DNA from: Armatimonadota bacterium
Lineage (GTDB): Bacteria; Armatimonadota; UBA5829
DNA length: 64,000 nucleotides
NCBI GenBank assembly: GCA_012522575.1
Contig: JAAYKE010000067.1
Span: 383-64,382 of the forward strand
Direction of reading: 5' to 3'
Shown: positions 1-64,000 of the stretch, one piece after another
How the letters are laid out: every line of letters begins with the position of its first letter
Position numbering within the stretch: the stretch's first letter is position 1
Notes under the pieces: generated by a model
Databases searched by the model: none
Told to the model about the DNA's origin: nothing
What the model saw: the letters and a program-made list of their open reading frames with translations, nothing else
Made by a program: the position numbers and the translations under genes

Positions 1-837
1 CCAGACATACTGCCCGCCGTTGGCGACTGCGTTTGACGGAAATTGCGTATCGGTCAGCCAAAGTCCCACGTCGAAATAGTGCGCGCCAAGCACGGCTATC
101 GGGCCGTTGGTGTAGTCGCGATAGAGTTGCCATTCACCATAATGATGAGGATCGAACGGTCGATCAGGCAGGTGCATCAGGAAGCGCTTCCAGTCGACGT
201 CCTCCGCCTTGATGCCGCTCACATTTTGCCGCCAGCGCGGGCCGCAGTCGTTCCAGCCAACCTCTACCCTGCTTATCGCGCCCAGCACGCCGGACTGCAC
301 CAGCTTTGCCGCGGCTTTCCAGTTGCCCTCGCTTCTTCGCTGAGTGCCTACCTGCACGACACACTTGGACGCTTTGAACGCATCCATCGCGGCGTTGGCC
401 TGATCGAGGTCCTTTGCAAGGGGTTTTTCTATAAATACATCCTTGCCGGCCTTGATCGCATCCGCAAGAATCCTCGCGTGTGAGAAGTCCGGGGTGGCAA
501 TCACCACCGCATCGACGTCCTTCAGCGCAAGCAGGTCTTCATAGTTTGAAAAGCCTTTCGGATCGGCCCCGTAGCGTTCTTTGACCTTTGCGGCCATCTG
601 CTCTCGTCTCACGCGCCAGGTGTCGCATATCGCAGTGACCTCGGCATTGAGGGCTTTATCGACGGCTTTGATGTCATTAAATAGTTGGTTGCCGCGAACT
701 CCTACGCCGATCATGCCGATAGATATCCGATCGTTTGCGGCAAACGCGCGGGAGCTTGTCAGCCCTGCGCCCGCAAGCGCGATCCCCGCCGCCGCGCCCG
801 CCAGAAATTCTCTCCTGCTGATTCCGTTTTCAGTCAT
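1..837 (-). CDS. Gfo/Idh/MocA family oxidoreductase with twin-arginine (Tat) signal; the C-terminal part lies beyond the window start
   Basis: Not in the ORF track because it runs off the edge. Reverse-strand translation from the ATG at 835-837 gives MTENGISRREFLAGAAAGIALAGAGLTSS...IGMIGVGVRGNQLF...DAVVIATPDFSHA (RR Tat motif plus Rossmann GxGxxG). It is a paralog of the next gene. Confidence 0.7.
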   Translation of the reverse strand, partial: MTENGISRREFLAGAAAGIALAGAGLTSSRAFAANDRISIGMIGVGVRGNQLFNDIKAVDKALNAEVTAICDTWRVRREQMAAKVKERYGADPKGFSNYEDLLALKDVDAVVIATPDFSHARILADAIKAGKDVFIEKPLAKDLDQANAAMDAFKASKCVVQVGTQRRSEGNWKAAAKLVQSGVLGAISRVEVGWNDCGPRWRQNVSGIKAEDVDWKRFLMHLPDRPFDPHHYGEWQLYRDYTNGPIAVLGAHYFDVGLWLTDTQFPSNAVANGGQYVW

Positions 838-849
838 GGCAAAGTCATC

Positions 850-2124
850 CTATATTTTATAAAGTGACGCAGGAATATCGGTCCACGCCCTGTTTTCCAT
901 CGCTTCATTGGCCTTGATCGCCGCTAAACAAGTCTCCAATCCGACCCTGGCCGAACACATAGGCTCATGTCCATCTCTCAAGGTCTGGAAGAAGTCCTCA
1001 AGCTCCAGAGTATATGCATCTTTTTTGAGGTTGGCGATCTCGTCGGCTATGGAGCTGCCTTCCGCTGCTTCTTTTTGCAGACGCGGAGACTTGCTGGCGT
1101 CGAGGGTGATTCCTCCCTTGCCGTCGGTTGCCTCCTTTTTGGCCATGCTCTCCCATATCTCCTCGTCTGTTTTAGGCTCCCTGTAGAATGTGCACGGCCC
1201 TTCGGACAGGATCATCGTGCCCTTGGTTCCCATAATCTGTTCGGTTGCGCCATCGAACTGATTGGTTGTGAGTGACTGGAACGTATATTTGACTCCGTTG
1301 GGATATTCAAAGACCATCTGTACGTTGTCGAATATATCTCTGCCGTCCTTCCAGTAGTCCAGCCCGCCTATGCCGACCACCGCAGACGGAACCTGCCCGA
1401 TCATCCAGTTGACCACGTCGATCTGGTGGCTGCCAAGCTCGGCCATCAAGCCCTGCGAGGACTTTTTATAAAGCCGCCAGTTGGTGAGTTCCTCGGTGGA
1501 GTCCTGCGCTACCGGCCTGCGCCAGCTTGCGTTGCGGTTCCACTGTGAGCGAACGTGGGTAATCTCACCGAGCAGCCCATCCTGAATCATCTTATGCGCG
1601 TGTCGATACCTGGGATTATAGCGCCGCTGGTGGCCGATCTGGAGCTTTCTGCCGGTCTGACGTGCAACGCGCGCCATGTGTATTGCGCCTTCGGTGGAAT
1701 AGGCCATCATTTTCTCGCACAGCACATGTTTGCCGGCGCGCAATGAGTCCACCGTCATCGACTCATGAAGCCCGATGGGAGTGGCGATTATCACGGCCTG
1801 TATGCTTTTGTCGTCCAGCATCTCGCGGTAGTCCGCATATCCCCTGGCCCCTTTTGCGATGTCAAGGCCGCGCTGAAGATGCTTTGGCTGAATGTCACAA
1901 CACGCAACTACCTTGACGTTTGGTATTTTGATGGTCTTGGACAACAGCATTCCGCCCTCGCTGCCGACTCCGATGAGCGCGGCGTTAATGGTATCGTTTG
2001 GCCCGATCATATCGGCCTGCGCATGGGTAAACACGCCAATGCTGCCCATCCCGATCGTCGCCGCAGTAGCAACGGCGCCCTTCAAAAAATCTCTTCTGCT
2101 CAATCCATCTGTCTGTTGGGTCAT
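850..2124 (-). CDS. Gfo/Idh/MocA family oxidoreductase, Tat-secreted (periplasmic sugar dehydrogenase-like)
   Basis: 424 aa with the SRRDFLKGAVATAA Tat motif, IGVGSEGG Rossmann motif, and a C-terminal oxidoreductase domain. Confidence 0.8.
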   Translation of the reverse strand: MTQQTDGLSRRDFLKGAVATAATIGMGSIGVFTHAQADMIGPNDTINAALIGVGSEGGMLLSKTIKIPNVKVVACCDIQPKHLQRGLDIAKGARGYADYREMLDDKSIQAVIIATPIGLHESMTVDSLRAGKHVLCEKMMAYSTEGAIHMARVARQTGRKLQIGHQRRYNPRYRHAHKMIQDGLLGEITHVRSQWNRNASWRRPVAQDSTEELTNWRLYKKSSQGLMAELGSHQIDVVNWMIGQVPSAVVGIGGLDYWKDGRDIFDNVQMVFEYPNGVKYTFQSLTTNQFDGATEQIMGTKGTMILSEGPCTFYREPKTDEEIWESMAKKEATDGKGGITLDASKSPRLQKEAAEGSSIADEIANLKKDAYTLELEDFFQTLRDGHEPMCSARVGLETCLAAIKANEAMENRAWTDIPASLYKI

Positions 2125-2172
2125 AGTTATCTCCGTTGATTTGCACAGGGTGGCTCGCCACCTGTCGATCTT

Positions 2173-3051
2173 TTAGTTTTTTATATCATTGACGCGCCCT
2201 TCGGCGTTGACAAACACCGCTCGCACGCCCGGATAATCATCAATCAATCTGGCTCCCCGCAGATAAAACGCGGTCGAAAGCGCATCCGAAATCATAGCAT
2301 CGCGCGTAATCACACTCACCGAAGCCGCCGCGCTTTGCGCCATTGCGCCGGTTTTCGGATCGATTATATGTTCAAAACACTCGGCCACATCAGGATCTCG
2401 CTGGTCAGGTCCTCCTGAGGTCGACATTGCCTGATCGTTTAATTCGATCTCGAAAACGCGCTCATCAAACCTGGAAGGATGCCTTATGCCGACGGTCCAA
2501 CTGCCAATCGACTTAATTGTGCTCCGTCCGCCGCTGACAAGAGCCGACGTCACGCCGTATTCGCGCAAAATCGCCGATGCCTGTCTGACCGCATAGCCCT
2601 TGCCTATCGCGCCCAGATTTATTTTTATCCCCGGCCTGTCAAACCGAACTTCATGGGTTTGTTCATCGAGGAGAACATAGCCCATCCCGACGTTTTCCAG
2701 CGCATCCTCCACAGCCTGTTTATCCGGCGCGACTCCGGTGTTTTCGGCGTTTCTCCACAGGTCAATCAGCGGCCCTGCCGTGACATCAAACCCCTGATCC
2801 GAGCCGCGCCATATATCCTTTGCGACGCTCAATATATCGAACAACTCAGGAGTCACCATAACCGCCCTGTGTGCGGCCTCATCGTTGAGATGAGAGACCT
2901 CTGATGCCGCCCTGAAACAACTCAGTTCCCTGTCCAGCCGCTGTATCTCATCGAAAGCCAGATTCGCGATGTCCCGCAGAGCCTGCCTTTCCGTCTCCTC
3001 AAATATTATCTCAAACACACACGCCATAGCGGGTCGGGAGACTCTCATCAT
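2173..3051 (-). CDS. apbE: FAD:protein FMN transferase (ApbE family)
   Basis: 292 aa with ApbE-like core motifs (NLGAIGKGYAV, conserved C-terminal region). No obvious signal peptide. Confidence 0.7.
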   Translation of the reverse strand: MMRVSRPAMACVFEIIFEETERQALRDIANLAFDEIQRLDRELSCFRAASEVSHLNDEAAHRAVMVTPELFDILSVAKDIWRGSDQGFDVTAGPLIDLWRNAENTGVAPDKQAVEDALENVGMGYVLLDEQTHEVRFDRPGIKINLGAIGKGYAVRQASAILREYGVTSALVSGGRSTIKSIGSWTVGIRHPSRFDERVFEIELNDQAMSTSGGPDQRDPDVAECFEHIIDPKTGAMAQSAAASVSVITRDAMISDALSTAFYLRGARLIDDYPGVRAVFVNAEGRVNDIKN

Positions 3052-3066
3052 ATCCGCCTCTCGACT

Positions 3067-3759
3067 CTACGGATTGAGCCTGTATGTCGCCCATTTCGAC
3101 CCATTGATCACAAGCTGCTGAAAGCCGGGATTTTCGAACGCTTCCCTGCCGTGGCCGAGGGTATTTATAAACACTCTGCCCTTGCCGTAGTACTGCACCC
3201 ACGCCACCGGCTCGCTGTCTTTATCCCGCCGCGCCAGCGTTATCAGTTTGGACTCAGGGTGGAAATCGTCGCAGTAGGTCTCGTCTTTGACCTCAAATGC
3301 GGACATCGTGCGCACAATCGAGTGGCTTTTGCCGGTTATATTGACCTTAAACAGCTCATTTCCGTGTCTGGTGAATCGGCCGCCCACCATTTTCCAGTAG
3401 GCGTCGGATTCCAAAAACGTATCAGTGGCGCAATGAATGCCCACAAATCCCTTTCCTCCGGCGACAAAATCCAACAGTCCCTTTTCCTGATCCGGAGTCG
3501 GGGTAAGACGAGTGGTATACATAATAATCAAATCGTAATTTTTGATGTTATCCGCTTTGAACTGATCGAGGTCTCTGGATATGGTGACGGTGAAGTCGCC
3601 GGTGGCTTCCATAAAGTTTTTCAGAATCGGATACAGATCGGGGTTATCGTGGTGCGGCCCGCCGACCATCATCAGCGCTTTGGAAGGGGCCTGCCTGACC
3701 TCGCTTCCCCAAGCCGGAATTGATAGCAACAATAAAACAACTAAAAGCTTGATTCTCAT
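3067..3759 (-). CDS. ThuA-like (trehalose-utilisation family) protein, secreted
   Basis: 230 aa with an N-terminal signal peptide (MRIKLLVVLLLLSIPAWG) and ThuA-family pattern. It is adjacent to Gfo/Idh/MocA dehydrogenases, as is typical. Confidence 0.65.
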   Translation of the reverse strand: MRIKLLVVLLLLSIPAWGSEVRQAPSKALMMVGGPHHDNPDLYPILKNFMEATGDFTVTISRDLDQFKADNIKNYDLIIMYTTRLTPTPDQEKGLLDFVAGGKGFVGIHCATDTFLESDAYWKMVGGRFTRHGNELFKVNITGKSHSIVRTMSAFEVKDETYCDDFHPESKLITLARRDKDSEPVAWVQYYGKGRVFINTLGHGREAFENPGFQQLVINGSKWATYRLNP

Positions 3760-3861
3760 TGGCGACCTCCCGCATTAGCGCAATTCAAGTGGGACTGCAC
3801 AGCTATGGCAAGTCTACCATAGCATCCCAACATTCTCAAGCACGACCCGGCTGCGTAAAAG

Positions 3862-4150
3862 CTCACGAGTGATGATATCTAGAGGTTGGAGGTTGGAAGT
3901 TAGAGGTTAGACAAGACGGTATCTCAATTCGTTCGAAATGACACAGCTTGCCTGGCTGGGACAGAGACCAGCCACTACGGTTTAGAGGTTGGAAGTTAGA
4001 GGTTAGAGGTTGGGAATGGGGTGGCGATACCGGCTCGAACTTCGGACATCTGACCTCGGACATCGAAAAAAGCAGATTTCTCGCTGCGCTCGAAATGACA
4101 TAGTATATGTGGCTGGGACAGAGGCCAGCCACGACCACTCACGAAGAGTG
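3862..4150. repeat. Composite MITE-like intergenic repeat, copy A. Contains two heptamer arrays (TAGAGGTTGGAGGTTGGAAGTTAGAGGTTAGA...) and a conserved core GGCGATACCGGCTCGAACTTCGGACATCTGACCTCGGACATCGAAAAAAGCAGATTTCTC..CGAAATGACA, bounded by GCTCACGAGTGAT / CACTCACGAAGAGTGAG termini
   Basis: Near-identical sequence blocks recur at 18807-19078 (inverted), 47968-48088 (inverted, partial) and 63003-63365 (two tandem units). ORF-track entries 3863..4138-, 3996..4187- and 4010..4381+ are artefacts of this repeat. Confidence 0.8.
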
Positions 4151-4161
4151 AGTTATTACGT

Positions 4162-5127
4162 TCAGGGTTTTTTCTTGTTGCTCTCACGAGGAGTGCTGTA
4201 TAGAGGAACGCTCGCGCTTGATCGAACCAGCGCCCAGGTGGTGATGCCGTCTTTATCCTGCACGATATCCTTGCCGATAGCCGTAATTATCAGCATCACG
4301 CTCGATGATCCCTTGAAAACTCCTGCAGGTATGGTGTTCGTAACTATATGCGGCGGGATGAGCACGCCATATTTTATATAATCCGCCAGATCCGAAGAGC
4401 TTACCGGCCTGTTTTCTATATTATGCGCAAGATCGGGTTTTGCGCTCGATGTCCACGTGATGGTTCTTTTTTGATTGCCTCCGTATGCTCTGAGAATATA
4501 GCCCACCGCACCCGGTACTGGCATCCATTTCAGCGAAATCGGCTTTTCCAGATCGTGCTGCGCGGCGGTGGTGATATTGATCGGAGGAAGAAAGTTTTGG
4601 TCACTGGTCAACTCCACCGAGGTAGCTCCGCAGTAGGTTGTATTCAATTTATATGCGCCCTCAAGTTTAGCGGTATCCTCGTATGCTTTCGGATCGATTG
4701 CCGGCCAGAATGCGAACGATTTATCGGGAATAATTTGCTGGGCTTCGCTTTCCACATTTTTGTCGGAACCGGTTATTTTTGGCTGATCGGCTGCTATGCT
4801 TCGCCCGCTTCCCCAATATTCTCTAAGCTCAAATTTGGCTGTTTCGGGCTTGGCTGCGGAGCTGTTTGCGGAATCTATAGTCAGCTTGACTTCATTGCCG
4901 ACCCCGAGCGCAGCCGGGACGACCACGCTGGCTTTGGCTGCGCGATCGGCGGGCATATCGGAGGCAAGTTCTATATGCAGCGACCTGAAGGCCAATGGCT
5001 TGCCGGCTTCTCCTGTTTCGGGGACCGACGGAAAGAAAAGCCTCGATGTGGTTATGGTTATTACAAACAGAGTTTTGAGTAAAGTCAATTGAAATGCTCC
5101 TTTAGTGCGCACAACGCTTGCAGTCAC
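4162..5127 (-). CDS. Hypothetical secreted protein
   Basis: 321-aa ORF with a hydrophobic N-terminus. No recognisable family. Confidence 0.45.
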   Translation of the reverse strand: MTASVVRTKGAFQLTLLKTLFVITITTSRLFFPSVPETGEAGKPLAFRSLHIELASDMPADRAAKASVVVPAALGVGNEVKLTIDSANSSAAKPETAKFELREYWGSGRSIAADQPKITGSDKNVESEAQQIIPDKSFAFWPAIDPKAYEDTAKLEGAYKLNTTYCGATSVELTSDQNFLPPINITTAAQHDLEKPISLKWMPVPGAVGYILRAYGGNQKRTITWTSSAKPDLAHNIENRPVSSSDLADYIKYGVLIPPHIVTNTIPAGVFKGSSSVMLIITAIGKDIVQDKDGITTWALVRSSASVPLYSTPRESNKKKP

Positions 5128-5382
5128 ACTAATTCTGACGTCGATAAACCCGCGCCGGGTTCCCTGTCCGCACTCGTCACATTATACTACTTTGGTAGTA
5201 TTAAAATTAGGTACAAGAGATAATCGACAGCTTGTATGTATGCGGGTAATATACGTATGGTTGGATAGGCAGTTCCGACGAAGCCTTGTGAAGTGCGATA
5301 GTAGTCATTATCATTTTTTGGGCTTCCGGAGAAGATGTTTACAACCCATCGTCAAAATTGGAAAAGTGAATAGCACGAAGAA

Positions 5383-5410
5383 GTTGAAAAGCTCGGTGAA
5401 AGCCGGGCTT
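5383..5410 (-). terminator. Rho-independent terminator candidate downstream of the hydrolase gene (hairpin AGCCCGGCTTTCACCGAGCT followed by a U-run on the minus strand)
   Basis: Imperfect 7-bp stem plus T-tract, read on the reverse strand, immediately 3' of the stop at 5418. Confidence 0.4.
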
Positions 5411-5417
5411 TTCGCAT

Positions 5418-7673
5418 TTATGGATTGGGCGATCCCTGATAATATATCACGCCGGTCGGATCGCTCATCCGTATCCCATAATCCGACCCGCTCGGCAATT
5501 CCGAACATATTCCGGAAACAGATACATAAGAGCCGATTTCCGCATCTGCGGCGCAATCGCCGAATACGGTGACACGCAGGCCGGCATCCAATTCAAATCC
5601 GCCGGGCAATATATCGCGCACGACTCCCCACACTTTCGTAAGCAATCCAAGTTCAAGTGGTTTGCCGACTCCGAAGAAAGGACGTGTAAGCCCGAACGGT
5701 CGCAGAGCACAGTTGCCGTGCACCGAGATGCTTCCCGCAGATATGTCAACCGCTGCCACGCCGCAATGAGTTTTCTTGACACCACGCAGACGAATAACAT
5801 TCCCCGGCGCAAGATCACTGGCTCCCAGGATGGCAATTGCAGGTATGCGATTCGACGCGCAACCGTAACAGACATCCTCAAAGGTCGCAGTAACAATCAC
5901 CTCATCTACATCGACTTCGCTGCCTTCAGGCAGGGCGATCACATCCGCGATGCTTTGCCCGGAAACCTTGCGTATGGTCAGTGTGCGATAGTTGTTGTCG
6001 AATGGAAGATCGGCCACCGTGAAGAATCTATTGCGCTCAGCCGTAACATAGCCCGACGTTATGGCTTGGCCGGTGGCAGTATCGGTCAGCGAATATGCAA
6101 GACGCTGGCCGGCTGCAAAGCTGAAATTCTGAAGCCTGCGCGCCGAGACATCGGCAGTAGGGGATCTTCCGGCGACGGTGTATTTGATATCCGCCGCCCA
6201 TTTGTCCTCAGTGTCGGAGATTATGCGCCAGTCGTACCCGGCATTCATCTGCCCGATGCTGTCGCCGTTTATCGGATCCCCGTTGCCGGGATCGTCATTG
6301 ACCGAGGAATTGCTTATGGCGGGGTAGCTCTGGTTTCTCCTGTGCTTGTTATATATGTCCCAGTTGACGAATTCGGACGGCAGTCCTGTCGAGCTGCTTA
6401 CGTGGCCACCCTGGCCCCAGGCAGCCATAAACCCGTGCCTGTTGGCGTTGAGATTTTTGTAGAATTGGGGAACCTGGAACCACGGCAGCGTCTCGTCATT
6501 TTTGGAATTCTGCACTTTTATAAACGGCAGGTCACAGCAATTGTCGGCCACGTAGGCGGTTGTATTTTGTCGATCCCATACGCCTGCGCCGTCATTTGTC
6601 GGCAAGTTGTCCTGCACCGATCCCCAAATATGCGTAAGTTGACTCTGTGACCACCCGATGCCCTCAAGACCCGGATTGACCTGCGGAACAGTTGCGCTGA
6701 TGGCGGCGAAAAGGTCGGGATGTCTGAGGCCAAAGGAAAGCGCGCCCGTTGCGCCCATAGAACCACCTGCCACGCTGACCCTGTCCGGGTCGATCGGAAA
6801 CGCCGACTTTGCCCACTGCAGCATATTGAGCAACATGTTCTCGGTGTAGTTGAATACGATCCCTGAACCAGCATTTGGGTAGCCGTTGGCATACCCATAC
6901 CACCACGTATTGCCGCCATAAGGAAGCTTTGGGGAGCAGTCCATAGGGGAGACTATAATAATATTCCACCAGGTCGCAATCCTGTTGCAGCCGTTTATTG
7001 CGTGCAGATTCAGCACTGTGGAATACAGCCCGGACAGGTTTGGCTTGGGAAGGGTGACGGTCACTTTGGTAGCTTCGCCGTCAAAAGCGGTCTCATCGGC
7101 TCGTTTGAACCACGTATAGGTCTTCCAGGGATAGTCATATCCCGAAATCGTTTGCACCCCTTGTTCATCGAGCGCCGGAACCGCAGGGCCGGACTCCTCG
7201 CTGATCGGCGCGGCAAGGCTGTTTTGCCCAATCGTGATTTCGCAATCTTCGTATCCGTCGGGATTGACGCCCGTGACGGCGTAATAGCGGGATGCCGATT
7301 GAGTGACTGTCATAACTTTCAAACAGTCAGCCGGGTTCAAAGGCTCGGCAAGGTCGAAGATTCTATATCCCCTGTTTGGGTCTTGCTTATTTTGCCTTGT
7401 TGCGGCCGAGGTTGCCGCCGCATCCTTTGCGCTGTGCAATGGAGAGTTGGATTCCACTAATTCGGCAAATGCCAGGGAAGAGCTGTCGATCGGGCTGCTG
7501 CTGCGATAGATATTGTAGCCGACATACTGCGTATCCGGATCGGACCAATGCAAAAACACCTGCCCGCCGCGGCAGAAAGCGTTTTCTATAACGATATCAG
7601 CGCAACACCCTGCCGACATGCCCAATAATATCGATAGCGTTGCTATGATCAGAACAATGTGCTTAAACGTCAT
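5418..7673 (-). CDS. Secreted alpha/beta-hydrolase-fold protein (esterase/peptidase-like) with a C-terminal beta-rich domain
   Basis: GGSMGATGALSFGLRHPDLFAA matches a GxSxG nucleophile elbow. The likely start is the internal Met (MTFKHIVLIIATLSILLGMSAGC signal peptide) rather than the track start at 7748. Confidence 0.6.
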   Translation of the reverse strand: MTFKHIVLIIATLSILLGMSAGCCADIVIENAFCRGGQVFLHWSDPDTQYVGYNIYRSSSPIDSSSLAFAELVESNSPLHSAKDAAATSAATRQNKQDPNRGYRIFDLAEPLNPADCLKVMTVTQSASRYYAVTGVNPDGYEDCEITIGQNSLAAPISEESGPAVPALDEQGVQTISGYDYPWKTYTWFKRADETAFDGEATKVTVTLPKPNLSGLYSTVLNLHAINGCNRIATWWNIIIVSPMDCSPKLPYGGNTWWYGYANGYPNAGSGIVFNYTENMLLNMLQWAKSAFPIDPDRVSVAGGSMGATGALSFGLRHPDLFAAISATVPQVNPGLEGIGWSQSQLTHIWGSVQDNLPTNDGAGVWDRQNTTAYVADNCCDLPFIKVQNSKNDETLPWFQVPQFYKNLNANRHGFMAAWGQGGHVSSSTGLPSEFVNWDIYNKHRRNQSYPAISNSSVNDDPGNGDPINGDSIGQMNAGYDWRIISDTEDKWAADIKYTVAGRSPTADVSARRLQNFSFAAGQRLAYSLTDTATGQAITSGYVTAERNRFFTVADLPFDNNYRTLTIRKVSGQSIADVIALPEGSEVDVDEVIVTATFEDVCYGCASNRIPAIAILGASDLAPGNVIRLRGVKKTHCGVAAVDISAGSISVHGNCALRPFGLTRPFFGVGKPLELGLLTKVWGVVRDILPGGFELDAGLRVTVFGDCAADAEIGSYVSVSGICSELPSGSDYGIRMSDPTGVIYYQGSPNP

Positions 7674-7842
7674 GCAGACCCACCCTAGTACAATTACTGT
7701 TGCAAATATTGTACCAATTTGCCGATCCGAGCAGGCCATGCGACGCATTAAAATGCAGCTTCAGACTAGATTGACAACTCCTGCCATCCCCTACTCAAAC
7801 AAAAAGGCCCGCCGGATGACGGGCCTGTGCAATAAAATATTA

Positions 7843-9075
7843 TCAAGCTTTCTCCAGCTCGAACGCCCTGTGCAGCGCTCTTACAGCGTTTTTGACCTGA
7901 TCTCTGGTGATAAGACAGGTGATTCGGATCTCACTCGTCGTTATGGACAAAATGTTAATCTCTGCTTTGGCAAACGCCGTAAACATTTTTTCTGCATAGC
8001 CGGGATTGCTGCGTATTCCGCTGCCGACAATAGACACCTTGGCCACGTTTTGGTCAACCACGACATCTCGCGCTTTGATTTCTTTTGTGACAGGCTCGAT
8101 CGCTTTCTTCGCTTTTTCGAGGTCAGCGTCCTGCACCGTAAACGAGACGTCAGCCAGGCCTTCAGCGCCCACGTTCTGCACGATTACGTCAACGTTGATG
8201 TTCGACGCCGCCAGCGTGCTGAATATCTTCGATGCGATTCCGGGCTGATCCGGCACTCCGCTCACGCTGATTCGCGTCACATCGGTATCATGAGCAATCC
8301 CTCTTACCGGGTTGCGGACTTCCATTTCGTGGTCCTCCTTTTTAATCAGGGTTCCGGGAACGTCCTTTGTGCTGTTGGCAACAAGGATATCGACATCGTA
8401 TAGTTCTCCGAGTTCGACCGCCCTCGAGTGCATCACGCGCGCGCCCTGACCGGCCATCTCCAGCATCTCTTCATAGCTGATCGAATCGAGCTTCCTGGCC
8501 TCGGTCTCCACTCGAGGATCGGCAGTGTAAACCCCGTCAACATCTGTAAATATCTCACATTTATCCGCTTTGAGAGCTGCAGCAAGGGCTACCGCAGTTG
8601 TGTCCGAACCGCCGCGGCCAAGCGTGGTAATATCCGCCCAGCTTGCATTTTCTGTGATCCCCTGGAATCCTGCGACAACTACCACGTTCTTTTTGTTGAG
8701 TTCCTCGCGGAGTCGCTTTACATCTATCTTAAGAATCCTGGCTCTGCCTGCAGTGCGCTCGGTGATAATCCCCGCCTGACCGCCCGTCAACGAGACCGCT
8801 CCCAGACCCAGTTTGTGTATTGCCATCGCCAGCAGCGCGCTTGATGCCTGCTCACCGGTAGCCAGCAGCTTGTCCATTTCACGTTCGTCGGGAATAAAGC
8901 AAAGCTGCCTGGCCATGCTGATAAGCTCGTCGGTAGTATCACCCATAGCCGAAACGACCACCACCACGCTGGCTTCTTTGGCCCGCTCGGCTACCCGCTT
9001 CGCTACTGCAGCGATCTTTTCGGTTGTTGCGACTGAACTGCCGCCGTATTTTTGGACAACTATCACCTGGTCCAA
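7843..9075 (-). CDS. lysC: Aspartate kinase (two C-terminal ACT domains)
   Basis: VVQKYGGSSV N-terminal kinase motif and full aspartokinase architecture. The true start is probably the GTG giving MIVVQKYGG a few codons inside the track start. Confidence 0.9.
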   Translation of the reverse strand: MDQVIVVQKYGGSSVATTEKIAAVAKRVAERAKEASVVVVVSAMGDTTDELISMARQLCFIPDEREMDKLLATGEQASSALLAMAIHKLGLGAVSLTGGQAGIITERTAGRARILKIDVKRLREELNKKNVVVVAGFQGITENASWADITTLGRGGSDTTAVALAAALKADKCEIFTDVDGVYTADPRVETEARKLDSISYEEMLEMAGQGARVMHSRAVELGELYDVDILVANSTKDVPGTLIKKEDHEMEVRNPVRGIAHDTDVTRISVSGVPDQPGIASKIFSTLAASNINVDVIVQNVGAEGLADVSFTVQDADLEKAKKAIEPVTKEIKARDVVVDQNVAKVSIVGSGIRSNPGYAEKMFTAFAKAEINILSITTSEIRITCLITRDQVKNAVRALHRAFELEKA

Positions 9076-9212
9076 CCCCCTGAGCTTAATCCATTAGAGC
9101 ATAACATATTCGGCGTAACGCTGTAAATAGAAGTCAGATAATCCGCCTCATTGCGCGCCAAAAAAACGTCATATCGAGGCCAGCGCCGCGCCCAATCGCC
9201 GCTCCCTAAAAC

Positions 9213-9983
9213 CTACCAACTGTAAATATGCAGCCCCGAACCCAGCAAATTGACGCCAATGAATGTGATAAGAACACACAGAAAACCGATGATCAGCAGC
9301 CTGTTGGCCCATTTGTCCCGTCTGCGGCTGACAATTCGGACGTGCAGATAGGCGGCATATATCAGCCAGGTGATCAGCGACCACGTTTCCTTTGGGTCCC
9401 AGTTCCAATATGAATTCCATGCCGTCTGCGCCCACAGCGACCCGGTGATTATACCCAAAGTCAGCATAGGAAACCCTATCGAAACCATTTTGTAGGCGAA
9501 TCGATCTGCCACATCAAGTGACGGCAGACGCCGCTGAATAACGTTTATGCGCTTTGTTTTGAGCATACGCGCCTGGATCGCATACACCACCGCCGAGCCG
9601 AAAGCAAGCGTGAAGCCGCTGTATCCGAGCAGGCATGTGATAGTGGGGACGGCATTCCAATGACTCTGCAAAGCAGGCAGCAGAGCCGCGTTGATGCTGC
9701 CCGGCAGAGACGACGCCACAACTATCAAACAAGCCGACACAAGCGTGGCAAACGCTCCAAGCGCGGGCATCCTGAACCGTCGCTCCATCAGCAAATATAA
9801 CCCTGTCAGCGTCCAGGAAATAAACATCAGCGACTCGGCAAGGTTGATAATTGCCACCCTGTGTGCATGCGCGCAGTCGAGCGCAATGGCGACGCCCTGA
9901 GCCACCAGGCCAAGCGCAGCCAGCAGACTCGCCCAGCGAGAGACGCGGTCGGCTCCGCCTGCGATACTCCATAGATACAACAC
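9213..9983 (-). CDS. HemX-like cytochrome c assembly family membrane protein (CcsA paralog directly downstream of hemA)
   Basis: 256 aa, multi-TM, with a WNWDPKETW (WWD-like) motif. Its position after hemA mirrors Bacillus hemA-hemX. Confidence 0.65.
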   Translation of the reverse strand: MLYLWSIAGGADRVSRWASLLAALGLVAQGVAIALDCAHAHRVAIINLAESLMFISWTLTGLYLLMERRFRMPALGAFATLVSACLIVVASSLPGSINAALLPALQSHWNAVPTITCLLGYSGFTLAFGSAVVYAIQARMLKTKRINVIQRRLPSLDVADRFAYKMVSIGFPMLTLGIITGSLWAQTAWNSYWNWDPKETWSLITWLIYAAYLHVRIVSRRRDKWANRLLIIGFLCVLITFIGVNLLGSGLHIYSW

Positions 9984-10018
9984 CGCCGCGCACGTATATG
10001 ATATTAGAGCAATGTCGA

Positions 10019-11350
10019 CTATGATGGCTTTTTGTCCCCTTGATTGCTTGCCTGAACCGAATCAGGCGGATTTTCCTCCGGAGTCTCCACGCGACATATT
10101 CCGAACAGATCGCAGACCATATCGAGCTTTTCGGAGGAGTCATCGTGCCCGGCGTAGTCTTTGATCTGTATCATCGGAGTGTGACATATCCTGTTTACTA
10201 TCGAGCGGGTGGTCAGGTTGATCAACTCAAGGTCTTCTCGTGAAAGATGTCTGAGCCTGTCGCGAAGCCTGTCGGTTTCCCGCTGCCGGATGTCCTCGAA
10301 TTTTTCACGCAGCGCACTAATAACGGGCACCGCGTCGAGTGTCCTGAATTTAATCATAAATTCAGCAACCTCCAGGCGCACGATCTCCTCGACCTTTTGC
10401 ACCTCCGCGCGACGCTCTTTGGCGTGCGCCTCGACGGCGGCCTGCAGATCGTCGATATTATAGACAAATACGCCATCGAGCAAATCGACATCGGCCTCGA
10501 TATCACGCGGAACCGCGATATCCACAAAAAACAGCGGCCTGCCTCGACGCGCCTTCATCGCCGACAACACCATTTCACGATCGATAATCGGCTCGGCTGC
10601 GCCGGTCGAGGTGATTACGATATCAGCCGATATCATAGCCGACTGCAGTTGGCTGAATTCCACCGCCTGGCCGTTGAATCTCTCAGCAAGATCAATCGCC
10701 TTCTGGTGAGTTCGATTTGCCACCAGCACCGCCGATGCTCCCGATGCCGTGAGGTGGGTAGCAGTAAGCTCTCCCATTTTCCCCGCGCCCACAAGAAGCA
10801 CGCTGCGGCCCTTCAATTCATCAAATATGGATCTGGCAACTCCAACCGCCACCGAGCCAATGGAGAACGCGCCTCGTCCGATTTCCGTTTCGGTTCGCGC
10901 TCTTTTGCCCACGGAAATCCCCTGTTGAAACAGGCCGCCGAGCAGGGTATGAGCCGACGATGCAGCGGTCGCCGCCGCGTATGCGCTTTTCACCTGTCCC
11001 AATATCTGAGCTTCTCCAAGCACCATCGAATCGATCCCTGAGGCGACCCTGAACAGGTGCTCTATTGCCTTGTGTCCGGCACGGGAGTATAAAAAAGGTT
11101 GGAAGTCCCCGGCGGGAACCGAGAAAAAGGAGCTCATCCACTCGATGATAACCTCATCATCTGCCCTCGAAGGAGTATATGCGTAGACTTCCGTGCGGTT
11201 GCATGTGGAGAGGATGACGCACTCCAACACCGCATCGCGCGATGCCAGGTCACGGTGCGCATCGGGAAGCTGACCGTCGGATATGCTCAGTTTTTCCCGA
11301 AGCTCGACCGGAGCGGTAGTATGATTGAGGCCGATGACTACAAGATGCAC
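10019..11350 (-). CDS. hemA: Glutamyl-tRNA reductase
   Basis: 443 aa with MHLVVIGLNHTTAPVELREKL and the catalytic CNRTEVY motif, plus an NADPH-binding GAGKMG. Confidence 0.92.
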   Translation of the reverse strand: MHLVVIGLNHTTAPVELREKLSISDGQLPDAHRDLASRDAVLECVILSTCNRTEVYAYTPSRADDEVIIEWMSSFFSVPAGDFQPFLYSRAGHKAIEHLFRVASGIDSMVLGEAQILGQVKSAYAAATAASSAHTLLGGLFQQGISVGKRARTETEIGRGAFSIGSVAVGVARSIFDELKGRSVLLVGAGKMGELTATHLTASGASAVLVANRTHQKAIDLAERFNGQAVEFSQLQSAMISADIVITSTGAAEPIIDREMVLSAMKARRGRPLFFVDIAVPRDIEADVDLLDGVFVYNIDDLQAAVEAHAKERRAEVQKVEEIVRLEVAEFMIKFRTLDAVPVISALREKFEDIRQRETDRLRDRLRHLSREDLELINLTTRSIVNRICHTPMIQIKDYAGHDDSSEKLDMVCDLFGICRVETPEENPPDSVQASNQGDKKPS

Positions 11351-11964
11351 TCTCGCGCCCTCTCTAAAGCTTCTTCTACGCGCCCATCCGCCAGCAGGTC
11401 AATGACATTTGAATCCAATATACGCCTGTAAGCAAGGTTGCGGTCGGCTATATTCGGATAAAATTCTTTGATTTCCGCCCTCAATTCGCCGAGCAGCGCG
11501 GCAAGGGCTGCATATTCCGACCCAAACTCGGACTCCAGACGCTCTCGAATGCGACGCGCCATCGCCGGGCTTTTACCCGATGTGGAGACGCTTATAACAA
11601 GATCACCTCTGCGCACAATAGCAGGCACGTAAAAATTGCACAATTCAGGCACGTCGACTACGTTGACCAGCAGGCGGCGGCTGTGACACTGCGCCGAAAT
11701 CGACTTGTTGATCTCAATGTCGTCAGTAGCCGCCACAACCAGAAATGCGCCGTCCAGATGCGACGGGTTATACTCCTGCGCGATATGTTCAATAAGCCCT
11801 TTTTGCGCCATATCACAAAGATCGGAGGTCAATTTTGGGGAGACGACCACAACCGATGCCCCAAAGTCGAAAAAAGTCTCAACTTTGCGCTCGGCAACGT
11901 TGCCTCCGCCCACAACCACGCATTTTTTGCCGGCAAGATTTATACTAATCGAATAGTGTGCCAT
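11338..11964 (-). CDS. Precorrin-2 dehydrogenase / sirohydrochlorin ferrochelatase (siroheme synthase N-terminal domain, SirC/Met8-like)
   Basis: The start was reassigned to the internal Met (MAHYSISINLAGKKCVVVGGGNVAERK Rossmann motif). The track ORF 11338..12129 extends into ccsA in another frame. Confidence 0.7.
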   Translation of the reverse strand: MAHYSISINLAGKKCVVVGGGNVAERKVETFFDFGASVVVVSPKLTSDLCDMAQKGLIEHIAQEYNPSHLDGAFLVVAATDDIEINKSISAQCHSRRLLVNVVDVPELCNFYVPAIVRRGDLVISVSTSGKSPAMARRIRERLESEFGSEYAALAALLGELRAEIKEFYPNIADRNLAYRRILDSNVIDLLADGRVEEALERARECIL

Positions 11965-11969
11965 AGGCT

Positions 11970-12929
11970 CTATCCCGTAGCGTAGCTGTGCAGACCCTGG
12001 AAGAAATATGTTACTCCAAGGAACGTGAAAATCGTCGCGCCAAAGCCGATTATCGCAAGCCAGGCCGATTTGCGCCCCCGCCAGCCCATAGTAGTGTGAG
12101 TATGCAGATAGGTAGCGTAGATAAGCCACGTGATGAGCGACCAGGTCTCTTTAGGATCCCATCCCCAATATCGGCCCCATGCGATCTGCGCCCATACAGC
12201 CCCTATCACGACCAGCAGCGTCTGCATCAGAAATCCAAACGCCACGGTGCGATATATCGATCTATCCAGCAATTTGGCCGCCGGCAGCCTGCTTATCCAG
12301 AACGATGTTTTAGCGGCCTTTTCATCGGCGGCGGTGCGTAAATCGGCCCTCTCGCGCAGCAGATACATTATCGCCAGCACAAAAGCGACCATCGACGCGC
12401 CATAGGCCAGAATCCCGCTGACAATGTGCGGAGTCCGCCAGGCGCTTTGCAAAGCGGGCATTACGCTGCTGTCTATCTTTGCGTTCGGCAGCCTCATCGC
12501 AAACAGCACAAATGCCGACATCAGAGGCACACAAAAGCCTCCCAGCGACCAGTTTTTCGTCAGCAACTCCACCGCAAGATAGACCAGCGTCGCAGCCCAC
12601 GTAAAGGACAGCATATACTCATACAAATTGAGCAGAGGCAGCCTGCCTATCACAATCGAAATCACCACAATGGAGGCGGTGTGCAAAGCAAAAGCCGCAT
12701 ACAAAAACACTCGACCCAGACGAGCGTCGCTCGCCCGGTTTTGTATCAATGCCTTGAGATAACAGGCCGCTGAGACCAGGTATATCCAAAACGAAAACTT
12801 GAAGAGGCTCAGCCCCAGTTGTTCGGTCATAATCAGATTGATCCTCCGTGCTGCACTAAGATATTGATTCGCGCAGACGCTTGAAGTCCTTTTCAAATAT
12901 AGACGGCTCCGCTCTTGAAGTGGCTCCAA
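11970..12929 (-). CDS. ccsA: Cytochrome c-type biogenesis protein CcsA/ResC (System II)
   Basis: 319 aa, polytopic, with WGWDPKETW haem-handling WWD motif and conserved His residues. Confidence 0.8.
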   Translation of the reverse strand: MEPLQERSRLYLKRTSSVCANQYLSAARRINLIMTEQLGLSLFKFSFWIYLVSAACYLKALIQNRASDARLGRVFLYAAFALHTASIVVISIVIGRLPLLNLYEYMLSFTWAATLVYLAVELLTKNWSLGGFCVPLMSAFVLFAMRLPNAKIDSSVMPALQSAWRTPHIVSGILAYGASMVAFVLAIMYLLRERADLRTAADEKAAKTSFWISRLPAAKLLDRSIYRTVAFGFLMQTLLVVIGAVWAQIAWGRYWGWDPKETWSLITWLIYATYLHTHTTMGWRGRKSAWLAIIGFGATIFTFLGVTYFFQGLHSYATG

Positions 12930-14307
12930 TGGCGACTTTGGATCCGTCAGCGGCTCCCGATATGCTGATTCTTATGGTTTTGCGTGTCACATAAAACGAC
13001 ATAAACAAGCCCAGCACCATCAAAATAAACCCGGCATAGATAGCCGGCAGCCCCGGATTGCGGGCGACTTGCAGGCCGGTATAGCTGACCACATTATCGA
13101 GCGTTATGGTCAGGTCCTGGTGTTTGACGGACTGCGACACCGGAACCCATCCAATCTTCCGCCATGCGTCCAGCCCTTTATATTCTGGGAATCGGTCGTT
13201 GAGCATCACGTTTACTGCGACGTTAACGGGCAGCAGGCTCCTGTTAAGCTCCGATCCGCCGACGTAATCCGGGACCAGATCGTGGACAAACAGGGTCCAT
13301 TTCTTGCCGTCAAGGGTGAAAGTCTTGAACGGCTCCTCGGCGATCTGATAGATTTTTGCGCCGCCGCGATCCTCAACGCCGATCTCAAACGGAATACGGG
13401 CAACGCCGCCATCTGCCGTCGTCACCTTGATCGTAAGCCCCGCAAGGCCGTAATCGCTTTGGTAGAATGTCATGCCTTTATATGACAGCGGATGATTGAC
13501 GTCGATGATTTTTTGCGCGACTGGTTTGCCTTCGTCATATATCTGCAAATCGCTGCGATAGGCCGTGGGATTGCCCTTGCCGTCGTGTTTAATTTCGAAT
13601 TTTCGGAGAGCCACCTCGAAGCCGAGCGGTTTTGAGGTATTGCTTTTACTCGGAAAATAGCCGTTTACGCGCTCGCCTTCCACGATGATGACGCCTCCGT
13701 CGGTTCCGACGATTCCTCCGAATATCGCGCCAATGAATATGACAAGAATGCTGAGGTGCGTAAGATACGGTCCCCAGATCGCAGCCCAGCCCTTTGATGC
13801 GTAGATCGACACTGTGTCTTCGTCGGATTGGCTCAACGGCTTATATGAACACTGTCTAAGCGCCGAGACAAGCTTTTGCGCGGCCAGGTCAGCCGAACAG
13901 GCAGACTCCACTTCCTCGGATACGGACATCCGGGCAACGGCCTTTGCGTCAGTCTCAACATTTGGGCTAAAAGTGCGTTTCCACGCCAGTCCAAACCTGT
14001 TGATGCTGCATACCGCGAGGTTGACCCCAACCATAGCAAGCATAGCCGAAAACCACGGCGTGTGATAGATTATGGCTCCCCGTTTGTCCTCGAGGACCGT
14101 GCCCAGCACCGAGACCAAAGCAAGCAACAGCAACAGCCCAATGGCCGTTTTCATCGAACTGAAAAAACTCCAGAACGCTTTTAACAACAGCCCAATGGCC
14201 ATTTTTGTAGAACTGAAAAAACTCCGGAACGCTTCCAAGGCTCCTGTTTCTTTGCGCTCTTCAGCGGTCGGCTGATCTCCATCATCGCGCAGGTCGATGT
14301 CACTCAC
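12856..14307 (-). CDS. resB: Cytochrome c biogenesis protein ResB/Ccs1 (System II), with an in-frame N-terminal tandem duplication
   Basis: 483 aa with ResB-type N-terminal TM (LLLLALVSVLGTVL) and a large periplasmic domain. Nucleotides ~14130-14240 are a 2x ~54-bp tandem repeat giving FRSFFSSTKMAIGLLLKAFWSFFSSMKTAIGLLLL. Confidence 0.75.
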   Translation of the reverse strand: MSDIDLRDDGDQPTAEERKETGALEAFRSFFSSTKMAIGLLLKAFWSFFSSMKTAIGLLLLLALVSVLGTVLEDKRGAIIYHTPWFSAMLAMVGVNLAVCSINRFGLAWKRTFSPNVETDAKAVARMSVSEEVESACSADLAAQKLVSALRQCSYKPLSQSDEDTVSIYASKGWAAIWGPYLTHLSILVIFIGAIFGGIVGTDGGVIIVEGERVNGYFPSKSNTSKPLGFEVALRKFEIKHDGKGNPTAYRSDLQIYDEGKPVAQKIIDVNHPLSYKGMTFYQSDYGLAGLTIKVTTADGGVARIPFEIGVEDRGGAKIYQIAEEPFKTFTLDGKKWTLFVHDLVPDYVGGSELNRSLLPVNVAVNVMLNDRFPEYKGLDAWRKIGWVPVSQSVKHQDLTITLDNVVSYTGLQVARNPGLPAIYAGFILMVLGLFMSFYVTRKTIRISISGAADGSKVAIGATSRAEPSIFEKDFKRLRESIS

Positions 14308-14557
14308 AAACAGACCTCCTGTAAACAGACAGCGCAGACCATTATCGCCGGATTCGGCTGCAATCCGAACTGTCCTGAAGTAATTGTCCTATGCCAGGCA
14401 GATTGTGTCAACTTCCACGGAGCCGTAAATGCATCCGACAATGCGGCATACGAGCAGCATTTGGCATACTGTAACCCTAAACTGGCAATTCACACAGCCT
14501 CACTCGGCACACTTCTTGAAGATATTATGATCAGAAGCCCAGCAGAAAGGAAGATGA

Positions 14558-14863
14558 ATGAAGTATAGAGTCAGCGGAGAAAGCATAGTCCTCATCCTGA
14601 TTTGTTTGGCGGATATGCTATCAACCCTTTTCTTTGTTTTGAGAGGATCCGCAGTCGAACAAAACCCGATAATGGCAGCTTGCCTGAGACAAGGCCCGTG
14701 GGTGTTTGTGCTCGTAAAACTCGCCAGTTTTGTGCCATTTGTTGTTGCTGTCGAAATCTACCGGAAGCACAACGCTGCTTTCGCAAGACGTATCTGTCGC
14801 ACTGCTATAGTGCTGTATGTTACTACTTTTACAGTGCTTACTGTTGCCTTAAACATGTTCTAA
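14558..14863 (+). CDS. Small integral membrane protein (DUF5658-like)
   Basis: 101 aa with three predicted TM segments. Family assignment is from memory. Confidence 0.35.
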   Translation: MKYRVSGESIVLILICLADMLSTLFFVLRGSAVEQNPIMAACLRQGPWVFVLVKLASFVPFVVAVEIYRKHNAAFARRICRTAIVLYVTTFTVLTVALNMF

Positions 14864-14975
14864 TACACAATTTTATCAAAACTCATCGCATCTCTTCTCT
14901 CTCTACCGCTGCCAGATTGACCGGCCGACCGACACCGGCCGGTCAATCTCATGTACGGATCACGTGCTTATAAAA

Positions 14976-15488
14976 TTAATATCTCTGCGCTCGACGGGTC
15001 AGTCGATTCACCTCGCTCAAATATACCTCATACCATCCGGCATACGGCCCCTGCAGATAGGCCGCCCGTATTCTGCGTTTAACAATCCTCAGCCGCTGTT
15101 TGACCACCCTGCGCCTGATCCCCAACACCTGCGCAATTCTTCTGCCGGTAAAGCCCGCCACATAGAGCCTGCAGACGATTTCCTCAATCGCATTGAGACC
15201 GGCCGCGTCGATCAAATCGTTGAGCTGGCTGTCGATGACGCTTTCTATCATCGGAGCCGACGCACAGTCCTCAGTGACTCTTTCAATCCTTTTTCGCTCG
15301 TTGCGCACCTTTCGGTCGAGTTGAGCTTGAGTGTAAATCCCGCTGGCCTTTCCGAGACGAACACATCCGGCAAGCAACTCATCTGACAGGAGTTCCATTT
15401 CTTCATAGCTGAGCTTCGACTGATCTAATGCGCATTGCGATGGGGAGGACACAGGAGAATGCAGCAAAGCGTTGTTCATAATGCTCAC
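14976..15488 (-). CDS. Sigma-70 region-4 (HTH) domain protein; region-4-only, no sigma region 2
   Basis: The C-terminal sequence EEIVCRLYVAGFTGRRIAQVLGIRRRVVKQRLRIVKRRIR matches ECF/sigma-70 r4 HTH. Confidence 0.55.
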   Translation of the reverse strand: MSIMNNALLHSPVSSPSQCALDQSKLSYEEMELLSDELLAGCVRLGKASGIYTQAQLDRKVRNERKRIERVTEDCASAPMIESVIDSQLNDLIDAAGLNAIEEIVCRLYVAGFTGRRIAQVLGIRRRVVKQRLRIVKRRIRAAYLQGPYAGWYEVYLSEVNRLTRRAQRY

Positions 15489-15651
15489 CTCGGTGGGGTA
15501 TTCCGGTCGGCCCGGTATATAATAACAGACGTTAGTCTACTATGTTCACTACCTGTTGTCAACAAATATTGGTGGATTTTTGCCGAAAAAATAGACCGCG
15601 CTCATTTTGCGAACGCGGTCGAAGAATTCGAGGATATAAGGAGATGTGGAA

Positions 15652-16725
15652 TTATATTATCTCGAGATAGTCCTTGTCCGGCAGCGCGGGGAACGGGGCC
15701 GTCGGAAGCGTCTGATACCAGAACGCGCACGATGCGATGTCGTCCTGAAGCGGCAGGTATCGCCCTCCAGACCTCCAGCCCAGCGCCTGCATGGTAACTT
15801 TCAGGTCGGCTTCAAAGCGCACGGGATCGAGAATATGCCATCGATAGAGTCCGAATCGCTCCTGAGCCTGAAGATTGCCGTCCGGCCTTATGACCTGCGG
15901 CATGCCTGCATAAGGCGTGGTGAACTCCGCATATTTGCCGTCTGCCAGGAAGCAGTATGACCCGCAGAAGTAGTCCTCGGTTCCGGTTCCGCAGATGGTT
16001 GGATAGTCGGTGTCGCCGTCCATAAAGAACTTGATTTCGCCCTCTCCCCACCAGCCGTTATTATTGATTCCCCAGCACATATATACGCCCACAAACTGCC
16101 CTTGTCCCTTGACTCCGTCAATAATAGTGAAGTCATGTTTATATGGCAGCGGGTTTTCGCGCCTGAATTGCGCGTGGAAATATGCGCAGTCGTCCGGCAC
16201 ATCGGTGAGGGTGTAGTTGATTTGATAGAACAGCACCATATCTTCATCGGATATATTGGTCAGCGTCATCGTGCAGTGTTTGCGAAACGGCATTTCCCAA
16301 TAGCAGTTCAGCCCGCTGCCGGGATTTACGCAGATCGCCAACGAGGACACCTGCGCGAATTTCTGCCATCCGCAGGCAAAAAAGTCCCCTATCGGGCATT
16401 CGACCGAGGGCTGCTCCTGATTATCCCAATATATTCTCAGGATCTGATGCCTCCAGTGGCCGCCGGGAGTCATCCATATCTGCTGAATCGCTCCCGGACC
16501 GTCGATATCGGCGATCTCCCGACACTCCCCCGCTTTAATGACAATAGCCGGAGAAACTTTCCAGCCCTGTCCAAGCTCTCTTGCAGCGGCGGTGCTCAGA
16601 CCCTCGGCGGCCATCCCGCCTTTGCCTTTTTCTCCGTTGAAGTTTTCCGCGCTGATCGATCGGCTCTTAGCCGACGACAGCCGGGAAAGGTTCCCCATAT
16701 TCATTCCTAGACCGTTGAAAGCCAT
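15652..16725 (-). CDS. DUF2961 family protein (putative glycoside hydrolase-like)
   Basis: WGEGEIKFFMDGD...GTGTEDYF is a hallmark of DUF2961. The start was moved to the ATG with a GGAGG RBS (MAFNGLGMN). Confidence 0.65.
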   Translation of the reverse strand: MAFNGLGMNMGNLSRLSSAKSRSISAENFNGEKGKGGMAAEGLSTAAARELGQGWKVSPAIVIKAGECREIADIDGPGAIQQIWMTPGGHWRHQILRIYWDNQEQPSVECPIGDFFACGWQKFAQVSSLAICVNPGSGLNCYWEMPFRKHCTMTLTNISDEDMVLFYQINYTLTDVPDDCAYFHAQFRRENPLPYKHDFTIIDGVKGQGQFVGVYMCWGINNNGWWGEGEIKFFMDGDTDYPTICGTGTEDYFCGSYCFLADGKYAEFTTPYAGMPQVIRPDGNLQAQERFGLYRWHILDPVRFEADLKVTMQALGWRSGGRYLPLQDDIASCAFWYQTLPTAPFPALPDKDYLEII

Positions 16726-16894
16726 TTTTTGCCTCCGATAGTTAACTGGAGTGAGTTTAGCATATAGATAGTCGGCTCGCAAGGTTTTTTGGGCGTTATA
16801 ATGCGAAGGATGATACTATGGATGCGGCTAACTTATGTATGGTCGGAAGCGCAAAGAGACTTCTGTGTGCGGTCCGAATTGTCAGGAGGCTGAA

Positions 16895-18772
16895 ATGGTC
16901 AAACGCAACTATGCCGCGGTTCCATTTACCGATGTGAAGCTCAGCGATCGGTTTTGGGCACCACGAATGGACGTCAACCGCATAATAACGCTGGAACATG
17001 AGTATGGCGAGTGTAAGAAAACCGGGCAGGTCGATGCGTGGGATTCCGCCTCCAAGCTCAACCGGCATATATTCTATGACTCCGATCTTGCGAAATGGAT
17101 CGAGGCGGCCGCATACAGTCTGGCCACCCATCCCAACCCTGAAGTGGAAAAACGCATAGATGACATAGTCGATATGATGCAAAAGCTGCAGATGCCGGAC
17201 GGATATCTGAACAGCTATTTTATCAACGTCGCGCCCGAAAAAAGATGGAAAAACCTGCGCGATGAGCACGAATTATACTGCGCAGGCCATCTTATGGAAG
17301 CCGCAGTCGCCTATCACCAATCCACAGGCAAGCGCAAATTTCTCGATGTCATGTGTCGCTATGCCGACCATATCGACGCCACATTCGGAGTCGAACCCGG
17401 CAAAAAGCGCGGCTATTGCGGCCACGAGGAGATCGAACTTGCCCTCGTCAAGCTCTACCATGAGACCAAAAACGAGAAGTATCTGAAGCTGGCGAGGTAT
17501 TTTGTGGATGAGCGCGGCAAAGAGCCGCACTATTTCAATATAGAAGCGCAGGAACGCGGCGAAGATCCCAAAAACTTCCATTTCCGCACCTATGACTACT
17601 GCCAGGCTCAGGTTCCGGTGCGCGAACTTGCAAGAGTAGCCGGCCATGCGGTGCGGGCGATGTATATCTACGCGGCTATGGCAGATCTGGCCGGAGAAAC
17701 CGACGACCAGTCTCTGCTGGATGCGTGCGACCGATTGTGGGAGAACCTTAGCGAAAAGAATATGTATATCACCGGCGGCATAGGCCAGACGGCGAGCAAT
17801 GAGGGCTTCACGTTCGACTACGACCTGCCAAATGAGACAGCCTACGCCGAAACCTGCGCCAGCATCGGCCTGGTTTTCTGGAGTCATCGCCTGTTGCAGT
17901 TGGATTGCGACGGAAAGTATGCCGATGTGATGGAGCGAGCGCTGTATAATGGCGTTGTCAGCGGGGTATCGCTGGACGGCAAAACGTTTTTCTATGGCAA
18001 CCCATTGGAAACGCGGGGAGGCTATGGTCGGTCGGAATGGTTTGGGTGCGCGTGCTGTCCCCCTAATGTTGCAAGGCTGATCGCTTCGGTGGGACAATAT
18101 GTCTACTCCGTGGGCGGCAGCGAAGCAATGGTTCATCTATATGGCCAGGGCGAAGCTCAGATGAAGGTCAACGGCGGGACGTTGACGCTCAAGCAGAAAA
18201 CCGAATACCCGTGGGATGGACGAGTGCAGATCACAGTCGAACCTCCAAAGGACGCAAGCGAGTTTACCCTCAAACTGCGCATCCCCGGATGGTGCCGAAA
18301 GGCGACCCTGAAGGTCAATGGCAGCACACTCGACCTCGATGGCATAGTCCGCAAGGGATATGCGGCCATAGGGCGCACGTGGAACTCCGGAGACGTGGTC
18401 GAGCTGAACCTTACAATGCCGGTGGAGCGGGTATATGCGCATCCCGCGGTGAGACAAAATTTCGGATATGTGGCGTTGCAGCGCGGCCCGATCGTGTACT
18501 GTCTGGAGCAGACGGATCATTCCGAAGACATCTGGCGCATCGCCATGCCTGAGGACGGCGAACTGACGGCGCGATATGCTAAAGATGTGCTGGGAGGAGT
18601 GACGCTGATAGAAGGGGACGCCCTGGCGGCATCGACGGAGGGCTGGGAGCGCAAACTATACGGGGACTCCCCAAAGATGACTCCGTGCAAAATCAAGGCT
18701 GTTCCGTATTGCACGTGGGCAAACAGAGGGGCCGGCGCTATGAAGGTGTGGCTCAGGGAGGAGTCAGTTTAG
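16895..18772 (+). CDS. Glycoside hydrolase family 127 (beta-L-arabinofuranosidase, HypBA1-like / DUF1680)
   Basis: GH127-type architecture with the Cys-rich Zn site WFGCACCPPN. The start was chosen at the ATG after an AGGAGG RBS (MVKRNYAAVPF). Confidence 0.75.
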   Translation: MVKRNYAAVPFTDVKLSDRFWAPRMDVNRIITLEHEYGECKKTGQVDAWDSASKLNRHIFYDSDLAKWIEAAAYSLATHPNPEVEKRIDDIVDMMQKLQMPDGYLNSYFINVAPEKRWKNLRDEHELYCAGHLMEAAVAYHQSTGKRKFLDVMCRYADHIDATFGVEPGKKRGYCGHEEIELALVKLYHETKNEKYLKLARYFVDERGKEPHYFNIEAQERGEDPKNFHFRTYDYCQAQVPVRELARVAGHAVRAMYIYAAMADLAGETDDQSLLDACDRLWENLSEKNMYITGGIGQTASNEGFTFDYDLPNETAYAETCASIGLVFWSHRLLQLDCDGKYADVMERALYNGVVSGVSLDGKTFFYGNPLETRGGYGRSEWFGCACCPPNVARLIASVGQYVYSVGGSEAMVHLYGQGEAQMKVNGGTLTLKQKTEYPWDGRVQITVEPPKDASEFTLKLRIPGWCRKATLKVNGSTLDLDGIVRKGYAAIGRTWNSGDVVELNLTMPVERVYAHPAVRQNFGYVALQRGPIVYCLEQTDHSEDIWRIAMPEDGELTARYAKDVLGGVTLIEGDALAASTEGWERKLYGDSPKMTPCKIKAVPYCTWANRGAGAMKVWLREESV

Positions 18773-18806
18773 CGCAGCGGTCGGACCCATCCGCCGTAAC
18801 AACCGA

Positions 18807-19078
18807 CTCTTCGTGAGTGATAGCAGTGACAGGTCTCTGTCCCAGTCACACAAACTATGTCATTTCGAACGAAGTGAGAAATCTGCTTTCCGTAAATCGC
18901 GAAAGCTCGAAGGAAGCGAAACCCAGAAAAGAGAAGGGAAAAGCAGATTCCTCAGCACTTGCCTCGGAATGACAATTTACTTGGCGCATTTAAGTGTTGT
19001 AGGTAGCTGGCATCTGTCCTAGCCCAGTCCGAGACGGAGATCGGACACTACGGACAGGATTACTGATCATTCGTGAGC
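18807..19078. repeat. Composite MITE-like repeat, copy B (inverted relative to copy A; lacks heptamer arrays but carries two TGTCATTTCG / GAAATCTGCTTTT core units and the GTCCGAGACGGAGATCGGACAC block)
   Basis: The termini CTCTTCGTGAGTG and GATCATTCGTGAGC match the termini of copies A and D. Track ORF 18813..19022+ is an artefact. Confidence 0.75.
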
Positions 19079-19153
19079 TGTTACTATCCGCCTGTTCCCT
19101 TGACACTATTTTTAGCGCGGAGTTTAATATTGATGACAGTCGTGAGTCGAACA

Positions 19154-19909
19154 ATGTCTGACGTGCCTTATATTACGCTGCTTGGGGTCAAGATTCATAG
19201 GGTTGATATGAGCGCCACGCTCGCGCTCATTCGCGAGTATATCGCCAGCGGCAAGCCCCATATAATCGTCACCGCGGACGCATCAAGCGTGGTGCGCGCG
19301 CAAAACGACGCCGAGTTTCAATATCTGATCAACGCGGCGAACCTTGTGACGCCCGATGGGTTTGGAGTGATAAAGGCGGCGGATATGCTCGGAACTCCGC
19401 TGATTGAGCGGGTAAGCGGGGTGGAGATAGCCAAAGAACTGTGCAGGATGTCCGCCGAGGAAGGGTTTTCGGTATATTTCCTCGGAGCAGCCCCCGGCGT
19501 GGCCGAGCTTGCCGCACAAAACCTGAAGAAGAGATTCCCGGCGCTTCAGGTGGCGGGAGTGCACGACGGTTATTTTGACGCATCCAAAGACTCCGAGATC
19601 GTAGCGCAGGTGAAGGCCTCCGGCGCACATGCGCTGCTGGTGGCGATGGGAATTCCACGGCAGGAAAAGTTTATTTATGAAAATATGCAAAAGCTGGGAG
19701 TATGCGTGGCGATGGGCGTCGGAGGGTCGTTCGATGTATTTTCCGGCAAAGTGAAACGTGCGCCTGAGTGGTATCAGAAACATGGGCTTGAGTGGTTCTA
19801 CCGTCTCGTAAAAGACCCTACCAAGATAAAAAAAGCCGCCACCCTGCCGAAATTCGCGGCGATGGTGATTTGTCGTCGGATAATGAAAGCTTCGTTTCGG
19901 GCTAAATAA
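19154..19909 (+). CDS. WecB/TagA/CpsF family glycosyltransferase (N-acetylmannosaminyltransferase-like)
   Basis: Family-typical HIIVTADASS...TPDGFGV...VYFLGAAPGVAE..AMGIPRQEKF core. The start was moved to Met 28 of the track ORF, since the upstream part lies in the repeat. Confidence 0.8.
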   Translation: MSDVPYITLLGVKIHRVDMSATLALIREYIASGKPHIIVTADASSVVRAQNDAEFQYLINAANLVTPDGFGVIKAADMLGTPLIERVSGVEIAKELCRMSAEEGFSVYFLGAAPGVAELAAQNLKKRFPALQVAGVHDGYFDASKDSEIVAQVKASGAHALLVAMGIPRQEKFIYENMQKLGVCVAMGVGGSFDVFSGKVKRAPEWYQKHGLEWFYRLVKDPTKIKKAATLPKFAAMVICRRIMKASFRAK

Positions 19910-19945
19910 TAAAAACTTTTGTGATTGCAGAATCTGGAGAAGTAT

Positions 19946-20863
19946 ATGTCATCAAACCCTGTATTGATAGTCGGCAGCGTCGCGCTGGACTCGGTTCGGA
20001 CTCCCTCCGGAACCACCGAGCGCGCACTCGGAGGAGCCGCAGTATATTCGTCGGTAGCAGCGAGTTTTTTTGCTCCGGTGCGGATTGTAGGAGTAGTCGG
20101 GGAGGATTTCCCCAAAAAGCACATAGACTTCCTCCGCTCGCGAGATATAGACCTGCAGGGGCTGCAGATAATATCGGGAGGCCAGACGTTTCATTGGGCC
20201 GGCTCCTATGAAGGGGATTTGAACCAGGCGGACACGCTGGCGACGGAGCTTAATGTGTTTCAGGACTTCAGACCGGAACTGCCCGATGCATATAAGTCCT
20301 CGCAATATGTATTTCTGGCCAATATCGACCCGGAACTACAGCTTAAAGTGCTCGACCAGGTGCCAGACGCGAAGCTCAAGGCGATGGATACGATGGACTT
20401 CTGGATCACCGGCAAATCCGAAGCGCTGCTGGAGGTGATTCGTCGCGTTGACATAGTATTTATAAATGATGCCGAGATAAGGCTGCTCACCGGCATAATC
20501 AACCTCACAAAAGCCGCCGCGCATCTTCGCTCCCTGGGTCCCAAGTATGTCATCGTAAAAAAAGGGGAGCACGGCGCGATGATGTATTGCGACGAAAAGA
20601 TGCATTTCGCGGCTGCGTCATACCCGCTTGAGGAAGTAGCCGACCCCACCGGAGCCGGGGACAGCTTCGCGGGCGGATTTATGGGCTATCTCGCCGGTTC
20701 GGGCCGACTGGTCAAGGAAAACCTGCGCAGGGCGGTGATTTACGGCAGCACGCTGGCAAGCTATACTGTCCAGGAGTTCAGCCTCAATCGCTTCAGAAAC
20801 CTCACCAGAACCGAAATAGCCAACCGCTATGAGGAGTTCAGGCAAATGGTGTGGGTCGATTAG
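19946..20863 (+). CDS. PfkB-family carbohydrate kinase
   Basis: N-terminal VGSVALD and C-terminal DPTGAGDSFAGGF anion-hole / ATP motifs. GGAGAAG RBS before MSSNPVLIVG. Confidence 0.8.
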   Translation: MSSNPVLIVGSVALDSVRTPSGTTERALGGAAVYSSVAASFFAPVRIVGVVGEDFPKKHIDFLRSRDIDLQGLQIISGGQTFHWAGSYEGDLNQADTLATELNVFQDFRPELPDAYKSSQYVFLANIDPELQLKVLDQVPDAKLKAMDTMDFWITGKSEALLEVIRRVDIVFINDAEIRLLTGIINLTKAAAHLRSLGPKYVIVKKGEHGAMMYCDEKMHFAAASYPLEEVADPTGAGDSFAGGFMGYLAGSGRLVKENLRRAVIYGSTLASYTVQEFSLNRFRNLTRTEIANRYEEFRQMVWVD

Positions 20864-20883
20864 TGAGCAGGCCGACCTGATCC

Positions 20884-21594
20884 ATGCCAATCCGAATTCT
20901 GAGGAATATCTGCCTCGGCGCGGCTGATTTAACGTATCCGATTCACTGCGTGGTGTGCCGCCGGTCGTGGCACAGCGTCGTATGCGCCCAATGCCTGGAT
21001 AAGATAACGCACATCGTCCCTCCGGTCTGCGCAAGATGCGGGTTGCCAACCGATCGCCACATTTGCGGGACCTGCCGCACTCGAAAGTTCCATTTTGAGA
21101 AAGCTCGCAGCTCCGCTGTGTTTGAAGGCGCGCTCAGGGAGGCGATCCACGCACTGAAATACCGCAACCTCAAGGCCGTCGCCGATCCGCTGATCGAGGT
21201 TATGAATAAGGCCTATCCATTTTACAATTACCGCAACTCAATAGATATGATCATACCGATTCCCGTTCACTGGTCGCGGATAGTCGAACGGGGATTCAAT
21301 CAATCTGAGCTGCTTGCGCGCGGGATTGCCCGGCATTTGTCTATTCGCCTTGAAACCGCAATGCTTTATAAGGCTTTCAAAACTCCGCATCAGGCGGACT
21401 TGCCGTTTGAGCAGAGATTGACCAATGTGGCAGGCTCATTTGCCGTTCGAAATGCACATAAGCTGCAGGGCAAAAGAGCGCTGCTGATAGATGACGTGAT
21501 GACCACAGGGGCGACCCTTGATGAGGCGGCGCGTGCGCTGCTTGAAGCAGGAGCTTCATCGGTGGTCGCCTATACCCTGTCAAGAAGCCTGTGA
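20884..21594 (+). CDS. comFC: ComF family protein (double zinc-ribbon plus phosphoribosyltransferase domain)
   Basis: CxxC...CxxC pairs at the N-terminus and the PRTase motif LLIDDVMTTGATL. Confidence 0.75.
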   Translation: MPIRILRNICLGAADLTYPIHCVVCRRSWHSVVCAQCLDKITHIVPPVCARCGLPTDRHICGTCRTRKFHFEKARSSAVFEGALREAIHALKYRNLKAVADPLIEVMNKAYPFYNYRNSIDMIIPIPVHWSRIVERGFNQSELLARGIARHLSIRLETAMLYKAFKTPHQADLPFEQRLTNVAGSFAVRNAHKLQGKRALLIDDVMTTGATLDEAARALLEAGASSVVAYTLSRSL

Positions 21595-21602
21595 TGAACA
21601 CA

Positions 21603-21636
21603 CACAAAAAAGCCCCACGCAAAAAAAGCATGGGGC
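21603..21636 (-). terminator. Rho-independent terminator for csp (stem GCCCCA/TGGGGC, then T-run on the minus strand); also closes comFC from the other side
   Basis: Perfect 6-bp GC stem with a 13-nt loop, followed on the reverse strand by TTTTTTGTGTG. Confidence 0.6.
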
Positions 21637-21662
21637 AATAGAGATTGACAGCGTCTTTACAG

Positions 21663-21875
21663 CTATCCTGCAGACTGAACGTTCGCGGCCTGCGGCCCCT
21701 TAGGCCCGTCAGCAACCTCGAACTCTACCTGCTGGCCTTCGTACAAAGTCTTGCGACCATCCATGTTAATCGCAGAGTAATGCACAAAAATATCCTTGCC
21801 TTCATCTGTAGCGATGAAGCCATAGCCTTTGGCATCGTTGAACCATTTTACAACACCGCTTTGCAAGAACTTCAC
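21663..21875 (-). CDS. csp: Cold-shock protein (CspA family)
   Basis: 70 aa with [18 protein letters not shown]1 and VHYSAI RNP2 motifs. Confidence 0.92.
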
Positions 21876-22048
21876 CCTCCTTTGCCTATTGCGCGTAAAT
21901 CCGAGCTCATCCTTCCGAGCATCAGCCTATCGGCAAAGGGACTGCTCTAAACTTACACGATCTTGTCGTATGTTTTTGCACGCCAAATTGAACCAGCGAC
22001 TCTCTGCGTAGTTTAGCCCGTTCAACCCGGTTGACCCACACGCAACAA

Positions 22049-22411
22049 TTACTTCTCCAATCGTTGAAGTAATTCCTCCATTTGGCGTTGAATTCGTTCC
22101 ATTTCTGTATCCATTTCGTCCTGCATAGTTTGCATTCGTTCCAGCAGCCCCAAAATGACCTCAACTCCAGCAAGGTTTACACCCATATCCTGGGTCAATC
22201 GTTGTATCTGGCGATGTCTGTCTAAATCCCTTTCGGAATACATACGATTCTTGGAACCGATCCTTGCAGGTTGTACTAATCCCAGTCGCTCATACATTCG
22301 CAGCGTCTGAGGATGCAATCGGCACAGCCGTGCTGCGACGCCTATCATATAGACAGGTTCGTCTTTATTAATCTGTCTCATAGCATCGGCCTCGCTTTCA
22401 GTGTGTGTCAC
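22049..22411 (-). CDS. hspR: MerR-family heat-shock repressor HspR
   Basis: MerR HTH ([25 protein letters not shown]) immediately downstream of dnaJ in the dnaK operon. Confidence 0.8.
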
Positions 22412-23334
22412 GCCGCCTCAGGTTGCCTGAGTCTCCTCAATTGTTCGAGAATCTCGCGTTCCTTATCACTTATATTTTCCGGAATTGTTATGCGGACTTT
22501 GGCGAACAGATTGCCTCGTCCTTCGTTTTTAAGCTTTGGCATGCCCTGCCCCGGCAGTCGAAAAACTCGCCCCCCGGAGGTCGACTCCGGCACTTTCATC
22601 GTCACCCTGCCGCCCAGAGTGGGAACCTGCACTTCTCCGCCCAGAGCCGCCAGCAAATAGTCTACCGACACCTCAACATAAAGGTCGTCGTCGCGACGCT
22701 CATAGACCGGGTGATTGCGCACGTTTATCTTTATCAGCAAATCACCCCTGCCCGCCTGCCCATCCTGTCCCTGACCGGCAAGGCGTATTTTTTGTGCGTT
22801 TTTGACTCCTTTTGGAATGGTGATATCCAGTTTGCGCCCGTTGAGTGTGATCGGTTTTTTTGTCCCGTGAAATGCGTCCTCCAGCGAGACTTCCATCTCA
22901 GCTTCGATATTTGCGCCCTTTTGCGGCGCCTGTCTTTTGCCTGCCGCCGGGCCGCCGCGCGCTCCGTGTCCAAACAACATCTCAAAAAAGTCGCTGAACC
23001 CCTGACCGCCGTAGTCAGAGCCGACCGACTCGCCAACTCCTCCATAGTCGAAGGTAAACGAGTCCCACATCGATCCCGGCCCGCCCGCTCCCGGCTGGCC
23101 TGCCTGCTCCCAATACTGGCCATACTGATCGTATTTGGCGCGCTTTTTCTCGTCAGAAAGCACCTCGTAGGCTTCGCTGATCTCCTTGAACTTCTCCTCA
23201 GCGGCCTTGTCGCCGGGGTTCACGTCCGGATGATGCTTGCGCGCGAGCTTACGATAGGCGGACTTTATCTCTTTTTCGGTCGCGCCTCTTTCGACTCCCA
23301 GTATTGCATAATAGTCTTTATAATTTCGGGCCAT
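22408..23334 (-). CDS. dnaJ: J-domain co-chaperone (DnaJ/CbpA type, lacks the Cys-rich zinc-finger region)
   Basis: J-domain with HPD ([13 protein letters not shown]), G/F-rich linker and C-terminal substrate-binding domains. Confidence 0.85.
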
Positions 23335-23407
23335 AATAAACCGGTGGTATCTTTTACGGAACGGATGCCGGGAGGGCTGCTCCCGACATCCTTATACTGA
23401 CAGTATT

Positions 23408-23845
23408 TTATTGCTGATTGATCTCGATCTTCTTTGGTTTGACCTCTTCGGCCTTGGGCACGGTGATCTCCAGCACGCCATCTCTGAATGCCGCTTTGAT
23501 CTTATCCGGCTGCACCGGAACGCCAATGCTGAACGATCGTCTGAACGGGCCATACGCCCGCTCTACGCGCAGATATTTCTCATCCGAGCTATCGCAGAAC
23601 TTTCGCTCTCCGGATATCGTAAGTGACTCCGAGGTCACCTCAACGTCCATATCCTCACGAGAAACTCCCGGAAGTTCGGCGCGAACAATCAAGTCGTTTT
23701 CACCTTCGATGATATCGACTACCGGCGCCCAGGTCTTTTCGGCTCCCTCGGCCTCGCCGCGACTGATTTGCTCGTTGAACACACGGTTGATCCTATCCTG
23801 CAGTGCGCTCATTTCACGAAATGGATCCCATCTACTGATCATCAT
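23408..23845 (-). CDS. Hsp20/alpha-crystallin family small heat-shock protein
   Basis: 145 aa with the alpha-crystallin domain (AFRDGVLEITVPK). Confidence 0.88.
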   Translation of the reverse strand: MMISRWDPFREMSALQDRINRVFNEQISRGEAEGAEKTWAPVVDIIEGENDLIVRAELPGVSREDMDVEVTSESLTISGERKFCDSSDEKYLRVERAYGPFRRSFSIGVPVQPDKIKAAFRDGVLEITVPKAEEVKPKKIEINQQ

Positions 23846-23911
23846 CTTACTGTTCGCTCCTTTCTATTGTCAGTAAGTTTATGCAACAGCTTGAGGGTTC
23901 GAGGCCATCGC

Positions 23912-25747
23912 TTACTCGGCCTCGAACTCCGCATCTATCACGCCGTCGTCTTCATCATAAGCTGTCGGCTCTTCGGCAGCGGCTCCGGCGGTCTCGTCGG
24001 TTTGCTGCTGCGCGGACTGCTCATAGAGCATCTGCGATAGCTTATAACTCGCCTGCTGCAGATTTTCTGCCGAAGCGTTAATCTTTTCCGGATCGTTTGA
24101 TTCCAGAGCCGTCCGCAGCTCGGTCATAGAGTTTTCTATGGCCAGCTTGTCAGCCGAAGGAACCTTATCCCCAAGGTCTTTGAGCATCTTATCGGTCGAA
24201 TAGAGCATCTGCTCGGCTTTGTTCTTTGCCTCGGCAGCCTCCCTGAGTTGCTTGTCCTCATCGGAATGCAGCTCGGCCTCCTTCATCATTTTGTCGATCT
24301 CTTCTTTTGAGAGCCTTGTCGAGCCGCTGATAGTTATGCTCTGCTGTTTATTGGTGGCAAGATCCTTTGCCGACACGTTGACTATGCCGTTGGCGTCGAT
24401 GTCGAACGTAACCTCAACCTGAGGAACGCCCCTTGGAGCCGGCGGGATTCCGGTAAGATGGAATCGTCCGAGGCTGTGGTTATATTGAGTCCTCTCGCGC
24501 TCACCCTGCAGGACGTGTATCTCCACCTCGGTCTGCCCATCCGCCGCAGTCGTGTAGGTCTTGGATTTGCGGGTAGGGATGGTTGTATTTCGCTCGATCA
24601 TCTTGTCCGTTATTCCGCCCAGAGTTTCCACTCCTAGGGTCAGCGGGGTGACGTCAAGCAATACAACGTCTTTTACCTCTCCTCCAAGCACTCCGGCCTG
24701 GATTGCAGCCCCGATTGAGACCACTTCGTCGGGGTTAACGCTTCTGTTAGGCTCCTTGCCGCCGGCCAGATTTTTGACGAGTTCCAGAATCTGCGGCATT
24801 CGAGTAGCTCCGCCGACCAATACGATCTCATTGATATCCGTATCGGCGATCTTGGCGTCCTCCATAGCTCTTTTGAACGGCCCCACGCAGCGATCGAGCA
24901 GATCACGGGTGAGTTCCTCAAATTTAGCCCGCGTTATGGTCATGTCCAGGTGCTTAGGGCCGGATGCGTCCGCCGTCACGTATGGCAGATTGACGCTGGT
25001 CTGCACCATACTGGAAAGCTCGACTTTGGCCTTTTCGGCCGCTTCGCGCACTCTCTGCAGAGCCTGTCGGTCGTTGCGCAGATCGATCCCCTGTGAAGCC
25101 TTGAAGTCGTCACAGATATAATCGACCAGCCTCTGATCCCAGTCGTCTCCGCCAAGGCGCGTGTCCCCGGATGTGGACTTGACCTCAAATACGCCATCGC
25201 CGACCTCGAGCACGGATACGTCGAACGTGCCTCCGCCAAGGTCCCAAACCAAAACGATCTCGTTGCCTTTTTTGTCCAGACCATAGGCCAGCGCCGCCGC
25301 CGTAGGTTCGTTGATAATACGCAGCACATTCAGTCCTGCGACCTCTCCTGCGTGCTTGGTGGCCGTGCGCTGCATATCGTTGAAGTAAGCGGGTACCGTG
25401 ACAACTGCCTGGGTGACTTCTTCGCCGAGATACGCCTCCGCATCAGCCTTCAGCTTCTGCAGGACCATAGCCGATATCTCCTCAGGAGAATAAATTTTGC
25501 CGTCGATATCGGTCTTATGAGCAGTGCCCATCTCTCTCTTAATTGATGAGATGGTGTGATCCGGGTTAAGAATCGCCTGTCGCTTTGCCGTAACGCCGAC
25601 AAGCCGTTCCCCGTTCTTAGTGAACGCGACGACCGAAGGGGTCGTCCGGGAGCCCTCAGAGTTCGGTATGACTACCGGCTCCCCGCCTTCCATAACCGCC
25701 ACCACGCTGTTGGTGGTTCCTAAGTCTATGCCTACAGTCTTAGCCAA
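23912..25747 (-). CDS. dnaK: Molecular chaperone DnaK (Hsp70)
   Basis: 611 aa with [16 protein letters not shown] and the full Hsp70 signature set. TTG start preceded by GGAGGTG. Confidence 0.97.
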
Positions 25748-25844
25748 TTGAGTTCACCTCCGCAAACACTCGATACCCGATATTGTTGTTCGATTAAACA
25801 GGGTAATGAGCACTTTTAGTGTCACCTTACCTTACCTCGGTATT

Positions 25845-25876
25845 AATATATCACTTGCGTGTTATGCTGTCAAGTG
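25845..25876 (-). promoter_or_regulatory. Candidate dnaK promoter (reverse strand TTGACA-17 nt-TATATT) overlapped by the inverted repeat CACTTG-N13-CAAGTG, a putative HspR operator
   Basis: -35 at ~25868-25873 and -10 at ~25845-25850 on the reverse strand. Inverted-repeat arms at ~25852-25857 and 25871-25876. It resembles HAIR but is not identical to it. Confidence 0.45.
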
Positions 25877-25976
25877 GTTTGTCTGTTTTTTCTGATTTTT
25901 ACTTATTATATCTTTTAGCTGATGCGATAAGCGTCCCTGCTTTCGCTCTTGTGTGGGGTACGTTATAATCTAAAAG

Positions 25977-26621
25977 ATGCACTGCTTATGGGCCATTATA
26001 GATATTCAATCAATCCGCGATGCCATTGCCGCATGTGACGAATCCATTTTCAGATCTATAAACCTTGGTCTCGGCACAACCTGGCTTGACCCGATTATGA
26101 TTGTTTTTACGATCCTGGGAATCGGGGCTACTCAGGTGGGGATTGGGTTTATTGTGTTGACGGCAGGGTACGTCAAACGAAATCCGGCTCTTCGCAAAGC
26201 GGGATGTGCGGTATTGGCGACCTGCTTCGGGGCGCTATTGTTTTCGTCTTTTGCGAAGGTTTTTTGCGAAAGACCGCGCCCGTTGCTGTTGTTGTTCGAC
26301 GTTCGTCTGCCGGACAACGTCCTGTTTATTCGCAGTTTTCCCTCCGGACACACGGCCATCGCGTTTGCGGCAGGGACGATGTGGGCGGCTATTATCCCAA
26401 AAATGCGTTGGGTATTTTTTGCCGTTGCCGGGCTGGTGGGCTTTTCCAGAGTATATTTGGGGGTGCATTTCCCATTTGATGTATTATATGGGGCTGTGCT
26501 GGGCACGGTCGTGAGTGTTTATGTGGCGCGAATGTTTGGCTACTCGACAAAACAACGCCGCGAATCCGAGCCGGTCGGAAATTATGAAGAGCCGCCCTGC
26601 CTTGCCTCGAAATCCGGATAA
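25977..26621 (+). CDS. PAP2-superfamily phosphatase (membrane)
   Basis: KxxxxxxRP, PSGH and SRxxxxxHxxxD motifs (ERPRP, PSGHT, SRVYLGVHFPFD) with multiple TM segments. Confidence 0.8.
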   Translation: MHCLWAIIDIQSIRDAIAACDESIFRSINLGLGTTWLDPIMIVFTILGIGATQVGIGFIVLTAGYVKRNPALRKAGCAVLATCFGALLFSSFAKVFCERPRPLLLLFDVRLPDNVLFIRSFPSGHTAIAFAAGTMWAAIIPKMRWVFFAVAGLVGFSRVYLGVHFPFDVLYGAVLGTVVSVYVARMFGYSTKQRRESEPVGNYEEPPCLASKSG

Positions 26622-26790
26622 AGTCGCGGTGGTCTCCGCATTCTCAGATTAAATACTTTTGTAATCAGTATAATTACCTGATTTATTGCGCAGCAAGGCA
26701 CTTTAATACCTCATCATGCTACACTACCTATGGAATCACCAATCAGTATGTGTTGTTGATTTTCGCTAGTGGGTATGCAGCAGGAAGGAT

Positions 26791-29700
26791 ATGAACAGGA
26801 TGCAACTCAGCCGAATATGGATTATTTCGTGCTTGATAGCAGTATTTCTGATTTTCTCGGCAGGCTTGACCTGCGCGCAGAATATTACGATCTCAGGCAC
26901 GGTTCGCACTGTGACGGGGACAGGCGTCGGCAGTATAACGATAAGGGCAAGCAACGGCCAGACGACAAGCACAACCGTCGACGGCACGTATAGCCTCAGT
27001 TTGCCCGGCGGCTGGAGCGGGTCCATCGCTCCGGAGGGACAATACCTGATGCAGCCTCAAAGACATGAATACAACAACGTCACTACCAATATAACCGACC
27101 AGGATTTTGTAGCATCTCCCAAGCTGTATATGCTTTACAGCAACTCTTTAACCGCCGTTAAGCAAGGCGATATAGCAAGCGGAGACTTCAATGGCGACGG
27201 CAAAATGGACATCGTCGTTGCCGGCCTCGAACACGACAAAAAAACCGGCAATCTCGTGCCATCTGCGAATATATGGCGCAACGAGGGAGCGTCCGGTTTT
27301 ACTCAACTTGTGGCGGGCTTGACCGGGGTTAAGAATCCCGCGCTGGCCTGGGGGGACTATGACAACGATGGCAAGCTCGACGTGATCATCACGGGCGACA
27401 CCGGATCTGCCCTGGTAACCAGGCTCTATCGCAACGATGACAATTCGTGGCCGGTTGTAACTGAGGCTGTTCTGCCCGGGGTTAAACACGGGGATATTGC
27501 CTGGGCGGACTTCGATAACGACGGCAAACCGGATCTGTTGATAGCAGGGGAGGCTGCGTCAGGACGAATAACTAAGCTATTTCGCAACAATGGAGACGGC
27601 TCATTTACTGAACTGGGCGTCTCTGGGCTGCCCGGCGTATCGCAATGCTCTGTTGCGTGGGCGGACTTCGATAATGACGGTCGAATGGATTTCGCCATAG
27701 CAGGCAACTCGGACAGCGGCCCTGTCACAAAGATATTTCGCAACGACGGCGCAGGACAGTTTTCTGATATAAACGCCGGGCTAACGGGAGTCGGCTCGGC
27801 TTCGATAAGCTGGGGGGATTATGACCACGACGGCCTGCTTGACCTGGCAATCGCCGGTGAGCGCGCCGACTCTGTGAAGATCACCCGCATTTGCCGGAAT
27901 ACCGGATCGGGATTTGATGAACTGGACCTCGGCTTGCCCGGCGTCACAGGGACGATAATGTGGGGGGATTATAACAACGACGGACATTTGGACCTGGCCC
28001 TGGCGGGTCCGCAGGGTCCTGCCGAAACCGCCCCTAAAATATGTCATAACAATGGGGACGGCACATTTATCGTCTACCCTATAACCAACAGCGAAATCGG
28101 GCTGTCCGGCCTCAAGATGGTTTGGACCGACTTCAACAAAGATAACAAGCTCGATTTGATATTATGCGCGGAGACCAACGGCTCCTACGCCGGAACACTC
28201 ACATATAATAATGTGACCGCAACCGCAAACACAGCCCCAGGCGCGCCGAGCGGCTTGTCGGCTACATTTGACAACAATACTCTTACCATGTCCTGGAGCG
28301 CCGCCATCGATCCGAACACACCGGCGGACGGGTTGTCTTATAATATCCGAGTCGGAACTTCGCCCGGCGCAGACGATGTATTTTCCGGCATGGCAGACCT
28401 GTCGACCGGGCGCAGGAATGTTCTGGCGCCTGGCAATGCCGGATTTAACCTGACCTGGAAACTATGCAACCTGGTCACGCGCAACTACTATTGGAGCGTT
28501 CAGGCCGTAGACTCCGGGTATATGGCGTCCGCATGGGCTGCCGAGGCTATGGTCAATCCGGACTCCTCTCCGCCTGTCATTGGAATCAGCGCCCCGTCGG
28601 CGTCACTTACCAATGTCGGGCCGGTGAGCTACACAATCACCTACCAGGGTGCGGATTTCGTCACCCTTTCCAACACCGATGTCAGTTTGAATGTCACCGG
28701 CACGGCTAATGGAACCGTCTCGGTAAGCGGGACCGGAACCTCTGCCCGAACCGTGACCATATCCAATATAACCGGCGACGGAACGATAGGCATATCAATA
28801 GCCGCAGGCTCCGCCCGCAATTTCGCTGATGATTATGCGCCGGGAGCAGGGCCAAGCGCGACATTTACCGTAGACAACCTGTCACCTGTTATTAATATCA
28901 GCGCGCCCTCCGCTTCGATTACCCGTCAGGGACCTGTGAGCTACACAATAACATACGACGGATGCGACTCAATCACCCTTGCACAAGGGGATGTGACGCT
29001 CAACAAAACCGGCACTGCCAACGGCACGGTATCGGTCAGCGGAACCGGGCTTGCCGAGCGCACAGTGACCATAGACAATATAACCGGCAACGGCTCTCTG
29101 AGCATCTCAATCGCCGCCGAAACAGGACACAGCACGGCAGGCAACCATACCCCTGCAGTCGGCCCCGGCGATGCATTCGAGGTGGATAATACCCCGCCGG
29201 TAATCGAGATCGGGGAGCCGTCAGCGACAATTACATCCGCCGGCCCGGTGACATTTGAGGTCACCTATTCCGATGCGACCCTGATAACCCTCTCAGAGCA
29301 GGACGTCGTTCTAAACAAGACCGGCACTGCGGACGGCACGGTGTCAGTGACTGGCAGCGACCCCGGCAGCCGAACCGTGACCATATCTGATATCACCGGG
29401 GACGGCGCGCTCGGCATATCCATAAACGCGGGCACCGCTGCCGAAGATCTGGGCAACACGGCCCCTGCCGCCGGTCCAAGCGATACATTTGACGTTGACA
29501 ACACCGCTCCGAGTTTGACGATAGGTGAGCCTTCGGAGGAAATCACCCGCGCAGGGCCGGTAACCTTCGAAATCACTTATAACAACGCGGACTCCGTGAG
29601 CCTTTCCGATGAGGACATAACCCTGAATTTGACCGGCACGGCACAGGGCACGGCATCGGTCTCAGGCACGGGTTTGACCGATCGCACGGTTACCATAACT

Positions 29701-30606
29701 GATATAACCGGAGACGGGACCATCTGCATCTCAATAGCGGCAGGGACTGCTGCAGACGATCTGCAAAACCCTGCGGCAGCAGTCGGCCCGAGCGCCACCT
29801 TTGTCGTGGATAACACCGCACCGACGGCCGTAAACCTGTCAGTCGATAAGACTATTACCAATGGCCCGGATGTTATTGCAACATTCGACGGATCGACCGA
29901 TGCCAACGGAGTCAGCTATGAACTTAAGGTCAATGACGGTGACTACGAGGCCGCGACCAGCCCAAGCCGGGTAGTGCCGCTCAAGTTCGACGATGGCGTT
30001 CATACCATATATGTGAGAGCGCTGGACCCTGCAGGCAACGTCGGCCCTGCAGCCAGCGCACAGTTCACCTACGACAAGACTCCGCCTCAAATCTTGTCGT
30101 TCAGCTACAGCCCGTCACTGGTATCGGCGGGAGATATGATGGCGGCCAGAGTCGAGGCGACCGACAACTTCGAGGTTGTCAACGTAATCGCCGATGGAGT
30201 CTACCTGACTAAGGGCGATGACGGCGTATGGACGGGCAATGTGGTGACCGCGGAGGCTCTGGGAAGCCATACGGTCTATGTGCTTGCCTACGACGAAGCC
30301 GGCAACTCCGGATCCGTTGGCTGGACCTATAAAACCGCACGCGCAGTAGGATTAACCAACCGCGCACTGACCGACCCGATTATATCTGCGGCTTCGGATA
30401 AGTTCGTCTTCACGGTATGGGGAAGAGTCACCGTGACCGGAGATCCGAACAACTTCCTCGTCGACGACGGGTCAGGCAAGTTCATTAAGGTTCACTACAA
30501 AAACCACAACCTCAGCAACACCGACTACGTTTCAGCTAGAGGCGCGGTCGATGTCAGCTCAAATCCGCCGACGCTGAACGCTTATGTCGTGAAACGGCAT
30601 AACTGA
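26791..30606 (+). CDS. Large secreted surface protein: signal peptide, seven FG-GAP/VCBS-like repeats (integrin-type beta-propeller), a fibronectin-III domain, four tandem ~105-aa repeats, and C-terminal Ig-like domains
   Basis: Repeated GDFNGDGKMDIVVAG / GDYDNDGKLDVIITG / ADFDNDGKPDLLIAG motifs. Near-identical 315-nt repeats span ~28570-29825. Confidence 0.75.
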   Translation: MNRMQLSRIWIISCLIAVFLIFSAGLTCAQNITISGTVRTVTGTGVGSITIRASNGQTTSTTVDGTYSLSLPGGWSGSIAPEGQYLMQPQRHEYNNVTTNITDQDFVASPKLYMLYSNSLTAVKQGDIASGDFNGDGKMDIVVAGLEHDKKTGNLVPSANIWRNEGASGFTQLVAGLTGVKNPALAWGDYDNDGKLDVIITGDTGSALVTRLYRNDDNSWPVVTEAVLPGVKHGDIAWADFDNDGKPDLLIAGEAASGRITKLFRNNGDGSFTELGVSGLPGVSQCSVAWADFDNDGRMDFAIAGNSDSGPVTKIFRNDGAGQFSDINAGLTGVGSASISWGDYDHDGLLDLAIAGERADSVKITRICRNTGSGFDELDLGLPGVTGTIMWGDYNNDGHLDLALAGPQGPAETAPKICHNNGDGTFIVYPITNSEIGLSGLKMVWTDFNKDNKLDLILCAETNGSYAGTLTYNNVTATANTAPGAPSGLSATFDNNTLTMSWSAAIDPNTPADGLSYNIRVGTSPGADDVFSGMADLSTGRRNVLAPGNAGFNLTWKLCNLVTRNYYWSVQAVDSGYMASAWAAEAMVNPDSSPPVIGISAPSASLTNVGPVSYTITYQGADFVTLSNTDVSLNVTGTANGTVSVSGTGTSARTVTISNITGDGTIGISIAAGSARNFADDYAPGAGPSATFTVDNLSPVINISAPSASITRQGPVSYTITYDGCDSITLAQGDVTLNKTGTANGTVSVSGTGLAERTVTIDNITGNGSLSISIAAETGHSTAGNHTPAVGPGDAFEVDNTPPVIEIGEPSATITSAGPVTFEVTYSDATLITLSEQDVVLNKTGTADGTVSVTGSDPGSRTVTISDITGDGALGISINAGTAAEDLGNTAPAAGPSDTFDVDNTAPSLTIGEPSEEITRAGPVTFEITYNNADSVSLSDEDITLNLTGTAQGTASVSGTGLTDRTVTITDITGDGTICISIAAGTAADDLQNPAAAVGPSATFVVDNTAPTAVNLSVDKTITNGPDVIATFDGSTDANGVSYELKVNDGDYEAATSPSRVVPLKFDDGVHTIYVRALDPAGNVGPAASAQFTYDKTPPQILSFSYSPSLVSAGDMMAARVEATDNFEVVNVIADGVYLTKGDDGVWTGNVVTAEALGSHTVYVLAYDEAGNSGSVGWTYKTARAVGLTNRALTDPIISAASDKFVFTVWGRVTVTGDPNNFLVDDGSGKFIKVHYKNHNLSNTDYVSARGAVDVSSNPPTLNAYVVKRHN

Positions 30607-30626
30607 TTATTAAACAGCTTAACCTG

Positions 30627-30651
30627 CAGGCCGGGTGACGTCCCCGGCCTG
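30627..30651. terminator. Bidirectional hairpin between the convergent giant-protein and STAS genes (CAGGCCGGG-N7-CCCGGCCTG)
   Basis: Perfect 9-bp GC-rich stem. Flanking U-tracts are weak, so its terminator role is tentative. Confidence 0.35.
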
Positions 30652-30652
30652 T

Positions 30653-31024
30653 CTACCATCCCGGATTTCCGACTTCCGCTATCGCCTCGTCTGCGGTCTC
30701 ATAGCGTTTGAACACACCTTCTGCGCCGGAAAGAACGAGGATTCTTTCCAGCAACCCGTGCGCACCCACAATGCAGGCTCCTCGTCCGGTATCCTTGAGG
30801 GCCTTTTGCACGGAAGAGAGAGCGCTCAGGCCGGTAGCATCGATATAAGACAGCAAATGAGCGTCAAAAAGAATGCTGCGGTTTCCGTTTATTACTTCCT
30901 TGAGGTCGGCAAGCAGCAGCGTGACGCCCGCGGTATCCAGTTCGCCGCATAGGTAGACGATTGCCACCGGCGCATCGTCGAGGGTTGATATCCAGGTTGT
31001 AAAAGCGTCATCGTTGGGCATCAT
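30653..31024 (-). CDS. STAS-domain protein (anti-sigma factor antagonist, SpoIIAA-like)
   Basis: 123 aa with a STAS fold pattern (DLSGVTYIDSSG-like: LSYIDATGLSAL). Confidence 0.65.
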   Translation of the reverse strand: MMPNDDAFTTWISTLDDAPVAIVYLCGELDTAGVTLLLADLKEVINGNRSILFDAHLLSYIDATGLSALSSVQKALKDTGRGACIVGAHGLLERILVLSGAEGVFKRYETADEAIAEVGNPGW

Positions 31025-31108
31025 TGCGACACCGTTGAGTCCCGGTTCAAGAAAAGGCAGGGTTCTGATTAGGGCTATACCTCAACTGAACCACGGTCTA
31101 AACAAATG

Positions 31109-31702
31109 TCAAAGATGCCAGGGGATTTTGGTGATGCGAAAATACAGGCCAATCAGCGCCAGCAGCACCACAATGAGATTGATGTTTTCGTGATTCACGC
31201 ATATCTGTTCCCAGGTCGCGTTTTTGGATTCCGAGCGGGAGTATGGCTTAAGCCTGGGCAGCCAGCGGCGTATTTCGGTGCAGTAATGCTCGTATTGCTC
31301 TCCGAACAGGTCTCTGAGGCGAGCCTCCTCGCGCCCTACCCTCAGGCGGCCATATCCGAAGAACGCGATGAGAAACCCGACAATTAAATAGACGTTGGCG
31401 GTCATTATCATGATGCCCAGCCCAATGCAAAACCGGCCGATATACATCGGGTTTCGCACGTGAGAATACGGCCCTGACACGGTGAGATGAAGGTTTTTGT
31501 GAACCTGCGAACTGGCCCACATTTGTATCAACTCGCCGATTATTACCAGCGGCGCGCCATACCAGAACGCCCTCAGGTTGTGGATAAAACCGGCGAGAGC
31601 AACCACCGCAATCATCATCAGAACCACACGAAACTGCGTGGAGAACTGTATGACTCTTTCTCTCAGATCATACTCGACATCAGCCTTAACAGACATATTC
31701 AC
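31109..31702 (-). CDS. Isoprenylcysteine carboxyl methyltransferase (ICMT/PEMT) family membrane protein
   Basis: RNPMYIG motif and a C-terminal EE..L...FG..Y..Y pattern, with multiple TM segments. Confidence 0.6.
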   Translation of the reverse strand: MNMSVKADVEYDLRERVIQFSTQFRVVLMMIAVVALAGFIHNLRAFWYGAPLVIIGELIQMWASSQVHKNLHLTVSGPYSHVRNPMYIGRFCIGLGIMIMTANVYLIVGFLIAFFGYGRLRVGREEARLRDLFGEQYEHYCTEIRRWLPRLKPYSRSESKNATWEQICVNHENINLIVVLLALIGLYFRITKIPWHL

Positions 31703-31909
31703 CTCTGCGCCGCAAAACTCTGTTTTCGTTTACCGATGGAAGTCTATCACAGCGTTAAAGCTGCGGTCAAGAAAACATAACGGCTCGATTCACTGCGCTC
31801 TCAAACGGCTCCGAGCCTGGGAGCAATAACGAGAAAACTCCTGCCCGTAAAACCCGTAATATGATCAGTTGGGCGCAGGCGCAGGCGTGGCATAACCTAT
31901 ATGGAAGCA

Positions 31910-32035
31910 ACTACTGATAAAGGCAAACCTCGGGAAACCGGGGGGCGCAAAGCTATCGGGACTAAGCCGGGCAGCAAGGGTGGTCCATAAAATACCCGTT
32001 CTGAATGCCGCCACGGTATGTTGGCCGAGCCGCCG
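31910..32035 (+). promoter_or_regulatory. Candidate c-di-GMP-I (GEMM) riboswitch aptamer in the 5' leader of the small ORF / URO-D-family gene
   Basis: AAGGCAAACC-UCGG-GAAA-CCGG-GGGGCGCAAAGCUAUCGGGACUAAGCCGGGC is near-colinear with the Vibrio Vc2 core GGGCAAACC-AUUC-GAAA-GAGU-GGGACGCAAAGCC. It contains a GNRA-capped P1 hairpin and a CUAAG tetraloop-receptor-like element. It lies ~160 nt upstream of the ATG at 32194. Confidence 0.5.
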
Positions 32036-32193
32036 AAGTAGGAGTTGCCCGTGACCAGAGACTGTCGGATTCAGACTATCCGGCGAAAGGCCCAGATACT
32101 ATGGGCTGGCCAAATGCGGCGGTCTTTGATCTCAGGCGATTCGCCTTAGGTGGCTCGGCTTCTTTGCATTACCGTTATTTGGAGGCGAAGAAA

Positions 32194-32388
32194 ATGTTTA
32201 TTCCCGAAGCAAAGAACTACCTTGGCAAAGACTGCGCAGTCACTTTCAGTGACAGACACGGAAAGGTGCATACCCAAACCCTGCACATCCACGACGTGAG
32301 CTTCGTGCCGATGTATGGCGCGTGTTTAGTCGGCGATATCGACGACATCTGGCTTGATCGGGTGACCAAAATCACCGCTGTAGTGTAG
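32194..32388 (+). CDS. Small hypothetical protein (64 aa) with a strong RBS
   Basis: GGAGG 8 nt upstream of ATG gives MFIPEAKNYLGKDCAVTF.... The longer track ORF 32005..32388 would start inside the putative riboswitch. Confidence 0.4.
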   Translation: MFIPEAKNYLGKDCAVTFSDRHGKVHTQTLHIHDVSFVPMYGACLVGDIDDIWLDRVTKITAVV

Positions 32389-32568
32389 CAAAGGCTATCA
32401 AGGAGGTGGTCGCAGACAGGAACTGACCCACAGTTTAATAGAGCGCATAACTTACAATCTCTCTGTGGCCCGGCCATAGCCGAAAATCAACTCGGCAGGC
32501 CGGGCTTATTTTTGTAATATCTGGAGGAAGCCGCATTTTGGCGGGGAAGAATATAGCAGAGGCGAGAT

Positions 32569-33660
32569 ATGACACCACGAGAAAATCTGCTGGCTTGTTT
32601 GAATCACAAAACACCGCAATGGGTCCCCAGAAGCGGCTCATTTACTCCCTATCAGATTCGACAGTTCAAAGAGAGAACGGGAGAGAGCGATATTGCGGCA
32701 TATTTTGGGATGGATAATCTGGGAGGCATTGGCCTCGGCCCGACCAGGCGCAGAGTCGATTTCTCCAGTTATCACAAATATTATGTTCTGCCGGATCATA
32801 TATCGGAGTATCGCATAGATGAATGGGGGGTGGGATGGGTTCCGGGATCGCTGCTTCATTTTGAGGATATGATCCACCCGATGCATTCCCTTGACAGCCT
32901 TGCGGAGTTTGAGGCGTATCCATATCCCGACCTTGACGCAGCGTATCGACTGGACGGAGTGCGTGAGCGCGTGAGGGAACTGCACGACCTGCAACTGCCT
33001 GTGATAGCATATCCGCTTCAGCTCGGAGGGACGATCTTTGAGAGTGCGTGGTATATGCGCGGGCTGGAAAACTTGCTGACCGATATGCTTTGCAACACTC
33101 AAATCGCTGCATATCATCTGGATCGGCTGACGCAAATGGCCATATCCAACGCGGCTTTTCTGGCCGAATGCGGGTCGGATGTGTTTATTTCAGGGGATGA
33201 TATCGCCACGCAGCGCGGCATGATGATAAGCCCTGAAATGTGGAGAGAATGGCTCAAGCCGCGTTTGGCAAGCATATATGAGGCGGCCAGATCAAAAAAG
33301 CCGGATATACAGATATGGTACCATTCCGACGGCGATTGTCGGGAGGTTATACCGGACCTCATTGAGATCGGAGTCACCATACTAAACCCGGTGCAGCCGG
33401 AGTGTATGGACCCGGCGTGGGTTAAGCGCGAATATGGCCGTGACCTGGCCTTGTGAGGAACTATCGGCACACAGACAACCATGCCGTTCGGCACGCCATC
33501 TGATGTGCGAGAGACGGTTAAGAGGATGATTGATCAGTGTGGGATCGACGGCGGCTTGTTCATCGCGCCGACCCACGTGATCGAGCCGGATGTACCGTGG
33601 GAGAATATCGTGGCTTTATATGATGCCTGCCGCGAATTCGGTGGTGATCCGAAAAGATAA
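32569..33660 (+). pseudogene. URO-D-family (MtaA/CmuA-like methyltransferase / uroporphyrinogen-decarboxylase-family) gene interrupted by an in-frame TGA at 33454-33456. The same frame continues for 68 more codons to a TAA at 33658-33660
   Basis: Track ORF ends ...YGRDLAL*. Downstream in-frame translation GTIGTQTTMPFGTPSDVRETVKRMIDQCGIDGGLFIAPTHVIEPDVPWENIVALYDACREFGGDPKR is the conserved C-terminus of this family. The TGA sits where homologs have Trp (L-x-F-W-G-G-x-D-T-Q). Confidence 0.6.
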
Positions 33661-33673
33661 AAAGTTTGCTCTG

Positions 33674-33919
33674 CTATGCCGCCTGGTGTCGTTTTTTTCG
33701 CGGTCGATGGCGCTGAAACAGCTTGAGCTGGGGACATTCCAGCACGGCGCATAACTCCTGAGGCTGCAAACCCTTGACAAGCAGCGCACACTGGTCGCTG
33801 TTGGTATATGGACAATAAAGCGTATTTTCCGCATCTTCGCTTATTGGGTCGTCCTCGATGTAGTCAAACCATTCTGTACTCACTACACAAACCTCCTTAT
33901 TGCACACCGGCCCAATCAA
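33674..33919 (-). CDS. Small Cys-rich hypothetical protein (81 aa, 7 Cys)
   Basis: ORF only. CPYTNSDQC...CAVLECPQ suggests metal binding. No family recognised. Confidence 0.25.
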   Translation of the reverse strand: MIGPVCNKEVCVVSTEWFDYIEDDPISEDAENTLYCPYTNSDQCALLVKGLQPQELCAVLECPQLKLFQRHRPRKKRHQAA

Positions 33920-33984
33920 CGGCGAATCGCGCGCTGGGATTGTGTGGCTACAGCAAGCATTGTCGGCAGATTTGGCCGAAAGCT

Positions 33985-34875
33985 TCAGGGGGATTTTGCT
34001 GTGAATGTCTCGATTAATCGTACGGGATGGTATGATTGCTTGGCTTTGCGCAGGCCGGGGATTCCGAGGTCCTGCTCCCGGTTGACGTATTTATATGACT
34101 GCGCCTCTGCCTTGCAGAATTCATTGTTGATAAGTTGATACAGGCCGTCGATTTGCGTGTGGGCTTTCTCCGCGTGAATGACCAGAGTATCGTCGTTCAG
34201 TTTTTCTCCCAGCGAGAAAGCGACGATCGCTCCACCGGCGCGAATTGCTCCGCCCACTATGCCGAGTGAGTCGAAATTGGTGAGCATCTGGTTCACCGCG
34301 CACCGCTCTTTGCGCAGACCCTCGATTGTCTCGCACATCTTATGCTCGCACCACAAATCAGCGAAAGCCTCGCACTCGACAGCCACCGACTCATCCATTT
34401 TCACATATTCATACTCTATCTGAGACCTGGCTCGCGCAATGAAGTTTCGCTTGCCGTCGAATCTGCGCCCGGCAAGCTCGATCAGGTCCTGCGCGGCGTA
34501 GACGTAGTCCGAATTGTCGGGATCATACTCGACTATAAGCCCTATATCTTTCATCTCACCGCCCGCTTCGCCGGATATGCGCTCGAATATCACGGGACGG
34601 TCGCTGCGGCGGATCATCTCCTCGACAACCGGCTTAATCGAGCCGACGCCCAGCGGCTCAAGGCTGGAAATGTGCTCATTTTGGTTGTTGATCAGCAAAA
34701 TGTGGTCGTATATGCGGGATAGCTCCGTTTGCTGAGACTCGCGCCAGGCGAATATATTGGTGAAGCTGTACGCGGAGATCTCCGTCGGCCTTTGTGCAAA
34801 GACCGCATCGAAGAAGGGCTTATCTCGCAGAGTTATTTGTCTTGATTGTGGATATTCAGGAATCATATTCATCAA
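33985..34875 (-). CDS. DUF2156 domain protein (homolog of the C-terminal lysyl-transferase domain of MprF/LysX)
   Basis: 296 aa. Family assignment is from overall pattern recall, so it is moderately confident only. Confidence 0.45.
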   Translation of the reverse strand: MMNMIPEYPQSRQITLRDKPFFDAVFAQRPTEISAYSFTNIFAWRESQQTELSRIYDHILLINNQNEHISSLEPLGVGSIKPVVEEMIRRSDRPVIFERISGEAGGEMKDIGLIVEYDPDNSDYVYAAQDLIELAGRRFDGKRNFIARARSQIEYEYVKMDESVAVECEAFADLWCEHKMCETIEGLRKERCAVNQMLTNFDSLGIVGGAIRAGGAIVAFSLGEKLNDDTLVIHAEKAHTQIDGLYQLINNEFCKAEAQSYKYVNREQDLGIPGLRKAKQSYHPVRLIETFTAKSP

Positions 34876-35647
34876 AAATGCGCCAGCGCATAATCTTCAC
34901 CGGCACATTGAACCATTTTCTTTTTGAGCCTGCCGGGGCCTTTCTCACTACAACTTTTCCATCTACCGGACTGGCCTCTATCCAACGCTCGTCTCCATAA
35001 TATATCATAACGTGTTTATCGTCGGCGACGGCCATATCTCCGACCTTGATCGTATTTGTATCGAATCCCGCCAGTTTTTCGGCGCTGCCTATCAGCCTTG
35101 TATACCCGTATTTATCCTGAGCTATATCTTTTGCGTCGATATCGCGCCACCAAAACGACCACAACTTTCTGCCCAACAACTGAGGATTGACTTCCTTTGC
35201 TCCCTGCCGCACCATAGCGTGCCATAGCGCGGCCCTCGCAAGCCCGGCGGAGTCAATTCCGATATCTGTCTCGCCGTTGACCTGATATGGAGTTCCGACA
35301 AACGCCCGCAATCGTTTATAGTAGACCTGCCGAAGCGCATCGGTGTCAGGTGGCTTGCTGCCAAGCACTGCCCAAACCACAAAGAGCGCGCTGAAAAATA
35401 CCGTCGGCCACACAGCCGCGTTTCTTTTGCCTATGCCGGAAAACAGGTAAACAAAACCGGTGAATATGCAGCTAAGCAGCGTCAAGACAAGCAGCAATCT
35501 TATCTGAGCGGTCATAGGAAAAATGCGTACGCCAATGCCGCACATCAGCAGCAATACGCCCGTTACTATCGCGCACAATACCTTGACGCTGATCTGTCGC
35601 GTAGTCTGTGTTTCGCCAGTTTCGGATTCAATTATATCGACCATCAA
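34856..35647 (-). CDS. Membrane-anchored NlpC/P60-like (C40 peptidase fold) protein with Ser in place of the catalytic Cys
   Basis: Two N-terminal TM helices, then GIDSAGLARAALWH (canonical DCSGLV) and GDMAVADDKHVMIYYG (canonical His box). Confidence 0.5.
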   Translation of the reverse strand: MMVDIIESETGETQTTRQISVKVLCAIVTGVLLLMCGIGVRIFPMTAQIRLLLVLTLLSCIFTGFVYLFSGIGKRNAAVWPTVFFSALFVVWAVLGSKPPDTDALRQVYYKRLRAFVGTPYQVNGETDIGIDSAGLARAALWHAMVRQGAKEVNPQLLGRKLWSFWWRDIDAKDIAQDKYGYTRLIGSAEKLAGFDTNTIKVGDMAVADDKHVMIYYGDERWIEASPVDGKVVVRKAPAGSKRKWFNVPVKIMRWRIFDEYDS

Positions 35648-35683
35648 AATATCTACGATCCGCCCGCGCCCATTGTTCCAATA

Positions 35684-36265
35684 TCACTTCGCCAGAGACG
35701 CGATAATACCTTCGGCTGTGTCGATGGAAACCCTTTGTCTCCAATACTTATCCTTGAGCAGCGCAGCATCATGGGAATTGGTCAAAAACCCGATCTCCAG
35801 CAGCACGGAGGGCATATAACGATATGTATCGCGCAGGACTCTGAGGCGGGAATACTGGCTCTGCGAGTCCCATTTTGCTCCCCGGTTGCGCAAATCGTGT
35901 TTTGCCAGTCGATTGACGAGTTGTTGAGCGATTGCATAGCTTCGCCTGTCCCCTTCCGCCACAAAAGCCTCCACTCCGTTTGCGGTCGCCGGCCCTGCGT
36001 TTATGTGGATGGAAACAAACAAATCGCAGTCGGCCTCTACTGCTTTCTTTCCACGTGATTCCAGGGTCACGAGCCTGCTATCCGGCCTGGTCACAATCGT
36101 TTTGATTCCGGCCAGGCGAATATTATGACCGATTCTGATGACAAAATCCAGGGCAAGCTCGTCCTCCACAAGGCCATTTGCCGCGCATCCGGTGTGGTGC
36201 AGACCACGATTTGCACCGTGGCCTGCATCGAGCGCGATTATGCGATTGTTGTCCTTCGCATTCAC
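35684..36265 (-). CDS. N-acetylmuramoyl-L-alanine amidase (Amidase_3 catalytic domain, no signal peptide; endolysin-type)
   Basis: IIALDAGHG, TRPDS, VSIHINAG and LLEIGFLTNSHD motifs. The start was reassigned to a GTG after a GGAGGT RBS (MNAKDNNRIIALDAGHG). The track ORF to 36688 over-extends. Confidence 0.75.
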   Translation of the reverse strand: MNAKDNNRIIALDAGHGANRGLHHTGCAANGLVEDELALDFVIRIGHNIRLAGIKTIVTRPDSRLVTLESRGKKAVEADCDLFVSIHINAGPATANGVEAFVAEGDRRSYAIAQQLVNRLAKHDLRNRGAKWDSQSQYSRLRVLRDTYRYMPSVLLEIGFLTNSHDAALLKDKYWRQRVSIDTAEGIIASLAK

Positions 36266-36270
36266 GCTGA

Positions 36271-36597
36271 TTACCTCCGAACCCTCTTCCACTGCTGATA
36301 TACGTGCTCGACCAGCAGGTTTGCGATGCTCTGCGGCACTGGAAAACCAAGCTCGGCTATGCATATCTTCTGAAGATAGATGACCGCCTGCTGGCGACGT
36401 TCGTCTGAGGACAATTCCGCTATCGCCCCCGCCCGTTCGATGGCGTCGGTGATTCTCTTTGCGCCGATCCTCTTTAGCCATTTGCGCGCCCAGCTCGGCA
36501 GCCTGTCCTTCTGGCTCAAATATGTGGTCAGCGCGCCCGTCACGCCGAGAGCAAGCGTAACCCAATCCCGGGTAGAAACAGTATCGAGTGTGATCAT
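36271..36597 (-). CDS. Putative holin-like small membrane protein (single N-terminal TM)
   Basis: 108 aa with WVTLALGVTGALTTYL hydrophobic segment. Its stop abuts the amidase start. The call rests on position only. Confidence 0.3.
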   Translation of the reverse strand: MITLDTVSTRDWVTLALGVTGALTTYLSQKDRLPSWARKWLKRIGAKRITDAIERAGAIAELSSDERRQQAVIYLQKICIAELGFPVPQSIANLLVEHVYQQWKRVRR

Positions 36598-36692
36598 ATA
36601 GGCTCCTTATATTATAGTTGATTGTGGGTTCTTGATTCTGAGGAGAGTGACGGCCCGCGAACCGCCGCCGATAAGTCCGGTTATCCAAATGC

Positions 36693-36992
36693 TTAATTGA
36701 GAATGGCGATTCTCACGACCGGTTCGCCGGCTATGCGGTGGACGGCGGTTTTGAGGACGGCATAGGTGCGGCCGTCGCGTGTCAGGGTATCTCCCACGCC
36801 TATGACTACATCCGGCGTTGTGGCCAGCATAAGAGCAGGATGAGTTATGCCCATTCGTTCGATATCATCCAAATACAGGCTCATATTGCCCGTATCGAGG
36901 AGCTTGAACATCCCGGCTCCGGTATTGCCGTTAATTACATATTCCTCCCCGAAACGCCGGAGCTTTTCGGCGAACCGCTCGGCAAATCGCAT
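36693..36992 (-). CDS. Phage head-closure / head-tail joining-like protein
   Basis: 99 aa. Its size and sequence pattern resemble the HK97 gp7-like head-tail joining family. Translationally coupled to the connector gene (GAGGTG-TAG-CAG-ATG). Confidence 0.4.
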   Translation of the reverse strand: MRFAERFAEKLRRFGEEYVINGNTGAGMFKLLDTGNMSLYLDDIERMGITHPALMLATTPDVVIGVGDTLTRDGRTYAVLKTAVHRIAGEPVVRIAILN

Positions 36993-36995
36993 CTG

Positions 36996-37427
36996 CTACA
37001 CCTCCTCTTTGATGCTGAATATAGGCTCTGCATCAGCGGTTGTGCTGGAGCAATGCGTCTCGGAGTCCATCGGCATGGCGCTTTTAAGATACGGAGCCAG
37101 CCGCGCGTGGCCTTGCCGAGTCAGGTCGACTCCGGATACTCCTGATGGCCCGATGGTGACTCCCGCCACGCCGAACTGCTCGGTTGCGCCGGTCTCTCTG
37201 CGCATCTGCTCGATGAATTCACCGGTTATGATTTCGAGAATCCCCAACTTGAGCGTGCCCTGCAACCCTGCGTTGAGCGTGTCGTTAAGATACATATCCG
37301 CGATGGAGTATTCGATCGGAGCCTGCATCTCGGAAATGAGCGCGGCTATAGCCGTATCGTAGTCAGTTACTGCGGAGTCAATGCCTGCTTTGCGCTTGAT
37401 ATCTGCGACAGTCAGGGTAATCGCCAT
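36996..37427 (-). CDS. Phage gp6-like head-tail connector protein
   Basis: The N-terminus MAITLTVADIKRKAGIDSAVTDYDTAIAALISEMQAPIEY matches the Phage_connect_1 pattern. Confidence 0.5.
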   Translation of the reverse strand: MAITLTVADIKRKAGIDSAVTDYDTAIAALISEMQAPIEYSIADMYLNDTLNAGLQGTLKLGILEIITGEFIEQMRRETGATEQFGVAGVTIGPSGVSGVDLTRQGHARLAPYLKSAMPMDSETHCSSTTADAEPIFSIKEEV

Positions 37428-37436
37428 TTGCGCCTC

Positions 37437-37802
37437 CTATCCGTAAAATGAGATATGAATCGTATCGTCTTGCCCTCCCTGCACGGGAGTGAAATCATCG
37501 ACGTCCAGGATCGCATAATACACCGTAGTCCCCTCCGGCACATCGTCGTCAATTGAATGCAAATCCGACAGAATATAGGCTGCATTGGATATGCTGATCG
37601 GGTCTTTGTAACCAATAATCAGCAACACATTAGAGATCGTTCTTGCGCTGAAGAACAAGCGAAAACGGGTTCCTCCGGTCACCTGGAAGCTGCCGTCGCT
37701 TTCTCCATCGAGGGAGTGCACCAGACCGCCGGTTCGCGTCCTGGCATCTCCGCCGGATGCGATATGCACCGCCACCGGCATTATATTTTTCAGATTGTTC
37801 AT
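37437..37802 (-). CDS. Hypothetical phage structural protein
   Basis: 121-aa ORF located between the capsid and connector genes. Confidence 0.3.
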   Translation of the reverse strand: MNNLKNIMPVAVHIASGGDARTRTGGLVHSLDGESDGSFQVTGGTRFRLFFSARTISNVLLIIGYKDPISISNAAYILSDLHSIDDDVPEGTTVYYAILDVDDFTPVQGGQDDTIHISFYG

Positions 37803-37909
37803 CGTATGGCTCTCCGCTTTGGGTCTTTGTTATATGGAGTCAGAAGTCTGGGTGACGATTCGCAAACCGCCACCCGTGGTGTTATTTTTCAGCTTCATTG
37901 CTGTGGCTG

Positions 37910-38817
37910 TCAGCTCACCTGGCTGCCGTAGGCCATCTGCCAGAGGCCATAGCCGGTGTTATACCGGGCGCGCACGCCATAGACAAACTCATCCCGCATA
38001 AACCCGCTCTCCGAATCCGCTTCGAGGGCCGCAAACTCAACCGGGGTTCGGCTCTGGAGGATGATCGGCTTGACGACACCTTTAGTCGAAAGCACAAACC
38101 AGTCGTTGACATCGGTCAGATATGGCGAGACAAGCAAATCGAGTTTGCCTTTGAGCACGTTTGAAGCGGCTCTTGATGTCGTGGAACCCTCCTCCGGCCA
38201 ATATGAACTCTCCAGAAGTTCCATAGCAACCCACTGCATATCCGGCGGCACTACCAGCAAATCCGGAGTTACTCCCATCAATTTGCCGCGGTCATCTCGA
38301 TATTTCATCATCGCGGTAATCGCGCTCTGCAACGCGGAAGCGGATAATGCTGCGGTTCCCTTGTTCGATTGAGACCCGGAATCCCCCTCGGAGTGATCTG
38401 TAGCAAAGAACGCCTAGCCGTCGTAGCACTTGCCGGTGAATCCGTTTTTGAGCAGGCCGAACGCTAGTTCGTCCATGTGCCTTTTCGCCTCGCGGGCCAG
38501 CGACACCACCCGCAGCTTGATCTGGCCATATTTATCGTCCTCTATGGCCGCCCTCTCGATGGCTATCGAGGACTCCCAGGTCTTGTTGCGTATCGAATAA
38601 TCGTGTTCGAGCAAGCCCAGCGGCATGCGCTCGTCGACGAACTCCCGAATTGCAGGAACCGCACCCAGCCAGGAATAAGTTTCCTGATCTGACCCGGAGC
38701 TTATCACTGTTGCGATGCGGGAATGTTCGCCGGCGGTGGCATCAAGGGCCTCGAAGAATACGGTTTTAAGCCCATCCTCAAGCAGTTTGGGCATATCTGA
38801 TCTTGTAAGCGGCATAT
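37910..38817 (-). pseudogene. Mu gpT-like major head (capsid) protein gene containing an in-frame TAG at 38414-38416. The N- and C-terminal halves are called as separate ORFs in the track
   Basis: Track ORFs 38414..38890- and 37910..38332- are in the same frame (84-nt gap, no other stop): ...GFTGKCYDG*AFFATDHSEGDSGS...LQSAITAMMKY.... Mu-gpT hallmarks are YSWLGAVPAIREF, CYDG-x-FFATDH, VVKPIILQS, FMRDEFVYGVRAR and GYGLWQMA. The likely real start is MPLTRSDMPKLL after an AGGAG RBS. Confidence 0.6.
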
Positions 38818-38967
38818 TTTTCTCCTGTTTGGATGTGATTGGTTGATGGTTGGCTGCGCATGCGGACGGACGATGATCTGCCCGTCGCATTCCAAAGCAG
38901 CCTCAAAGCAGAAAGCCCGGCGCTGAGAACACCGGGCCGATAGATGATATTGCACTGGCAGGCGAAC

Positions 38968-39576
38968 CTACTCCAGCGATAACTCTCCGATTTGGCTTAT
39001 GCCTTCGTTGTCGACATATTTGACCGCTATTTCGAAGGCCTGCTGTGGTGAAATGGGTTCAAATGAATGCACCATGATGTTCATTTGCACCGTGCGCGTG
39101 TGGTCGCCGATTTTCTGCAGCATGCGAATGCCTCTCAGCAGTTTTGCGCCTCGTCTGCGGTAGAATTCTATGCGCCGACGTGCGATATCTGCATCCGGCG
39201 AGTCCTCCGGCACTTCCACCTCGAAGACCACGAATTTCGCACCGCTTTCCTTTGCTCGTCTTACCACCTCGTCGTAGCACACTGCCCCAACTCCGCTGCC
39301 CCGCAGCGCCGGCAAAGTGGCGAGATACCAAAGCGCAAAGGCATTTATTTCGGGCTTGGTGCGATAAAACATAAGCCCGGCAAACTCCCCGCGCTCGTCC
39401 AATGCGGCGATCAGCCGACTTTCCACCCCGTCTTCCTTGATATCCGGGTTGAGGAACCGAAAAAAACCGGAAACCAGTATCTTCTCTTCGGGAGGAAACG
39501 CGGTCTCATACAAATCGAGCCAGGGCATAAAAAGAGCGTCGTTGATATCGGTTATTTCATAAAAAGTAATCTTCAT
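38968..39576 (-). CDS. GNAT-family N-acetyltransferase embedded in the capsid module
   Basis: 202 aa with an acetyl-CoA binding region (LATLPALRGSGVGAVCYDEVVRRAKESGAKFVVFEV). Confidence 0.65.
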   Translation of the reverse strand: MKITFYEITDINDALFMPWLDLYETAFPPEEKILVSGFFRFLNPDIKEDGVESRLIAALDERGEFAGLMFYRTKPEINAFALWYLATLPALRGSGVGAVCYDEVVRRAKESGAKFVVFEVEVPEDSPDADIARRRIEFYRRRGAKLLRGIRMLQKIGDHTRTVQMNIMVHSFEPISPQQAFEIAVKYVDNEGISQIGELSLE

Positions 39577-39611
39577 ACCGATTTTTTCGGCATCAATTGC
39601 TCTATTACCTG

Positions 39612-40028
39612 CTAGGCGGCATACCTGTCGATTCTGATCCTCACCGCAGTGGCGGATATGGACTCGACTGCGAACCCGGCGGTAATATTGGCCGTGGTTG
39701 CGGCATCGGTGACGGTCTGATTGTCCACGATATGGAACCCCACGCCCACATCGGTCTGAGCGCCGTTCGCGCCGCCGTCTACAAATACAAACGTGCCGGT
39801 GGTCTGGACGCGAATGCCGATATCCCCTGCGCTGCCGCCGGAGTTGTCTACGGTCTCATAGGCGACTCCGGCGAATGTTTCGGATGCGGTGTCGCTCGCG
39901 TTGGTCGCATAGCCGCTGGCGTTGATATTCACCAGCGCGCCTTTGGGAATTTTCACATTTGCCATAGGATAGCAGATGATCGCCCCATCCTTTCTTTTGG
40001 ACTCCCTGGCTGTGGTGGTTGCTGTCAT
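39612..40028 (-). CDS. Hypothetical Gly/Thr-rich phage structural protein (possible decoration/scaffold-associated)
   Basis: 138-aa ORF with beta-rich composition, located between the protease and capsid genes. Confidence 0.3.
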   Translation of the reverse strand: MTATTTARESKRKDGAIICYPMANVKIPKGALVNINASGYATNASDTASETFAGVAYETVDNSGGSAGDIGIRVQTTGTFVFVDGGANGAQTDVGVGFHIVDNQTVTDAATTANITAGFAVESISATAVRIRIDRYAA

Positions 40029-40044
40029 AAGATTCTCCTTTCCG

Positions 40045-40758
40045 TTATCTGCTCCTGTATTTTTCTACCAGCCCGCTGGTCACGCCGAGCTTTGCATACA
40101 ACTCCGGCTCTTCGACTTCCCCGGCTGCAGGCGCGACCTCCGAAAACTCAATCACCTTTGGCTGAGATTCCAAAAACCATCTGAAAACCTGAGAGATCGG
40201 AGTCGGTCGGTCGGCAAATGCGATTGTGTCGGAATCCTGCGAGCATAAAATAGCCCTTGCAAAGACCTCCGCTGCGGGCGCAATTTTGCCGCTTCTTTTT
40301 AGCTGATCTATGGCAATTTGCGCATCTTTTTCGGCTACTTCGCGGCGCAGAGCTTCATCGGAACTGCCAAATACCGAGCTGAGTTCTCCGTCGAGCCGAA
40401 CGCAATCCGCCTCCCCGAACACGGCAGCATCGGCTATCCTCGGCTCACGAACAAGGGATACCTCAGATATCCGGCTCTTGTCCTTGACAATGGCCACCGA
40501 AAGCCGTCTTGCGTTGGCAGATTTGACCAGTTCCCAGGCTGCTTTGGTAAAACACAGCCTCCCGAAAAGCTCCTTGCCTTTACGATAAACGTTTTTCAGC
40601 ACCCCAAGCGCGCCATCAAAAGGCGTCGAGGAGTGCTCAATGCGCAGCGGCGCATCGGATGTGTTGGCAATGATTCGATCGAGGTCCTCCTCGGTGATCT
40701 CAATGCCTCGATCCGGATAGCTGCCCGCCTCAAACAATTTAGCCTCACGTTCGATCAC
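40045..40758 (-). CDS. Mu gpI-like prohead protease / scaffold protein
   Basis: 237 aa. The N-terminus LFEAGSYPDRGIEITEEDLDRII resembles Mu-like prophage protein I, and its position after the portal gene fits. Confidence 0.4.
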   Translation of the reverse strand: MIEREAKLFEAGSYPDRGIEITEEDLDRIIANTSDAPLRIEHSSTPFDGALGVLKNVYRKGKELFGRLCFTKAAWELVKSANARRLSVAIVKDKSRISEVSLVREPRIADAAVFGEADCVRLDGELSSVFGSSDEALRREVAEKDAQIAIDQLKRSGKIAPAAEVFARAILCSQDSDTIAFADRPTPISQVFRWFLESQPKVIEFSEVAPAAGEVEEPELYAKLGVTSGLVEKYRSR

Positions 40759-40830
40759 AATTACCTCCTGAATTTGTTTGCATGTGAGAAATATATGGCA
40801 GTCCCATACGCTTTTATGTTCCGTGTAAAA

Positions 40831-42015
40831 CTAGCTCGGCAGACCCAGATATCCCCTGATCCACTCCTCGTCAGGCTTGATAATCTGCCCGCTCACCAGT
40901 TTTCCGATGACCTCCGCAAGCCCGGCGACATCCGCATCCTCCAGCGGCCCAAGGCTGAAGGTTGGATAGGATTTTGTCGAGAAATTGAAGTCAACCAGAC
41001 GCTTTATGACCTGCTCACGCATGACGGCTTCCTCAAGGTCGCGTTTGAGCTTATGCAGGCACATCTTGAGCACGTCGAGATGCACCTTTGCGAGCGCGTA
41101 GCTGCCCACTCGAATGCCCTCGTCGGTCATCAGCGTCTGGCAGAGAATTGCGCGGGATATCTGCTTGTCGTGCCATTCGATGGCCTGCAAATACCCCGAT
41201 TCCCCGCCACGTCCGGCCTCCAGCAGTTCCACCTGCACGTCATCCGGGATGACGATGGCGGTCTGCTGCTGAATCTTGTCCAGCACTCGCAGCAGTTCTT
41301 CCTGCGCCTGCTTCGGAGTTCCGCGCTTGTAGGAGCCTTTAGCGGTCGGGGAGCCGTGCTTCTCCAGATACAGATTCATAAACCGGGTGAGCACGTCTTT
41401 GCTCCAATAGTGCTTATATGCGGCGCGCAGATCCGATGTGCCGTAGGGGGATTCATACCTGGGCATGTGCGAATATATCACGAACTTATCCGATGGAAGC
41501 GTCCGCTCGACCGAGGCTGTCCCCGTCCGCTTCAACGCCCGCACGTTCATAAACTCATCGACCTCAAAGGAAAAAGTCGACGGGTCCTTTGCCTTTATGG
41601 AAGCGATTCCCACGCGACCTTTATGGGGGCCGTCCTCGAAAATGCTATAGTTGATTTCCAGTATGGAAAAGCCCTTTGCCAGCGCATCGAGCACATTGTA
41701 TAGCACGGTCAGTATCGAGCCGCGCATATCCGCCAGCGCAAAACGCACGAAGTCCGCGACCTCCACATCCTGCGGATCGCGCGTCGCCGGGTGCACCTCC
41801 CATCCGTGCGATAAAACCGCAAGTTTTTTGATAGTCAAACACGCCTGCACCTGAGCGTCGCGCTGCATTTGTTCATATATTGCATAACCTCTTCTGCCGA
41901 TCAGGTCATCGGGGTTGTATGAGTCGATATCGTTAATCAAAGACCCGGCAGCGGCCGTCTCATTCAGCCCGGGAGAACGCCGCTTGCTGAACCGGGAAAG
42001 CAGTGGAATCTTCAT
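40831..42015 (-). CDS. Phage portal protein (DUF935 / Mu gp29-like)
   Basis: 394 aa with a DUF935-like pattern, located immediately downstream of terL. GAGGTG RBS. Confidence 0.55.
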   Translation of the reverse strand: MKIPLLSRFSKRRSPGLNETAAAGSLINDIDSYNPDDLIGRRGYAIYEQMQRDAQVQACLTIKKLAVLSHGWEVHPATRDPQDVEVADFVRFALADMRGSILTVLYNVLDALAKGFSILEINYSIFEDGPHKGRVGIASIKAKDPSTFSFEVDEFMNVRALKRTGTASVERTLPSDKFVIYSHMPRYESPYGTSDLRAAYKHYWSKDVLTRFMNLYLEKHGSPTAKGSYKRGTPKQAQEELLRVLDKIQQQTAIVIPDDVQVELLEAGRGGESGYLQAIEWHDKQISRAILCQTLMTDEGIRVGSYALAKVHLDVLKMCLHKLKRDLEEAVMREQVIKRLVDFNFSTKSYPTFSLGPLEDADVAGLAEVIGKLVSGQIIKPDEEWIRGYLGLPS

Positions 42016-42066
42016 AAAACACCTCGGGTTTGGACGTTGGAAATTGGTTGTTGGAAGTTGGGCGGT

Positions 42067-43386
42067 CTACCAGCTTTGCCTTGCCATTCTGCCGGCCTGA
42101 CTCAAATATGCGGAATTGTGCGCAAACCCTTCGGTCTGTTTGCAGGCCAGCGCGAGGGCGATCACCAGGTCGTCGTTGATACCGACCCTGCCGTTCATAC
42201 GCACATTGCCGGAGGCGGTCAGCTCGTATTCATAATATTGAAGCTCCCGCAGAAGCTGCTCGTCGGGTAGAATGGTGATCGAACGGTGCGCGAACTTGAG
42301 GGACAAATGCTCTATCAGATCTCGTTTGGATCGGTTTGAGAATGTATAGCCCTCCACCGCCACATCGATGCCGAAGTCCCATAACCTGGCGCGAAGCTGT
42401 TCGAGCAGGGGATCCCCTATCGAAGTAGAATCGGCGAGCGCGCAACTCACTCGATGGGTTTTGAGGAACTGCGCAACCCTTGTGATCTGGCTGTCCCAGC
42501 CCATTTTATTGAACCTGTCGATGCCGATTATGTGGCAGCCGCGTTCATCCGATACCATCGCGACCACGGCGGTATAGTCCGAATATCTCGCCCAGTCTAT
42601 TCCCGCCACCACCACGCCGTCCGCGTCCGCTGCGTGCGAATCGGAGACCGCCGCCTCGATGTCCTCCCATGCAAAAACGCAGTTGGAATCGTCGATAAAC
42701 TGCGCCTCATATTCCACCGCAAACTGCCTCGGACTGATCTCCTGCCGCTGAGTTTCGATATATTGACGACTTATATGCGGGTTTGCCCACGATGGAAAGT
42801 TGAATGACCGGCACGCCGCGCCGTCATCAGACCCTGCGCCCCTCATAAATGCGCGATAGAAATGATTCCTGCCAAATGGAGTGCTGATCATAACCAGCCG
42901 ACCGTTGCGATCGGCAAGCATAGGGGAAATGACCTCGCTTATAACGGAGTCCCGAACAAACGCGGCCTCATCGACTATCACCCTGTCTGCGGAATGTCCG
43001 CGCAGATTGCGCCCATCCTCATCGGCGGTGCGCGCCATTATCAGGCTGCTGCCGAGAGCAAGCCTCGGATAGGGAGTGCGCGTGATTTTGGTGATGCCGC
43101 GAGTGAGCCGCGAGCCTGTCATCAGTCGTTCGATATGATCGAAGATGAGCCTGGATTGATCGTAAGTCGGGGAGACTATGATCTGCTTTGAGCCGGGATG
43201 CAAAATGGCGAGGGTGGCGGCGTCCACCGCGGCGGCCTCGGTTTTACCCCATCGACGCCCGCAGGATGCCACCTTAACTCCCGCATCGGTCAGCAGCCAT
43301 TTCTTCTGTGTTTCGTGCGGTTTCCATCCCCAGATATGATCGGCCAGCGTCAGGCGAACCGATGAATCAGTCCCCGCGGGCATTGT
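42067..43386 (-). CDS. terL: Phage terminase large subunit
   Basis: Walker A CGRRWGKTEAAA plus a C-terminal RNaseH-like nuclease region. The start was set to the internal Met (MPAGTD), and the gene overlaps terS. Confidence 0.75.
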   Translation of the reverse strand, partial: TMPAGTDSSVRLTLADHIWGWKPHETQKKWLLTDAGVKVASCGRRWGKTEAAAVDAATLAILHPGSKQIIVSPTYDQSRLIFDHIERLMTGSRLTRGITKITRTPYPRLALGSSLIMARTADEDGRNLRGHSADRVIVDEAAFVRDSVISEVISPMLADRNGRLVMISTPFGRNHFYRAFMRGAGSDDGAACRSFNFPSWANPHISRQYIETQRQEISPRQFAVEYEAQFIDDSNCVFAWEDIEAAVSDSHAADADGVVVAGIDWARYSDYTAVVAMVSDERGCHIIGIDRFNKMGWDSQITRVAQFLKTHRVSCALADSTSIGDPLLEQLRARLWDFGIDVAVEGYTFSNRSKRDLIEHLSLKFAHRSITILPDEQLLRELQYYEYELTASGNVRMNGRVGINDDLVIALALACKQTEGFAHNSAYLSQAGRMARQSW

Positions 43387-43744
43387 CGCCCTCCGTTTTG
43401 TCGTGAATGGCTTTGACCATATCGACCAGAGCCGCCCCGGGATCCTCACTTTCGGCATCGAAAACCCCGCTCACTTTAAGCACATCGACGAGAACCTTGG
43501 TGTCCGGTTTGTCCGGATTGGACGCCAACTGACACAGCCGAGCGGCCGAGTTCACCACTGCCTGCCGCGCTATCCTTTTGGCCCCGAGTTCCTGCTCACG
43601 CTCACGAACCCTCAAAGCGCGCGCAAAACGATCCGATTCCATCCAACCTCTTAAAGTAGAAAGACGCACCCCGATCATTTCAGCCACAACCGTATCGGGA
43701 TGACAAAGAAGCAACTCGATTGCATCACGATGTTTAGCCCTCAT
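43367..43744 (-). CDS. Putative terminase small subunit / HTH DNA-binding protein
   Basis: 125 aa with an HTH (VAEMIGVRLSTLRGWM), directly upstream of and overlapping terL. AGGAGG RBS. Confidence 0.45.
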   Translation of the reverse strand: MRAKHRDAIELLLCHPDTVVAEMIGVRLSTLRGWMESDRFARALRVREREQELGAKRIARQAVVNSAARLCQLASNPDKPDTKVLVDVLKVSGVFDAESEDPGAALVDMVKAIHDKTEGDNARGD

Positions 43745-43938
43745 TAACCCTCCTTTCGATGGAGACTATCGCTCCCATAATTACAAGGCGTCAAATGAGG
43801 CCCTTTGCGGCTAACAATAGGCGATGTTTTGGTGAATGTTGATTCATTATTTGCGCAGCGGAGCGGATCGCAAATCTCCATCATCGCCAGCCGCCGACTA
43901 TGGTATACTGAATCAACTTTCCCTCGAGAGGACACGCA

Positions 43939-44727
43939 ATGACACAGGCACGCATAATGTATGATATGACCGTAAAAGAAGTGCTCGATGGCCTGGAGCA
44001 GACTCGCACGGTGATTTTGCCGGTGGGCATAGTCGAGCAGCACGGCTACCACCTGCCTTTGAGCGTAGACATCCACAATGCGCAGCAGATCGCGATAAGA
44101 ACTTCGCAGGCCACGGGCTGTTTCGTGGCTCCGACTGTGCATTACAATTTCTCCGGCGGCACTCTGCCCGGCACAATTAACATCAGCCCGGCCGTCTTTT
44201 CGCTGCTGTTGTGCGAGATTATGCAGAGCCTTCAGATGCAGGGTTTTCGAACAATAATAATCCTGCTTGGACACGGCGGCACGGAAAGCATCGCTGCGGC
44301 GCGCGATGCGGCGGATTATTTCCAGCGCCTGCGGCCGGAAGCGGACGGCCTTACCGTTCATCTTGTGCCGTTCTGGGAACTGTCGGAAACGTATATGAAA
44401 TCCTTTGAGGAACACGACTACCACGCCGGCAAATATGAAACCTCGATGATGCTCTACTGGAAGCCGGAGTTAGTAAAGATGGATCAGGCTAAGCTGGATG
44501 ACCCCGATGAACTGGAAAAAGCGCGGGCGGATCAGGATGCGTATGCCAAGAAATCTGAGCGCACCCAAAGCAGGTATGAGGTTGCCAGAATAACCCAGAA
44601 TCCGGCGCTTAAAGTGGGAGTATTCGGCGACTATCACGGATCAAGCGCGCAATTCGGCAAGCAGATATGCGACGAATGCGTGGCGAGCCTGTCCGCGCTT
44701 GTTGAAGAATTGAAACCGGATCAATGA
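43939..44727 (+). CDS. Creatininase-family amidohydrolase
   Basis: LPVGIVEQHGYHLPLSVD and GHGG motifs of the creatinine amidohydrolase family. An extended -10 TGGTATACT lies upstream. Confidence 0.75.
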   Translation: MTQARIMYDMTVKEVLDGLEQTRTVILPVGIVEQHGYHLPLSVDIHNAQQIAIRTSQATGCFVAPTVHYNFSGGTLPGTINISPAVFSLLLCEIMQSLQMQGFRTIIILLGHGGTESIAAARDAADYFQRLRPEADGLTVHLVPFWELSETYMKSFEEHDYHAGKYETSMMLYWKPELVKMDQAKLDDPDELEKARADQDAYAKKSERTQSRYEVARITQNPALKVGVFGDYHGSSAQFGKQICDECVASLSALVEELKPDQ

Positions 44728-46208
44728 GGGTGTGCTTTTGACGAGAGAGTCCGCCGCACTGCGTCCTGCCAGCCTCTATACAACCTGTCGGCCTGATCAG
44801 GCGGCATTTGAGGTGAAAACACCCGATCGCCGCTTCGACGTCGGGCTATATCGTCAGGGTTCCAAAAGCCGATTGCAAGACCTGCCAGACAGGCCGCGCC
44901 AAGGGAGGTAGTCTCGATTATGCTCGGACGCAGCACGTCTATGCCGAGAATATCGGCCTGGAACCGGCATACGAACTCATTTGCCGAAGCCCCGCCGTCT
45001 ATCCTCAGCTCATTGACTTCAAGCCCGGAGTCTTTGGCCATAGCGTCCAGCACGTCTTTTGTCTGATAGCACATCGCTTCAAGGGCGGCTCGCACGATGT
45101 GCCGGGAGTCGGTTGATCGGGTCAGCCCGTAAATCGACCCTCGCGCCTCCTGATCCCAATATGGCGCGCCCAACCCGGTCAGGGCGGGCACAAAATAGAC
45201 CCCTCCGGTATCGGGAACGGAAAGGGCCATGTCCTCCGATTCTGCGGCGGATGACAATATTTTTAATCCATCCCGAAGCCATTGAATGGCTGCTCCGGCC
45301 ACAAATACCGAACCTTCCAGCGCATATACAGGTCGGCCATCCTCCCCGCACGCGATGGTGACAATCAAACCGTGATCTGAATGCGGTCGGGTATCGCCGA
45401 CGTTGAGAAGAAGAAAGCTGCCGGTCCCGTAGGTGCACTTCATCGCGCCCGCAGCGCAGCATGCCTGGCCAAACAGCGCGGCCTGCTGATCCCCGGCTAT
45501 CCCGCAGATGGGAACCCCGGACGGCAGGCTGCCGATCGAATCAGTGGAGCCGAACACCCCTGATGACCGCATAACATCGGGCAGCATTTTCGCGGGGATA
45601 TTGAAAATCTCCAGCAACTCGGAGGCCCATTCGCGCCTGTCGATATCGAACAGCATTGTGCGCGAGGCATTGGTAGGGTCGGTGGCGTGAACCCGCCCGC
45701 CGGTCAGTTTCCAAAGCAGCCAGCTATCGATCGTTACGAACGCAAGCTCTCCACGCTCGGCAGAATCCATAGCCGATGGCACATTTCTCAGAATCCATTC
45801 TATATTGGTGGCCGAAAAATATGCGTCGACGGGCAAACCGGTCAGGCTCCGAATGCGGTCGCGTTTATCTTGCGGGATTTCATCGCATCTGCGCGCGGTT
45901 CTGCGGCACTGCCAGACTATAGCATTATGGATCGGCCTGCCGGTATTTTTATCCCACACCACTGTGGTTTCACGCTGGTTTGTGATGCCGATTCCCGCAA
46001 TTGAGCAATCCGGCAGTTGTCGCAGCACGCTCTCAAGCGGCGCGATCACGCTTTGCCATATTTCCTCCGGGTCGTGCTCCACGTAGCCCGGCTGCGGAAA
46101 ATGCTGCGTGAATTCGCGGTATGCGCTTGCGGCTGCGTTGCCCTCAGCGTCGTAAGCGCACACTTTTGTGCCCGTAGTGCCCTGATCTATTGCGATAATA
46201 TAGCTCAC
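44721..46208 (-). CDS. glpK: Glycerol kinase
   Basis: 495 aa with IIAIDQGTTGTK and FGGY-family sugar kinase signatures. Confidence 0.92.
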   Translation of the reverse strand: MSYIIAIDQGTTGTKVCAYDAEGNAAASAYREFTQHFPQPGYVEHDPEEIWQSVIAPLESVLRQLPDCSIAGIGITNQRETTVVWDKNTGRPIHNAIVWQCRRTARRCDEIPQDKRDRIRSLTGLPVDAYFSATNIEWILRNVPSAMDSAERGELAFVTIDSWLLWKLTGGRVHATDPTNASRTMLFDIDRREWASELLEIFNIPAKMLPDVMRSSGVFGSTDSIGSLPSGVPICGIAGDQQAALFGQACCAAGAMKCTYGTGSFLLLNVGDTRPHSDHGLIVTIACGEDGRPVYALEGSVFVAGAAIQWLRDGLKILSSAAESEDMALSVPDTGGVYFVPALTGLGAPYWDQEARGSIYGLTRSTDSRHIVRAALEAMCYQTKDVLDAMAKDSGLEVNELRIDGGASANEFVCRFQADILGIDVLRPSIIETTSLGAACLAGLAIGFWNPDDIARRRSGDRVFSPQMPPDQADRLYRGWQDAVRRTLSSKAHPH

Positions 46209-46227
46209 TGCCGATCACCTGGATATT

Positions 46228-47001
46228 TTACGGAATCGACTCTATCGGGTCGTCGGTGACCTTGCGCAGGGTTCGAGCATCTATGCGCTCCACCCCGTCT
46301 TTGAGCCTGGCCTCGCAGAAATCCGAGCGATAGAGTTGCAATATGATCTCCATCGGCATTGTAACCTTATAGGGCTTGACTTTGCCGACCAGAGCCATCG
46401 ATTTGCGGGCTGCTTCTCTGATCAGGTTGCGGGCTTCGTCGATGTCGATGCAATCAGCGCGATTTCTTCCAACGCCTTTTTTCACGGTCGCGGTTTCGAT
46501 ATTGCCGAAAAACTGCCTCGCCTCCACGCACGCCGCCTCATCTCCGCTCACCATAATCACCGGCACATCGTAGCTGCCCGTGACCAGGCCCCATCGACCA
46601 ATCTCCCCTGTATTTCGACCATTTATGGAGTAGTTGTACCACTCCCTCGAATTTTGCGTATGATCCAGAAACCCGTTGATAGTGCCCGCCATCGCGTGCG
46701 CGCCTACGAAGAACGTGCCGCTGTAGCTGCCGTCTATTTTCCGCTGTCTTTTTTTATTTGTCCTGGGATCGTGCTCCGCTCTGCTATCAAGCAGTTCCTC
46801 GATGAAGTTGCTGCCGCCGCCGTGTCCGTCACGCACCGTCACATGCGTAGCTCCGCCCTCGAAAGCCCCTTCTACAGCCGCGTTCAAATCTCCCATCAGC
46901 AGTTCGCAGCACTCGCGGAAACGATCGCCGTCCCGCTGAATCATCTCAAAAGAATCGATTCCCGTTATTCCTTCGAGGTCGGTCATAATATAGATTTTCA
47001 T
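46228..47001 (-). CDS. M55 family metallopeptidase (D-aminopeptidase DppA-like), cytoplasmic paralog
   Basis: MKIYIMTDLEGITGI N-terminus is typical of DppA/M55. Confidence 0.7.
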   Translation of the reverse strand: MKIYIMTDLEGITGIDSFEMIQRDGDRFRECCELLMGDLNAAVEGAFEGGATHVTVRDGHGGGSNFIEELLDSRAEHDPRTNKKRQRKIDGSYSGTFFVGAHAMAGTINGFLDHTQNSREWYNYSINGRNTGEIGRWGLVTGSYDVPVIMVSGDEAACVEARQFFGNIETATVKKGVGRNRADCIDIDEARNLIREAARKSMALVGKVKPYKVTMPMEIILQLYRSDFCEARLKDGVERIDARTLRKVTDDPIESIP

Positions 47002-47016
47002 TGTATCACCTGCAAT

Positions 47017-47877
47017 TTACGGAAACAGTTCCAGCGGGTCGCTTGTTATTTTCCGAACAGTGCGCGCATCTATGCGCTCGATTCCGTCTTTGAGCCTTCC
47101 TTCGCAGAAATCCGCCCGGTTAAGCTCCAATACGACCTCCATAGGCATGGTAACTTTATACGGCTTAACTTTGCCAACCAGAGCCATCGACTTTCGTGCG
47201 GCTTCACGGATTCGCTTGCGCGCTTCGTCGCTGTCGATGCAATCCGCGCGATTTCTCCCAATGCCTCTTTTGACAATGGCGGTTTCCACGTGGTTAAAAA
47301 ACTGCCTCGCCTCGACACAAGCCGCCTCGTCTCCGCTCACCATAAGCATAGGCACATCGAAGTTGCCTGCTACCAGCGCCCACATGCCAAGCTCCCCGGT
47401 CTTGCGGCCATTGATGTAGTAGTTATACCAATGCAGGGACGACTGAGTATGATCGAGAAAACCATTGATAGTGCCCGCCATCGCGTGCGCGCCGATAAAA
47501 AACGTGCCGCAGTAGCTGTCGTCGAGCTTGCCCCACCATTTTTTATTGGTTTTGAGATCGTTATCCGCCCTTTTATCGAGCAGATCGAGCACAAAATTGC
47601 CGCCGCCGCCGTGGCTGTCCAGCACTGTTACGTGCGTAGCTCCGCCCTCAAAGGCGCCTTCTATGGCCGCATTGAGATCGCCCATCAGAAGCTCGCAGCA
47701 CTCGCGATACTGCTTGCTGTCTCGTTGGATCATTTCGAAGGAATCGATGCCGGTGATCCCTTCGAGATCGGTGTGAATGTAGATTTTCATGTCCTTTGGC
47801 TGCTCTTTCTGAGTAGTTGCGCAAAAGCCGCACATGGGAATGGCAAGGATGCAGAGTAAAGCAAATAATGATTTCAT
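47017..47877 (-). CDS. M55 family metallopeptidase (DppA-like) with an N-terminal signal peptide; tandem paralog of the previous gene
   Basis: ~75% identical core to 46228..47001 plus MKSLFALLCILAIPMCGFCATT signal peptide. Confidence 0.7.
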   Translation of the reverse strand: MKSLFALLCILAIPMCGFCATTQKEQPKDMKIYIHTDLEGITGIDSFEMIQRDSKQYRECCELLMGDLNAAIEGAFEGGATHVTVLDSHGGGGNFVLDLLDKRADNDLKTNKKWWGKLDDSYCGTFFIGAHAMAGTINGFLDHTQSSLHWYNYYINGRKTGELGMWALVAGNFDVPMLMVSGDEAACVEARQFFNHVETAIVKRGIGRNRADCIDSDEARKRIREAARKSMALVGKVKPYKVTMPMEVVLELNRADFCEGRLKDGIERIDARTVRKITSDPLELFP

Positions 47878-47967
47878 AGCGCAAACCCCGCTGCGATTAA
47901 TTGTTGCCGCTGCACATGGATGCGGTTATAGAAATGTTCGGATTTATCCTTCTGCAGTCGCATTACG

Positions 47968-48088
47968 TCGCCTTGACTCGATGTCCGAGGTCAGATGTCC
48001 GAAGTTCGATCCAGTATCACAACCCCATTCCCAACCTCCCAACCTCCAACTTCCAACCTCCAACCTCTAACCTAGATCGCCTTGACTC
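47968..48088. repeat. MITE-like repeat, copy C (inverted, truncated: heptamer array plus GGGAATGGGGTTGTGATACTGGATCGAACTTCGGACATCTGACCTCGGACATCG) flanked by the 12-bp direct repeats TCGCCTTGACTC
   Basis: Direct repeats at ~47968-47979 and ~48077-48088 bracket a ~97-bp insert, resembling a target-site duplication. Track ORFs 47834..48070+ and 47901..48104+ are artefacts. Confidence 0.7.
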
Positions 48089-48181
48089 TGGTAAACAAGC
48101 ATAATATACTGTTCTAAGAGCGTTCGAGCCTGGGTATACTTCCCCGTATGTCTCTTCCTTACAACCTTTCGGAGAAGGGGG

Positions 48182-51100
48182 TTGTACTACATGATAAGAA
48201 TCGGTTTTGATATAGGATCGGATTCGGTCAAGTCAATTGTCATATCCGAGAACGGTTCAATTGAACTCCTTGGCATCACTCCGATCAAAGGCCAGCCAAT
48301 CCTGCGCGTCAAGGAGATGCTGGAAAAGATTACCCCGCAGTATGGCGACAAGAGCGTCATTTGCGGAGCGACAGGAGCCGGAGCGTCCACCCTCAGAGAC
48401 CTGATCGGCACGGACTCCGTTCACGAGCCTAACGCACTGGCGACTTCCATTGACAAGCTCTATGGCGAAGTGCGCACCGTTATCGAGATGGGGCGCGAGT
48501 CTCAGAAATACCTCCTCTTCGAGCGCGATGCCGTGAGCGGCAGGCTGCTTGTGGAGGATTCTAACCTCGGTAATAAATGCGCCTCCGGGAGCGGTTCTTT
48601 TCTGGATCACATGGCGGTGCGATTGAACTACTCCGGCATTGAGGAGTTCGCGCAGGTTGCTCTCAACGTTCAGAACCCGGCAAGCCTTTCAGGCAGATGC
48701 GCCGTGTTTACCGAGTCGGATATAACCCATCTCTATCAAAAAGGAACCCCGCGCGACAGAATTGCGGCCGGAATCCACCAGGCCATCAGTCGCAACTACC
48801 GCTCGGCTATTGCTCGCGGCAAGGAGTTTCGGGACAAGATTATTTTCATCGGCGGCGTCTCTGAGAACCCGGCGGCTGTGCGTTTTTTGAGCGAGGAACT
48901 GGAGCTCGGCGCAAGGCTGTCTGTGCCGGAACACAATCGCACCCTCGGCGCAATCGGAGCCGCTATGCGGGCAGAGGTCCAAATCGACCTCCGCGACGCA
49001 ATAGACACCCTTGAAACACACCTCAAACAACCGCTGCAATATCCGGGATGCGATCCGATTGAGATTCATAACAGCATAACCAGCGAACACGACAGCGGGG
49101 ATACGCTATCCGATATTGATGTCCCGCTTGCCATTGACCGCGCCGCCCTTGGAGTCGATATCGGATCAGTGAGCACGAAAGCGGCTTTGGTTACTGAGAT
49201 CGACGGGGAGTTTGTCGTGCTGGCAAGCTACTACCGACGCACCGATGGCGACCCGCTGTCGGCTGTGCGCGATACGCTGGCGCACATCAAAGCCCGGATA
49301 GATGAACGCGGGCTGATTATAGGCAAAATTGCTGCTGCGACCACGGGAAGCGGACGATATCTGACGGCGGATTATATCGGAGCGGAGCTTGTCCGCAACG
49401 AAATCTCGGCACAGGCCAGCGGAGCGCAGGCATACTCGAAGGACGTGGACACGATCTTCGAGATAGGCGGACAGGACAGCAAATATATACGCCTCGACGG
49501 CGATGTAATTATAGACTTTGAGATGAACAAGGCCTGCGCCGCGGGAACCGGAGCATTTTTGGAAAAACAGGCGGACAGGCTGGGGATTGCTCTGGAGGAT
49601 TTCGGGGATGTGGCGCTGCAAAATACGCGCCCGCCGGATTTGGACTGGACCTGCACGGTCTTCAGCGAATCGGCGATGGTCTACTACCAGCAAAATAATG
49701 TCCCCATCGAGGACCTCGCTGCGGGCATCTGTCTGGCCAGCGTAAAAAACTACCTCAACAAAAATGTCGGCAGCCGTGAGATAGGCAAAAAGATCGCATT
49801 TCAGGGAGCGGTGGCATTCAACAAGGGCATGGTCGCCGCGTATGAGACGGTGCTCGGGCGCGAGGTCGCGGTCGCTCCGTATCCGCACATCACAGGAGCG
49901 GTTGGAGCAGCCCGTCTGGCCTACCTGGCAAACCCGGAGATCAGCACATTCAGAGGATTTGACGCCATCGCAGATGCCAAATATGAAATAAGCTCCTTTG
50001 AATGCAAGAGCTGCGCGAACCGCTGCGATGTGAACACATTCCAGATGGAAAACGGGCCTAAGTACTTCTACAATGATCGATGCGAGAAGTTCAGCGCGGT
50101 GCATAAGAAGAACCTTGGCGCGCACCTGCCGGACCTGTTTGCGGAACGCGAAGAGATGATGATGAACGCCTATCAGCCCAAAGACAATCGACCCGCAAAC
50201 GGCATAAGAATAGGCATACCGCGCGGGTTGATGTTCTCGGAGCTTTATCCCCTCTACCATGCGTTTTTTGGTGAACTCGGCTTCGAGGTCGTGCCCAGCG
50301 ACCCGACTAATAAACGAATAATAGGGATGGGTTTGGATGTCGCGATAGGGGAGCCGTGCTTCCCGTTCAAGGTTGCGCATGGGCACTATATGGATTTGAT
50401 CGATAAGGGCGTCGATGTCATCTTCGCGCCGCGCGTGATCTCCACCGAGCAGCCGAACTCTAATATGAGACAGGCGCAAACCTGCCCGTATCTGCAGGCT
50501 GCGCCGGATGTGATCGCATCGTGTGTTGGGGTCACCGAGAGGGGAATACGATATCTGTCCCCGACGCTGCACCTCAAGCGCGCCAGAAGACACCTGGAGA
50601 ACCTTTTTGTAGGCGTTGGCAGACAGTTTGGCATCAAAGCTCGGCGCTCGAAGGCCGCATTAGATGTCGGCCTGAGGACCTTAAGCGAGTTCCGCCGCAA
50701 AATTGATGAGCGCGGAGCTGAGGCTCTGCGTAATATGTCGCCGGATCAGATGGCCTTTGTGGTGATCGGCAGGCCATACACGCTGTGGGATCCCGCAGTT
50801 AATATGGACATAGGCAAAAAAATACAGGACCTCGGGATACTCGCAATCCCGCAGGACTTTCTGCCGCTGGAAAGCGTCGATATCACCGACTCCTGGCCGA
50901 ACGCATATTCCAGACAGATTCAGAAGAAGTTGATGGCGGCGAGGCTGATTCGGCAGGATTCTCGTCTGCGTGCGGTTGTGGTGACATATTTCGCGTGCGG
51001 GCCGGACTCGTTCGGCAATCCGTTCTTCAAAGATGAGATCGGCGAGCCGTGCTATGTGATGCAGATAGACGAACACACCGCCGATGCAGGAGTTATAACG

Positions 51101-52492
51101 CGCATAGAGGCGTTCGCGGATACTGCGGCAAAGGTGAGGGTCAAGGAGTCCGACCCCATCCGCACCAACGATGCCTCAATCACAAAACTTGGCGGCAGAC
51201 GGTTGTGGATACCGTATGCAAGCGAGGCTGCCAGAATGCTTGCGGCCTGTATTAGAGCTTATGGGATAGATGCCCAGGCGCTGCCGCGCTCCACTGATGC
51301 CGGACTCAACCTGGCAAGGCAGGCGATATCTGAGGACGTGTGCCTGCCGGCGTTGATGACGACCGAGGATATGCTAAAACGGGTGAATCACCCGGATTTC
51401 GACCCATCCAAAGAGGCGTTTTTCCAGGGCAATGCGGAAGGCCCGTGTCGATTTGGCATGTATAGCATGCTGCAGCGCAGGATTCTCGATAAACTCGACC
51501 ACAAAGACGTCGACATCGTTACGCTTGGCTCGAAAAGTGAGCACGGCGGGCTTGGGACGATGTTCGCACTGGTGGCGTGGGATGCGATCACGTGCCACGA
51601 CTTGCTTTTTAAGATGATGCTGCGCACACGGCCCTATGAGATCGAAAAGGGTATCAGCGAAGCGCTGTTCGAAAGCTATCTGCGCAAAGTCATCGATCTT
51701 ATCCCGGAACATAACCGCAAGGTGGAATCCAATAAACTGGCGGCCTTGATGAACACGAGACACCTCGACGAATACCGGGAGCTTCTGAGGAGAGCTGCGG
51801 AGGATTTCTCTACGATTCCTATGCGCAAGGAAACCAGACCGCTGGTGGGTGTTGTCGGGGAGTTTTATGTGAGGCTGCATGACGGCGCGAATCAGGACAT
51901 ACTGCGCAAACTGGAATCCGAAGGCGCGGAGACCTGGCTGGCCCCGATGACCGAGTTTTTCAGCTATTCGAACTATATAGGCAAGGTTCTTTCGAGTGAC
52001 AGGCTTCGCGATGAGGGATTTAGCGTAAAAGAACTCGGTGAATTTGCAGGCCACGCGATAAACGCCAGGCTGATCAACAAAGAAGAGCACGCACTGATTT
52101 CTGCGACTCTGCCCTTTATGGACGGCTATGACGATATTGGGTCCGAAGAGGTCGTTGACGAAGGCTCGAAGTATCTGAACTACAATTTCGGAGGCGAAGC
52201 CATCTGCAGTATGGGTAAAAGCGAGGATTTCGCCAAACGCGGGCTGGCCGGAATCGTGAGCGTGATTCCATTTAATTGCATGCCCGGCAACACGGTGAGC
52301 GCGCTCAGTCAGGTGCTGCGCCGACGCCACGGCAATATTCCATTTTTGAACCTGGACTACGACGGCTTCATCGACGCCAGCCGCGAAGCAAAAATAGTCA
52401 GCTTTATGTGGCAGGTGAAGGAACGACACGCGGGACGACAAATAGCGCAGGCCGAACGCAAAAAAGAGGATGCCGAAACCGGAGTAAGATGA
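48182..52492 (+). CDS. Giant fusion protein: two BadF/BadG/BcrA/BcrD-type (HgdC-like) activase ATPase domains plus a 2-hydroxyacyl-CoA-dehydratase-like (DUF2229) C-terminal region
   Basis: 1436 aa. Two actin-fold ATPase units (IGFDIGSDSVKSIV... and LGVDIGSVSTKAALV...) are followed by the Cys cluster CKSCANRCDVNTF...CEKF and a long dehydratase-like domain. Confidence 0.7.
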   Translation: MYYMIRIGFDIGSDSVKSIVISENGSIELLGITPIKGQPILRVKEMLEKITPQYGDKSVICGATGAGASTLRDLIGTDSVHEPNALATSIDKLYGEVRTVIEMGRESQKYLLFERDAVSGRLLVEDSNLGNKCASGSGSFLDHMAVRLNYSGIEEFAQVALNVQNPASLSGRCAVFTESDITHLYQKGTPRDRIAAGIHQAISRNYRSAIARGKEFRDKIIFIGGVSENPAAVRFLSEELELGARLSVPEHNRTLGAIGAAMRAEVQIDLRDAIDTLETHLKQPLQYPGCDPIEIHNSITSEHDSGDTLSDIDVPLAIDRAALGVDIGSVSTKAALVTEIDGEFVVLASYYRRTDGDPLSAVRDTLAHIKARIDERGLIIGKIAAATTGSGRYLTADYIGAELVRNEISAQASGAQAYSKDVDTIFEIGGQDSKYIRLDGDVIIDFEMNKACAAGTGAFLEKQADRLGIALEDFGDVALQNTRPPDLDWTCTVFSESAMVYYQQNNVPIEDLAAGICLASVKNYLNKNVGSREIGKKIAFQGAVAFNKGMVAAYETVLGREVAVAPYPHITGAVGAARLAYLANPEISTFRGFDAIADAKYEISSFECKSCANRCDVNTFQMENGPKYFYNDRCEKFSAVHKKNLGAHLPDLFAEREEMMMNAYQPKDNRPANGIRIGIPRGLMFSELYPLYHAFFGELGFEVVPSDPTNKRIIGMGLDVAIGEPCFPFKVAHGHYMDLIDKGVDVIFAPRVISTEQPNSNMRQAQTCPYLQAAPDVIASCVGVTERGIRYLSPTLHLKRARRHLENLFVGVGRQFGIKARRSKAALDVGLRTLSEFRRKIDERGAEALRNMSPDQMAFVVIGRPYTLWDPAVNMDIGKKIQDLGILAIPQDFLPLESVDITDSWPNAYSRQIQKKLMAARLIRQDSRLRAVVVTYFACGPDSFGNPFFKDEIGEPCYVMQIDEHTADAGVITRIEAFADTAAKVRVKESDPIRTNDASITKLGGRRLWIPYASEAARMLAACIRAYGIDAQALPRSTDAGLNLARQAISEDVCLPALMTTEDMLKRVNHPDFDPSKEAFFQGNAEGPCRFGMYSMLQRRILDKLDHKDVDIVTLGSKSEHGGLGTMFALVAWDAITCHDLLFKMMLRTRPYEIEKGISEALFESYLRKVIDLIPEHNRKVESNKLAALMNTRHLDEYRELLRRAAEDFSTIPMRKETRPLVGVVGEFYVRLHDGANQDILRKLESEGAETWLAPMTEFFSYSNYIGKVLSSDRLRDEGFSVKELGEFAGHAINARLINKEEHALISATLPFMDGYDDIGSEEVVDEGSKYLNYNFGGEAICSMGKSEDFAKRGLAGIVSVIPFNCMPGNTVSALSQVLRRRHGNIPFLNLDYDGFIDASREAKIVSFMWQVKERHAGRQIAQAERKKEDAETGVR

Positions 52493-52518
52493 GGGGTAAA
52501 CAGGCGAAACATCTCGGA

Positions 52519-53664
52519 TCAAACGACGTCTTCTTCATCCGGTTGAACATCTTCTGCTGCACGACGCAAAGCCAGAAAGGCGAGCTTCAGCGAATGACCG
52601 ACTCCGCTGTCTGTTTCTGACAGGACCAATTTCTGATACTCATCAAGAAATGTTGTGCGTAAACGGTGGAACAAGTGCAGAAAATGGCGGAGAAAACCAA
52701 GGCAGTCTATAATAGAAAATTCGATGCCGCCCGTACGCTGATATAAACCAGCGGCATATTCATGCACCTTGTCTTCGGTTTTGTCGGTTGTGATAAATAC
52801 GTAGTTGTCTATGCGATATGGCCAGCGGAGCGTCTTGTTCAAAGCTGTGTCAACGTCTTCTTGCGTCACAGACTTCTGTTTCATTTCATAAGAGGTTACT
52901 ACTTTGCCGCTGTCATCGCGAAGAGTAATGCTGACATCTCCAAGGCTTAGAGTTTGTTTATCGGCGGCATTATGAGCAGTCATAGGCAATATTTGTTGCT
53001 CAAGATTATCAACTGCGGCGTTATAACAAGCAGCTATGATTAGAACAGGCAGGCGGCTGGACCACTGGCATTTCAAATGTTGTTCAATCAGTTGGACTAT
53101 TGCTCCAGCCGACAACGGCAACGCATCGCCATCCGGCTTAAATAAGTTAAGCGCCGCATTCAATTCTTCTTCGCGCTCGTTCTTATATACAATCAAACAC
53201 CTTATGGCTTCAGAGAGCAAGTCATCTGCCGCAATGGTTCCATTTTGCACGTGGTCGAGCAGTTGAATTACAGCTTCATACAACTCCATTGGTTTGCCCA
53301 GCAATGCTGTGCCAGAAAGCAACGGGATATTAATATTACGCAGACAAGGGGTCAAAAAAGCAGTTGAAGGATTGCATGGAAGCTTCTTTTCGTGTATGAA
53401 CGGGCCGATATATGTCTCATCGTACATCCGCCCCGAATAACAATCCGGGCTGCCGATTTCGGTATAAGGTTTACGTATATCAGTGTCAGGACGATCAATT
53501 TTAGCCAGCAGACAAGCAATTAATAACCGAATACCTGCACGCGTACGACACCGACTTACATATAATACGGACGATGTGATCGATTTGTCGCTAATTATGG
53601 AAGCAGAACCGGATGCTCTGGCTCTTTCGAATGCGATCTCAAGGATTTGTCTTGGTTCTGGCAT
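52519..53664 (-). CDS. Putative type II restriction endonuclease (PD-(D/E)xK-like) partnered with the adjacent Dam-type methylase
   Basis: 381 aa with candidate LGDVS...SYEMKQK catalytic D...ExK. It overlaps the 3' end of the methylase gene, and the local GC is lower. Confidence 0.5.
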   Translation of the reverse strand: MPEPRQILEIAFERARASGSASIISDKSITSSVLYVSRCRTRAGIRLLIACLLAKIDRPDTDIRKPYTEIGSPDCYSGRMYDETYIGPFIHEKKLPCNPSTAFLTPCLRNINIPLLSGTALLGKPMELYEAVIQLLDHVQNGTIAADDLLSEAIRCLIVYKNEREEELNAALNLFKPDGDALPLSAGAIVQLIEQHLKCQWSSRLPVLIIAACYNAAVDNLEQQILPMTAHNAADKQTLSLGDVSITLRDDSGKVVTSYEMKQKSVTQEDVDTALNKTLRWPYRIDNYVFITTDKTEDKVHEYAAGLYQRTGGIEFSIIDCLGFLRHFLHLFHRLRTTFLDEYQKLVLSETDSGVGHSLKLAFLALRRAAEDVQPDEEDVV

Positions 53665-54491
53665 TTCACCGTTCCGTTGTTAAGTGATTGAAAGTCATAA
53701 TTGACCCAAAGAACTTCCTGGCGAGGCGTTTTGACGGAATGGCAAAGCTTAAGCGGACCATCAATATGAGACCAACTTGAATACAATTCATCCATTAATT
53801 CGCAATGATAGCCGGACAAAGCTACTTTCCCCTGAGCGCTATGCAAGACCTCCGCAAGCGTACGATGCTCTTCGTCGGTCATTTCATATCCGTAAGCATT
53901 GCAGTCTCCACGCGCACTGTGCGGATACGGAGGATCGCAATAAAACAGAGTGTCTTTTGTATCGTAACGACCTATCACTTCAATAGCCGGCGCGTTCTCT
54001 ATCTGCACGCGCTGTATTCGTTGCACTATATAGGGTAAATCCTCTATTGAGCCCAGCCATCTGGACACAGCCCCGGCCATACCGGCTCGGCTTGTCAGTG
54101 TACAGTGCGCCCATCTCCCGCTAGTGGCCTTTTGAGCCAATCCCGTACGCACTTGGCGAGCTTTAACGTAGAAGCGACGCGCTCTCTCTAATGAAGACAA
54201 GTCATTTTGAGGCTCGGAAATCGCGCGTTGAAACTCTTCTCGTGAAAAAGGAGTCAAAGCAATAGCCTCAATCAAGGCATCCTTTTCATCTCTTAAGACA
54301 CGAAAAAAGTTGACGACATCGCCATCCAAATCGTTGTATGTTTCCACTTCGGACGGTGGTTTATTGATGAGAAGCGCAGCGGAGCCACCGAAGGGTTCAC
54401 AGTAGTGCTTCGTTCTGGGCAACAACGGAAGAAGCCATTCAGCGTGGCTAAACTTGCCGCCATACCATCCGAAAGCAATCAACTTTCCCAC
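53595..54491 (-). CDS. DNA adenine methyltransferase (D12 class / Dam family, N6-Mtase)
   Basis: FGGSAALL AdoMet motif I and DPPY motif IV (YCDPPYPHS). Confidence 0.85.
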   Translation of the reverse strand: MGKLIAFGWYGGKFSHAEWLLPLLPRTKHYCEPFGGSAALLINKPPSEVETYNDLDGDVVNFFRVLRDEKDALIEAIALTPFSREEFQRAISEPQNDLSSLERARRFYVKARQVRTGLAQKATSGRWAHCTLTSRAGMAGAVSRWLGSIEDLPYIVQRIQRVQIENAPAIEVIGRYDTKDTLFYCDPPYPHSARGDCNAYGYEMTDEEHRTLAEVLHSAQGKVALSGYHCELMDELYSSWSHIDGPLKLCHSVKTPRQEVLWVNYDFQSLNNGTVKCQNQDKSLRSHSKEPEHPVLLP

Positions 54492-54594
54492 AAATTACCT
54501 CCACCGGACAAATAATACCATTGATAGCTTGCCTAGTAAAGCGGAGGGCGTCTCATTTTCGTAAACGCCCTCCTATCGGCGAAGGTTACGCCTA

Positions 54595-54780
54595 CTACTC
54601 AATCACAATCGACTCTGTCGGACAGGATTCGCAGGCCTCTTTGACTTTATCTTCCAGCCATGCCGGCACAACTTCGACCTTCACAATCGCAATACCCTCG
54701 TCGGGCATTTCAAACACTTCCGGACAAATCTCAGCACACAAACCGCATGAAATGCAGTCGTCGTTAATTGTAACTTTCAT
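54595..54780 (-). CDS. 4Fe-4S single-cluster ferredoxin
   Basis: 61 aa with CISCGLCAEICP...ESCP cysteine pattern. Confidence 0.85.
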   Translation of the reverse strand: MKVTINDDCISCGLCAEICPEVFEMPDEGIAIVKVEVVPAWLEDKVKEACESCPTESIVIE

Positions 54781-54979
54781 CGTCGTTGCTCCTTATGCAA
54801 ATATGAAAGCGCCTGCTGTAGCAAGGCTCTGAATTTATCATATCACGCTTCGGATGCAGAAGAAAGCAGGCGCTCCAAGATCGGCTTCCGCAGGTCTCAG
54901 TTCATCCTCTGTTTGACCAACCCTGCTCGAAAACGTTATGATATTGTCGGCATTATAAGCAGATGGGAGGTGAGGTCGG

Positions 54980-56035
54980 ATGGCGAGCGATGATTTCAAG
55001 TTGACATCGTTGTCGCATGGAGCCGGTTGAGCCTGCAAGTTGAGCCCACAAGCTCTTGCGCAGGTTCTGCGTCAAATGCCCTTAATAACTGATCCTAACG
55101 TACTCGTCGGCCTGTCGACATCGGACGACGCCGCCGTATATCGCATATCTGACGATGTCGCGGTGGCTCTCACTGTGGACTTTTTTACTCCGGTAGTGGA
55201 CGACGCCTATGAGTTCGGCAGGATAGCGGTCACAAACGCCCTCTCTGACATCTACGCGATGGGCGCAAGGCCCGTGCTCGCCTTGAATCTGGTCGCCTAT
55301 CCATCACGCACCCGCCCTCTCGATACCCTTGCGGAAATACTGCGAGGCGGAGCGGATCAGGCCACGGCGGCGGGTGTGAGCATAGTCGGAGGCCATTCCA
55401 TAGACGACCCTGAGCCAAAATATGGGTTGTGCGTTTTGGGAATAGCGAACCCGGCATCTATTGTCACAAATTCAGGAGCAAGTATCGGGGATCGGCTGAT
55501 TCTGACCAAACCCATAGGAACGGGCATCATAACCACAGCCATAAAACACGATACCGCACCTGCCCGGGTCGCTCAATCAGCGATTCGAGTTATGACCACG
55601 CTCAACGGCCCTGCCTCGGAAGCTGCTCTCAAGACAGGGATAAATGCCTGCACGGATGTCACCGGATTTGGCCTGTTGGGACACTTGCACGAGATGACAT
55701 CGGCCAGCGGAGTCGGCGCAATTATACGTATGCGCGATGTGCCGTTGATCGACGGAGTCAGACAACTGCTGGACCTCGACGAAGCTCCCGGCGGAACCTA
55801 CACTAACCGCGACCATCTGAACGAGGAAGATGCGGTGACGTGGAGTGAAGGCGTATCCGAGGAAGATCAACTCGCGTTGTGCGACGCTCAGACCTCGGGC
55901 GGACTGCTGATCAGCGTATCCGCAGACAAATCCGAGCCTCTGCGACGCGCGTTGATTGACGCGGGAGCGCTTTGCGCATCGGAAATCGGCGAAATAATCG
56001 ACGACAAGTCCGGCAAAATCCAAGTCACGCCCTAA
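54980..56035 (+). CDS. selD: Selenide, water dikinase (selenophosphate synthetase) with in-frame TGA selenocysteine at 55028-55030
   Basis: The track ORF starts at 55040 (TTG) but the frame is open upstream: ATG(54980) MASDDFKLTSLSHGAG-TGA-ACKLSPQAL..., matching E. coli SelD LTQYSHGAGCGCKISPKVL with Sec at the Cys17 position. A hairpin CCUGCAAG...CUUGCGCAGG starts 2 nt after the TGA (SECIS-like). GGGAGGTGAGG RBS. Confidence 0.85.
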
Positions 56036-56128
56036 CCCGCATACATATAACACCGCAGGACTATCCGACCGCAGTTCACAGCAATTTCTTGCCTGTCGAC
56101 AAGCTCCATTATGGTATAATCTAGCATC

Positions 56129-56596
56129 GTGAGCAATGAACAAAAACACAAAAATATCTCGATTACCAACCGCAAAGCGCGGCATGAGTATCATATTGGG
56201 GAAACTTTCGAGGCAGGGCTTGTGCTGGTCGGAACCGAGGTCAAATCGATCAGAGCGGGACAGGCCAGCATAACGGAGGCTTACTGCAAGATGGAGAACG
56301 GGGAGATATTCATCTACGGCATGCACGTGGCTCCATTTGAGCAGGGCAATCGGTTCAATGTCGATCCGCTGCGCCCTCGCAAACTGCTGCTGCGCAGAGG
56401 TGAAATCAACCGCATCAGCCGCCAACTCGCAGAAAAAGGCCTGACACTCATCCCTCTGAAGGTATTCTTCAGCCGCGGTTATGCCAAAATGAATATAGGA
56501 TTGGCGCGCGGCAAGAAGCTATGGGATAAGAGGGAGTCCATCACTCAGAGGGATACCGAGCGCGAACGGCTGCGGCAGGAATCCGAACGATACTAA
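56129..56596 (+). CDS. smpB: SsrA-binding protein SmpB
   Basis: 155 aa with typical SmpB N-terminal KNRKARHEY..ETFEAG and a C-terminal basic tail. Extended -10 (TGGTATAAT) ~15 nt upstream. No ssrA is visible nearby. Manual coordinates here may be off by ~10 nt relative to the track. Confidence 0.9.
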   Translation: MSNEQKHKNISITNRKARHEYHIGETFEAGLVLVGTEVKSIRAGQASITEAYCKMENGEIFIYGMHVAPFEQGNRFNVDPLRPRKLLLRRGEINRISRQLAEKGLTLIPLKVFFSRGYAKMNIGLARGKKLWDKRESITQRDTERERLRQESERY

Positions 56597-56678
56597 CGTC
56601 ATTTTCGATGTGCGGGAAATCTGCTTATAATCGCAATAAGAACAGGCCGAAGCGGGTCTGCAATGGAGAGATCAATTT

Positions 56679-57611
56679 ATGGAGCATATTTTAGTAACCG
56701 GAGGCGCCGGGTTTCTGGGATCGCATTTGTGTGATCTGCTGCTGAAATATGGCCACAAAGTCACGGCGATGGACAATCTGCTCACCGGCAGCATAGACAA
56801 CATCGCGCATAATGTCGACAATCCCCTGTTTAGGTTCGTAAAATACGACGTAACCAACTATCTCTACCTCGATGAACACGTTGACGCGATTTTTCACTTC
56901 GCATCGCCGGCAAGTCCTATCGATTATGCACAGTTCCCTATCCCCACGCTCAAGGTTGGTTCGCTGGGCACGCACAAGACCCTGGGGTTGGCCGTGGCGC
57001 ACAAAGCGGTATATCTGCTGGCATCGACATCGGAAGTCTACGGTGACCCGCAGGTGCATCCGCAAAACGAAAACTACTGGGGCAATGTGAACCCGATAGG
57101 GCCGCGCGGAGTATATGACGAGGCCAAGCGGTTCGCCGAAGCCCTGACTATGGCATATCATAACGCTCATGGAGTCGACACCCGCATTGTGCGCATATTC
57201 AACACCTATGGCCCGCGAATGAGGCTGCATGATGGTCGAGTGGTCCCAACTATGATATACCAGGCGTTGAAAGGTGAGCCGCTGACGGTCTTTGGAGACG
57301 GCAAACAGACGCGCAGTTTCTGCTATGTCGATGATGAAGTAGAGGGCATATATCGACTCTTCAAGTCCGGCTGCGTCGAGCCTGTCAATATAGGCAATCC
57401 CGATGAGATGACGGTGCTGGAGTTCACGCACCTTGTGAAAAGACTGACGAATTCAACCAGCGAGATAGTCTTTCGTCCGCTGCCGATAGATTACCCAACC
57501 AAGAGACAGCCGGACATTTCCAAGGCGAAAAAACTACTCGACTGGCAGCCGATAGTCAGCATCGAAGAAGGCTTGAAAGAGACCATCAAATATATAAAAA
57601 CGCTGATTTAG
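56679..57611 (+). CDS. uxs: UDP-glucuronate decarboxylase (UDP-xylose synthase), SDR family
   Basis: [17 protein letters not shown]-binding motif, catalytic YDEAKR, 310 aa. Confidence 0.85.
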
Positions 57612-57719
57612 ATCGGTGTTGAGTCGGCGATGTGCATCTGTCTGGTCGATGAGTTGTTTGGGTATTTTCGCGTTTCCCTGCATTCGGCTTTTGAGTCTGC
57701 TATAATATGTTCATTGTAG

Positions 57720-59054
57720 ATGAGCTGGAGCCGAAACCACTTGAAAACACGCTGCATAATCGCGATTATATTAGGGCTGACGCTGGCCGCATTTTTGGCG
57801 GGTTGCGGGGAAAAGCCAACAGGCAGCAGTAATGGCGTCGTATCGATTTCCGTATGGCATCCGTGGGGAGGCTCTCAAAAGGAGCGTCTGGCGGAGGTAG
57901 TAGAGGAGTTCAACCGCACTCATCCCAACATTAAAGTGCGGGCGGTGTTTACTCCCAACGATCTCGACTCCAACCAGAAGTTCTTTACCTCAGTGGCAGC
58001 CAACAAGCCCCCTGACGCGATCTTCGTGGACGGGCCGCAGGTGGCGGCATGGGCGGAACAGGGAGCGATTCAGCCACTCGACGATTATATTGCGCAATCC
58101 GCGATCAAGCCGACGGATTATTTTGCGCCGTGCTGGGAACAGACCTCTTATCGCGGCAAGATATGGGCGATGACCTACTGCGCCGACCCCAACTTCGCGT
58201 TTGCGTGGAACAAAAAAGTCTTTCGAGACTGCGGCCTTGATCCTGAGAAACCACCGACCACCATCGAAGAACTCGATAAATTCAACGATCGTATCACCAA
58301 AATAGAAAGCGGCCGAATCATTCGCATAGGCATCATCCCCTGGGCGCAATTCGGCAACGCCAACGCGACTTTCACATGGGGATGGGCATTCGGAGGAGGT
58401 TTCTACGACCCTGTCGCACATAAAATCACTGCCAACGACCCCAAAGTCGTAAAAGCGATGGAGTGGATGACCAGCTACGCCAGAAAATATGACCCTAATA
58501 AGATCAACGCATTCACCCAGGGCTTCGGCAGTCGAGATCAAAACCCGTTCTATATAGGCCGTATTGCGATGCAGTGCCTGCATATTTCGCAGATCGACGA
58601 CATCAACACCTACGCGCCCGACCTCAACTACGGCCTCACATTCATTCCGGCCCCTTCAACAGGGGAGATGCATTCGTCGTGGGTGGGCGGATGGTGTCTG
58701 GGGATTCCCAAAGGCTCCAAACACCCGAAAGAGGCATGGGAGTTTATTCGATGGTGCTGTCGAGACCCCAAAGGAACCGAGGCGGTCGGCAGGTTGCAGT
58801 CCCTGCTGCCGGGATATCGAAAATCGCCGTTTCTCGATGAAGTGCGCAAGCGGCGCGGTTATTCGCAGTTTCTGGATATATTGGAAGCGTGCAGACATCA
58901 GCGGCCGGTTATGCCTGCGCAGTCTTTTTATATGGGATCGCTGGAGAGGGCTGTGGATTACTGCATCTACGGCAAAATGACTCCAAAGCAGGCCCTGGAT
59001 GCGTCTGCGCTCGAAACTCAGACTGAGCTTGATCTGCGGCTGGCGGGGAGGTAA
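57720..59054 (+). CDS. Sugar ABC transporter substrate-binding lipoprotein (family 1 SBP)
   Basis: Signal peptide with lipobox LAGC, and extracellular solute-binding family 1 pattern. Confidence 0.8.
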   Translation: MSWSRNHLKTRCIIAIILGLTLAAFLAGCGEKPTGSSNGVVSISVWHPWGGSQKERLAEVVEEFNRTHPNIKVRAVFTPNDLDSNQKFFTSVAANKPPDAIFVDGPQVAAWAEQGAIQPLDDYIAQSAIKPTDYFAPCWEQTSYRGKIWAMTYCADPNFAFAWNKKVFRDCGLDPEKPPTTIEELDKFNDRITKIESGRIIRIGIIPWAQFGNANATFTWGWAFGGGFYDPVAHKITANDPKVVKAMEWMTSYARKYDPNKINAFTQGFGSRDQNPFYIGRIAMQCLHISQIDDINTYAPDLNYGLTFIPAPSTGEMHSSWVGGWCLGIPKGSKHPKEAWEFIRWCCRDPKGTEAVGRLQSLLPGYRKSPFLDEVRKRRGYSQFLDILEACRHQRPVMPAQSFYMGSLERAVDYCIYGKMTPKQALDASALETQTELDLRLAGR

Positions 59055-59056
59055 AT

Positions 59057-59971
59057 ATGCAAAAATCTAAAGCCAATGCCACGGACAGGCGAAATCTGCG
59101 AAACGGGCTGCTTTTTTGTTCCCCGCTGCTGGTCGGCCTTGTGGGATTGACCCTGTATCCGGTGCTGGCGTCCCTCTATTACAGCTTTTGCAACTATCCG
59201 ATGCTCAAACCGCCTGTGTGGGTAGGGCTGGCTAACTATAAGACTTTATTCGCCGATCCGGTCTTTTATAAATCGCTTGCAAACACGGCGTATTATGCGG
59301 CTCTTGCGACTCCGCTGGGTATCATCACCGCCTTTCTGCTCGCCTTGCTGCTCAACCAGAAGGTGAAGGGCATGGCGGTCTTCAGGACGATGTTCTTTGT
59401 GCCGTCGATTGTGCCGATGGTGGCGGGTTCGGTGCTGTGGCTGTGGCTGTTAAATGCGGATTATGGTTTGATAAATACCATTCTGCGCGCGATGCATCTG
59501 CCTTCTGCGTTGATACCGGGATGGATGGCCGATCCGAAATGGTCGAAGCCTGCGCTGGTGCTGATGAGCGTGTGGGGAGTCGGCGGATGGATGCTGATTT
59601 ACCTTGCGGGGCTGCAGGACGTGCCGGTTGATCTGCATGAGGCCGCCGAAATTGACGGCGCATCTGCCTGGCAGAGAATGGTGCATATCACGATACCGTT
59701 TATGAGTCCGCACCTGTTTTTTACGCTGGTGATGGGATTTATCGGCGCGGCGCAATACTTCACTCAGGCGTTCGTTATGACCAACGGCAAAGGCGGCCCG
59801 GTGGACTCAACGCGTTTCTTCTCGCTGTATCTGTTTCAGAACGCATTTATGTATTGGAAGATGGGTTACGCCTGCGCGATGGCGTGGATATTATTCGTTG
59901 TGATTCTGCTCTTTACCCTGCTGCTGTTTAAGACATCAGCGCGATATGTATATTATGGGGGAGAAAAATAA
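59057..59971 (+). CDS. Sugar ABC transporter permease (MalF/UgpA-like)
   Basis: Six TM segments and the EAA loop (EAAEIDGASAWQRMVHITIP). Confidence 0.85.
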   Translation: MQKSKANATDRRNLRNGLLFCSPLLVGLVGLTLYPVLASLYYSFCNYPMLKPPVWVGLANYKTLFADPVFYKSLANTAYYAALATPLGIITAFLLALLLNQKVKGMAVFRTMFFVPSIVPMVAGSVLWLWLLNADYGLINTILRAMHLPSALIPGWMADPKWSKPALVLMSVWGVGGWMLIYLAGLQDVPVDLHEAAEIDGASAWQRMVHITIPFMSPHLFFTLVMGFIGAAQYFTQAFVMTNGKGGPVDSTRFFSLYLFQNAFMYWKMGYACAMAWILFVVILLFTLLLFKTSARYVYYGGEK

Positions 59972-60975
59972 TGAAAAATCGAGGCGGATTCCCCCGGGTT
60001 ATAACCTATATTGCGCTTGTTGTTCTCGGCACGGCGTTTACGCTGCCGTTTTTCTGGCTGCTTTCGACCTCCCTCAAACCGGATTCACGAATCCAGCAAT
60101 GGCCGCCGGATATCATCCCGATGCTGCCTGTCAAGGTCAAGCTCGACGGCAGGCAACGCGAGGTGCGCCTGACTCCAGATGGCGCTAAAGTCGCCTTGAT
60201 GGAGCGGCTCGAAGGCGGGAAGGCAAGCATTAAGCCGCTGGATGGCGGCAAGACGAAGATCGTGGACGGAGATCAGCTTAAACCGGTCATACGCCCGGGG
60301 TTTCAGTGGTCGAACTACACGCGGGGACTGGTTTTCATCCCGTTCTTCCAGCAGCTTAGAAACACGCTGATAATCTCGATATTCACCGTCATCGGCACAA
60401 TTTTGAGCTGCAGCCTGGTGGCCTATGGGCTTTCGAAGATCGACTGGAAGGGTCGCAATGTGCTGTTTGTGGTGATGTTGTCTACTATGATGTTGCCTGC
60501 GCAGGTGACTATGATCCCGGTCTTCGCGATTTTCGTTAAACTGGGCTGGGTGGACACGTTTCTGCCGCTCATCGTGCCGAGTTTTTTGGGAACTCCATTC
60601 TTCATCTTCCTGCTCAGACAGTTCTTTTTGGGGATACCGAAGGAACTCTCCGAGGCAGCGAAACTCGACGGGTGTGGAGAGTTTGGCATATATAGAAGGG
60701 TGATAATGCCGCTTTCCAAGCCCGCTTTGGCCACGGTCGGGTTATTCACTTTTATGGCGGCGTGGAACGACTTTATGGGGCCGTTGATTTATCTTCTCGA
60801 CGAGTCGAAATATACGCTGTCGCTGGGTTTGGCTATGTTCACCGGTCAATATGGCAACGAATACGGCATGCTGATGGCGGTGTCCGCAGTCGTCACTATC
60901 CCGATTATCGTGCTATTCTTCTTCACGCAGCGCACGTTTATACAGGGGATGACTATGAGTGGGATAAAAGGATGA
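59971..60975 (+). CDS. Sugar ABC transporter permease (MalG/UgpE-like) with an extended periplasmic loop
   Basis: EAA loop (EAAKLDGCGEFGIYRRVIMPL). ATGA overlap with the downstream gene. Confidence 0.85.
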   Translation: MKNRGGFPRVITYIALVVLGTAFTLPFFWLLSTSLKPDSRIQQWPPDIIPMLPVKVKLDGRQREVRLTPDGAKVALMERLEGGKASIKPLDGGKTKIVDGDQLKPVIRPGFQWSNYTRGLVFIPFFQQLRNTLIISIFTVIGTILSCSLVAYGLSKIDWKGRNVLFVVMLSTMMLPAQVTMIPVFAIFVKLGWVDTFLPLIVPSFLGTPFFIFLLRQFFLGIPKELSEAAKLDGCGEFGIYRRVIMPLSKPALATVGLFTFMAAWNDFMGPLIYLLDESKYTLSLGLAMFTGQYGNEYGMLMAVSAVVTIPIIVLFFFTQRTFIQGMTMSGIKG

Positions 60976-63002
60976 AACACGAAAATAATAAGTTTGGACA
61001 ATCGCAGATTACGCAAGCCGCTGATATGCAGGTGAGCCACGATTTATTCCGACGCTGGTTTGCCGGGCCGGGAGACATTCCAATCTCATTTCTGCTCGAC
61101 GGGGAAGTCATCAATGGCATCCCGTAGGGATGGAACCCAACCGTAAACAGGCGTCTTATCGATGCCAACATCACTGAGACAACGTTCGATGGCACGGACA
61201 TCAAAACCGGCCTGAACCTGCGGATTGAGTTCACGCAGTATCGGGACTATCCGGTCATTGAATGGGTGGCGTGGTTCACCAACACGAGCGAGAAACCCAC
61301 GCCGGTCATAAGCGACATTCTGGCTCTGGATGGATCAGTCGACGACGCGTCACCGGTCGTGCACCACTGGAACGGCGACTTCTACCACGAGGAAGGCTAC
61401 ACGCCATTCCAAAGTCCCCTTCGGCCCGGCGACAAACTCGACTTCGCTCCCGACGGCGGACGATCATGCGACCGGGCATTCCCCTACTACCGCGTCAAAT
61501 TCGACAACTGGGGACTCTCCCTCGCCATCGGATGGCCTGCTCAGTGGGCGGCATCTTTCATCTGCGAAACAGGCGGCCTGCGCCTTGTGGCGGGTCAGGG
61601 CAGGACAAATCTGCGGCTGATGCCGGGAGAGCGCATCCGAACGCCTCGGATTACCATGCTGTGCTGGTTCGGTGATGATTCCAGAGCGGTGAATTTGTGG
61701 CGACGCTGGTATCTGGCTCATATCCTTCCCAGACCAAATGGCCAACCGTTGAGACCTCTTCTTGCGTGTTCTGGAACCGATGACGGCGAGGAGTTCACGG
61801 AGGCGACTGAAGGCAACCAGATTGCCTGTATCAGCAAATTCGGCACACACGACATTCACCCTGATGTCTGGTGGATCGATGCCGGATGGTACCCCTGCCG
61901 TGACGGGGAAGGCAATCGCAGATGGTGGCGCACCGGCGAATGGGAGCCTGACCCTGATCGGTTCCCCAACGGTCTCAAGCCCATATCCGATTGGGCTGCC
62001 GAGAGCGGCGCCGATCTGCTGCTCTGGTTTGAGCCGGAAAGAGTGCAGCCCGGCACTCAAATCGACGTGCAGCGCCCGGAGTGGTTGCTCAAAGCCCAGG
62101 GCGACGACAACGGGCTGTTGAACCTTGGCAACCAGGAGTGCCGCCAATGGCTTACGGATCACTTTTGCAGTCTGATTCAGGACAACGGAGTAAAGATATA
62201 CAGACAGGATCACAACTTTGCGCCGCTGCAGCACTGGCGCGAGAATGAACCCGAGGACCGCCAGGGCATACATGAGAACCTGCACGTGCAGGGTTATCTT
62301 CAGTTCTGGGACGATCTGCTGGCGAGAAATCCGGGCCTGTGGATTGACTCATGCGCGAGCGGAGGGCGACGTAATGACCTTGAAACGATGCGCCGATCCG
62401 TGCCCCTGCACTATACCGACTTCGGCTATGGAAATCATCCGATCAAGCTTGCGTTCCATCGCACGCTGTTCGAGTGGATACCCTACTTCAAGGAATCCAC
62501 TCTTTCCTGGGATAAAGCGGAAACGCCGACCGATTTTTCCGCCGTTGACAGATTTGACCGCGCAGTAGACAGCTATTCGTACCACTGCGGCTTTGCGGCT
62601 ATGCTCTATGCCAGTCTGAACATAAGGCGCGAAGACTATGACTATGCCCTTGCCGGGAAGATGATTGCCGTCTGGCGCAGAGCCGCCGATGTGCTACTCT
62701 ACGGCGACTACTATCCCCATACGCCGTTTCACCGGAGCATTGAGAAGTGGGTCGCGTGGCAGTTCGATCGTCCCGAACGCGGCGAAGGCTTTATTCAAGC
62801 GATTCGGCTCCCGCTTGCGCCGGACGATACTATCACCATCCGCCCAAAGGCGCTCTGTGAAGACGCCCGCTATGTATTCGAGAATGGCGAAACCGGGGAC
62901 GCCATTGAGTTGTCTGGGGAGACGCTGATTCGTGACGGATTTGCGATTACTTGCCCGACCAGAAACGCTGCGATATGGTTCTATAGGTCCAAACACTCAT
63001 AG
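60972..63002 (+). pseudogene. GH36-like alpha-galactosidase gene with an in-frame TAG at 61125-61127; contiguous reading frame from the ATG at 60972 to the stop at 63002
   Basis: Track ORFs 60762..61127+ and 61266..63002+ share a frame, and the 138-nt gap has no stop: ...ISFLLDGEVINGIP*GWNPTVNRRLIDANITETTFDGTDIKTGLNLRIEFTQYRDYPVIEWVAWFTNTSEKP.... Catalytic-domain motifs are WWIDAGWY, LLLWFEP, YRQDHN and IDSCASGGRRND (GH36/GH27 clan). The ATG overlaps the permease stop (ATGA). Confidence 0.55.
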
Positions 63003-63365
63003 CGTAACAACTCACGAATGATAAGCGCCCCTGCCTGTAGTGTCCGATCTCCGTCTCGGACAGCAGGTGTTCGTTGATAGATTGCCCGGCTGGGACAGAG
63101 ACCATTTAGAGGATAGAGGTTGGAAGTTAGAGGTTAGAGGTTGGGAATGGTTTGGCGATACCGGCTCGAACTTCGGACATCTGACCTCGGACATCGAAAA
63201 AAGCAGATTTCTCACTTCGTTCGAAATGACAAGGTTCGTGTGGCTGGGACAGAGGCCAGCCGCTACGGTTTAGAGGTTAGAAGTTGGAGGTTAGAGCTTG
63301 GGAATGGTTTGGCGATACCGGCTCGAACTTCGGACATCTGACCTCGGACATCGAAAAAGGATTAA
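63003..63365. repeat. MITE-like repeat, copy D: terminal block CTCACGAATGATAAGC...GTCCGATCTCCGTCTCGGAC followed by two tandem ~157-bp units (heptamer array + GGCGATACCGGCTCGAACTTCGGACATCTGACCTCGGACATCGAAAAAAGCAGATTTCTC + CGAAATGACA + TGGCTGGGACAGAGGCCAGCC)
   Basis: Direct comparison with copies A, B and C. Track ORFs 63012..63215-, 63040..63273+, 63141..63341+ and 63298..63513+ are artefacts (shared peptide MGMVWRYRLELRTSDLGHRK). Confidence 0.8.
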
Positions 63366-64000
63366 GGGCTGGAGAACTGTCGGCGGGAATTTGAGCAAAC
63401 CCAGCGCAGGCTGGGGATATCTCGCTGCGCCACCGCTATGTCCATCGGCACGTCCGAGCACGCCCACAGCAGATGTTGCGCCGAGGCCAGCGCGATTGCA
63501 GGGCTGTTATTAACCTGGCTCAGGTGCGCAAGCCATACCGATGGATTTTTGCCGGACTCGGCCAGGTCGACTATAAGCGTCGCTGCGGCATCGTTGGATA
63601 GATGTCCCAGTTGACTTCGTATCCGCCATTTCAGAAAGTGCGGATAAGGCCCGTCAGAGAGCATTTCGTCGTCGTAGTTGGATTCCAATATCAGCAGGTC
63701 CGCATCAGCGGCCTCAGCGCAGATTTCATCTGACAGCAGCCCCGTATCGGTGACGCTGGTTATGGATCCGCTGACTGAACTTATGGTGTAACCCACAGGA
63801 CAGGCCGCGTCATGCGAGACCTCAAATGAGCGGACTTCAAGCCCGTCGAAACAGATATGTTTGCCGATATCGAGCACCCGAACAGGGACTTTACAGGCTC
63901 CGTCTATCGCCTCAAGAGTCGCGGCATTTGCCACCAGCGGCACTCCAAAACGCCTGGCCGTGCGCACGGCTCCCTTTATATGATCGGCGTGTTCGTGGGT
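63362..64000 (-). CDS. MBL-fold metallo-hydrolase (beta-lactamase superfamily); the N-terminal end lies beyond the window end
   Basis: Reverse-strand translation of the last 33 nt gives ...THEHADHIKGAVRTARRF, the HxHxDH zinc motif, so the gene starts beyond 64000. The track ORF begins at an internal GTG. Confidence 0.6.
   Translation of the reverse strand, partial: THEHADHIKGAVRTARRFGVPLVANAATLEAIDGACKVPVRVLDIGKHICFDGLEVRSFEVSHDAACPVGYTISSVSGSITSVTDTGLLSDEICAEAADADLLILESNYDDEMLSDGPYPHFLKWRIRSQLGHLSNDAAATLIVDLAESGKNPSVWLAHLSQVNNSPAIALASAQHLLWACSDVPMDIAVAQRDIPSLRWVCSNSRRQFSSP

Follow-up and report, generated by a model that had tools for sequence, protein, structure and literature searches.

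Tagged REP-type hairpins of two classes share intergenic mosaics with heptamer arrays in an Armatimonadota lineage

The intergenic repeats described here contain REP-type DNA hairpins of two kinds, one tagged GTAG and the other (the box) tagged TGTC, brought together in one mosaic. We consider it probable, at roughly 0.6, that the loci are BIME/NIME-type intergenic mosaic clusters whose hairpins are seeded by HUH and GIY-YIG nucleases encoded elsewhere in the genome. The window (the whole 64-kb stretch of DNA that was analysed) carries all four repeat loci and every motif quoted in an earlier, sequence-only reading. That reading is partly supported overall, and its description of a modular, hairpin-rich, non-coding intergenic repeat family stands. 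Rather than versions of a single element, the copies are assemblies of some eight short modules whose order recurs. These modules are GTAG-tagged REPs (types REP-a and REP-b), the TGTC-tagged box (the CGAAATGACA box), inverted 7-nt arrays, a purine-rich linker and two ends, TL and TR. The elements, with refined boundaries, and their modules are as follows.

3854-4160, + strand: element A, complete, 307 nt
3854-3873, + strand: TL end module of A, CGTAAAAGCTCACGAGTGAT, with a 13-nt inverted repeat, CGTAAYAACTCAC, in common with TR
3880-3911, + strand: G-strand heptamer array (GGTTRGA) of A, about 4.6 units
3915-3943, - strand: degenerate TGTC-tagged box hairpin of A
3954-3978, - strand: REP-b of A, GTAG-T-GGCTGG-TCTCTGTC-CCAGCC
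3982-4014, + strand: second G-strand heptamer array of A
4035-4066, + strand: "core" of A, a C-strand heptamer array, TCGAACTTCGGACATCTGACCTCGGACATCGA
4072-4100, - strand: box of A, TGTC-tagged hairpin TGTCATTTCGAGCGCAGCGAGAAATCTGC
4111-4135, - strand: second REP-b of A, tag decayed to GTCG
4138-4160, + strand: TR end module of A, CTCACGAAGAGTGAGTTATTACG, with a small hairpin CTCAC/GTGAG
18796-19085, - strand: element B, complete, 290 nt
18858-18886, + strand: box of B, TGTCATTTCGAACGAAGTGAGAAATCTGC
18943-18974, - strand: variant box of B with ATTCC/GGAAT arms, TGTCATTCCGAGGCAAGTGCTGAGGAATCTGC, an arm type also present in metagenomes
19000-19051: head-to-head GTAG REP pair of B, tags outward, with a degenerate REP-b on the + strand (19000-19026) and a REP-a on the - strand (19027-19051)
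42021-42061, + strand: remnant of a heptamer array between terL and the portal gene, orthologous to where the L129 element begins
47968-48088, - strand: element C, a single unit comprising G-heptamers (48031-48073), a loop and the core (47978-48009)
47968-47979 and 48077-48088: 12-bp repeat TCGCCTTGACTC bounding C
48082-48110, + strand: promoter-like site TTGACT-N17-TATACT, its -35 hexamer within the 12-bp repeat of C
63003-63357, + strand: element D
63037-63061, + strand: REP-a of D, GTAG-T-GTCCGA-TCTCCGTC-TCGGAC
63203-63231, - strand: box of D, TGTC-tagged hairpin
63242-63266, - strand: REP-b of D, GTAG-C-GGCTGG-CCTCTGTC-CCAGCC

Element A reads TL, G-heptamers, degenerate box, REP-b, G-heptamers, core, box, REP-b and TR, and on its right only 1 nt separates it from the stop codon of ORF 4162-5127(-). 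Its array at 3880-3911 pairs with the core at 4035-4066 in the predicted fold, and its box sequence AGATTTCTCGCTGCGCTCGAAATGAC has an identical copy in the related locus L004. On the + strand, element B runs TR (reverse complement), REP-b, box, purine-rich linker, second box (reverse complement), degenerate REP-b, REP-a (reverse complement) and TL (reverse complement); the boxes at 18858-18886 and 18943-18974 form a head-to-head pair with tags outward. Element D takes up all the space between two convergent genes, from the stop codon of one to that of the other, and consists of TL, REP-a, a truncated REP-b and two 157-nt units (G-heptamers, core, box, REP-b), the second truncated after the core. 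The 25-nt REP-a of D recurs unchanged in L010 and in three of L129's four REP-a copies. What had been described as a core common to all copies is a degenerate C-strand heptamer array, (GGACWTC/TGACCTC)n, which is present in A, C and D and missing from B; at the core position of L010 it has grown to about 13 GGACTTC units.

The 20-mer GGACATCTGACCTCGGACAT occurs four times in the window against 0.01 expected from shuffles. A repeat finder recovers the 157-nt unit spacing in A and D (families D2, D4 and D6), and TRF places period-7 arrays at 3880-3911, 3982-4011, 42030-42061, 48031-48073 and 63106-63142. Because A, B and D are the same, base for base, in independent metagenome assemblies of the same species from other samples (A in L132 and L133, B in L136, D in L138 and L139), they are not assembly artefacts.

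The modules follow a grammar that recurs in the window, L010, L129 and L004. TL leads to REP-a or a G-array, the G-array to a loop and the C-array core, the core to an A-run and the box, the box to REP-b, and REP-b to a G-array or TR. The family is thus not confined to the window: relatives with 84-87% protein identity carry the modules in other combinations and at other intergenic sites, some of them conserved at 100%. The window holds four to five loci in 64 kb, and L129 six to seven in 24 kb (fragments only). The composition of the clusters agrees with that of BIMEs and NIMEs in its REPs of alternating orientation, conserved linkers, variable content, 157-nt tandem units and the extra unit found in L128.

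Orthologous sites differ among the relatives. In L004 a mosaic occupies a site that is 15 nt long in the window, and the L004 spacer orthologous to that of B is without the element. At the terL-portal site, L129 carries a full 358-nt mosaic element (2907-3264) where the window keeps a 51-nt spacer remnant, inside which the previously reported heptamer array is confirmed. L128, from the same species and with a 100% identical neighbouring protein, has a further, different tandem unit beyond the repeat that bounds C. These differences in presence and copy number (L004, L129, L128) show a dynamic family.

The 12-bp direct repeat at C (47968-47979 and 48077-48088) exists as reported; its reading as a target-site duplication is rejected, since L128 continues past it into another unit and since it contains the -35 hexamer of a promoter-like arrangement that is conserved in L129. 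The additional tandem unit of L128 indicates that the 12-mer is a unit junction with a -35 box. C lies in a divergent promoter region.

We then compared the two hairpin classes with published REP families. GTAG REPs are defined as stem-loops of 20-40 nt with a 6-13-bp stem and a terminal unpaired GTAG/GYRG, typically at more than 100 copies per genome, with a RAYT (Y1/HUH) gene flanked by REPs (Di Nocera 2013; Nunvar 2010). They have been described with 6-9-bp stems, complementary stem variants, head-to-head dimers and tandem clusters together with flanking DNA (PMC3733652). The GTAG hairpins of the window and its relatives have a 6-bp stem in three variants (GTCCGA/TCGGAC, GGCTGG/CCAGCC and GGCCGG/CCGGCC) and a conserved 8-nt loop, YCTCYGTC; REP-a and REP-b differ by three compensatory pairs. 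Sixteen copies align without gaps, with 97.9% of cells paired and compensatory double changes in three of the six pairs, a score reached by none of 500 shuffles. The tag is GTAG in 12 of the 16, and GTCG, GCAG, a shifted TAGG or ATTG in the remainder. Element B has a head-to-head pair with outward tags, its members 2 nt apart, and L129 has four such pairs with gaps of 23-25 nt, giving an overall pair spacing of 2-25 nt. As stem-loop, tag, complementary sub-families, head-to-head dimers and tandem clusters fit the published description, we identify these hairpins as GTAG-type REPs. The blocks, which had been set apart from simple REP sequences, are REP-type hairpins of two published tagged superfamilies, GTAG and CGTC/TGTC.

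The GTAG hairpins resemble E. coli REPs and BIMEs in their GC-rich 6-bp stem with unpaired 5' tag, their complementary sub-families, head-to-head pairs, conserved linkers and tandem clusters, and in their intergenic position between neighbours that mostly run in the same direction or converge. Unlike those, they have a long (8-nt), sequence-conserved loop and are intermingled with hairpins of another, unrelated class and with heptamer arrays. E. coli REPs and BIMEs, as well as GTAG REPs and REPINs, are associated with RAYT (TnpA-REP) Y1 transposases (PMC3733652, PMC2817692, PMC3333891), whereas tblastn with YafM and IS200 TnpA queries found no RAYT or IS200 gene, either in the 64 kb of the window or in related loci totalling about 200 kb (redundant). 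A GIY-YIG gene was likewise not found in these sequences; the nuclease-gene search is a weak test.

The box is a 9-bp stem that begins with AT and holds a tandem G.A/A.G mismatch (ATTTC-GA-NC / GN-GA-GAAAT) under a loop of 3-5 nt. All boxes of the window start TGTC-AT. CGTC REPs have a CGTC/TGTC tag, 8-9-bp stems beginning with AT, loops of 4-5 nt and head-to-head dimers, and include the Neisseria dRS3/NTS repeats (PMC3733652). By its tag, AT-starting stem and head-to-head dimers, and also in stem length and hairpin conservation, the box fits this description and would accordingly be placed in the CGTC-tagged REP superfamily. It shares with dRS3/NTS the (C/T)GTC-AT tag and stem start, the hairpin, the ATC tail, head-to-head pairing and membership in intergenic mosaics (NIME). 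Both superfamilies thus occur in Armatimonadota, a poorly studied phylum that goes unmentioned in the main text of the GTAG/CGTC survey (PMC3733652), and in this lineage the two classes are joined in one mosaic unit. The finding alone does not resolve the origin of REP/BIME clusters.

The box pattern is present on at least 120 metagenome contigs. Among the matches listed, its free pair is Watson-Crick in 126 of 142, and the arms are complementary in 242 of 307 GTCATnnC..GnnATC candidates, comprising eight arm types; L010 carries a compensatory variant, ACTTC/GAAGT. Of the 109 metagenome partner boxes among the matches listed, 75 have T and 24 have C directly 5' of GTC (together 99/109). The two bases that follow the conserved ATC start with T in 92 of the 107 partner boxes among the matches listed (TT 50, TC 24, TA 10, TG 8), so the tail reads CTN. 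This differs from the CCA of CGTC REPs and NTS: the tail is CTGC in the window, and CCA appears in only 4 of the 107 listed partner boxes. The conserved tandem G.A mismatch within the 9-bp stem is a second difference from these repeats. A full-text literature search with box sequences returned primer coincidences only.

NTS is the target of SsnA, a GIY-YIG nuclease specific for single-stranded DNA, in the architecture NTS-ssnA-NTS (PMC11893778); Ssn genes of this kind, small and single-domain (cd10448), are flanked by their motif. Four contigs carry single-domain, mutually homologous GIY-YIG genes (PF01541) that abut or are flanked by the box (among the matches listed): L122 has the order box-gene-box with tags outward, and in L032, L024 and L096 the 3' end of the gene abuts a box. 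This layout in other organisms mirrors that of NTS-ssnA-NTS, and it is the same box subtype that flanks these small genes. Unlike Ssn-related motifs, the box lies outside the published SRM search pattern, HGTCWYN(0-2)YYVSBRHN(0-5)WNVSBRGN(0-2)RNCYNB, which matches no box or variant of the window and does match the NTS positive control. The subtype that the published Ssn-target motif misses is abundant in metagenomes and sits beside GIY-YIG genes. This suggests Ssn-like enzymes with new specificities, and site-specific cutters of single-stranded DNA are of practical interest.

In our model of BIME/NIME-type clusters, the hairpins would extrude in single-stranded DNA and be recognised and nicked by nucleases of the HUH (RAYT-type) and GIY-YIG (Ssn-type) families whose genes lie at other places in the genome; this nicking would seed hairpins into intergenic DNA. 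Slipped-strand mispairing in the 7-nt arrays may cause expansion and contraction, and unequal recombination among repeated modules may reshuffle them into tandem units of 121-157 nt. Effects on the host, such as structured 3' UTRs and the duplicated -35 box at C, are probably by-products. We infer that cognate nucleases exist in the source genome and drive the spread, with IS200/IS605-type (RAYT) mobilisation of the GTAG hairpins as the leading candidate.

The best-surviving alternative, which we nevertheless consider unlikely, is that of a classical MITE, in which a DDE transposase would have moved the whole TL-to-TR stretch (about 300 bp) by its 13-nt repeat, with a 7-bp duplication and with the inner parts as passengers. 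Both complete elements, A and B, carry TL at one end and TR at the other; the inverted repeat CGTAAYAACTCAC of these ends matches at 11 of 13 positions in A and 9 of 13 in B, and the two elements are alike in length. An exact 7-bp direct repeat, ATCCGCC, abuts both ends of B (18789-18795 and 19086-19092), the L004 spacer is without B, and TL or TR is also present in L010. Resemblances to MITEs are the small size, the intergenic and non-coding character, the 13-nt inverted repeat at the termini, a presence that varies across relatives and, in one copy (B), a flanking 7-bp repeat. However, A has no flanking direct repeat at its ends, and of the two end modules only TL is present in D and only TR in the middle L010 copy; the 13-nt repeat is absent from the right end of D, from C and from L129, where all inner modules occur at the six to seven loci with neither end. 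The internal modules of A, B and D differ, and the complete copies A and B, with the same ends and different inner content, are not copies of one master, so the single MITE consensus suggested earlier does not hold. The repeat at C, as a unit junction, lends this view no target-site duplication. No DDE transposase, and none with TL/TR ends, was found among the window ORFs examined, the RAYT/IS200-type search of the window was negative, and no parent insertion sequence is known. Ends with an inverted repeat, like TL and TR, and direct repeats like the 7 bp flanking B are foreign to REP/BIME clusters; these two features count against the BIME/NIME model and hint at an additional MITE-like layer.

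A more doubtful reading, ranking next, goes further on the box. The box would stand for a subclass of Ssn-type target hairpins that is very widespread and has gone unrecognised until now, placed outside the published SRM pattern by its conserved G.A mismatch and fused in this lineage with GTAG REPs and inverted 7-nt arrays into composite 157-nt units. HUH and GIY-YIG nucleases, two families with no relation to each other, would then act on one mosaic, and the heptamer arrays would be by-products of nick-and-repair or template slippage. An identical 22-24-nt array sequence, CGGACATCTGACCTCGGACATC, recurs in Bacteroidota, Acidobacteriota and a deltaproteobacterial MAG, there too among inverted arrays; if this reading were true, the recurrence would represent horizontal spread of the module.

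Lower again we place a role as structured RNA, whether as 3'-UTR stabilisers, attenuators or terminators, small RNAs, or heptamer arrays serving as binding sites a short way upstream of ribosome-binding sites. Predicted folds are more stable than shuffles (z = -4.2 on the + strand, z = -4.0 on the - strand) and the hairpins covary. Stop codons immediately precede A, B and D. Read on its tag strand, the box runs on into CTGC and a T-run, and in all three elements this is the strand that a gene reads into. C/A-rich arrays directly precede ribosome-binding sites in the terL-portal spacers of the window and of L129 and, in L004, upstream of hsp20; TAACTGA heptamer repeats take a similar position (PMC4679880). 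Against this, Rfam 15 gave no family at the gathering threshold and only chance-level snoRNA matches (E = 2.6-8.1) up to E <= 10, and no terminator-like site lies in or beside any element. Orientation to flanking genes is mixed across the family, with a weak bias of the box relative to gene 3' ends in metagenomes (48 vs 30, among the matches listed and with crude gene calls). C sits in a region of divergent promoters, the wobble pairs are uninformative as to strand (2 vs 3), and the published partner of the closest known motif binds single-stranded DNA, not RNA (PMC11893778). The earlier suggestion of a structured-RNA-encoding repeat is thus disfavoured by the Rfam result, the lack of terminator-like sites and the use of both orientations. 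Simple-sequence noise or an assembly artefact is scarcely credible: several public contigs do break inside elements (L128, L135, L137 and L010), but the identity of A, B and D across independent assemblies, module conservation, some at 100%, between genomes with 84-87% protein identity, compensatory hairpin changes and the 20-mer excess rule it out.

The heptamer arrays are the part of the BIME/NIME model whose origin no demonstrated nuclease activity explains. Cyanobacterial STRR sequences are intergenic heptamer arrays, and the BOX elements of Streptococcus pneumoniae follow a three-module plan, boxA-(boxB)n-boxC, and are not known to contain tagged REP hairpins. Our elements share with BOX the modular build, a variable number of inner units and conserved end modules, although the sequences are unrelated. 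TAACTGA heptamer repeats occur in Beggiatoaceae, Cyanobacteria and Bacteroidetes (PMC4679880). As in TAACTGA and STRR arrays, the units here are tandem, intergenic and 7 nt long, in 2-13 copies of variable number, some just upstream of start codons; they differ in their units (GGTTRGA, GGACWTC) and in standing as inverted pairs among REP-type hairpins.

An apparent cross-phylum enrichment of 7-8-nt arrays near the box (30/142 vs 16/195 random windows, for boxes among the matches listed) disappeared when intergenic segments without a box, taken from those contigs, served as the comparison (0.52 vs 0.54 per kb, p = 0.23, among the matches listed), and was therefore an intergenic-versus-coding artefact. 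A scan of viral contigs with the core gave no matches. In a genome-collection scan, the 20-mer core gave only three matches, in unrelated phyla and at about the chance number, all in array contexts.

A protein search for further copies with a peptide from the spurious ORFs gave no matches. The spurious ORFs with common peptides reported in the repeats, MSEVRCPKFEPVSP for example, are real features of the sequence. For annotation, the elements account for this set of ORFs and for contig breaks in MAGs of the lineage; of the public contigs broken inside elements, L010 ends in an adaptor.

The repeat elements are best read as a BIME/NIME-like intergenic mosaic in which GTAG-type REPs are combined with a TGTC-tagged (CGTC/NTS-like) hairpin and with inverted heptamer arrays. 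The four loci and every motif quoted from them in the sequence-only reading are present in the window, and a repeat finder recovered their inverted relationships.

Repeat loci with refined limits
3854-4160, element A
18796-19085, element B
42021-42061, heptamer remnant in the terL-portal spacer
47968-48088, element C
63003-63357, element D

The repeat finder returned 153-157-nt units at 3983-4135, 63114-63266 (92% identity) and 63271-63423 (65%), TRF detected period-7 arrays, and the 20-mer GGACATCTGACCTCGGACAT occurs four times in the window against 0.01 expected from shuffles. Independent same-species assemblies from other samples reproduce A, B and D base for base, so assembly artefacts can be excluded for these three. 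The window is chromosomal DNA (G+C ~53%) carrying glycoside hydrolase, ThuA, WecG and HSP70/DnaJ genes and the terL-portal cluster. One flanking protein is 100% identical to a 'MAG: ... [Armatimonadetes bacterium]' protein from an anaerobic digester, and the next-nearest relatives (84-87% protein identity) are likewise Armatimonadota MAGs.

All four elements are assembled from recurring modules and are not variants of a single consensus.

Modules and their order in each element
TL, left end: CGTAAYAACTCACGAATGAT
G-array (G7): (GGTTRGA)n, G-strand heptamers
Loop: short, contains GGCGAT
Core: TCGAACTTCGGACATCTGACCTCGGACATCGA, itself the C-strand heptamer array
Box: A-run, then GCAGATTTCTC-NCTNCGN-TCGAAATGACA
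REP-b, opposite strand: GTAG-Y-GGCTGG-YCTCTGTC-CCAGCC
REP-a: GTAG-T-GTCCGA-TCTCCGTC-TCGGAC
Linker: purine-rich
TR, right end: CTCACGAAGAGTGAGTTATTACG
A: TL, G7, box, REP-b, G7, core, box, REP-b, TR
B: TL, REP-a, REP-b', box', linker, box, REP-b, TR
C: one G7-loop-core block
D: TL, REP-a, then the 157-nt unit twice

TL and TR have a 13-nt inverted repeat in common. The reverse complement of the core, (GAKGTYN)n, is similar to the G-array, and about 13 GGACTTC units occupy the core position in a copy from the related locus L010. Across copies, G-array leads to core, core to box, box to REP-b, and REP-b to G-array or TR. In predicted folds, G-array and core pair together, as do the two ends, and every hairpin closes on itself; for A, the RNA fold reaches -105.9 kcal/mol on the + strand (z = -4.2) and -85.1 kcal/mol on the - strand (z = -4.0), and the + strand DNA fold -42.6 (z = -2.9). 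Window positions 4020-4028 hold a half-site, GGTGGCGAT, of a further repeated hairpin (GGYGRYGAT-TCGGAG/CTCCGA-ATCRYCRCC) that is complete in relatives, in both orientations and at times in tandem (L004 11895-11925, 12800-12870 and 16960-17084; L129 1530-1560 and 16770-16800).

A gapless alignment of 16 copies of REP-a and REP-b (window, L004, L010, L129) shows the 5′ GTAG in 12 of them and pairing in 97.9% of the cells of the 6-bp stem. Compensatory double changes affect three of the six stem pairs (G-C/U-A, C-G/U-A, G-C/A-U), the covariation score was reached by none of 500 shuffles, and sliding the structure by 1-3 columns lowers pairing to 17-51%. These hairpins occur in pairs with the GTAG tags outward, 2 nt apart in B and 23-25 nt apart in four L129 pairs. 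Published GTAG-tagged REPs are defined by stems of 6-9 bp, sub-families with complementary stem changes, head-to-head dimers with gaps of 1-5 or 20-100 bp, and clusters that repeat in tandem along with their flanking DNA (PMC3733652). The hairpins of the window and its relatives match in stem length, complementary sub-families, dimers and tandem clusters, and are thus REPs by these published features (PMC3733652), contrary to the earlier view that the family is something other than simple REP sequences. A distinct GTAG-tagged, 9-bp GC-rich hairpin (GTAGACAGGCCGGGGACGTCACCCGGCCTG; 30627-30656, - strand), a candidate solo REP or bidirectional terminator, lies between convergent genes 26791-30606 and 30653-31024.

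The box reads TGTC-ATTTC-GA-NC-GNA-GN-GA-GAAAT-CTGC on its tag strand; its nine-position stem opens with AT and includes a tandem G.A/A.G mismatch. A metagenome scan with the pattern AGATTTCTCNCTNCGNTCGAAATGAC returned at least 120 contigs from many habitats. Its free pair is Watson-Crick in 126 of the 142 matches listed (25% expected by chance), as C-G (55), G-C (53) or A-T (18). Among the box-pattern loci listed, 242 of 307 GTCATnnC...GnnATC candidates have complementary arms (1 in 16 expected by chance), of eight types including ATTTC, ATTCC, ATCCC, ATTGC and ATCTC, and in 99 of 109 cases GTC is preceded by T or C. Given this pairing, arm complementarity and base preference, the box is a conserved hairpin. 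L010 carries a compensatory ACTTC/GAAGT variant, and in B an ATTCC/GGAAT variant stands head-to-head with a standard box. The description of CGTC-tagged REPs, Neisseria dRS3 included (tag often TGTC, 8-9-bp stems from AT, short loops, head-to-head dimers), fits the box, whereas the tail is CTN in the box and CCA in those REPs.

A 2025 study found that the Neisseria NTS (CGTCATTCCCGCGMAVGCGGGAATCYRG) is cut by SsnA, a 94-aa single-domain GIY-YIG nuclease, as ssDNA and not as dsDNA or RNA, and that both NTS-ssnA-NTS arrangements and related motifs (SRM) occur widely (PMC11893778). The degenerate SRM pattern of that study matches the NTS control and none of the boxes here. Among loci fetched via the box pattern alone, four have GIY-YIG genes (PF01541) that are homologous to one another and lie immediately next to this box subtype, and a GIY-YIG nuclease is a likely partner of the CGTC/TGTC-tagged box.

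Metagenome loci with GIY-YIG genes at boxes
L122: GIY-YIG gene, box-gene-box, tags outward
L032: GIY-YIG gene, three boxes directly downstream
L024: GIY-YIG C-terminal gene fragment ending at a box
L096: GIY-YIG C-terminal gene fragment ending at a box

The family proposed by the sequence-only reading is not restricted to the window, as its modules recur in L010, L129 and L004. L010, from the same metagenome project as one close relative, carries the family three times within 6.9 kb, and its copies draw on the same TL, TR, REP-a, REP-b, box and arrays. The 87% relative L129, a contig of 3.05 Mb, uses the same inner modules, without TL and TR, at six to seven mosaic loci within a 24-kb stretch. 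Individual spacers differ in content: the GH127-WecG spacer holds B in the window and only a terminator hairpin and one variant box in L004; the WecG-PfkB spacer is 15 nt in the window against a 246-nt mosaic in L004, with an identical box and two REP-b with GGCCGG stems; and the terL-portal spacer is a 51-nt heptamer array in the window against a full 358-nt mosaic with the same start point in L129. In the same-species contig L128, C continues after its 12-bp repeat with an additional unit of different heptamer sequence.

In two public contigs the assembly is faulty at these repeats: L134 1-130 (LSQX01325183.1) joins element A to the TR flank of another copy, a chimera or strain rearrangement, and L010 ends in a Nextera adaptor (CTGTCTCTTATACACATCT, 6871-6889). 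The core 20-mer CGGACATCTGACCTCGGACATC also occurs exactly, extending to 22-24 nt, in a Pedobacter genome, a deltaproteobacterial MAG and a Pyrinomonadaceae MAG (L001 7436-7455, L002 268-287, L003 7923-7942). It lies inside 7-/14-nt tandem arrays in all three. The arrays are inverted in L002 and L003, L001 has a G-rich array upstream, and L002 has a GIY-YIG gene ~300 nt away; three matches are about the chance expectation for this collection, but the array contexts are unlike chance.

A MITE-like layer running from TL to TR is possible, because B is flanked by an exact 7-bp repeat, ATCCGCC, abutting both ends (18789-18795, 19086-19092), though A has no such flanking repeat. The 12-bp direct repeat at C (TCGCCTTGACTC), earlier likened to a target-site duplication, is rejected as one: it includes the -35 hexamer of a TTGACT-N17-TATACT promoter of the downstream activase gene, an arrangement kept in L129, and in L128 it is the tandem-unit junction. 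It is therefore best read as flanking DNA duplicated in a tandem array, as in REP clusters.

No Rfam family matches the elements, no terminator-like sites were found in or beside them, and they lie in both orientations to the adjacent genes. In a crude analysis of the 142 metagenome boxes listed, genes that read into the tag strand were only slightly in excess (48 vs 30). The window and ~200 kb of redundant related loci yielded no RAYT/IS200-like or GIY-YIG gene, as expected if such genes are single-copy. The mosaic would spread and rearrange as DNA, by the action of ssDNA nucleases specific for the hairpins, by slippage and by unequal recombination; any effects on the host are probably incidental. 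Neither the hairpin classes nor the mosaic principle is new. The novelty lies in the phylum, in the use of both hairpin superfamilies in one 157-nt unit, in the inverted heptamer arrays that serve as regular modules, and in a box subtype that the published Ssn-motif definition does not cover. A cross-phylum association of 7-8-nt arrays with the box was rejected after it vanished under a proper intergenic control.

Elsewhere in the window, a c-di-GMP-I riboswitch aptamer (31912-32037, + strand; RF01051, 64.3 bits, E = 2.8e-10) overlaps the start of ORF 32005-32388. The low-GC stretch 52519-54491 (0.478 vs about 0.53-0.55) encodes a SacI-like restriction endonuclease and a D12-class methyltransferase; both genes are present in L128 and absent from the syntenic L129 site, where the ferredoxin gene directly follows the activase gene, and the stretch looks like an inserted restriction-modification island. 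A terL and Mu-like portal gene pair (40831-43458; L129 1713-4566) has the same housekeeping neighbours in L129 (87% protein identity), and this conserved position suggests an old or domesticated prophage remnant, not a recent prophage. A 54-nt tandem repeat (14131-14234; 1.9 copies, 90% identity) lies within the 3′-coding part of ORF 12856-14307 (- strand). The 300-nt direct repeat at 46227-46526 and 47016-47315 (78% identity) reflects two adjacent paralogous genes, 46228-47001 and 47017-47877, the latter an M55 D-aminopeptidase.

Follow-up and report, generated by a model that had tools for sequence, protein, structure and literature searches.

The question raised by this locus is whether the TGA that interrupts a URO-D-family gene in an Armatimonadota metagenome-assembled genome (MAG) is a broken tryptophan codon, a site of recoding or a flaw of the assembled sequence. 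In the 64,000-nucleotide stretch of contig JAAYKE010000067.1 (assembly GCA_012522575.1) that was analysed, here called the window, both the sequence and the list of open reading frames place the TGA at exactly 33454-33456, where it closes a plus-strand frame of 295 amino acids (32569-33456) in the context ...GAC CTG GCC TTG TGA GGA ACT ATC GGC... When the translation of 32569-33660 is carried past the TGA in the unchanged frame, 67 sense codons follow before a TAA is met at 33658-33660. The translation after the TGA begins GTIGTQTTMPFGTPSDV and ends EFGGDPKR, and the full 67-codon segment is GTIGTQTTMPFGTPSDVRETVKRMIDQCGIDGGLFIAPTHVIEPDVPWENIVALYDACREFGGDPKR. With the Trp restored, the junction of the conceptual protein reads LAL-W-GTIGTQTTMPFGTPSDVR, and when the stop position is counted as a residue, the length of this protein is 363 amino acids. 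The original prediction had the unbroken frame reaching the TAA at 33658, which the translation bears out, and it let 68 in-frame codons follow the TGA; the conserved continuation stands, while the number is 67 sense codons and becomes 68 only if the stop is counted. To judge from sequence comparison, this in-frame continuation is far beyond chance, since a single Pfam URO-D match spans the stop and a homologue of 363 amino acids is 99% identical to the conceptual protein.

The 295-residue product is identical to a GenBank entry titled 'MAG: hypothetical protein GX139_06090 [Armatimonadetes bacterium]', from which follows that the stop is present in the deposited MAG and that the gene has been annotated there as two. 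The second annotated product, the 59-residue hypothetical protein NLN75863.1, starts from an internal ATG at 33481. The features discussed below are collected in Table 1.

Table 1. Positions in the window of the interrupted gene, its upstream elements and the private changes that alter codons of interest
Feature	Position	Strand	Basis or remark
c-di-GMP-I riboswitch aptamer	31912-32037	+	Rfam RF01051, 64.3 bits (gathering score 35)
Conserved 64-aa ORF	32194-32388	+	Called in sister contigs; 80% identical in L008 and 70% in L011
GC-rich hairpin with T run, terminator-like	about 32468-32515	+	Read from sequence; inner part 32491-32504 from terminator scan
First 295 codons of the URO-D-family gene	32569-33453	+	ORF list; PF01208; GenBank has a separate hypothetical protein NLN75862.1 (exact match)
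Second private change in the URO-D-family gene, CGG>CTG, R128L	32951	+	All seven other contigs have G
Premature TGA in place of the codon for Trp296	33454-33456	+	G>A at 33456, private to the assembly
Last 67 codons and true TAA stop of the same gene	33457-33660	+	Translation; alignment; AlphaFold2 model
Second private nonsense, AAG>TAG, in the gene for the Mu-like gpT major capsid protein (37910-38815), codon 134	38414-38416	-	L001 and L002 read AAG (Lys)

Consider first the column of the family alignment in which the stop falls. Among about 5.8 billion proteins searched, 6872 relatives were found, and the best of them, with 363 amino acids, covers 100% of the query at 99% identity. Column 296 is Trp in all 32 closest relatives, and when 120 relatives are taken together it contains W in 110, S in 8, A in 2 and Cys in none. 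The 32 closest relatives have the motif L-x-[FL]-W-G-T-I-G-T-Q-T-T around this column, and the part of the alignment that lies after the stop contains the invariant residues G297, G300, Q302, P306, G325, G328, P334, T335, H336, E339 and V342. A natural C-terminus at the position of the stop is not seen in the homologues: the conserved frame runs on, and the relatives are all single chains of 350-390 amino acids. The claim that the TGA sits at a conserved Trp position and breaks a URO-D-family gene therefore agrees with the reading frame, with the Pfam match and with the homologue column, in which the requisite Trp was found when the 363-codon protein was aligned. The accompanying description of the C-terminus was right in that the downstream frame is conserved, while the motif given for it, L-x-F-W-G-G-x-D-T-Q, has to be replaced by the one above.

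The state of the same codon in near-identical strains is known from other assemblies. A contig of ENA assembly ERZ941572 (k127_539506; run SRR3166067, anaerobic digester) is collinear with window positions 2856-43660, 99.95% identical and free of indels, and it reads TGG, the sole difference in the codon being the G>A at 33456. Six more contigs, assembled from other samples and 98.4-98.9% identical, also read TGG (Logan SRR8925751-3 and ERR14141146; ENA ERZ25038406 and ERZ15184953), and the JGI protein P0122 has W at column 296. Taken together, seven sister contigs (L001-L007) with TGG and one protein with W make eight other assemblies that carry the sense codon, in accordance with the TGG-to-TGA transition originally proposed. 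The intact protein is on record also from the GenBank metagenome assembly LSQX01, and in the protein databases searched the 295-residue form is known only as NLN75862.1. In JGI metagenome contigs, scanned twice by exact pattern for TGR, neither allele was found. LSQX01 and ERZ941572 both belong to BioProject PRJNA283612, which concerns biogas-upgrading reactors (PMC5985405). Of the 64,000 positions of the window, sister sequence covers 2856-45735; within this interval, JGI contig L048 is 100% identical to positions 40829-45735. Searches for exact copies of the proteins of four further window ORFs gave no match, probably owing to another start codon or a private missense change. Differences between strains within the URO-D-family gene are nearly all at third codon positions, from which follows that the gene is functional and under purifying selection in the species. 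The TGA, then, is derived and, within the public data, unique to one Armatimonadota MAG.

The content of the column and the sister codons bear directly on selenocysteine, that is, on the proposal that a bacterial SECIS hairpin after the UGA makes it a Sec codon. An in-frame UGA flanked on either side by conserved sequence is what such a site would look like, but the column with its W, S and A residues holds neither Cys nor truncated, Sec-like homologues, and the sister strains have TGG. In addition, the 77 nucleotides at 33454-33530 fold no better than their shuffles: the minimum free energy is -18.3 kcal/mol, the mean of the shuffles -16.8 kcal/mol (z -0.54), and 56 of 200 shuffles fold at least as well. 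No tRNA genes were found in the 64-kb window. The original view that Sec is unlikely and that the downstream hairpin is weak is thus upheld by the absence of Cys from the column in 120 homologues and by this fold. Selenocysteine was rejected on column content and lack of downstream structure, and its probability can be set next to nil.

To see what kind of process may have produced the TGA, the window was compared with the ERZ941572 contig over 12408-43660. The two differ at 11 positions in these 31 kb, namely 22215, 24123, 24554, 27678, 29445, 32197, 32951, 33456, 38416, 40785 and 40793, and at all 11 every other assembly that covers the site (from one to six assemblies) has the ERZ allele. 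All 11 changes thus fall on the branch of the window and none on that of its sister (binomial p 0.001). Nine of these private changes are coding (2 synonymous, 5 missense and 2 nonsense) and the other 2 intergenic; there are 4 transitions to 7 transversions, and four of the changes are A<->T. Natural differences in the same region, for which the ERZ contig was compared with two further strain lineages, comprise 250 synonymous and 85 missense changes and no nonsense change, with 252 transitions to 127 transversions. Private and natural changes differ by Fisher's test in the proportion of synonymous to non-synonymous changes (p 0.0018), in nonsense changes (p 0.0006) and in A<->T changes (p 0.0057). 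If substitutions were placed at random in these coding sequences, 23.8% would be expected to be synonymous, 72.7% missense and 3.5% nonsense, and the synonymous share of the private coding set, 2/9, agrees with this random expectation and not with the selected pattern. The private changes, the TGA included, therefore look as if selection had not seen them, as would be the case for very recent mutations or for consensus errors.

Two members of the private set deserve separate mention. The first is the other change in the URO-D-family gene, R128L, in a column whose residue varies across the family (Y 48, R 36 and W 21 among 120 relatives). With it, the 1.1-kb gene has two of 12 isolated differences (Poisson p 0.04). 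The second is the nonsense change in the capsid gene, which on the plus strand is a T>A at 38416, 5 kb from the TGA; the intact sister copy of this gene has a PF10124 Pfam match.

A non-standard genetic code, in which UGA would be read as Trp or Gly (tables 4 or 25), is a further rival reading. Code 4 would indeed give a UGA at a Trp position, but among 45 long non-overlapping ORFs the stop codon is TGA in 16, TAG in 15 and TAA in 14. Since TGA ends 16 of these 45 frames, the code is standard. The G+C content of 48-57%, the TGG found at the site in sister strains, and the fact that only one in-frame TGA occurs among the 11 private differences argue in the same direction. Codes 4 and 25 were rejected by the stop-codon usage in the window, and a reassigned UGA has a vanishingly small probability.

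The possibility that the stop is read through calls for a longer argument. UGA is the stop codon most often misread by Trp-tRNA, and such basal misreading is a general property, which would give traces of full-length protein. The original prediction suggested in this sense that near-cognate readthrough could still yield full-length protein. A stronger reading is that near-cognate Trp-tRNA decodes the UGA in a functional or programmed manner, so that the strain keeps a working full-length enzyme. The stop does fall exactly on a Trp codon, as in near-cognate UGA readthrough in bacteria, and the 67 codons downstream of it are intact. An intact downstream frame is, however, to be expected anyway when the change is so young. 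In the known cases of functional UGA readthrough the stop codon is kept across relatives, whereas here it is private to one assembly, with a sense codon in the eight other assemblies and in all 120 homologues; no stimulatory structure follows the stop, as the fold reported above has it; and the private TAG that lies 5 kb away, in a gene of no relation, points to a general, unselected process. The suggestion has accordingly gained no specific support, the stop being conserved in no relative, and functional readthrough appears very improbable. The more limited proposal, that the A is real and that misreading by Trp-tRNA supplies the strain with a small yet useful amount of full-length enzyme, is just as improbable. 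If it were true, a URO-D-family enzyme linked to a c-di-GMP riboswitch would be naturally titrated down by a leaky stop.

With recoding set aside, the TGA is very probably a plain, non-programmed nonsense substitution in an otherwise intact gene under purifying selection, in which a single G>A at 33456 turns the conserved Trp296 codon TGG into a stop. It remains to ask whether the A is an error or minor-variant artefact, or a real and very young loss-of-function allele. Between these two the balance is nearly even, with a slight lean towards error because two of the nine private coding changes are nonsense. The two hits in the URO-D-family gene could, on the other hand, point not to error but to a genuine inactivation followed by relaxed selection. 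The term 'pseudogene' used at the outset fits in so far as the premature stop is derived relative to intact orthologues, but a consensus or assembly error fits a private, unselected-looking set of changes equally well. Ordinary nonsense pseudogenes and consensus errors in MAGs share all the properties seen here: one derived base, a premature stop, near-identical strains that are intact, and an annotation that yields two 'hypothetical proteins'. The case differs from these ordinary ones only in its second private nonsense codon 5 kb away, which adds to the suspicion of assembly error. No special mechanism is needed.

There is also a cluster of changes of another kind. Between 9058 and 9143, within 86 nt, the window has seven differences from the sister contig that is otherwise 99.95% identical. 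This segment covers the start of an aspartate-kinase-like gene (7843-9066, minus strand), namely its leader and first codons, and no Rfam match was found there. The cluster shows that more than noise separates the window from the sister contig.

What a nonsense substitution at codon 296 would do to the protein can be read from the AlphaFold2 model of the intact sister protein (pLDDT 95.6, pTM 0.92). In this model W296 is the end of a strand (294-296), which is followed by a loop, helices at 304-307 and 310-324, a strand at 330-332 and a helix at 344-358. Termination at codon 296 would give a product of 295 amino acids. Missing from it would be helix 7, strand 8 and the C-terminal helix, together with the loop that follows barrel strand 7. 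The product would also be without the invariant His336, a putative metal ligand that aligns with a zinc-ligand Cys of MtaA. With these last barrel units missing, the (beta/alpha)8 barrel would be unable to close and the enzyme is predicted to be dead; the truncated product should, on the model, be inactive. The annotated 59-residue downstream 'gene' would then be nothing other than the orphaned C-terminus.

A different role for this second product is conceivable, if the gene had evolved into a split one whose separate 295- and 59-residue products assemble into a working enzyme. Both NLN75862.1 and NLN75863.1 are annotated in GenBank, and the ATG at 33481 is there to start the second. The sequence before this ATG reads GCACACAGACAACC-ATG, with nothing resembling a Shine-Dalgarno sequence, and residues 296-304, among them the invariant G297, G300 and Q302, would be lost from both products; the relatives are all single chains, and the split is confined to one assembly. 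For want of a ribosome-binding site, for the loss of invariant residues and for its private nature the evolved split was rejected, and it must be regarded as very improbable.

Which enzyme the intact gene encodes is a question apart from the stop. Its sole Pfam match is PF01208 (URO-D), at 86.9 bits against a cut-off of 23.9 (E 1.8e-24, residues 108-356), and the 26 best PDB fold matches are MtaA and UROD structures, with E values from 3.5e-14 to 5e-9 and TM scores of 0.59-0.68. Both the family HMM and the (beta/alpha)8 barrel fold, by which membership of the URO-D superfamily is judged, are thus found. The MtaA/CmuA models TIGR01463, NF040654 and NF004889 give 48.9, 53.9 and 55.1 bits and fail at their cut-offs of 235.4, 400 and 244; a search of NCBIfam brought out these three MtaA-type models and no HemE model at E <= 0.01. 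The protein is a member of the URO-D superfamily that is neither a curated MtaA/CmuA nor HemE.

The relation to each of these enzymes can be made explicit. MtaA, the methylcobalamin:coenzyme M methyltransferase of Methanosarcina mazei (4ay7/4ay8), is the best sequence match (E 3e-6) and the best fold match (Foldseek E 3.5e-14, TM 0.64-0.68), with the (beta/alpha)8 barrel in common. In the sequence alignment with 4ay7, residues H252, D254 and H336 of the present protein stand opposite H246, C248 and C325, the zinc ligands of MtaA. The His ligand of MtaA thus aligns with the invariant H252, but the identity is only 18%, D254 and H336 take the places of the two Cys ligands, and there is no adjacent gene for a corrinoid protein. 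The His-x-Cys ... Cys zinc site of MtaA and CmuA is therefore not found here; residues 252, 254 and 336 instead form His252-x-Asp254 plus His336. Within the URO-D subfamily each of the three is either invariant or conserved to at least 90%, which suggests that the metal site of the subfamily is of a His/Asp/His type and not the thiolate zinc site of the methyltransferases. HemE/UROD, the uroporphyrinogen III decarboxylase (1uro, 2inf), shares PF01208 and the same fold (TM about 0.6), but the identity is 10-17%, the present protein matches no HemE model, and the elements linked to its gene are a c-di-GMP riboswitch and a 64-residue ORF, not haem genes. The label 'MtaA/CmuA-like' under which the gene was first described is hence appropriate at the level of fold and superfamily only, as neither the curated cut-offs nor the Cys zinc ligands are reached.

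The neighbours of the gene are PEMT-like, STAS, the 64-residue ORF, LPG_synthase_C and a Mu-like prophage, and no partner gene for a corrinoid protein or methyltransferase was found among them. Genes resembling hemA and sirohaem synthase occur 20 kb from the URO-D-family gene. The Mu-like prophage or phage remnant lies directly downstream of the URO-D locus, at about 34856-43750 on the minus strand, and its genes include Amidase_3, several small ORFs, the gpT capsid, Portal_Mu and Terminase_6N; the sister strains have the same element. A repeat of about 90% identity occurs at the two ends of the window, at about 3920-4130 and at 63079-63358, as secondary BLAST hits of L049, and its right-hand member (63079-63358) apparently consists of two overlapping, tandem-like copies.

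Upstream of the gene, the candidate c-di-GMP riboswitch named in the original prediction was confirmed, at the position and with the score given in Table 1. It is the sole Rfam family in the window and lies 531 nt upstream of the URO-D-family start codon. For the 64-residue ORF that follows it no match to a Pfam family was found. The same order of elements, with riboswitch, 64-residue ORF, terminator-like hairpin and URO-D-family gene, occurs in three Armatimonadota species: at 31912-33660 in the window, at 9357-11083 in the MAG contig L008 and at 9369-11086 in the MAG contig L011. In L008 the orthologue is 81% identical, which makes it the nearest match from the genome-contig scan, and the riboswitch scores 62.7 bits; in L011 the corresponding values are 66% and 59.3 bits, and the upstream distance is the same in both. 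A hairpin with a T run is found at the equivalent place in both contigs, with stem sequences that differ. MAGs named like L008 are Megahit re-assemblies of PMC7038595. For more distant homologues, eight loci were examined and none had the riboswitch. L011 has in addition a c-di-AMP riboswitch (ydaO/yuaA type, 67.3 bits) at 6059-6248 on the minus strand, 3 kb from its c-di-GMP riboswitch. Since the 64-residue ORF and the terminator-like hairpin intervene between aptamer and enzyme gene, control of the URO-D-family gene by the riboswitch is only putative; URO-D-family enzymes are not known as targets of c-di-GMP riboswitches.

The biological weight of the TGA is small, as it would at best be a loss-of-function allele, days to years old, in one biogas-reactor population. 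There is in it, all the same, a caution about data quality. The deposited MAG has private, unselected-looking base changes at a frequency of about 3 per 10 kb, which break at least two genes in 31 kb and give rise to the spurious 'hypothetical proteins' NLN75862.1 and NLN75863.1, and from this follows that in-frame stops of this assembly should not be taken as recoding. More interesting than the stop is the locus around it, where a c-di-GMP-I riboswitch, a 64-residue ORF and an enzyme with a putative His/Asp/His site occur together.

What the first reader, a model, noticed from the sequence alone, without database searches (positions are those of the whole stretch)
33454..61127. Cluster of single in-frame stop codons (1 TGA, 2 TAG) in otherwise intact genes within one 64-kb window, in a selenocysteine-using organism
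Three unrelated genes (a methyltransferase-like gene, a phage capsid gene and a glycosidase gene) each carry exactly one internal stop with a long conserved open frame on both sides. There are no frameshifts or other decay. Genome-wide codon reassignment is excluded: TAG and TGA clearly terminate confident genes here (hemA, thuA and terL end in TAG; dnaJ and lysC end in TGA). What remains is (i) a MAG/assembly consensus problem, (ii) recent nonsense mutations in an amber/opal-suppressing background (a suppressor tRNA, or Pyl-type decoding for TAG), or (iii) regulated readthrough. Three such events per 64 kb is far above what is typical for a free-living bacterium.
Basis: inference. Interest (0 to 1): 0.6.

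Follow-up and report, generated by a model that had tools for sequence, protein, structure and literature searches.

The report
Private nonsense substitutions in one MAG
The three in-frame stop codons are real in this sequence, but they are single-base changes found only in this metagenome-assembled genome and look like random, unselected substitutions (most likely consensus errors), not recoding, suppression or readthrough.

Summary
The three stops exist: TGA 33454-33456 (+) in a URO-D-family gene, TAG 38414-38416 (-) in a Mu gpT-like capsid gene, and TAG 61125-61127 (+) in a GH36-like alpha-galactosidase gene. The window matches an NCBI Armatimonadota MAG (locus tags GX139_) that annotates the split pieces.

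Independent assemblies of the same biogas-reactor population are 99.94-99.96% identical, without indels in unique sequence. They carry sense codons at all three sites: TGG (Trp), AAG (Lys) and GAG (Glu). A sister strain (98.6% identical) agrees with them at all 9 testable differences, so these changes arose on the MAG branch.

The stops belong to about 21 scattered private substitutions. In coding sequence these are 5 synonymous, 11 non-synonymous and 3 nonsense, with Ts:Tv 7:14. That matches random expectation. Natural divergence in this species looks different: 150 synonymous, 63 non-synonymous, 0 nonsense, Ts:Tv 156:73.

TAG and TGA end 21 and 16 of 58 genes. The one genuine recoding event, selenocysteine in selD, has no difference from the one other assembly covering it.

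Verdict: most likely consensus error, otherwise very young nonsense alleles. There is no evidence for Sec, Pyl, suppression or programmed readthrough. Low interest.

The parts
32569..33660 (+). URO-D-family (uroporphyrinogen decarboxylase-like) gene, 363 codons, interrupted at codon 296. NCBI annotates it as two pieces, NLN75862.1 (295 aa) and NLN75863.1 (59 aa).
   Evidence: Pfam URO-D, 1.8e-24, across the stop. The pieces are identical to P0122/P0123.
33454..33456 (+). In-frame TGA. It is TGG (Trp) in assemblies L001 and L040 and Trp in all 19 aligned homologues. G>A at 33456.
37910..38815 (-). Mu gpT-like major head (capsid) gene, 301 codons, interrupted at codon 134.
   Evidence: (Mu-like_gpT called intact, 301 aa, in L001)
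38414..38416 (-). In-frame TAG. It is AAG (Lys) in L001, L007 and L040. Homologues have Lys or Gln. A>T on the coding strand (T>A at 38416 on +).
60972..63002 (+). GH36/melibiase-like alpha-galactosidase gene, 676 codons, interrupted at codon 52. NCBI annotates only a 578-aa remnant from GTG 61266 (NLN75895.1).
61125..61127 (+). In-frame TAG. It is GAG (Glu) in L002 and L003. Homologues have E, K, Q, D or A. G>T at 61125.
54980..56035 (+). Control: selD (selenide, water dikinase) with a genuine Sec codon, TGA 55028-55030, in the motif SHGAG-U-ACK. A hairpin starts 1 nt after the UGA. No difference was found at these bases between the window and L002.
   Evidence: z = -2.2; TIGR00476, 386 bits; no difference at this site
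40831..40833 (-). Not part of the phenomenon. This is the ordinary TAG terminator of the Mu-like portal gene. The next gene (protease/scaffold-like, GTG 40758) happens to lie in the same frame.
554..57816 (.). The other scattered MAG-private single-base substitutions: 554, 9646, 24123, 24554, 27678, 29445, 32197, 32951, 40785, 40793, 45804, 54660, 55306, 55482, 57492, 57536, 57816, and possibly 9058.

Best explanation
The three stops are single-base substitutions found only in this deposited MAG contig: TGG>TGA, AAG>TAG and GAG>TAG. They belong to about 21 scattered private substitutions (about 3.6 per 10 kb) whose pattern is that of random, unselected base changes. The most likely cause is base or consensus error in this short-read metagenome assembly, for example at low coverage. 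In the real organism the three genes are most likely intact, as they are in every other assembly of the same population. If translated as written, each codon simply terminates. No recoding mechanism is involved.

Shown: the changes are private, they arose on the MAG branch, their spectrum is random-like, and TAG and TGA are used normally as terminators.

Inferred: the cause is assembly error rather than very recent mutation.
For: Source of the window. Its split ORFs are identical to NCBI proteins of an Armatimonadota MAG (GX139_06090, GX139_06095, GX139_06255; contig 99,468 bp).

Comparison with other assemblies.
- Independent assemblies of the same population were compared over about 58 kb: ENA ERZ941572, JGI 3300038805 and Logan SRR3166067. 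They are 99.94-99.96% identical, with no indels outside an intergenic repeat at 48013-48071, and carry sense codons at all three sites.
- The intact URO-D and GH36 proteins are also on record from the LSQX01 metagenome assembly, at protein level only.
- The sister strain L040 (98.64% identical, a different sample) agrees with the other assemblies at 9 of 9 testable differences, so all are derived on the MAG branch (two-sided binomial P = 0.004).

Pattern of the private changes.
- Private coding changes: 5 synonymous, 11 non-synonymous, 3 nonsense. Random expectation is 23.6%, 72.8% and 3.7%.
- Natural divergence, L040 versus L001: 150 synonymous, 63 non-synonymous, 0 nonsense. The difference gives Fisher P = 2e-4.
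- Private Ts:Tv is 7:13, leaving out the shared haplotype block (7:14 if 9058 is counted as private), against 156:73 for natural divergence (P = 0.006). The full 10:17 set fits the one-third transitions expected of random change.
- All six substitution classes occur.
- One private change (D272Y) hits the DDPxxRxPD motif, conserved in the aligned human UXS1 chains.

Absence elsewhere.
- The truncated URO-D and GH36 protein pieces are listed only under NCBI sources.
- Two window protein alleles carrying a private substitution (FGGY kinase, UXS-like epimerase) are on record in no indexed assembly. That index does not appear to hold this MAG.
- Differences among the other assemblies are few and mostly clustered in haplotype blocks. 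L002 and L003 show one isolated difference in 16.7 kb.
Against: - No reads could be mapped, so neither error nor a real allele is shown directly.
- Real strain heterogeneity exists in this population. The haplotype block at 9074-9143 is shared by the window and a Logan contig, so some private sites could be genuine minor alleles.
- Very closely related genomes can show dN/dS near 1 because selection has not yet acted.
- I expect short-read de Bruijn assemblies to introduce scattered substitution errors only rarely. That is my own expectation, not a tool result.
- That this MAG belongs to the MEGAHIT-assembled PRJNA602310 set (method in PMC7038595) is my recollection from the accession style. 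It was not verified here.
- Nonsense changes are mildly over-represented (3 of 19 against 3.7%, P about 0.03), although the window was chosen for having them.
Confidence: 0.6

Rival explanations
1. These are genuine, very recent nonsense mutations (young pseudogenes or low-frequency alleles) in a sub-lineage of the reactor population that this assembly happened to capture. The three genes are truncated and non-functional in those cells, and purifying selection has not yet removed the alleles.
For: - The population is demonstrably heterogeneous: the alternative haplotype at 9074-9143 is shared with a Logan contig, and L007 and L003 carry private variants.
- All changes are derived on one branch, which also fits a real young lineage.
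- A ratio of non-synonymous to synonymous changes near neutral is known for very recent divergence (established knowledge).
Against: - The flat substitution spectrum (Ts:Tv about 0.5) differs from this species' natural Ts:Tv of 2.1.
- Private changes hit strongly conserved residues, such as Trp296 of URO-D and Asp272 of the UXS-like enzyme.
- None of the private alleles that were looked up appears in any other indexed assembly.
- The capsid gene is 66-91% conserved across many homologues, several from Armatimonadota MAGs, which implies selection.
Confidence: 0.33
2. The stops are decoded: Sec at the URO-D TGA, Pyl or an amber suppressor at the two TAGs, or regulated readthrough producing full-length proteins.
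For: - The organism has Sec machinery: selD carries a Sec codon.
- Long homologous frames continue after each stop.
Against: - The TGA replaces a nearly invariant Trp, not Cys or Sec, and the 99.95%-identical assembly has TGG.
- The downstream fold is not significant (z = -1.25), whereas the selD fold gives z = -2.2.
- The TAG positions are Lys/Gln and Glu/Lys/Gln/Asp/Ala in homologues, and AAG or GAG in near-identical assemblies.
- Neither gene family is a known Pyl family (own knowledge).
- Decoding both stop types would need two different suppressors.
- No tRNA was found in the window or in the related loci.
Confidence: 0.03
3. There is a genome-wide or prophage-specific stop-codon reassignment, such as TGA to Trp or TAG to Gln as in recoded phages.
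For: TGA stands where Trp is expected, and the capsid TAG stands where many homologues have Gln. On the surface these are the classic reassignment pairs.
Against: - TAG ends 21 and TGA ends 16 of 58 genes, including terL, portal and other genes of the phage-like cluster itself.
- There is only one in-frame stop per affected gene.
- The closest relatives have Lys (AAG), not Gln, at the capsid site.
- The GH36 TAG aligns with Glu.
Confidence: 0.01

Closest known systems
Interrupted genes caused by consensus or base errors in draft metagenome-assembled genomes
   Same: These are isolated single-base differences from every other assembly of the same population. Their spectrum is random (Ts:Tv about 0.5), their split into synonymous, non-synonymous and nonsense changes is close to random, and all arose on the branch leading to the MAG.
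   Different: They are substitutions only, with no indels, and the assembler is presumed to be a short-read one. The cause (low coverage or read errors) could not be checked without reads.
Young nonsense-mutation pseudogenes or segregating loss-of-function alleles in bacterial populations
   Same: Each affected gene has a single premature stop, its relatives are intact, and there are no frameshifts.
   Different: The accompanying private substitutions do not show the species' natural transition bias. There are three such events in about 60 genes at only 0.04% divergence.
Bacterial selenocysteine recoding (UGA plus SECIS), as in the selD gene of this same window
   Same: There is an in-frame TGA in an otherwise intact gene, in an organism that uses Sec.
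   Different: The URO-D TGA aligns with Trp rather than Cys or Sec, is TGG in near-identical assemblies, and lacks a significant downstream hairpin. The selD TGA sits in the catalytic G-U-x-C-K motif and shows no difference from the other assembly that covers it (L002).
Pyrrolysine (UAG) decoding and amber suppression
   Same: There is an in-frame TAG followed by an open frame.
   Different: The TAGs are not conserved in orthologues. The gene families (phage capsid, GH36) are not Pyl families. TAG is the joint most common terminator in the window (21 of 58 genes, equal with TAA).
Stop-codon recoding in bacteriophages (TAG to Gln or TGA to Trp in late genes)
   Same: A phage-type capsid gene carries an in-frame TAG at a position where many homologues have Gln.
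   Different: There is a single occurrence. Neighbouring head genes (terL, portal and others) terminate with TAG. The closest relatives encode Lys (AAG). No suppressor tRNA was found.

Membership tests
Selenoprotein gene (Sec-UGA recoding) - URO-D TGA | The UGA aligns with Cys or Sec in homologues | tested here: not met
   All 19 aligned homologues have Trp at this column (W296, nearly invariant), including the 99%-identical P0001.
Selenoprotein gene (Sec-UGA recoding) - URO-D TGA | The UGA is conserved in close relatives | tested here: not met
   TGG in L001 (99.95% identical) and in L040 (98.6% identical).
Selenoprotein gene (Sec-UGA recoding) - URO-D TGA | A SECIS-like hairpin lies immediately downstream of the UGA | tested here: inconclusive
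   The 60-nt fold is -16.6 kcal/mol, z = -1.25, and 19 of 200 shuffles fold as well. The positive control selD gives z = -2.2. No bacterial SECIS model was applied.
Selenoprotein gene (Sec-UGA recoding) - URO-D TGA | Sec machinery is present in the genome | tested here: met
   selD, with its own Sec codon, is in the window. selA, selB and selC were not seen in the window.
Pyrrolysine decoding - the two TAGs | The UAG is conserved at the same position in orthologues | tested here: not met
   Capsid site: AAG in L001, L007 and L040, with Lys or Gln in 17 homologues. GH36 site: GAG in L002 and L003, with E, K, Q, D or A in homologues.
Pyrrolysine decoding - the two TAGs | pylTSBCD genes are present | not testable with these tools
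   Only 64 kb of the genome, plus flanks of related contigs, was available. These contain no tRNA.
Stop-codon reassignment (code 4/25-like, or phage TAG/TGA recoding) | The reassigned codon is not used as a terminator | tested here: not met
   Of 58 gene ends, 21 are TAG, 16 TGA and 21 TAA. Genes of the phage-like cluster are among them.
Stop-codon reassignment (code 4/25-like, or phage TAG/TGA recoding) | The codon occurs in frame many times across genes | tested here: not met
   Only 4 in-frame stops occur in 59 genes, and one of them is the selD Sec codon.
Suppressor-tRNA background | A tRNA with a CUA or UCA anticodon is present | tested here: inconclusive
   No tRNA of any kind was found in the window or in 8 related loci. 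The rest of the genome was not available.
Assembly-private substitution (consensus error or very recent mutation) | Independent assemblies of the same population carry a sense codon | tested here: met
   Met at all three sites.
Assembly-private substitution (consensus error or very recent mutation) | An outgroup shows the change arose on the branch of this assembly | tested here: met
   L040 agrees with L001 at 9 of 9 sites, including 33456 and 38416. Site 61125 lies outside L040, so its polarity rests on L002, L003 and homologues with sense codons.
Assembly-private substitution (consensus error or very recent mutation) | The accompanying private changes have an unselected, random spectrum | tested here: met
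   Private coding changes are 5 synonymous, 11 non-synonymous and 3 nonsense, against a random expectation of 24%, 73% and 3.7%. Ts:Tv is 7:13 to 10:17. Both differ from natural divergence (P = 2e-4 and P = 0.002-0.006).
Assembly-private substitution (consensus error or very recent mutation) | Read-level support distinguishes error from a real allele | not testable with these tools
   No read data or mapping tool was available.

The most novel reading that the evidence does not exclude
The MAG faithfully records a real sub-lineage of this Armatimonadota population. That lineage has an unusual, flat mutational spectrum (for example a repair-deficient mutator) and tolerates premature TAG and TGA codons in a conserved capsid-like gene and two enzymes, because near-cognate or suppressor-tRNA readthrough keeps them partly functional.
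Probability: 0.03. Interest if true: 0.4.

Novelty: not a real feature. Interest (0 to 1): 0.07.

Why it matters
The main value is as a caution. In-frame stops in MAGs can imitate Sec, Pyl or suppressor recoding, and here one even sits in a genuinely Sec-using organism. Comparing the contig with independent assemblies of the same population, and with a sister strain, separates conserved recoding from private noise. The selD UGA shows no difference from the one other assembly that covers it, whereas the three flagged stops are unique to this MAG.

There is also an annotation consequence. The deposited record annotates pieces of two of these genes instead of the intact genes (NLN75862.1, NLN75863.1, NLN75895.1). 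The capsid gene's annotation in that record was not checked. No new biology follows from the flagged stops.

Tried and rejected
- Sec at the URO-D TGA: rejected. Homologues have Trp, the sister assemblies have TGG, and there is no significant hairpin.
- Portal/protease junction at 40831 as the 'capsid' stop: rejected. These are two genes that share a frame, with a ribosome-binding site and a GTG start for the second. The real capsid site is 38414-38416.
- A shared G:C>A:T (deamination) origin for the three stops: rejected. The changes are G>A, A>T and G>T, and the overall spectrum is flat.
- A shared sequence motif around the three sites: none was seen in the contexts printed.
- Finding the MAG, or stop-carrying alleles, in public collections with site-spanning patterns. 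There were no matches in genome contigs, metagenome contigs for two sites or viral contigs, so these gave no information.
- Extending beyond the window on the MAG contig by exact-protein look-up. This failed because the MAG does not appear to be in that index, so a genome-wide split-gene rate could not be measured.
- The SNP cluster at 9074-9143 was first counted as private. It was then reclassified as a real alternative haplotype, because a Logan contig from SRR3166067 shares it.
- The Rfam scan found only a c-di-GMP-I riboswitch and nothing at the stop sites.
Full report
**Observation**

The window carries three single in-frame stops in otherwise open, homologous reading frames.

- TGA 33454-33456 (+) is codon 296 of a 363-codon URO-D-family gene, 32569-33660.
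- TAG 38414-38416 (-) is codon 134 of a 301-codon Mu gpT-like major head gene, 37910-38815.
- TAG 61125-61127 (+) is codon 52 of a 676-codon GH36/melibiase-like alpha-galactosidase gene, 60972-63002. Its ATG overlaps the stop of the upstream permease gene.

A look-alike at 40831-40833 is not an in-frame stop. The Mu-type portal matches its Pfam profile end to end and terminates there. The next gene has its own AGGAGG ribosome-binding site and GTG start, in the same frame.

TAG ends 21, TGA 16 and TAA 21 of 58 gene ends. No tRNA gene lies in the window. The only Rfam hit is a c-di-GMP-I riboswitch.

**Where the window comes from**

The split ORFs are identical to NCBI proteins NLN75862.1 (295 aa), NLN75863.1 (59 aa) and NLN75895.1 (578 aa). 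These belong to a MAG named Armatimonadetes/Armatimonadota bacterium, with locus tags GX139_ and a contig of 99,468 bp.

The same protein clusters contain intact versions (363 aa and 676 aa) from the LSQX01 metagenome assembly, ENA, JGI and Logan. LSQX01 and SRP058235 (PRJNA283612) are biogas-upgrading reactor metagenomes (PMC5985405).

I recall, but did not verify, that MAGs with this accession style belong to PRJNA602310. That project's MAGs were assembled with MEGAHIT and binned with MetaBAT2 (PMC7038595).

**Comparison with independent assemblies**

I fetched contigs of the same population: ENA ERZ941572 (L001, L003, L004, L007), JGI 3300038805 (L002, L006) and Logan SRR3166067 (L005, L008). 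Together they cover about 58 kb of the window at 99.94-99.96% identity. There are no indels outside an intergenic repeat at 48013-48071.

At all three sites they carry sense codons:

| Site | Other assemblies | Window |
|---|---|---|
| 33456 | TGG (Trp) | TGA |
| 38416, coding strand | AAG (Lys) | TAG |
| 61125 | GAG (Glu) | TAG |

Wider homologues agree.

- Trp is nearly invariant at the URO-D column.
- The capsid position is Lys in the closest relatives and Gln in most others.
- The GH36 position is E, K, Q, D or A.

The stops are therefore not conserved recoding sites. The TGA is not a Sec codon: there is no Cys or Sec in homologues, and the downstream fold is not significant (z = -1.25).

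The window contains its own positive control. The gene selD (54980-56035; TIGR00476, 386 bits) has TGA 55028-55030 in the catalytic SHGAG-U-ACK motif, followed at once by a hairpin (z = -2.2). No difference from L002 was found at these bases.

**The stops are part of a larger set of private substitutions**

The window differs from the other assemblies at 27 positions, plus 45804.

Six of these, 9074-9143 upstream of lysC, are shared with a Logan contig. They form a real alternative haplotype block.

The remaining 21 or so are scattered and private to the window.

| Measure | Window-private | Random expectation (window's own codons) | Natural divergence, L040 vs L001 |
|---|---|---|---|
| Synonymous | 5 | 23.6% | 150 |
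| Non-synonymous | 11 | 72.8% | 63 |
| Nonsense | 3 | 3.7% | 0 |
| Ts:Tv | 7:13 excluding the block, 10:17 in all | one third transitions | 156:73 |

(The private counts and the random expectation come. The natural divergence comes.)

- Two further private changes are intergenic.
- All six substitution classes occur.
- The sister strain L040 comes from a different sample (Logan SRR8925753, 98.64% identical). It agrees with L001 at all 9 testable differences, so every one is derived on the MAG branch (two-sided binomial P = 0.004).
- The private set differs from natural divergence in the share of synonymous changes (Fisher P = 2e-4), in Ts:Tv (P = 0.002-0.006) and in nonsense content (P = 5e-4). 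Its transition share fits one third.
- One private change, D272Y in a UDP-glucuronate-decarboxylase-like enzyme, destroys the first Asp of the DDPxxRxPD motif, which is conserved in the aligned human UXS1 chains.
- Two window protein alleles carrying a private substitution are on record in no indexed assembly. That index does not appear to hold this MAG, so this shows only absence from other assemblies.
- Differences among the other assemblies are few and mostly clustered. L002 and L003 show one isolated difference in 16.7 kb.

**Interpretation**

The three stops are the conspicuous members of a set of random-looking, unselected, branch-private single-base changes.

- Consensus or base error in the deposited MAG is the most likely cause (about 0.6).
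- The main rival is that they are genuine, very young mutations or minor alleles of a heterogeneous population (about 0.33). Only read mapping can separate these two.
- Decoding by Sec, Pyl, a suppressor tRNA or programmed readthrough has no support (about 0.03).
- Codon reassignment is excluded by terminator usage (about 0.01).

Three nonsense changes among 19 coding changes is only mildly above the random expectation (P about 0.03). The window was flagged because of them.

**What led nowhere**

- Pattern scans of genome contigs, metagenome contigs and viral contigs across the sites found nothing.
- The MAG contig itself does not appear to be in the exact-protein index. I could not extend beyond the window or measure a genome-wide split-gene rate.
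- No tRNAs occur in any near-identical or related locus fetched.

**Side observations**

The capsid gene sits in a compact head-and-packaging cluster of about 10 kb. It holds terS-like, terL, Mu-type portal, protease-like, a virion structural protein, an acetyltransferase, gpT capsid, four small ORFs, an amidase and a weak minor-tail-like ORF. No integrase, tail tube or tape-measure gene was recognised.

The part of this cluster that the fetched loci reach (up to the 138-aa virion protein gene) lies in the same order next to the URO-D gene in two other Armatimonadota species, L009 and L012. That points to a vertically inherited, possibly domesticated element. It also makes a naturally fixed nonsense codon in its capsid gene less likely.

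**Verdict**

The recoding and suppression interpretations are not supported. The finding is an assembly-private artefact or a trivial young mutation, and is of low interest.

Noticed in passing
window 54980-56035 (+), Sec codon 55028-55030: A genuine selenoprotein gene. selD has an in-frame TGA in the SHGAG-U-ACK motif and a hairpin that starts 1 nt after the UGA. The gene caller used for the related contig (L002) truncated it to 319 aa, starting at 55076.
   Followed up: yes
window 33985-43744 (-); L009 11384-16960; L012 11386-20939: A compact phage-like head and packaging cluster of about 10 kb: terS-like, terL, Mu portal, protease-like, a virion protein, an acetyltransferase, gpT capsid, four small ORFs, an amidase and a weak minor-tail hit. 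No integrase, tail tube or tape measure was recognised. The portion reached by the fetched loci lies in the same order beside the URO-D gene in two other Armatimonadota species. Capsid homologues, several from Armatimonadota MAGs, are 66-91% identical. It may be a domesticated or GTA-like element.
   Followed up: partly
window 31912-32037 (+): A c-di-GMP-I riboswitch (Rfam RF01051, 64 bits) lies upstream of a small ORF (32194-32388, 64 aa). The ORF's function is unknown.
   Followed up: no
window 9074-9143 (possibly also 9058): A block of 6-7 linked differences within about 85 bp, in the leader or intergenic region upstream of lysC. The window and a Logan contig from SRR3166067 share one haplotype. 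The ENA assembly of the same run has the other. This shows real micro-heterogeneity in the population.
   Followed up: partly
window 3922-4130, 47978-48070, 63079-63358: An intergenic repeat family of about 90-190 bp (88-97% identical copies, internally duplicated at 63079-63358). Two of the other assemblies' contigs end or become unalignable at the 48-kb copy.
   Followed up: no
window 46228-47001 and 47017-47790 (-): Two tandem Peptidase_M55 (DppA-like) paralogues, 78% identical at the DNA level. They lie in the same frame and are separated by a TAA, which could be misread as another split gene.
   Followed up: partly
L005 1-19 (Logan SRR3166067 contig): This contig starts with AGATGTGTATAAGAGACAG, which I recognise as the Nextera transposase adapter. 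It is a reminder that the comparison assemblies also carry artefacts at their ends.
   Followed up: no
L012 10001-12266 (CAVQDB010000002.1): In this more distant Armatimonadota MAG, the URO-D and LPG_synthase_C homologues align as several tblastn segments. This suggests indel-type frame breaks in that assembly. They are unrelated to the substitutions seen here.
   Followed up: no

Follow-up and report, generated by a model that had tools for sequence, protein, structure and literature searches.

A phage-derived head-and-lysis gene module conserved in Armatimonadota, a candidate GTA-like family

Thirteen co-oriented phage-type genes occupy positions 34856-43744 on the minus strand of the stretch of Armatimonadota DNA analysed here (64,000 nucleotides, hereafter the window), as an ORF and profile check of the window confirmed. 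The series comprises a TerS-like gene, TerL, a Mu-type portal, a protease/scaffold, a cement protein, an inserted GNAT gene and a Mu gpT-type capsid, followed by a small variable protein, a gp6-like adaptor, a lambda gpFII-like head-closure protein, a holin-like protein, an Amidase_3 endolysin and a membrane NlpC/P60-like protein. Host genes identified by profile adjoin both ends, LPG_synthase_C/DUF2156 on one side and creatininase and glpK on the other; profile scans of other ORFs in the window gave host-type genes, and the other left-flank ORFs, judged by eye from their translations, look housekeeping-like. No tail, integrase, repressor or replication gene was found in the 64-kb window, and no att-like repeats were found around the module. 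The initial annotation had described a locus limited to head morphogenesis, packaging and lysis with an embedded GNAT, and the family matches agree: the portal, TerL, capsid, GNAT and amidase calls hold in profile searches, and those for TerS, the head-closure protein (p99) and the holin-like protein (p108) come from weak matches.

The packaging and head genes, all on the minus strand, begin with the TerS-like small terminase (43367-43744; 125 aa), which matches a PHROG terminase small subunit family (1.3e-4), has an N-terminal HTH-like segment, lies directly upstream of TerL with an overlap and has orthologs in 23 loci. TerL, the large terminase (42067-43383; 438 aa), matches Terminase_6N (3.4e-17) and, weakly, Terminase_6C; its reading frame is open up to 43458, and 43383 is probably the start, as annotated in other assemblies of the strain. 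Across 25 species, there is no variation in its Walker A (CGRRWGKT), Walker B (DEAA) and STP motifs or in two acidic motifs of its RNaseH-like C-terminal half. The portal (40831-42015; 394 aa) is of the Mu/DUF935 type (Portal_Mu/DUF935, 1.7e-73), and p237 (40045-40758), with orthologs in 35 loci, is a Mu gpI-like head maturation protease/scaffold (Mu-like_Pro, 3.3e-3; PHROG_976 head maturation protease, 1.7e-14). A capsid cement or decoration-type virion protein, p138 (39612-40028), matches the virion structural protein family PHROG_1731 (1.5e-23) and, weakly, HDPD, and one ortholog has a weak precomputed Phage_cement_2 match; it is the most conserved gene of the set, with 75-88% identity where the portal has about 60-70%. 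A small membrane-protein gene lies between p237 and p138 in the nearest relatives and is missing in the window. The GNAT acetyltransferase (38968-39576; Acetyltransf_1, 4e-7) is confined to the strain of the window and the relatives nearest to it (L003 and L011), and is a lineage-specific insertion outside the conserved core. Between it and the capsid gene, a consensus scan found a GC-rich hairpin followed by a T-run (38914-38938, minus strand; 11-bp stem with 7 GC pairs) that resembles a terminator or attenuator. The slot between capsid and adaptor holds p121 (37437-37802), a small protein, beta-rich by composition and with no family match, which was present in only 7 loci; elsewhere the slot contains a head-decoration-like, ConA-like, fibre-like or large uncharacterised protein, depending on the lineage, and p121 is possibly a surface or decoration protein.

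The major capsid gene (37910-38815, minus strand; 301 codons) is of the Mu gpT type, with Mu-like_gpT matches of 6e-35 and 2e-32 on its two halves, and a single in-frame TAG (38414-38416) interrupts the window copy. Four further contigs assembled for this strain, 99.96% identical, read AAG (Lys) at this codon, so the TAG is either a mutation private to this copy or an error; L003 and L011 have the gene intact (301 aa, 91% identical to that of the window). The initial annotation had called the locus a complete DNA-packaging head, and the gene families bear this out, but it overlooked the amber codon, which truncates the capsid gene; this assembly therefore lacks an intact set of head genes. If the amber codon is real, the window strain is incapable of making capsids.

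The neck and lysis genes follow on the same strand. The portal adaptor, p143 (36996-37427), is a head-tail connector like HK97 gp6 and SPP1 gp15, and is always directly followed by p99 (36693-36992), a lambda gpFII-like head-closure or tail-attachment protein with Pfam Phage_attach matches in 12 of 29 orthologs (best E 1.5e-4). The putative holin, p108 (36271-36597), lies directly before the endolysin, and an alignment of 19 orthologs gave it an N-terminal hydrophobic helix and a helical domain; the helix of the window protein is only moderately hydrophobic, and one family member alone has a weak Holin_LLH match. In 12 loci, the gene before p108 encodes a small protein with a coiled coil and a C-terminal transmembrane segment, which we take to be XhlA-like; a representative has a weak PHROG 'hemolysin' match (7e-4). 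The endolysin is an N-acetylmuramoyl-L-alanine amidase of 193 aa (35684-36265; Amidase_3, 7.8e-34), with the limits called for the gene in further assemblies of the strain. A 334-aa 'amidase' ORF was rejected as an over-extension of this 193-aa gene (35684-36265), with p108 lying upstream in another frame. Amidase_3 follows p108 in many lineages, with orthologs in this position in at least 10 loci, and an unrelated endolysin (PHROG_2649, 8e-30) takes its place in one further locus (L031); this succession of p108 and either Amidase_3 or a different endolysin argues that lysis is part of the unit. The last gene (34856-35647) encodes a membrane-anchored NlpC/P60-like protein with N-terminal transmembrane segments, a weak NLPC_P60 match (3.5e-4) and, among PHROG families, similarity to the peptidase portion of minor tail proteins (3.8e-5). 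Only the nearest clades (L003, L011 and L009) share its position beside the amidase, and its membership in the module is uncertain. A holin-like gene with an exchangeable endolysin is the usual sequel to the head genes, and the lysis functions proposed at first are supported.

Comparison with related genomes indicated that the block is conserved. More than 120 portal homologs with 60-87% identity were found, and all those with a phylum name belong to Armatimonadota. A genome scan located 40 loci in 40 genome assemblies, one in each, with portals 40-88% identical; the scan used two strict peptide patterns, and its approximately 40 species-level genomes are therefore not a measure of prevalence in the phylum. 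Carriers include Fimbriimonas, Chthonomonadia, HRbin16 and UBA5829. Most loci of sufficient length contain TerL, portal, p237, p138, capsid, p143 and p99. Some lineages have a rearranged gene order, and two orders occur, with p143-p99 either after the capsid gene or directly after the portal. In Fimbriimonadales-type genomes, TerL and portal stand alone among GlnE, CarA, IspDF and TopA, and no TerL homolog was detected next to the other cluster genes in three loci (L033, L034 and L037). Insertions of host-type genes that vary with the lineage lie at different points of the cluster, including GNAT, a MIP aquaporin, a sugar nucleotidyltransferase-kinase, an IS and an ABC ATPase, and two of the relatives examined (L006/L007 and L073) have a gene for a DNA methyltransferase close by. 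The best portal match in a cultured phage has 32.6% identity, and in IMG/VR the element is represented solely by fragments of 4-11 kb, beyond which matches fall to 26-28% identity; by these comparisons, the module appears to be without a free-phage counterpart. We found no earlier description of it in the literature.

Tail genes were sought around the module in relatives as well. None lay next to it in the gene calls of five relative contexts, and the absence of tail, integrase, repressor and replication genes claimed for the window also holds for the flanks examined in a subset of the approximately 40 loci (about 10 kb on each side, less on short contigs). An all-vs-all comparison yielded no large recurrent accessory family, and in a PHROG survey of 149 non-core ORFs from 17 loci, the 25 most recurrent families did not include any for tail tube, sheath or baseplate; a lone 'tape measure' family had three members, co-occurring with endolysin and metallo-endopeptidase families of the same count. 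Since some lineages have even their head genes dispersed among housekeeping genes, an unlinked tail cluster is conceivable, and the tail-less heads of the initial annotation are not established.

Several lines of evidence point to long residence of the module in its hosts. Despite saturated synonymous divergence, protein identity is 50-90% across approximately 40 species, and dN/dS is about 0.03-0.12 for module genes (0.04 for the capsid gene and 0.08-0.09 for the TerS-like gene) and highest for p121 (0.25-0.31), values that are approximate because dS is saturated. The flanking creatininase gene has a dN/dS of 0.035, and the dN of portal and capsid equals that of this host gene. By these values, the module is under strong purifying selection in dozens of species. 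The GC content of the core genes follows that of the flanking chromosome (r = 0.97 over 39-76% GC, n=29), module genes co-diverge (Spearman 0.69-0.89 between distance matrices), and the chromosomal site is the same within clades, on the creatininase side in the window, L003 and L011 and on the DUF2156 side in L009. GC tracking, within-clade synteny, single copies and, in a few pairs, equal divergence of element and flank together indicate apparent vertical inheritance, and the insertions, reordering and dispersal are an erosion typical of a domesticated rather than a mobile cluster. The locus had been termed an island; recent acquisition does not fit GC that matches the host, the lack of att repeats and the shared site in related species.

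Judged from these genomic data, we consider it probable that the locus represents an old phage-derived module for head formation and lysis, fixed in the chromosome and inherited vertically, which constitutes a candidate new GTA-like family (viriforms). Because it is kept under strong selection across dozens of species, it would be a domesticated GTA-like device and not a dead prophage. Phylum-wide conservation under purifying selection thus sets it apart from an ordinary prophage remnant, as first suspected, and much strengthens the GTA-like reading offered then. We propose that the host switches the operon on in a subpopulation of cells, in which procapsids would be built on the portal and then matured by the protease, and that TerS and TerL would load the capsids with DNA, probably that of the host, as the element is incapable of excision or replication. 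Adaptor and gpFII-like protein would close the portal and leave a tail-docking surface, and holin and endolysin would lyse the producer cell and free tail-ready, DNA-filled capsids. Delivery might use tails from an unlinked locus, tails from co-resident or environmental phages, as documented for cf-PICI capsids, or no tail at all. To our knowledge, however, all GTAs are tailed, and we know of no way for a DNA-filled head to deliver DNA without a tail, so the 'transfer' part of this reading may be wrong. A functional precedent is offered by cf-PICIs, whose tail-less capsids are released and acquire tails later (10.1101/2025.02.11.637232).

A close counterpart is RcGTA of Rhodobacter capsulatus, which likewise consists of chromosomally fixed phage structural genes without integrase or replication genes, is apparently inherited vertically across a large clade under purifying selection, and combines TerS, TerL, portal, protease, capsid, adaptor and head closure with release by holin and endolysin. 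However, the main RcGTA cluster goes on to a complete tail (terminator, tube, tape measure, distal tail, hub and fibre), whereas only lysis genes follow head closure in the module, and the lysis genes of RcGTA are at a separate locus but those of the module are within the cluster. In addition, the head genes of the module are of the Mu gpT/DUF935 type and unrelated in sequence, and its hosts belong to another phylum.

A possible but less favoured explanation is that the cluster is half of a tailed particle, a split GTA or defective phage with its tail genes at one or more unlinked loci of the same genomes, in which case ordinary tailed GTA particles would result. The separation of TerL-portal, or of TerL, from the other head genes in some lineages would fit, and the gp6-like adaptor and gpFII-like tail-attachment protein are under selection, which is most sensible if something docks. 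RcGTA has accessory loci, some alphaproteobacteria have split GTA clusters, and Armatimonadota genomes are reported to have scattered operons, which fits unlinked tail loci. In Fimbriimonas, the rRNA operon is split (PMC4072686). Against this, no tail gene was seen within the 64-kb window or up to 10 kb to either side of the cluster in the relatives examined, tail genes follow neither of the two gene orders, and no candidate tail cluster could be named.

It is rather unlikely that the module was domesticated for another function, either anti-phage defence, by capsids that act as sponges for the tails or DNA of an infecting phage or by altruistic lysis on infection, or programmed lysis that releases protected DNA for biofilm or nutrients. 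Conservation under selection together with a self-lysis cassette, a tail-docking surface kept where tail genes are not nearby and the methyltransferase genes mentioned above would accord with such a role, but the invariant TerL motifs and TerS point to DNA packaging as the selected activity, and we know of no precedent for a head-only defence system. A decaying prophage remnant, left without function after loss of its tail, lysogeny and replication modules, is very improbable: the premature TAG in the capsid gene and the missing membrane-protein gene of the window would suit decay, but the TAG is absent from the other four contigs of the strain, and the reduced set is shared by approximately 40 species with low dN/dS and invariant TerL catalytic motifs. 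Least credible of all is a capsid-forming satellite, to which a likeness was suggested initially, as a mobile, self-packaging island that depends on a helper phage for tails and induction. The head-only content (capsid, protease, portal, connectors, TerS and TerL, without tail) is shared with cf-PICIs such as the prototype EcCIEDL933, and their tail-less capsids are released to acquire tails later (10.1101/2025.02.11.637232), but the int, alpA, rep and HNH genes of these helper-induced elements are absent from the window and relatives, as are att repeats and signs of mobility. Moreover, the module occurs singly in each genome and keeps its site within clades, and it has GC equilibrated to each host over 39-76%, inserted host genes, a dispersed cluster and its own lysis cassette, which is absent from the cf-PICI description.

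Three further systems bear comparison with this candidate GTA-like module. PBSX of Bacillus subtilis is also a chromosomally fixed phage-like element, and its lysis cassette has the layout xhlA-holin-amidase, which the 12 relatives with the coiled-coil protein upstream of p108 resemble; PBSX differs in forming tailed killing particles, and the likeness concerns chromosomal fixation and cassette layout. Caudovirales-derived loci of Thaumarchaeota contain a conserved morphogenesis module without att or replication functions, for which domestication is possible (PMC6563490), but they are head-tail loci in few archaeal genomes and mutually highly divergent, whereas dozens of bacterial species share a single orthologous head-only set here. 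By portal, the closest cultured phage is Bacillus phage Eoghan (Andromedavirus; 32.6% identity), which has a MuF-like head morphogenesis gene and a full siphovirus tail directly after the neck, both absent in the module, but encodes TerL, portal, protease, an approximately 140-aa protein, an approximately 300-aa capsid and an adaptor in the same order, and the two adaptors have a C-terminal motif in common.

Thirteen genes run consecutively along the minus strand between 34856 and 43744. They are best interpreted as a phage-derived, GTA-like module, domesticated and inherited vertically, which is predicted to make DNA-filled capsids. To our knowledge, only a few independent GTA lineages have been recognized, all of which make tailed particles; a module restricted to head and lysis genes and retained over a very long period in a little-studied phylum would be a different case.

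The module opens with a TerS-like protein (43367-43744; PHROG terminase small subunit, 1.3e-4), followed by TerL (42067-43383, with 43383 probably the true start; Terminase_6N, 3.4e-17) and a Mu/DUF935-type portal (40831-42015), whose Portal_Mu match (1.7e-73) reaches 248 bits against a curated cut-off of 23.9 and places it in that family. Next come two proteins designated by their lengths: p237 (40045-40758), which scores below the cut-off for Mu-like_Pro (3e-3; 17.5 bits against 25.2) and is supported as a protease by PHROG_976, a head maturation protease family (1.7e-14), and p138 (39612-40028), which matches a PHROG virion structural protein (1.5e-23) and has an ortholog with a weak precomputed match to Phage_cement_2. 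A GNAT gene recognized by its Pfam profile (38968-39576) precedes the Mu gpT-type major capsid gene (37910-38815), both halves of which belong to Pfam Mu-like_gpT (121 and 113 bits; cut-off 20.1). Downstream are p121 (37437-37802), for which no family match was found, the adaptor p143 (36996-37427), which had no direct profile match, and the putative head-closure protein p99 (36693-36992), assigned through its orthologs, 12 of 29 of which match Phage_attach, the Pfam family of the lambda gpFII head-tail attachment protein. The series ends with the putative holin p108 (36271-36597), an Amidase_3 endolysin (35684-36265; 7.8e-34) and an NlpC/P60-like protein (34856-35647), recognized by a weak profile match and predicted to be membrane-anchored by N-terminal transmembrane segments. 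Profile scans upheld the gene block of the initial annotation. A 334-aa 'amidase' ORF proved to be over-extended, running across p108 in a different frame, and a stop codon in the capsid gene had been overlooked.

Profiles of p143, p99 and p108 found no match among PDB sequences, a concatenated p143-p99 query returned p143 homologs alone, and hhalign detected no similarity of p99 to the Neck1 protein, or of p138 to the scaffold protein, of Bacillus phage Eoghan; a single-sequence structure model of p99 (pLDDT 44) was too poor for use. The p143 consensus ends in EEVW, and the Eoghan adaptor is likewise W-terminated; the window copy ends in EEV (36996-36998), without the near-universal terminal Trp, and its stop codon overlaps the start codon of p99. 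A scan for promoters and terminators gave counts near the shuffle expectation and was uninformative apart from one strong GC-rich hairpin (38914-38938, minus strand; 11-bp stem followed by a T-run) between the GNAT and capsid genes, which may be the terminator of the GNAT insert or an attenuator ahead of the capsid gene.

The single in-frame TAG lies at 38414-38416 ('...GKCYDG*AFFATDH...'), so that the head gene set, described initially as complete, has an interrupted capsid gene in this assembly. The strain is represented by four further assembled contigs that match the window at 99.96% identity over up to 8.6 kb; all of them carry AAG (Lys) at this codon, so that their capsid protein is intact at 301 aa. 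Their sources are run SRR3166067, an anaerobic digester metagenome available as ENA and Logan assemblies, and JGI metagenome 3300038805, so the contigs are not fully independent of one another. The window differs from these assemblies at only three positions over 8.6 kb: 40785 and 40793, which are separated by 8 nt within the portal-p237 spacer, and 38416, which creates the amber codon. The AAG in all four contigs marks the TAG as a private mutation or an assembly error and rules out recoding, suppression or pyrrolysine, readings also opposed by the absence of a tRNA from the window and by the intact 301-aa capsid genes of relatives. The codon is not a sign of general decay; if the base call is correct, it probably disables the module in this genome.

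The same module is found in other Armatimonadota. More than 120 portal homologs at 60-87% identity were retrieved, and all those with a named phylum belong to Armatimonadota; a scan of one genome per species yielded 40 loci in 40 assemblies, one locus per genome, with portals 40-88% identical and including MAGs labelled Fimbriimonas, Chthonomonadia, HRbin16 and UBA5829. A Chthonomonadia portal query for a cultured host returned MAGs only. One apparent archaeal host, a 'Methanoregulaceae archaeon' (L074; GCA_020850325.1, JADZEW010000025.1), was rejected as a mis-binned contig, since it carries bacterial genes (IspD/IspF, a ribosome hibernation factor, a PEP-CTERM protein and bacterial topoisomerase I), and a UniRef entry labelled Anaerolinea thermolimosa may be a similar case. 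By tblastn mapping and all-against-all clustering, the recurrent core comprises TerS, TerL, portal, p237, p138, major capsid protein (MCP), p143 and p99, followed in many lineages by p108 and an endolysin.

Tail genes are absent from all the surroundings that we searched. In the window, the module is bounded by DUF2156/LPG_synthase_C on one side and by creatininase and glpK on the other; the other profile-scanned ORFs are of host type (Peptidase_M55, SmpB, ABC transporter parts, a WecG-family glycosyltransferase and others), and DnaK, aspartate kinase and cytochrome c assembly genes are recognizable by eye in translations of the left flank. Neither Pfam and PHROG scans nor this reading of the left-flank ORFs revealed a tail, integrase, repressor or replication gene in the 64 kb, which confirms the original observation of a head-and-lysis island lacking these functions and abutted by host genes. 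In eight contexts from relatives, gene calls and Pfam searches of up to 10 kb on each side again found no tail, integrase or replication gene, and the neighbours were ordinary host genes, such as those for acetyl-CoA carboxylase subunits, an SSF transporter, a tRNA synthetase and UvrD helicase. Among 149 non-core ORFs from 17 diverse loci, endolysins and prohead proteases recurred in PHROG scans, and no tail tube, sheath or baseplate family was among the 25 most recurrent; the lone 'tape measure' family in those 25 co-occurs with endolysin and metallo-endopeptidase families, all at three members.

The arrangement of the core varies. The p143-p99 pair directly follows the portal in two loci (L021 and L025), and the portal lies downstream of the capsid block in L042-L046. 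Insertions of host type differ among lineages and occupy different points in the cluster: the GNAT gene in the window and its two nearest species (L003 and L011), an MIP channel in L008, a sugar nucleotidyltransferase-kinase in L009, an IS transposase in L033 and an ABC ATPase in the HRbin16 clade. In Fimbriimonadales-type genomes, TerL and portal form an isolated pair among GlnE, CarA, a GidA-like gene, IspDF and TopA; examples are L049 (8532-20426), with GlnE, CarA, a Zn-ADH and the GidA-like gene, and L074 (8700-11068), with biotin carboxylase, IspDF and TopA. The pair in L072 (8727-19718) has RmuC and DprA, a transformation protein, no more than 8 kb away, which may be a coincidence. Between p237 and p138, eight relatives (the two nearest species among them) have a gene in reverse orientation that encodes a multi-pass membrane protein of ~128 aa (L003: 12331-12714, minus strand; no PHROG match); the p237-p138 gap in the window is only 16 nt (40029-40044), indicating that the gene was lost there. 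A reverse-oriented SDH_protease/NfeD (ClpP/S49-like) gene stands between TerL and portal in six lineages (for example L006:9058-9915 and L019:8959-9816, both minus strand) and may encode a second or replacement prohead protease; two non-core ORFs that match PHROG head-maturation-protease families are presumably genes of this kind.

Lysis genes belong to the module, as judged from their recurrence beside the core. The p108 protein, present in 19 loci, has at its N-terminus a hydrophobic helix, only moderately so in the window copy, and also contains a helical domain; since an endolysin gene invariably comes after it, the 'holin-like' label initially given to it is reasonable. The next gene is Amidase_3 in many loci and an unrelated endolysin in L031 (PHROG_2649, 8e-30), so that the gene content, a holin-like protein with an Amidase_3 or other endolysin, is that expected for release by lysis. 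Upstream of p108, 12 loci encode a small protein with a coiled coil and a transmembrane segment at its C-terminus (weak PHROG 'hemolysin' match of a representative, 7e-4), an order that we take to recall the xhlA-holin-amidase layout of PBSX. The NlpC/P60-like protein is adjacent in the nearest clades only, which leaves its membership uncertain. The slot between capsid and adaptor is variable: it holds p121, the fastest evolving of all the genes, in the window strain, a head-decoration-like and a ConA-like protein in L025, a fibre-like 256-aa protein in L031 and a 985-aa protein of no assigned family in L010. Phages encode capsid-surface proteins at this position, and the particles may carry lineage-specific surface or adhesion proteins.

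Several lines of evidence indicate that the module has long been maintained by its hosts. Between the window and its two nearest species, whose module proteins are 73-91% identical, dS is saturated (about 1.2-2), and dN/dS, read with that saturation in mind, falls between 0.03 and 0.12 for all genes but p121 (0.25-0.31); the value for the flanking creatininase is 0.035 at the same dS, and the dN of portal and MCP equals that of this host gene. Across 25 species, TerL shows no variation in its Walker A, Walker B and STP motifs or in two acidic motifs of the RNaseH-like C-terminal half. Core-gene GC content tracks that of the flanking chromosome over a range of 39-76% (r = 0.97, n = 29), and the pairwise distance matrices of seven core proteins correlate strongly (Spearman 0.69-0.89): the core diverges as a unit, without the usual phage mosaicism. 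Insertion sites are shared within clades, as seen on the creatininase side for the window with L003 and L011, and on the DUF2156 side for L009. The entry of host-type genes, the altered gene orders and the dispersal of TerL-portal described above likewise fit a host-maintained element. Together, dN/dS, GC content, synteny, copy number and co-divergence point to apparent long-term vertical inheritance under purifying selection, as in GTAs, and the particle genes reside in the host chromosome without integrase, excision, replication or lysogeny-control functions.

No close free-phage counterpart emerged from portal searches of cultured phages and IMG/VR. The best cultured portal, that of Eoghan, is 32.6% identical, and Eoghan has a MuF-like head morphogenesis gene, whereas the element has none; IMG/VR holds only 4-11 kb fragments of the element itself, after which identity falls to 26-28%. 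An exhaustive portal search revealed a continuum of relatives at 35-46% identity, mostly much longer proteins (700-1100 aa, against 355-430 aa for element portals) that are probably fusions with another head protein.

Gene content, its conservation, the selection on it and its long residence in the host are shown by the data, and expression, assembly, the kind of DNA packaged and any transfer are inferred. We propose that the capsids would be sealed by the adaptor and the gpFII-like tail-attachment protein and would be released from the producer cell by holin and endolysin. The complete tailed particle of a GTA is not encoded at the locus, either in the 64-kb window or within the flanks of up to 10 kb in relatives, and three explanations of the missing tail can be considered. 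Tails may be encoded at unlinked loci, which is plausible given that the head genes themselves disperse; the capsids may capture tails of phages, for which the tail-less capsids of cf-PICIs (capsid-forming satellites) provide a precedent (10.1101/2025.02.11.637232); or the function may need no tail. The first two are favoured by the fact that selection has retained a protein for tail docking. We regard as possible, though rather unlikely, a more far-reaching proposal, in which a phylum-wide, host-fixed system without tail genes of its own would package chromosomal DNA into sealed, tail-ready capsids, release them by self-lysis and deliver the DNA through tails of unrelated phages (a 'tail-stealing GTA' that would correspond, on the chromosome, to cf-PICI capsids), or its capsids would work with no tail; such a system would represent a new class of domesticated virus-derived element.

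Assignment of the family to cf-PICI-type satellites has one point in its favour, as the module carries the head set of the defining gene list (capsid, portal, protease, head-tail connectors, TerS and TerL, without tail; 10.1101/2022.09.08.507074). However, the core genes int, alpA and rep are missing from the window and its relatives, HNH, also on that list, appeared in no scan, and every sign of mobility is lacking: in place of att sites, sporadic distribution and foreign composition, we found host-level GC, shared sites and host-gene insertions, and flanking repeats are at most short, imperfect and at chance level. The satellite assignment is thus excluded. A decaying remnant, as an account of the family, is excluded by wide conservation together with the data on selection, residence and position, and instead of relaxed selection, pseudogenes and patchy presence, the sole defect is the private TAG of the window.

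A full-text literature search found no described GTA or head-only element in Armatimonadota. In a hot-spring study, a 7.1-kb region of Fimbriimonadales MAGs, annotated 'portal; head; capsid' and lacking an att site, is listed without comment as an 'incomplete prophage', and a conceptually similar domestication has been proposed for a few thaumarchaeal head-tail loci (PMC6563490). What is new here is a GTA-like domesticated structure that is confined to head and lysis genes and occurs in a new phylum. If tails are encoded elsewhere, the module would be a GTA family not known before, in a phylum new to such elements, with genes able to scatter through the genome; if they are not encoded, it would be the first host-owned 'capsid without tail' strategy, as recently found in cf-PICI satellites, which would bear on DNA movement between uncultured bacteria. 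Viromes and heterologous expression offer direct tests of the prediction. In addition, virus-detection pipelines label the element as an 'incomplete prophage' or a viral contig, as with the IMG/VR fragments and the hot-spring listing, which inflates prophage counts for the phylum.

Two further features of the window lie outside the module. A tandem pair of Peptidase_M55 (D-aminopeptidase) paralogs is located just past glpK (46228-47877, minus strand), compared with a single copy in the stretch seen of L003. A low-GC patch at 52519-54491 (0.46, against about 0.54) contains a D12-class N6-adenine DNA methyltransferase (53595-54491, minus strand) and an adjoining 381-aa ORF (52519-53664, minus strand) with no Pfam match, which are probably a horizontally acquired restriction-modification pair.
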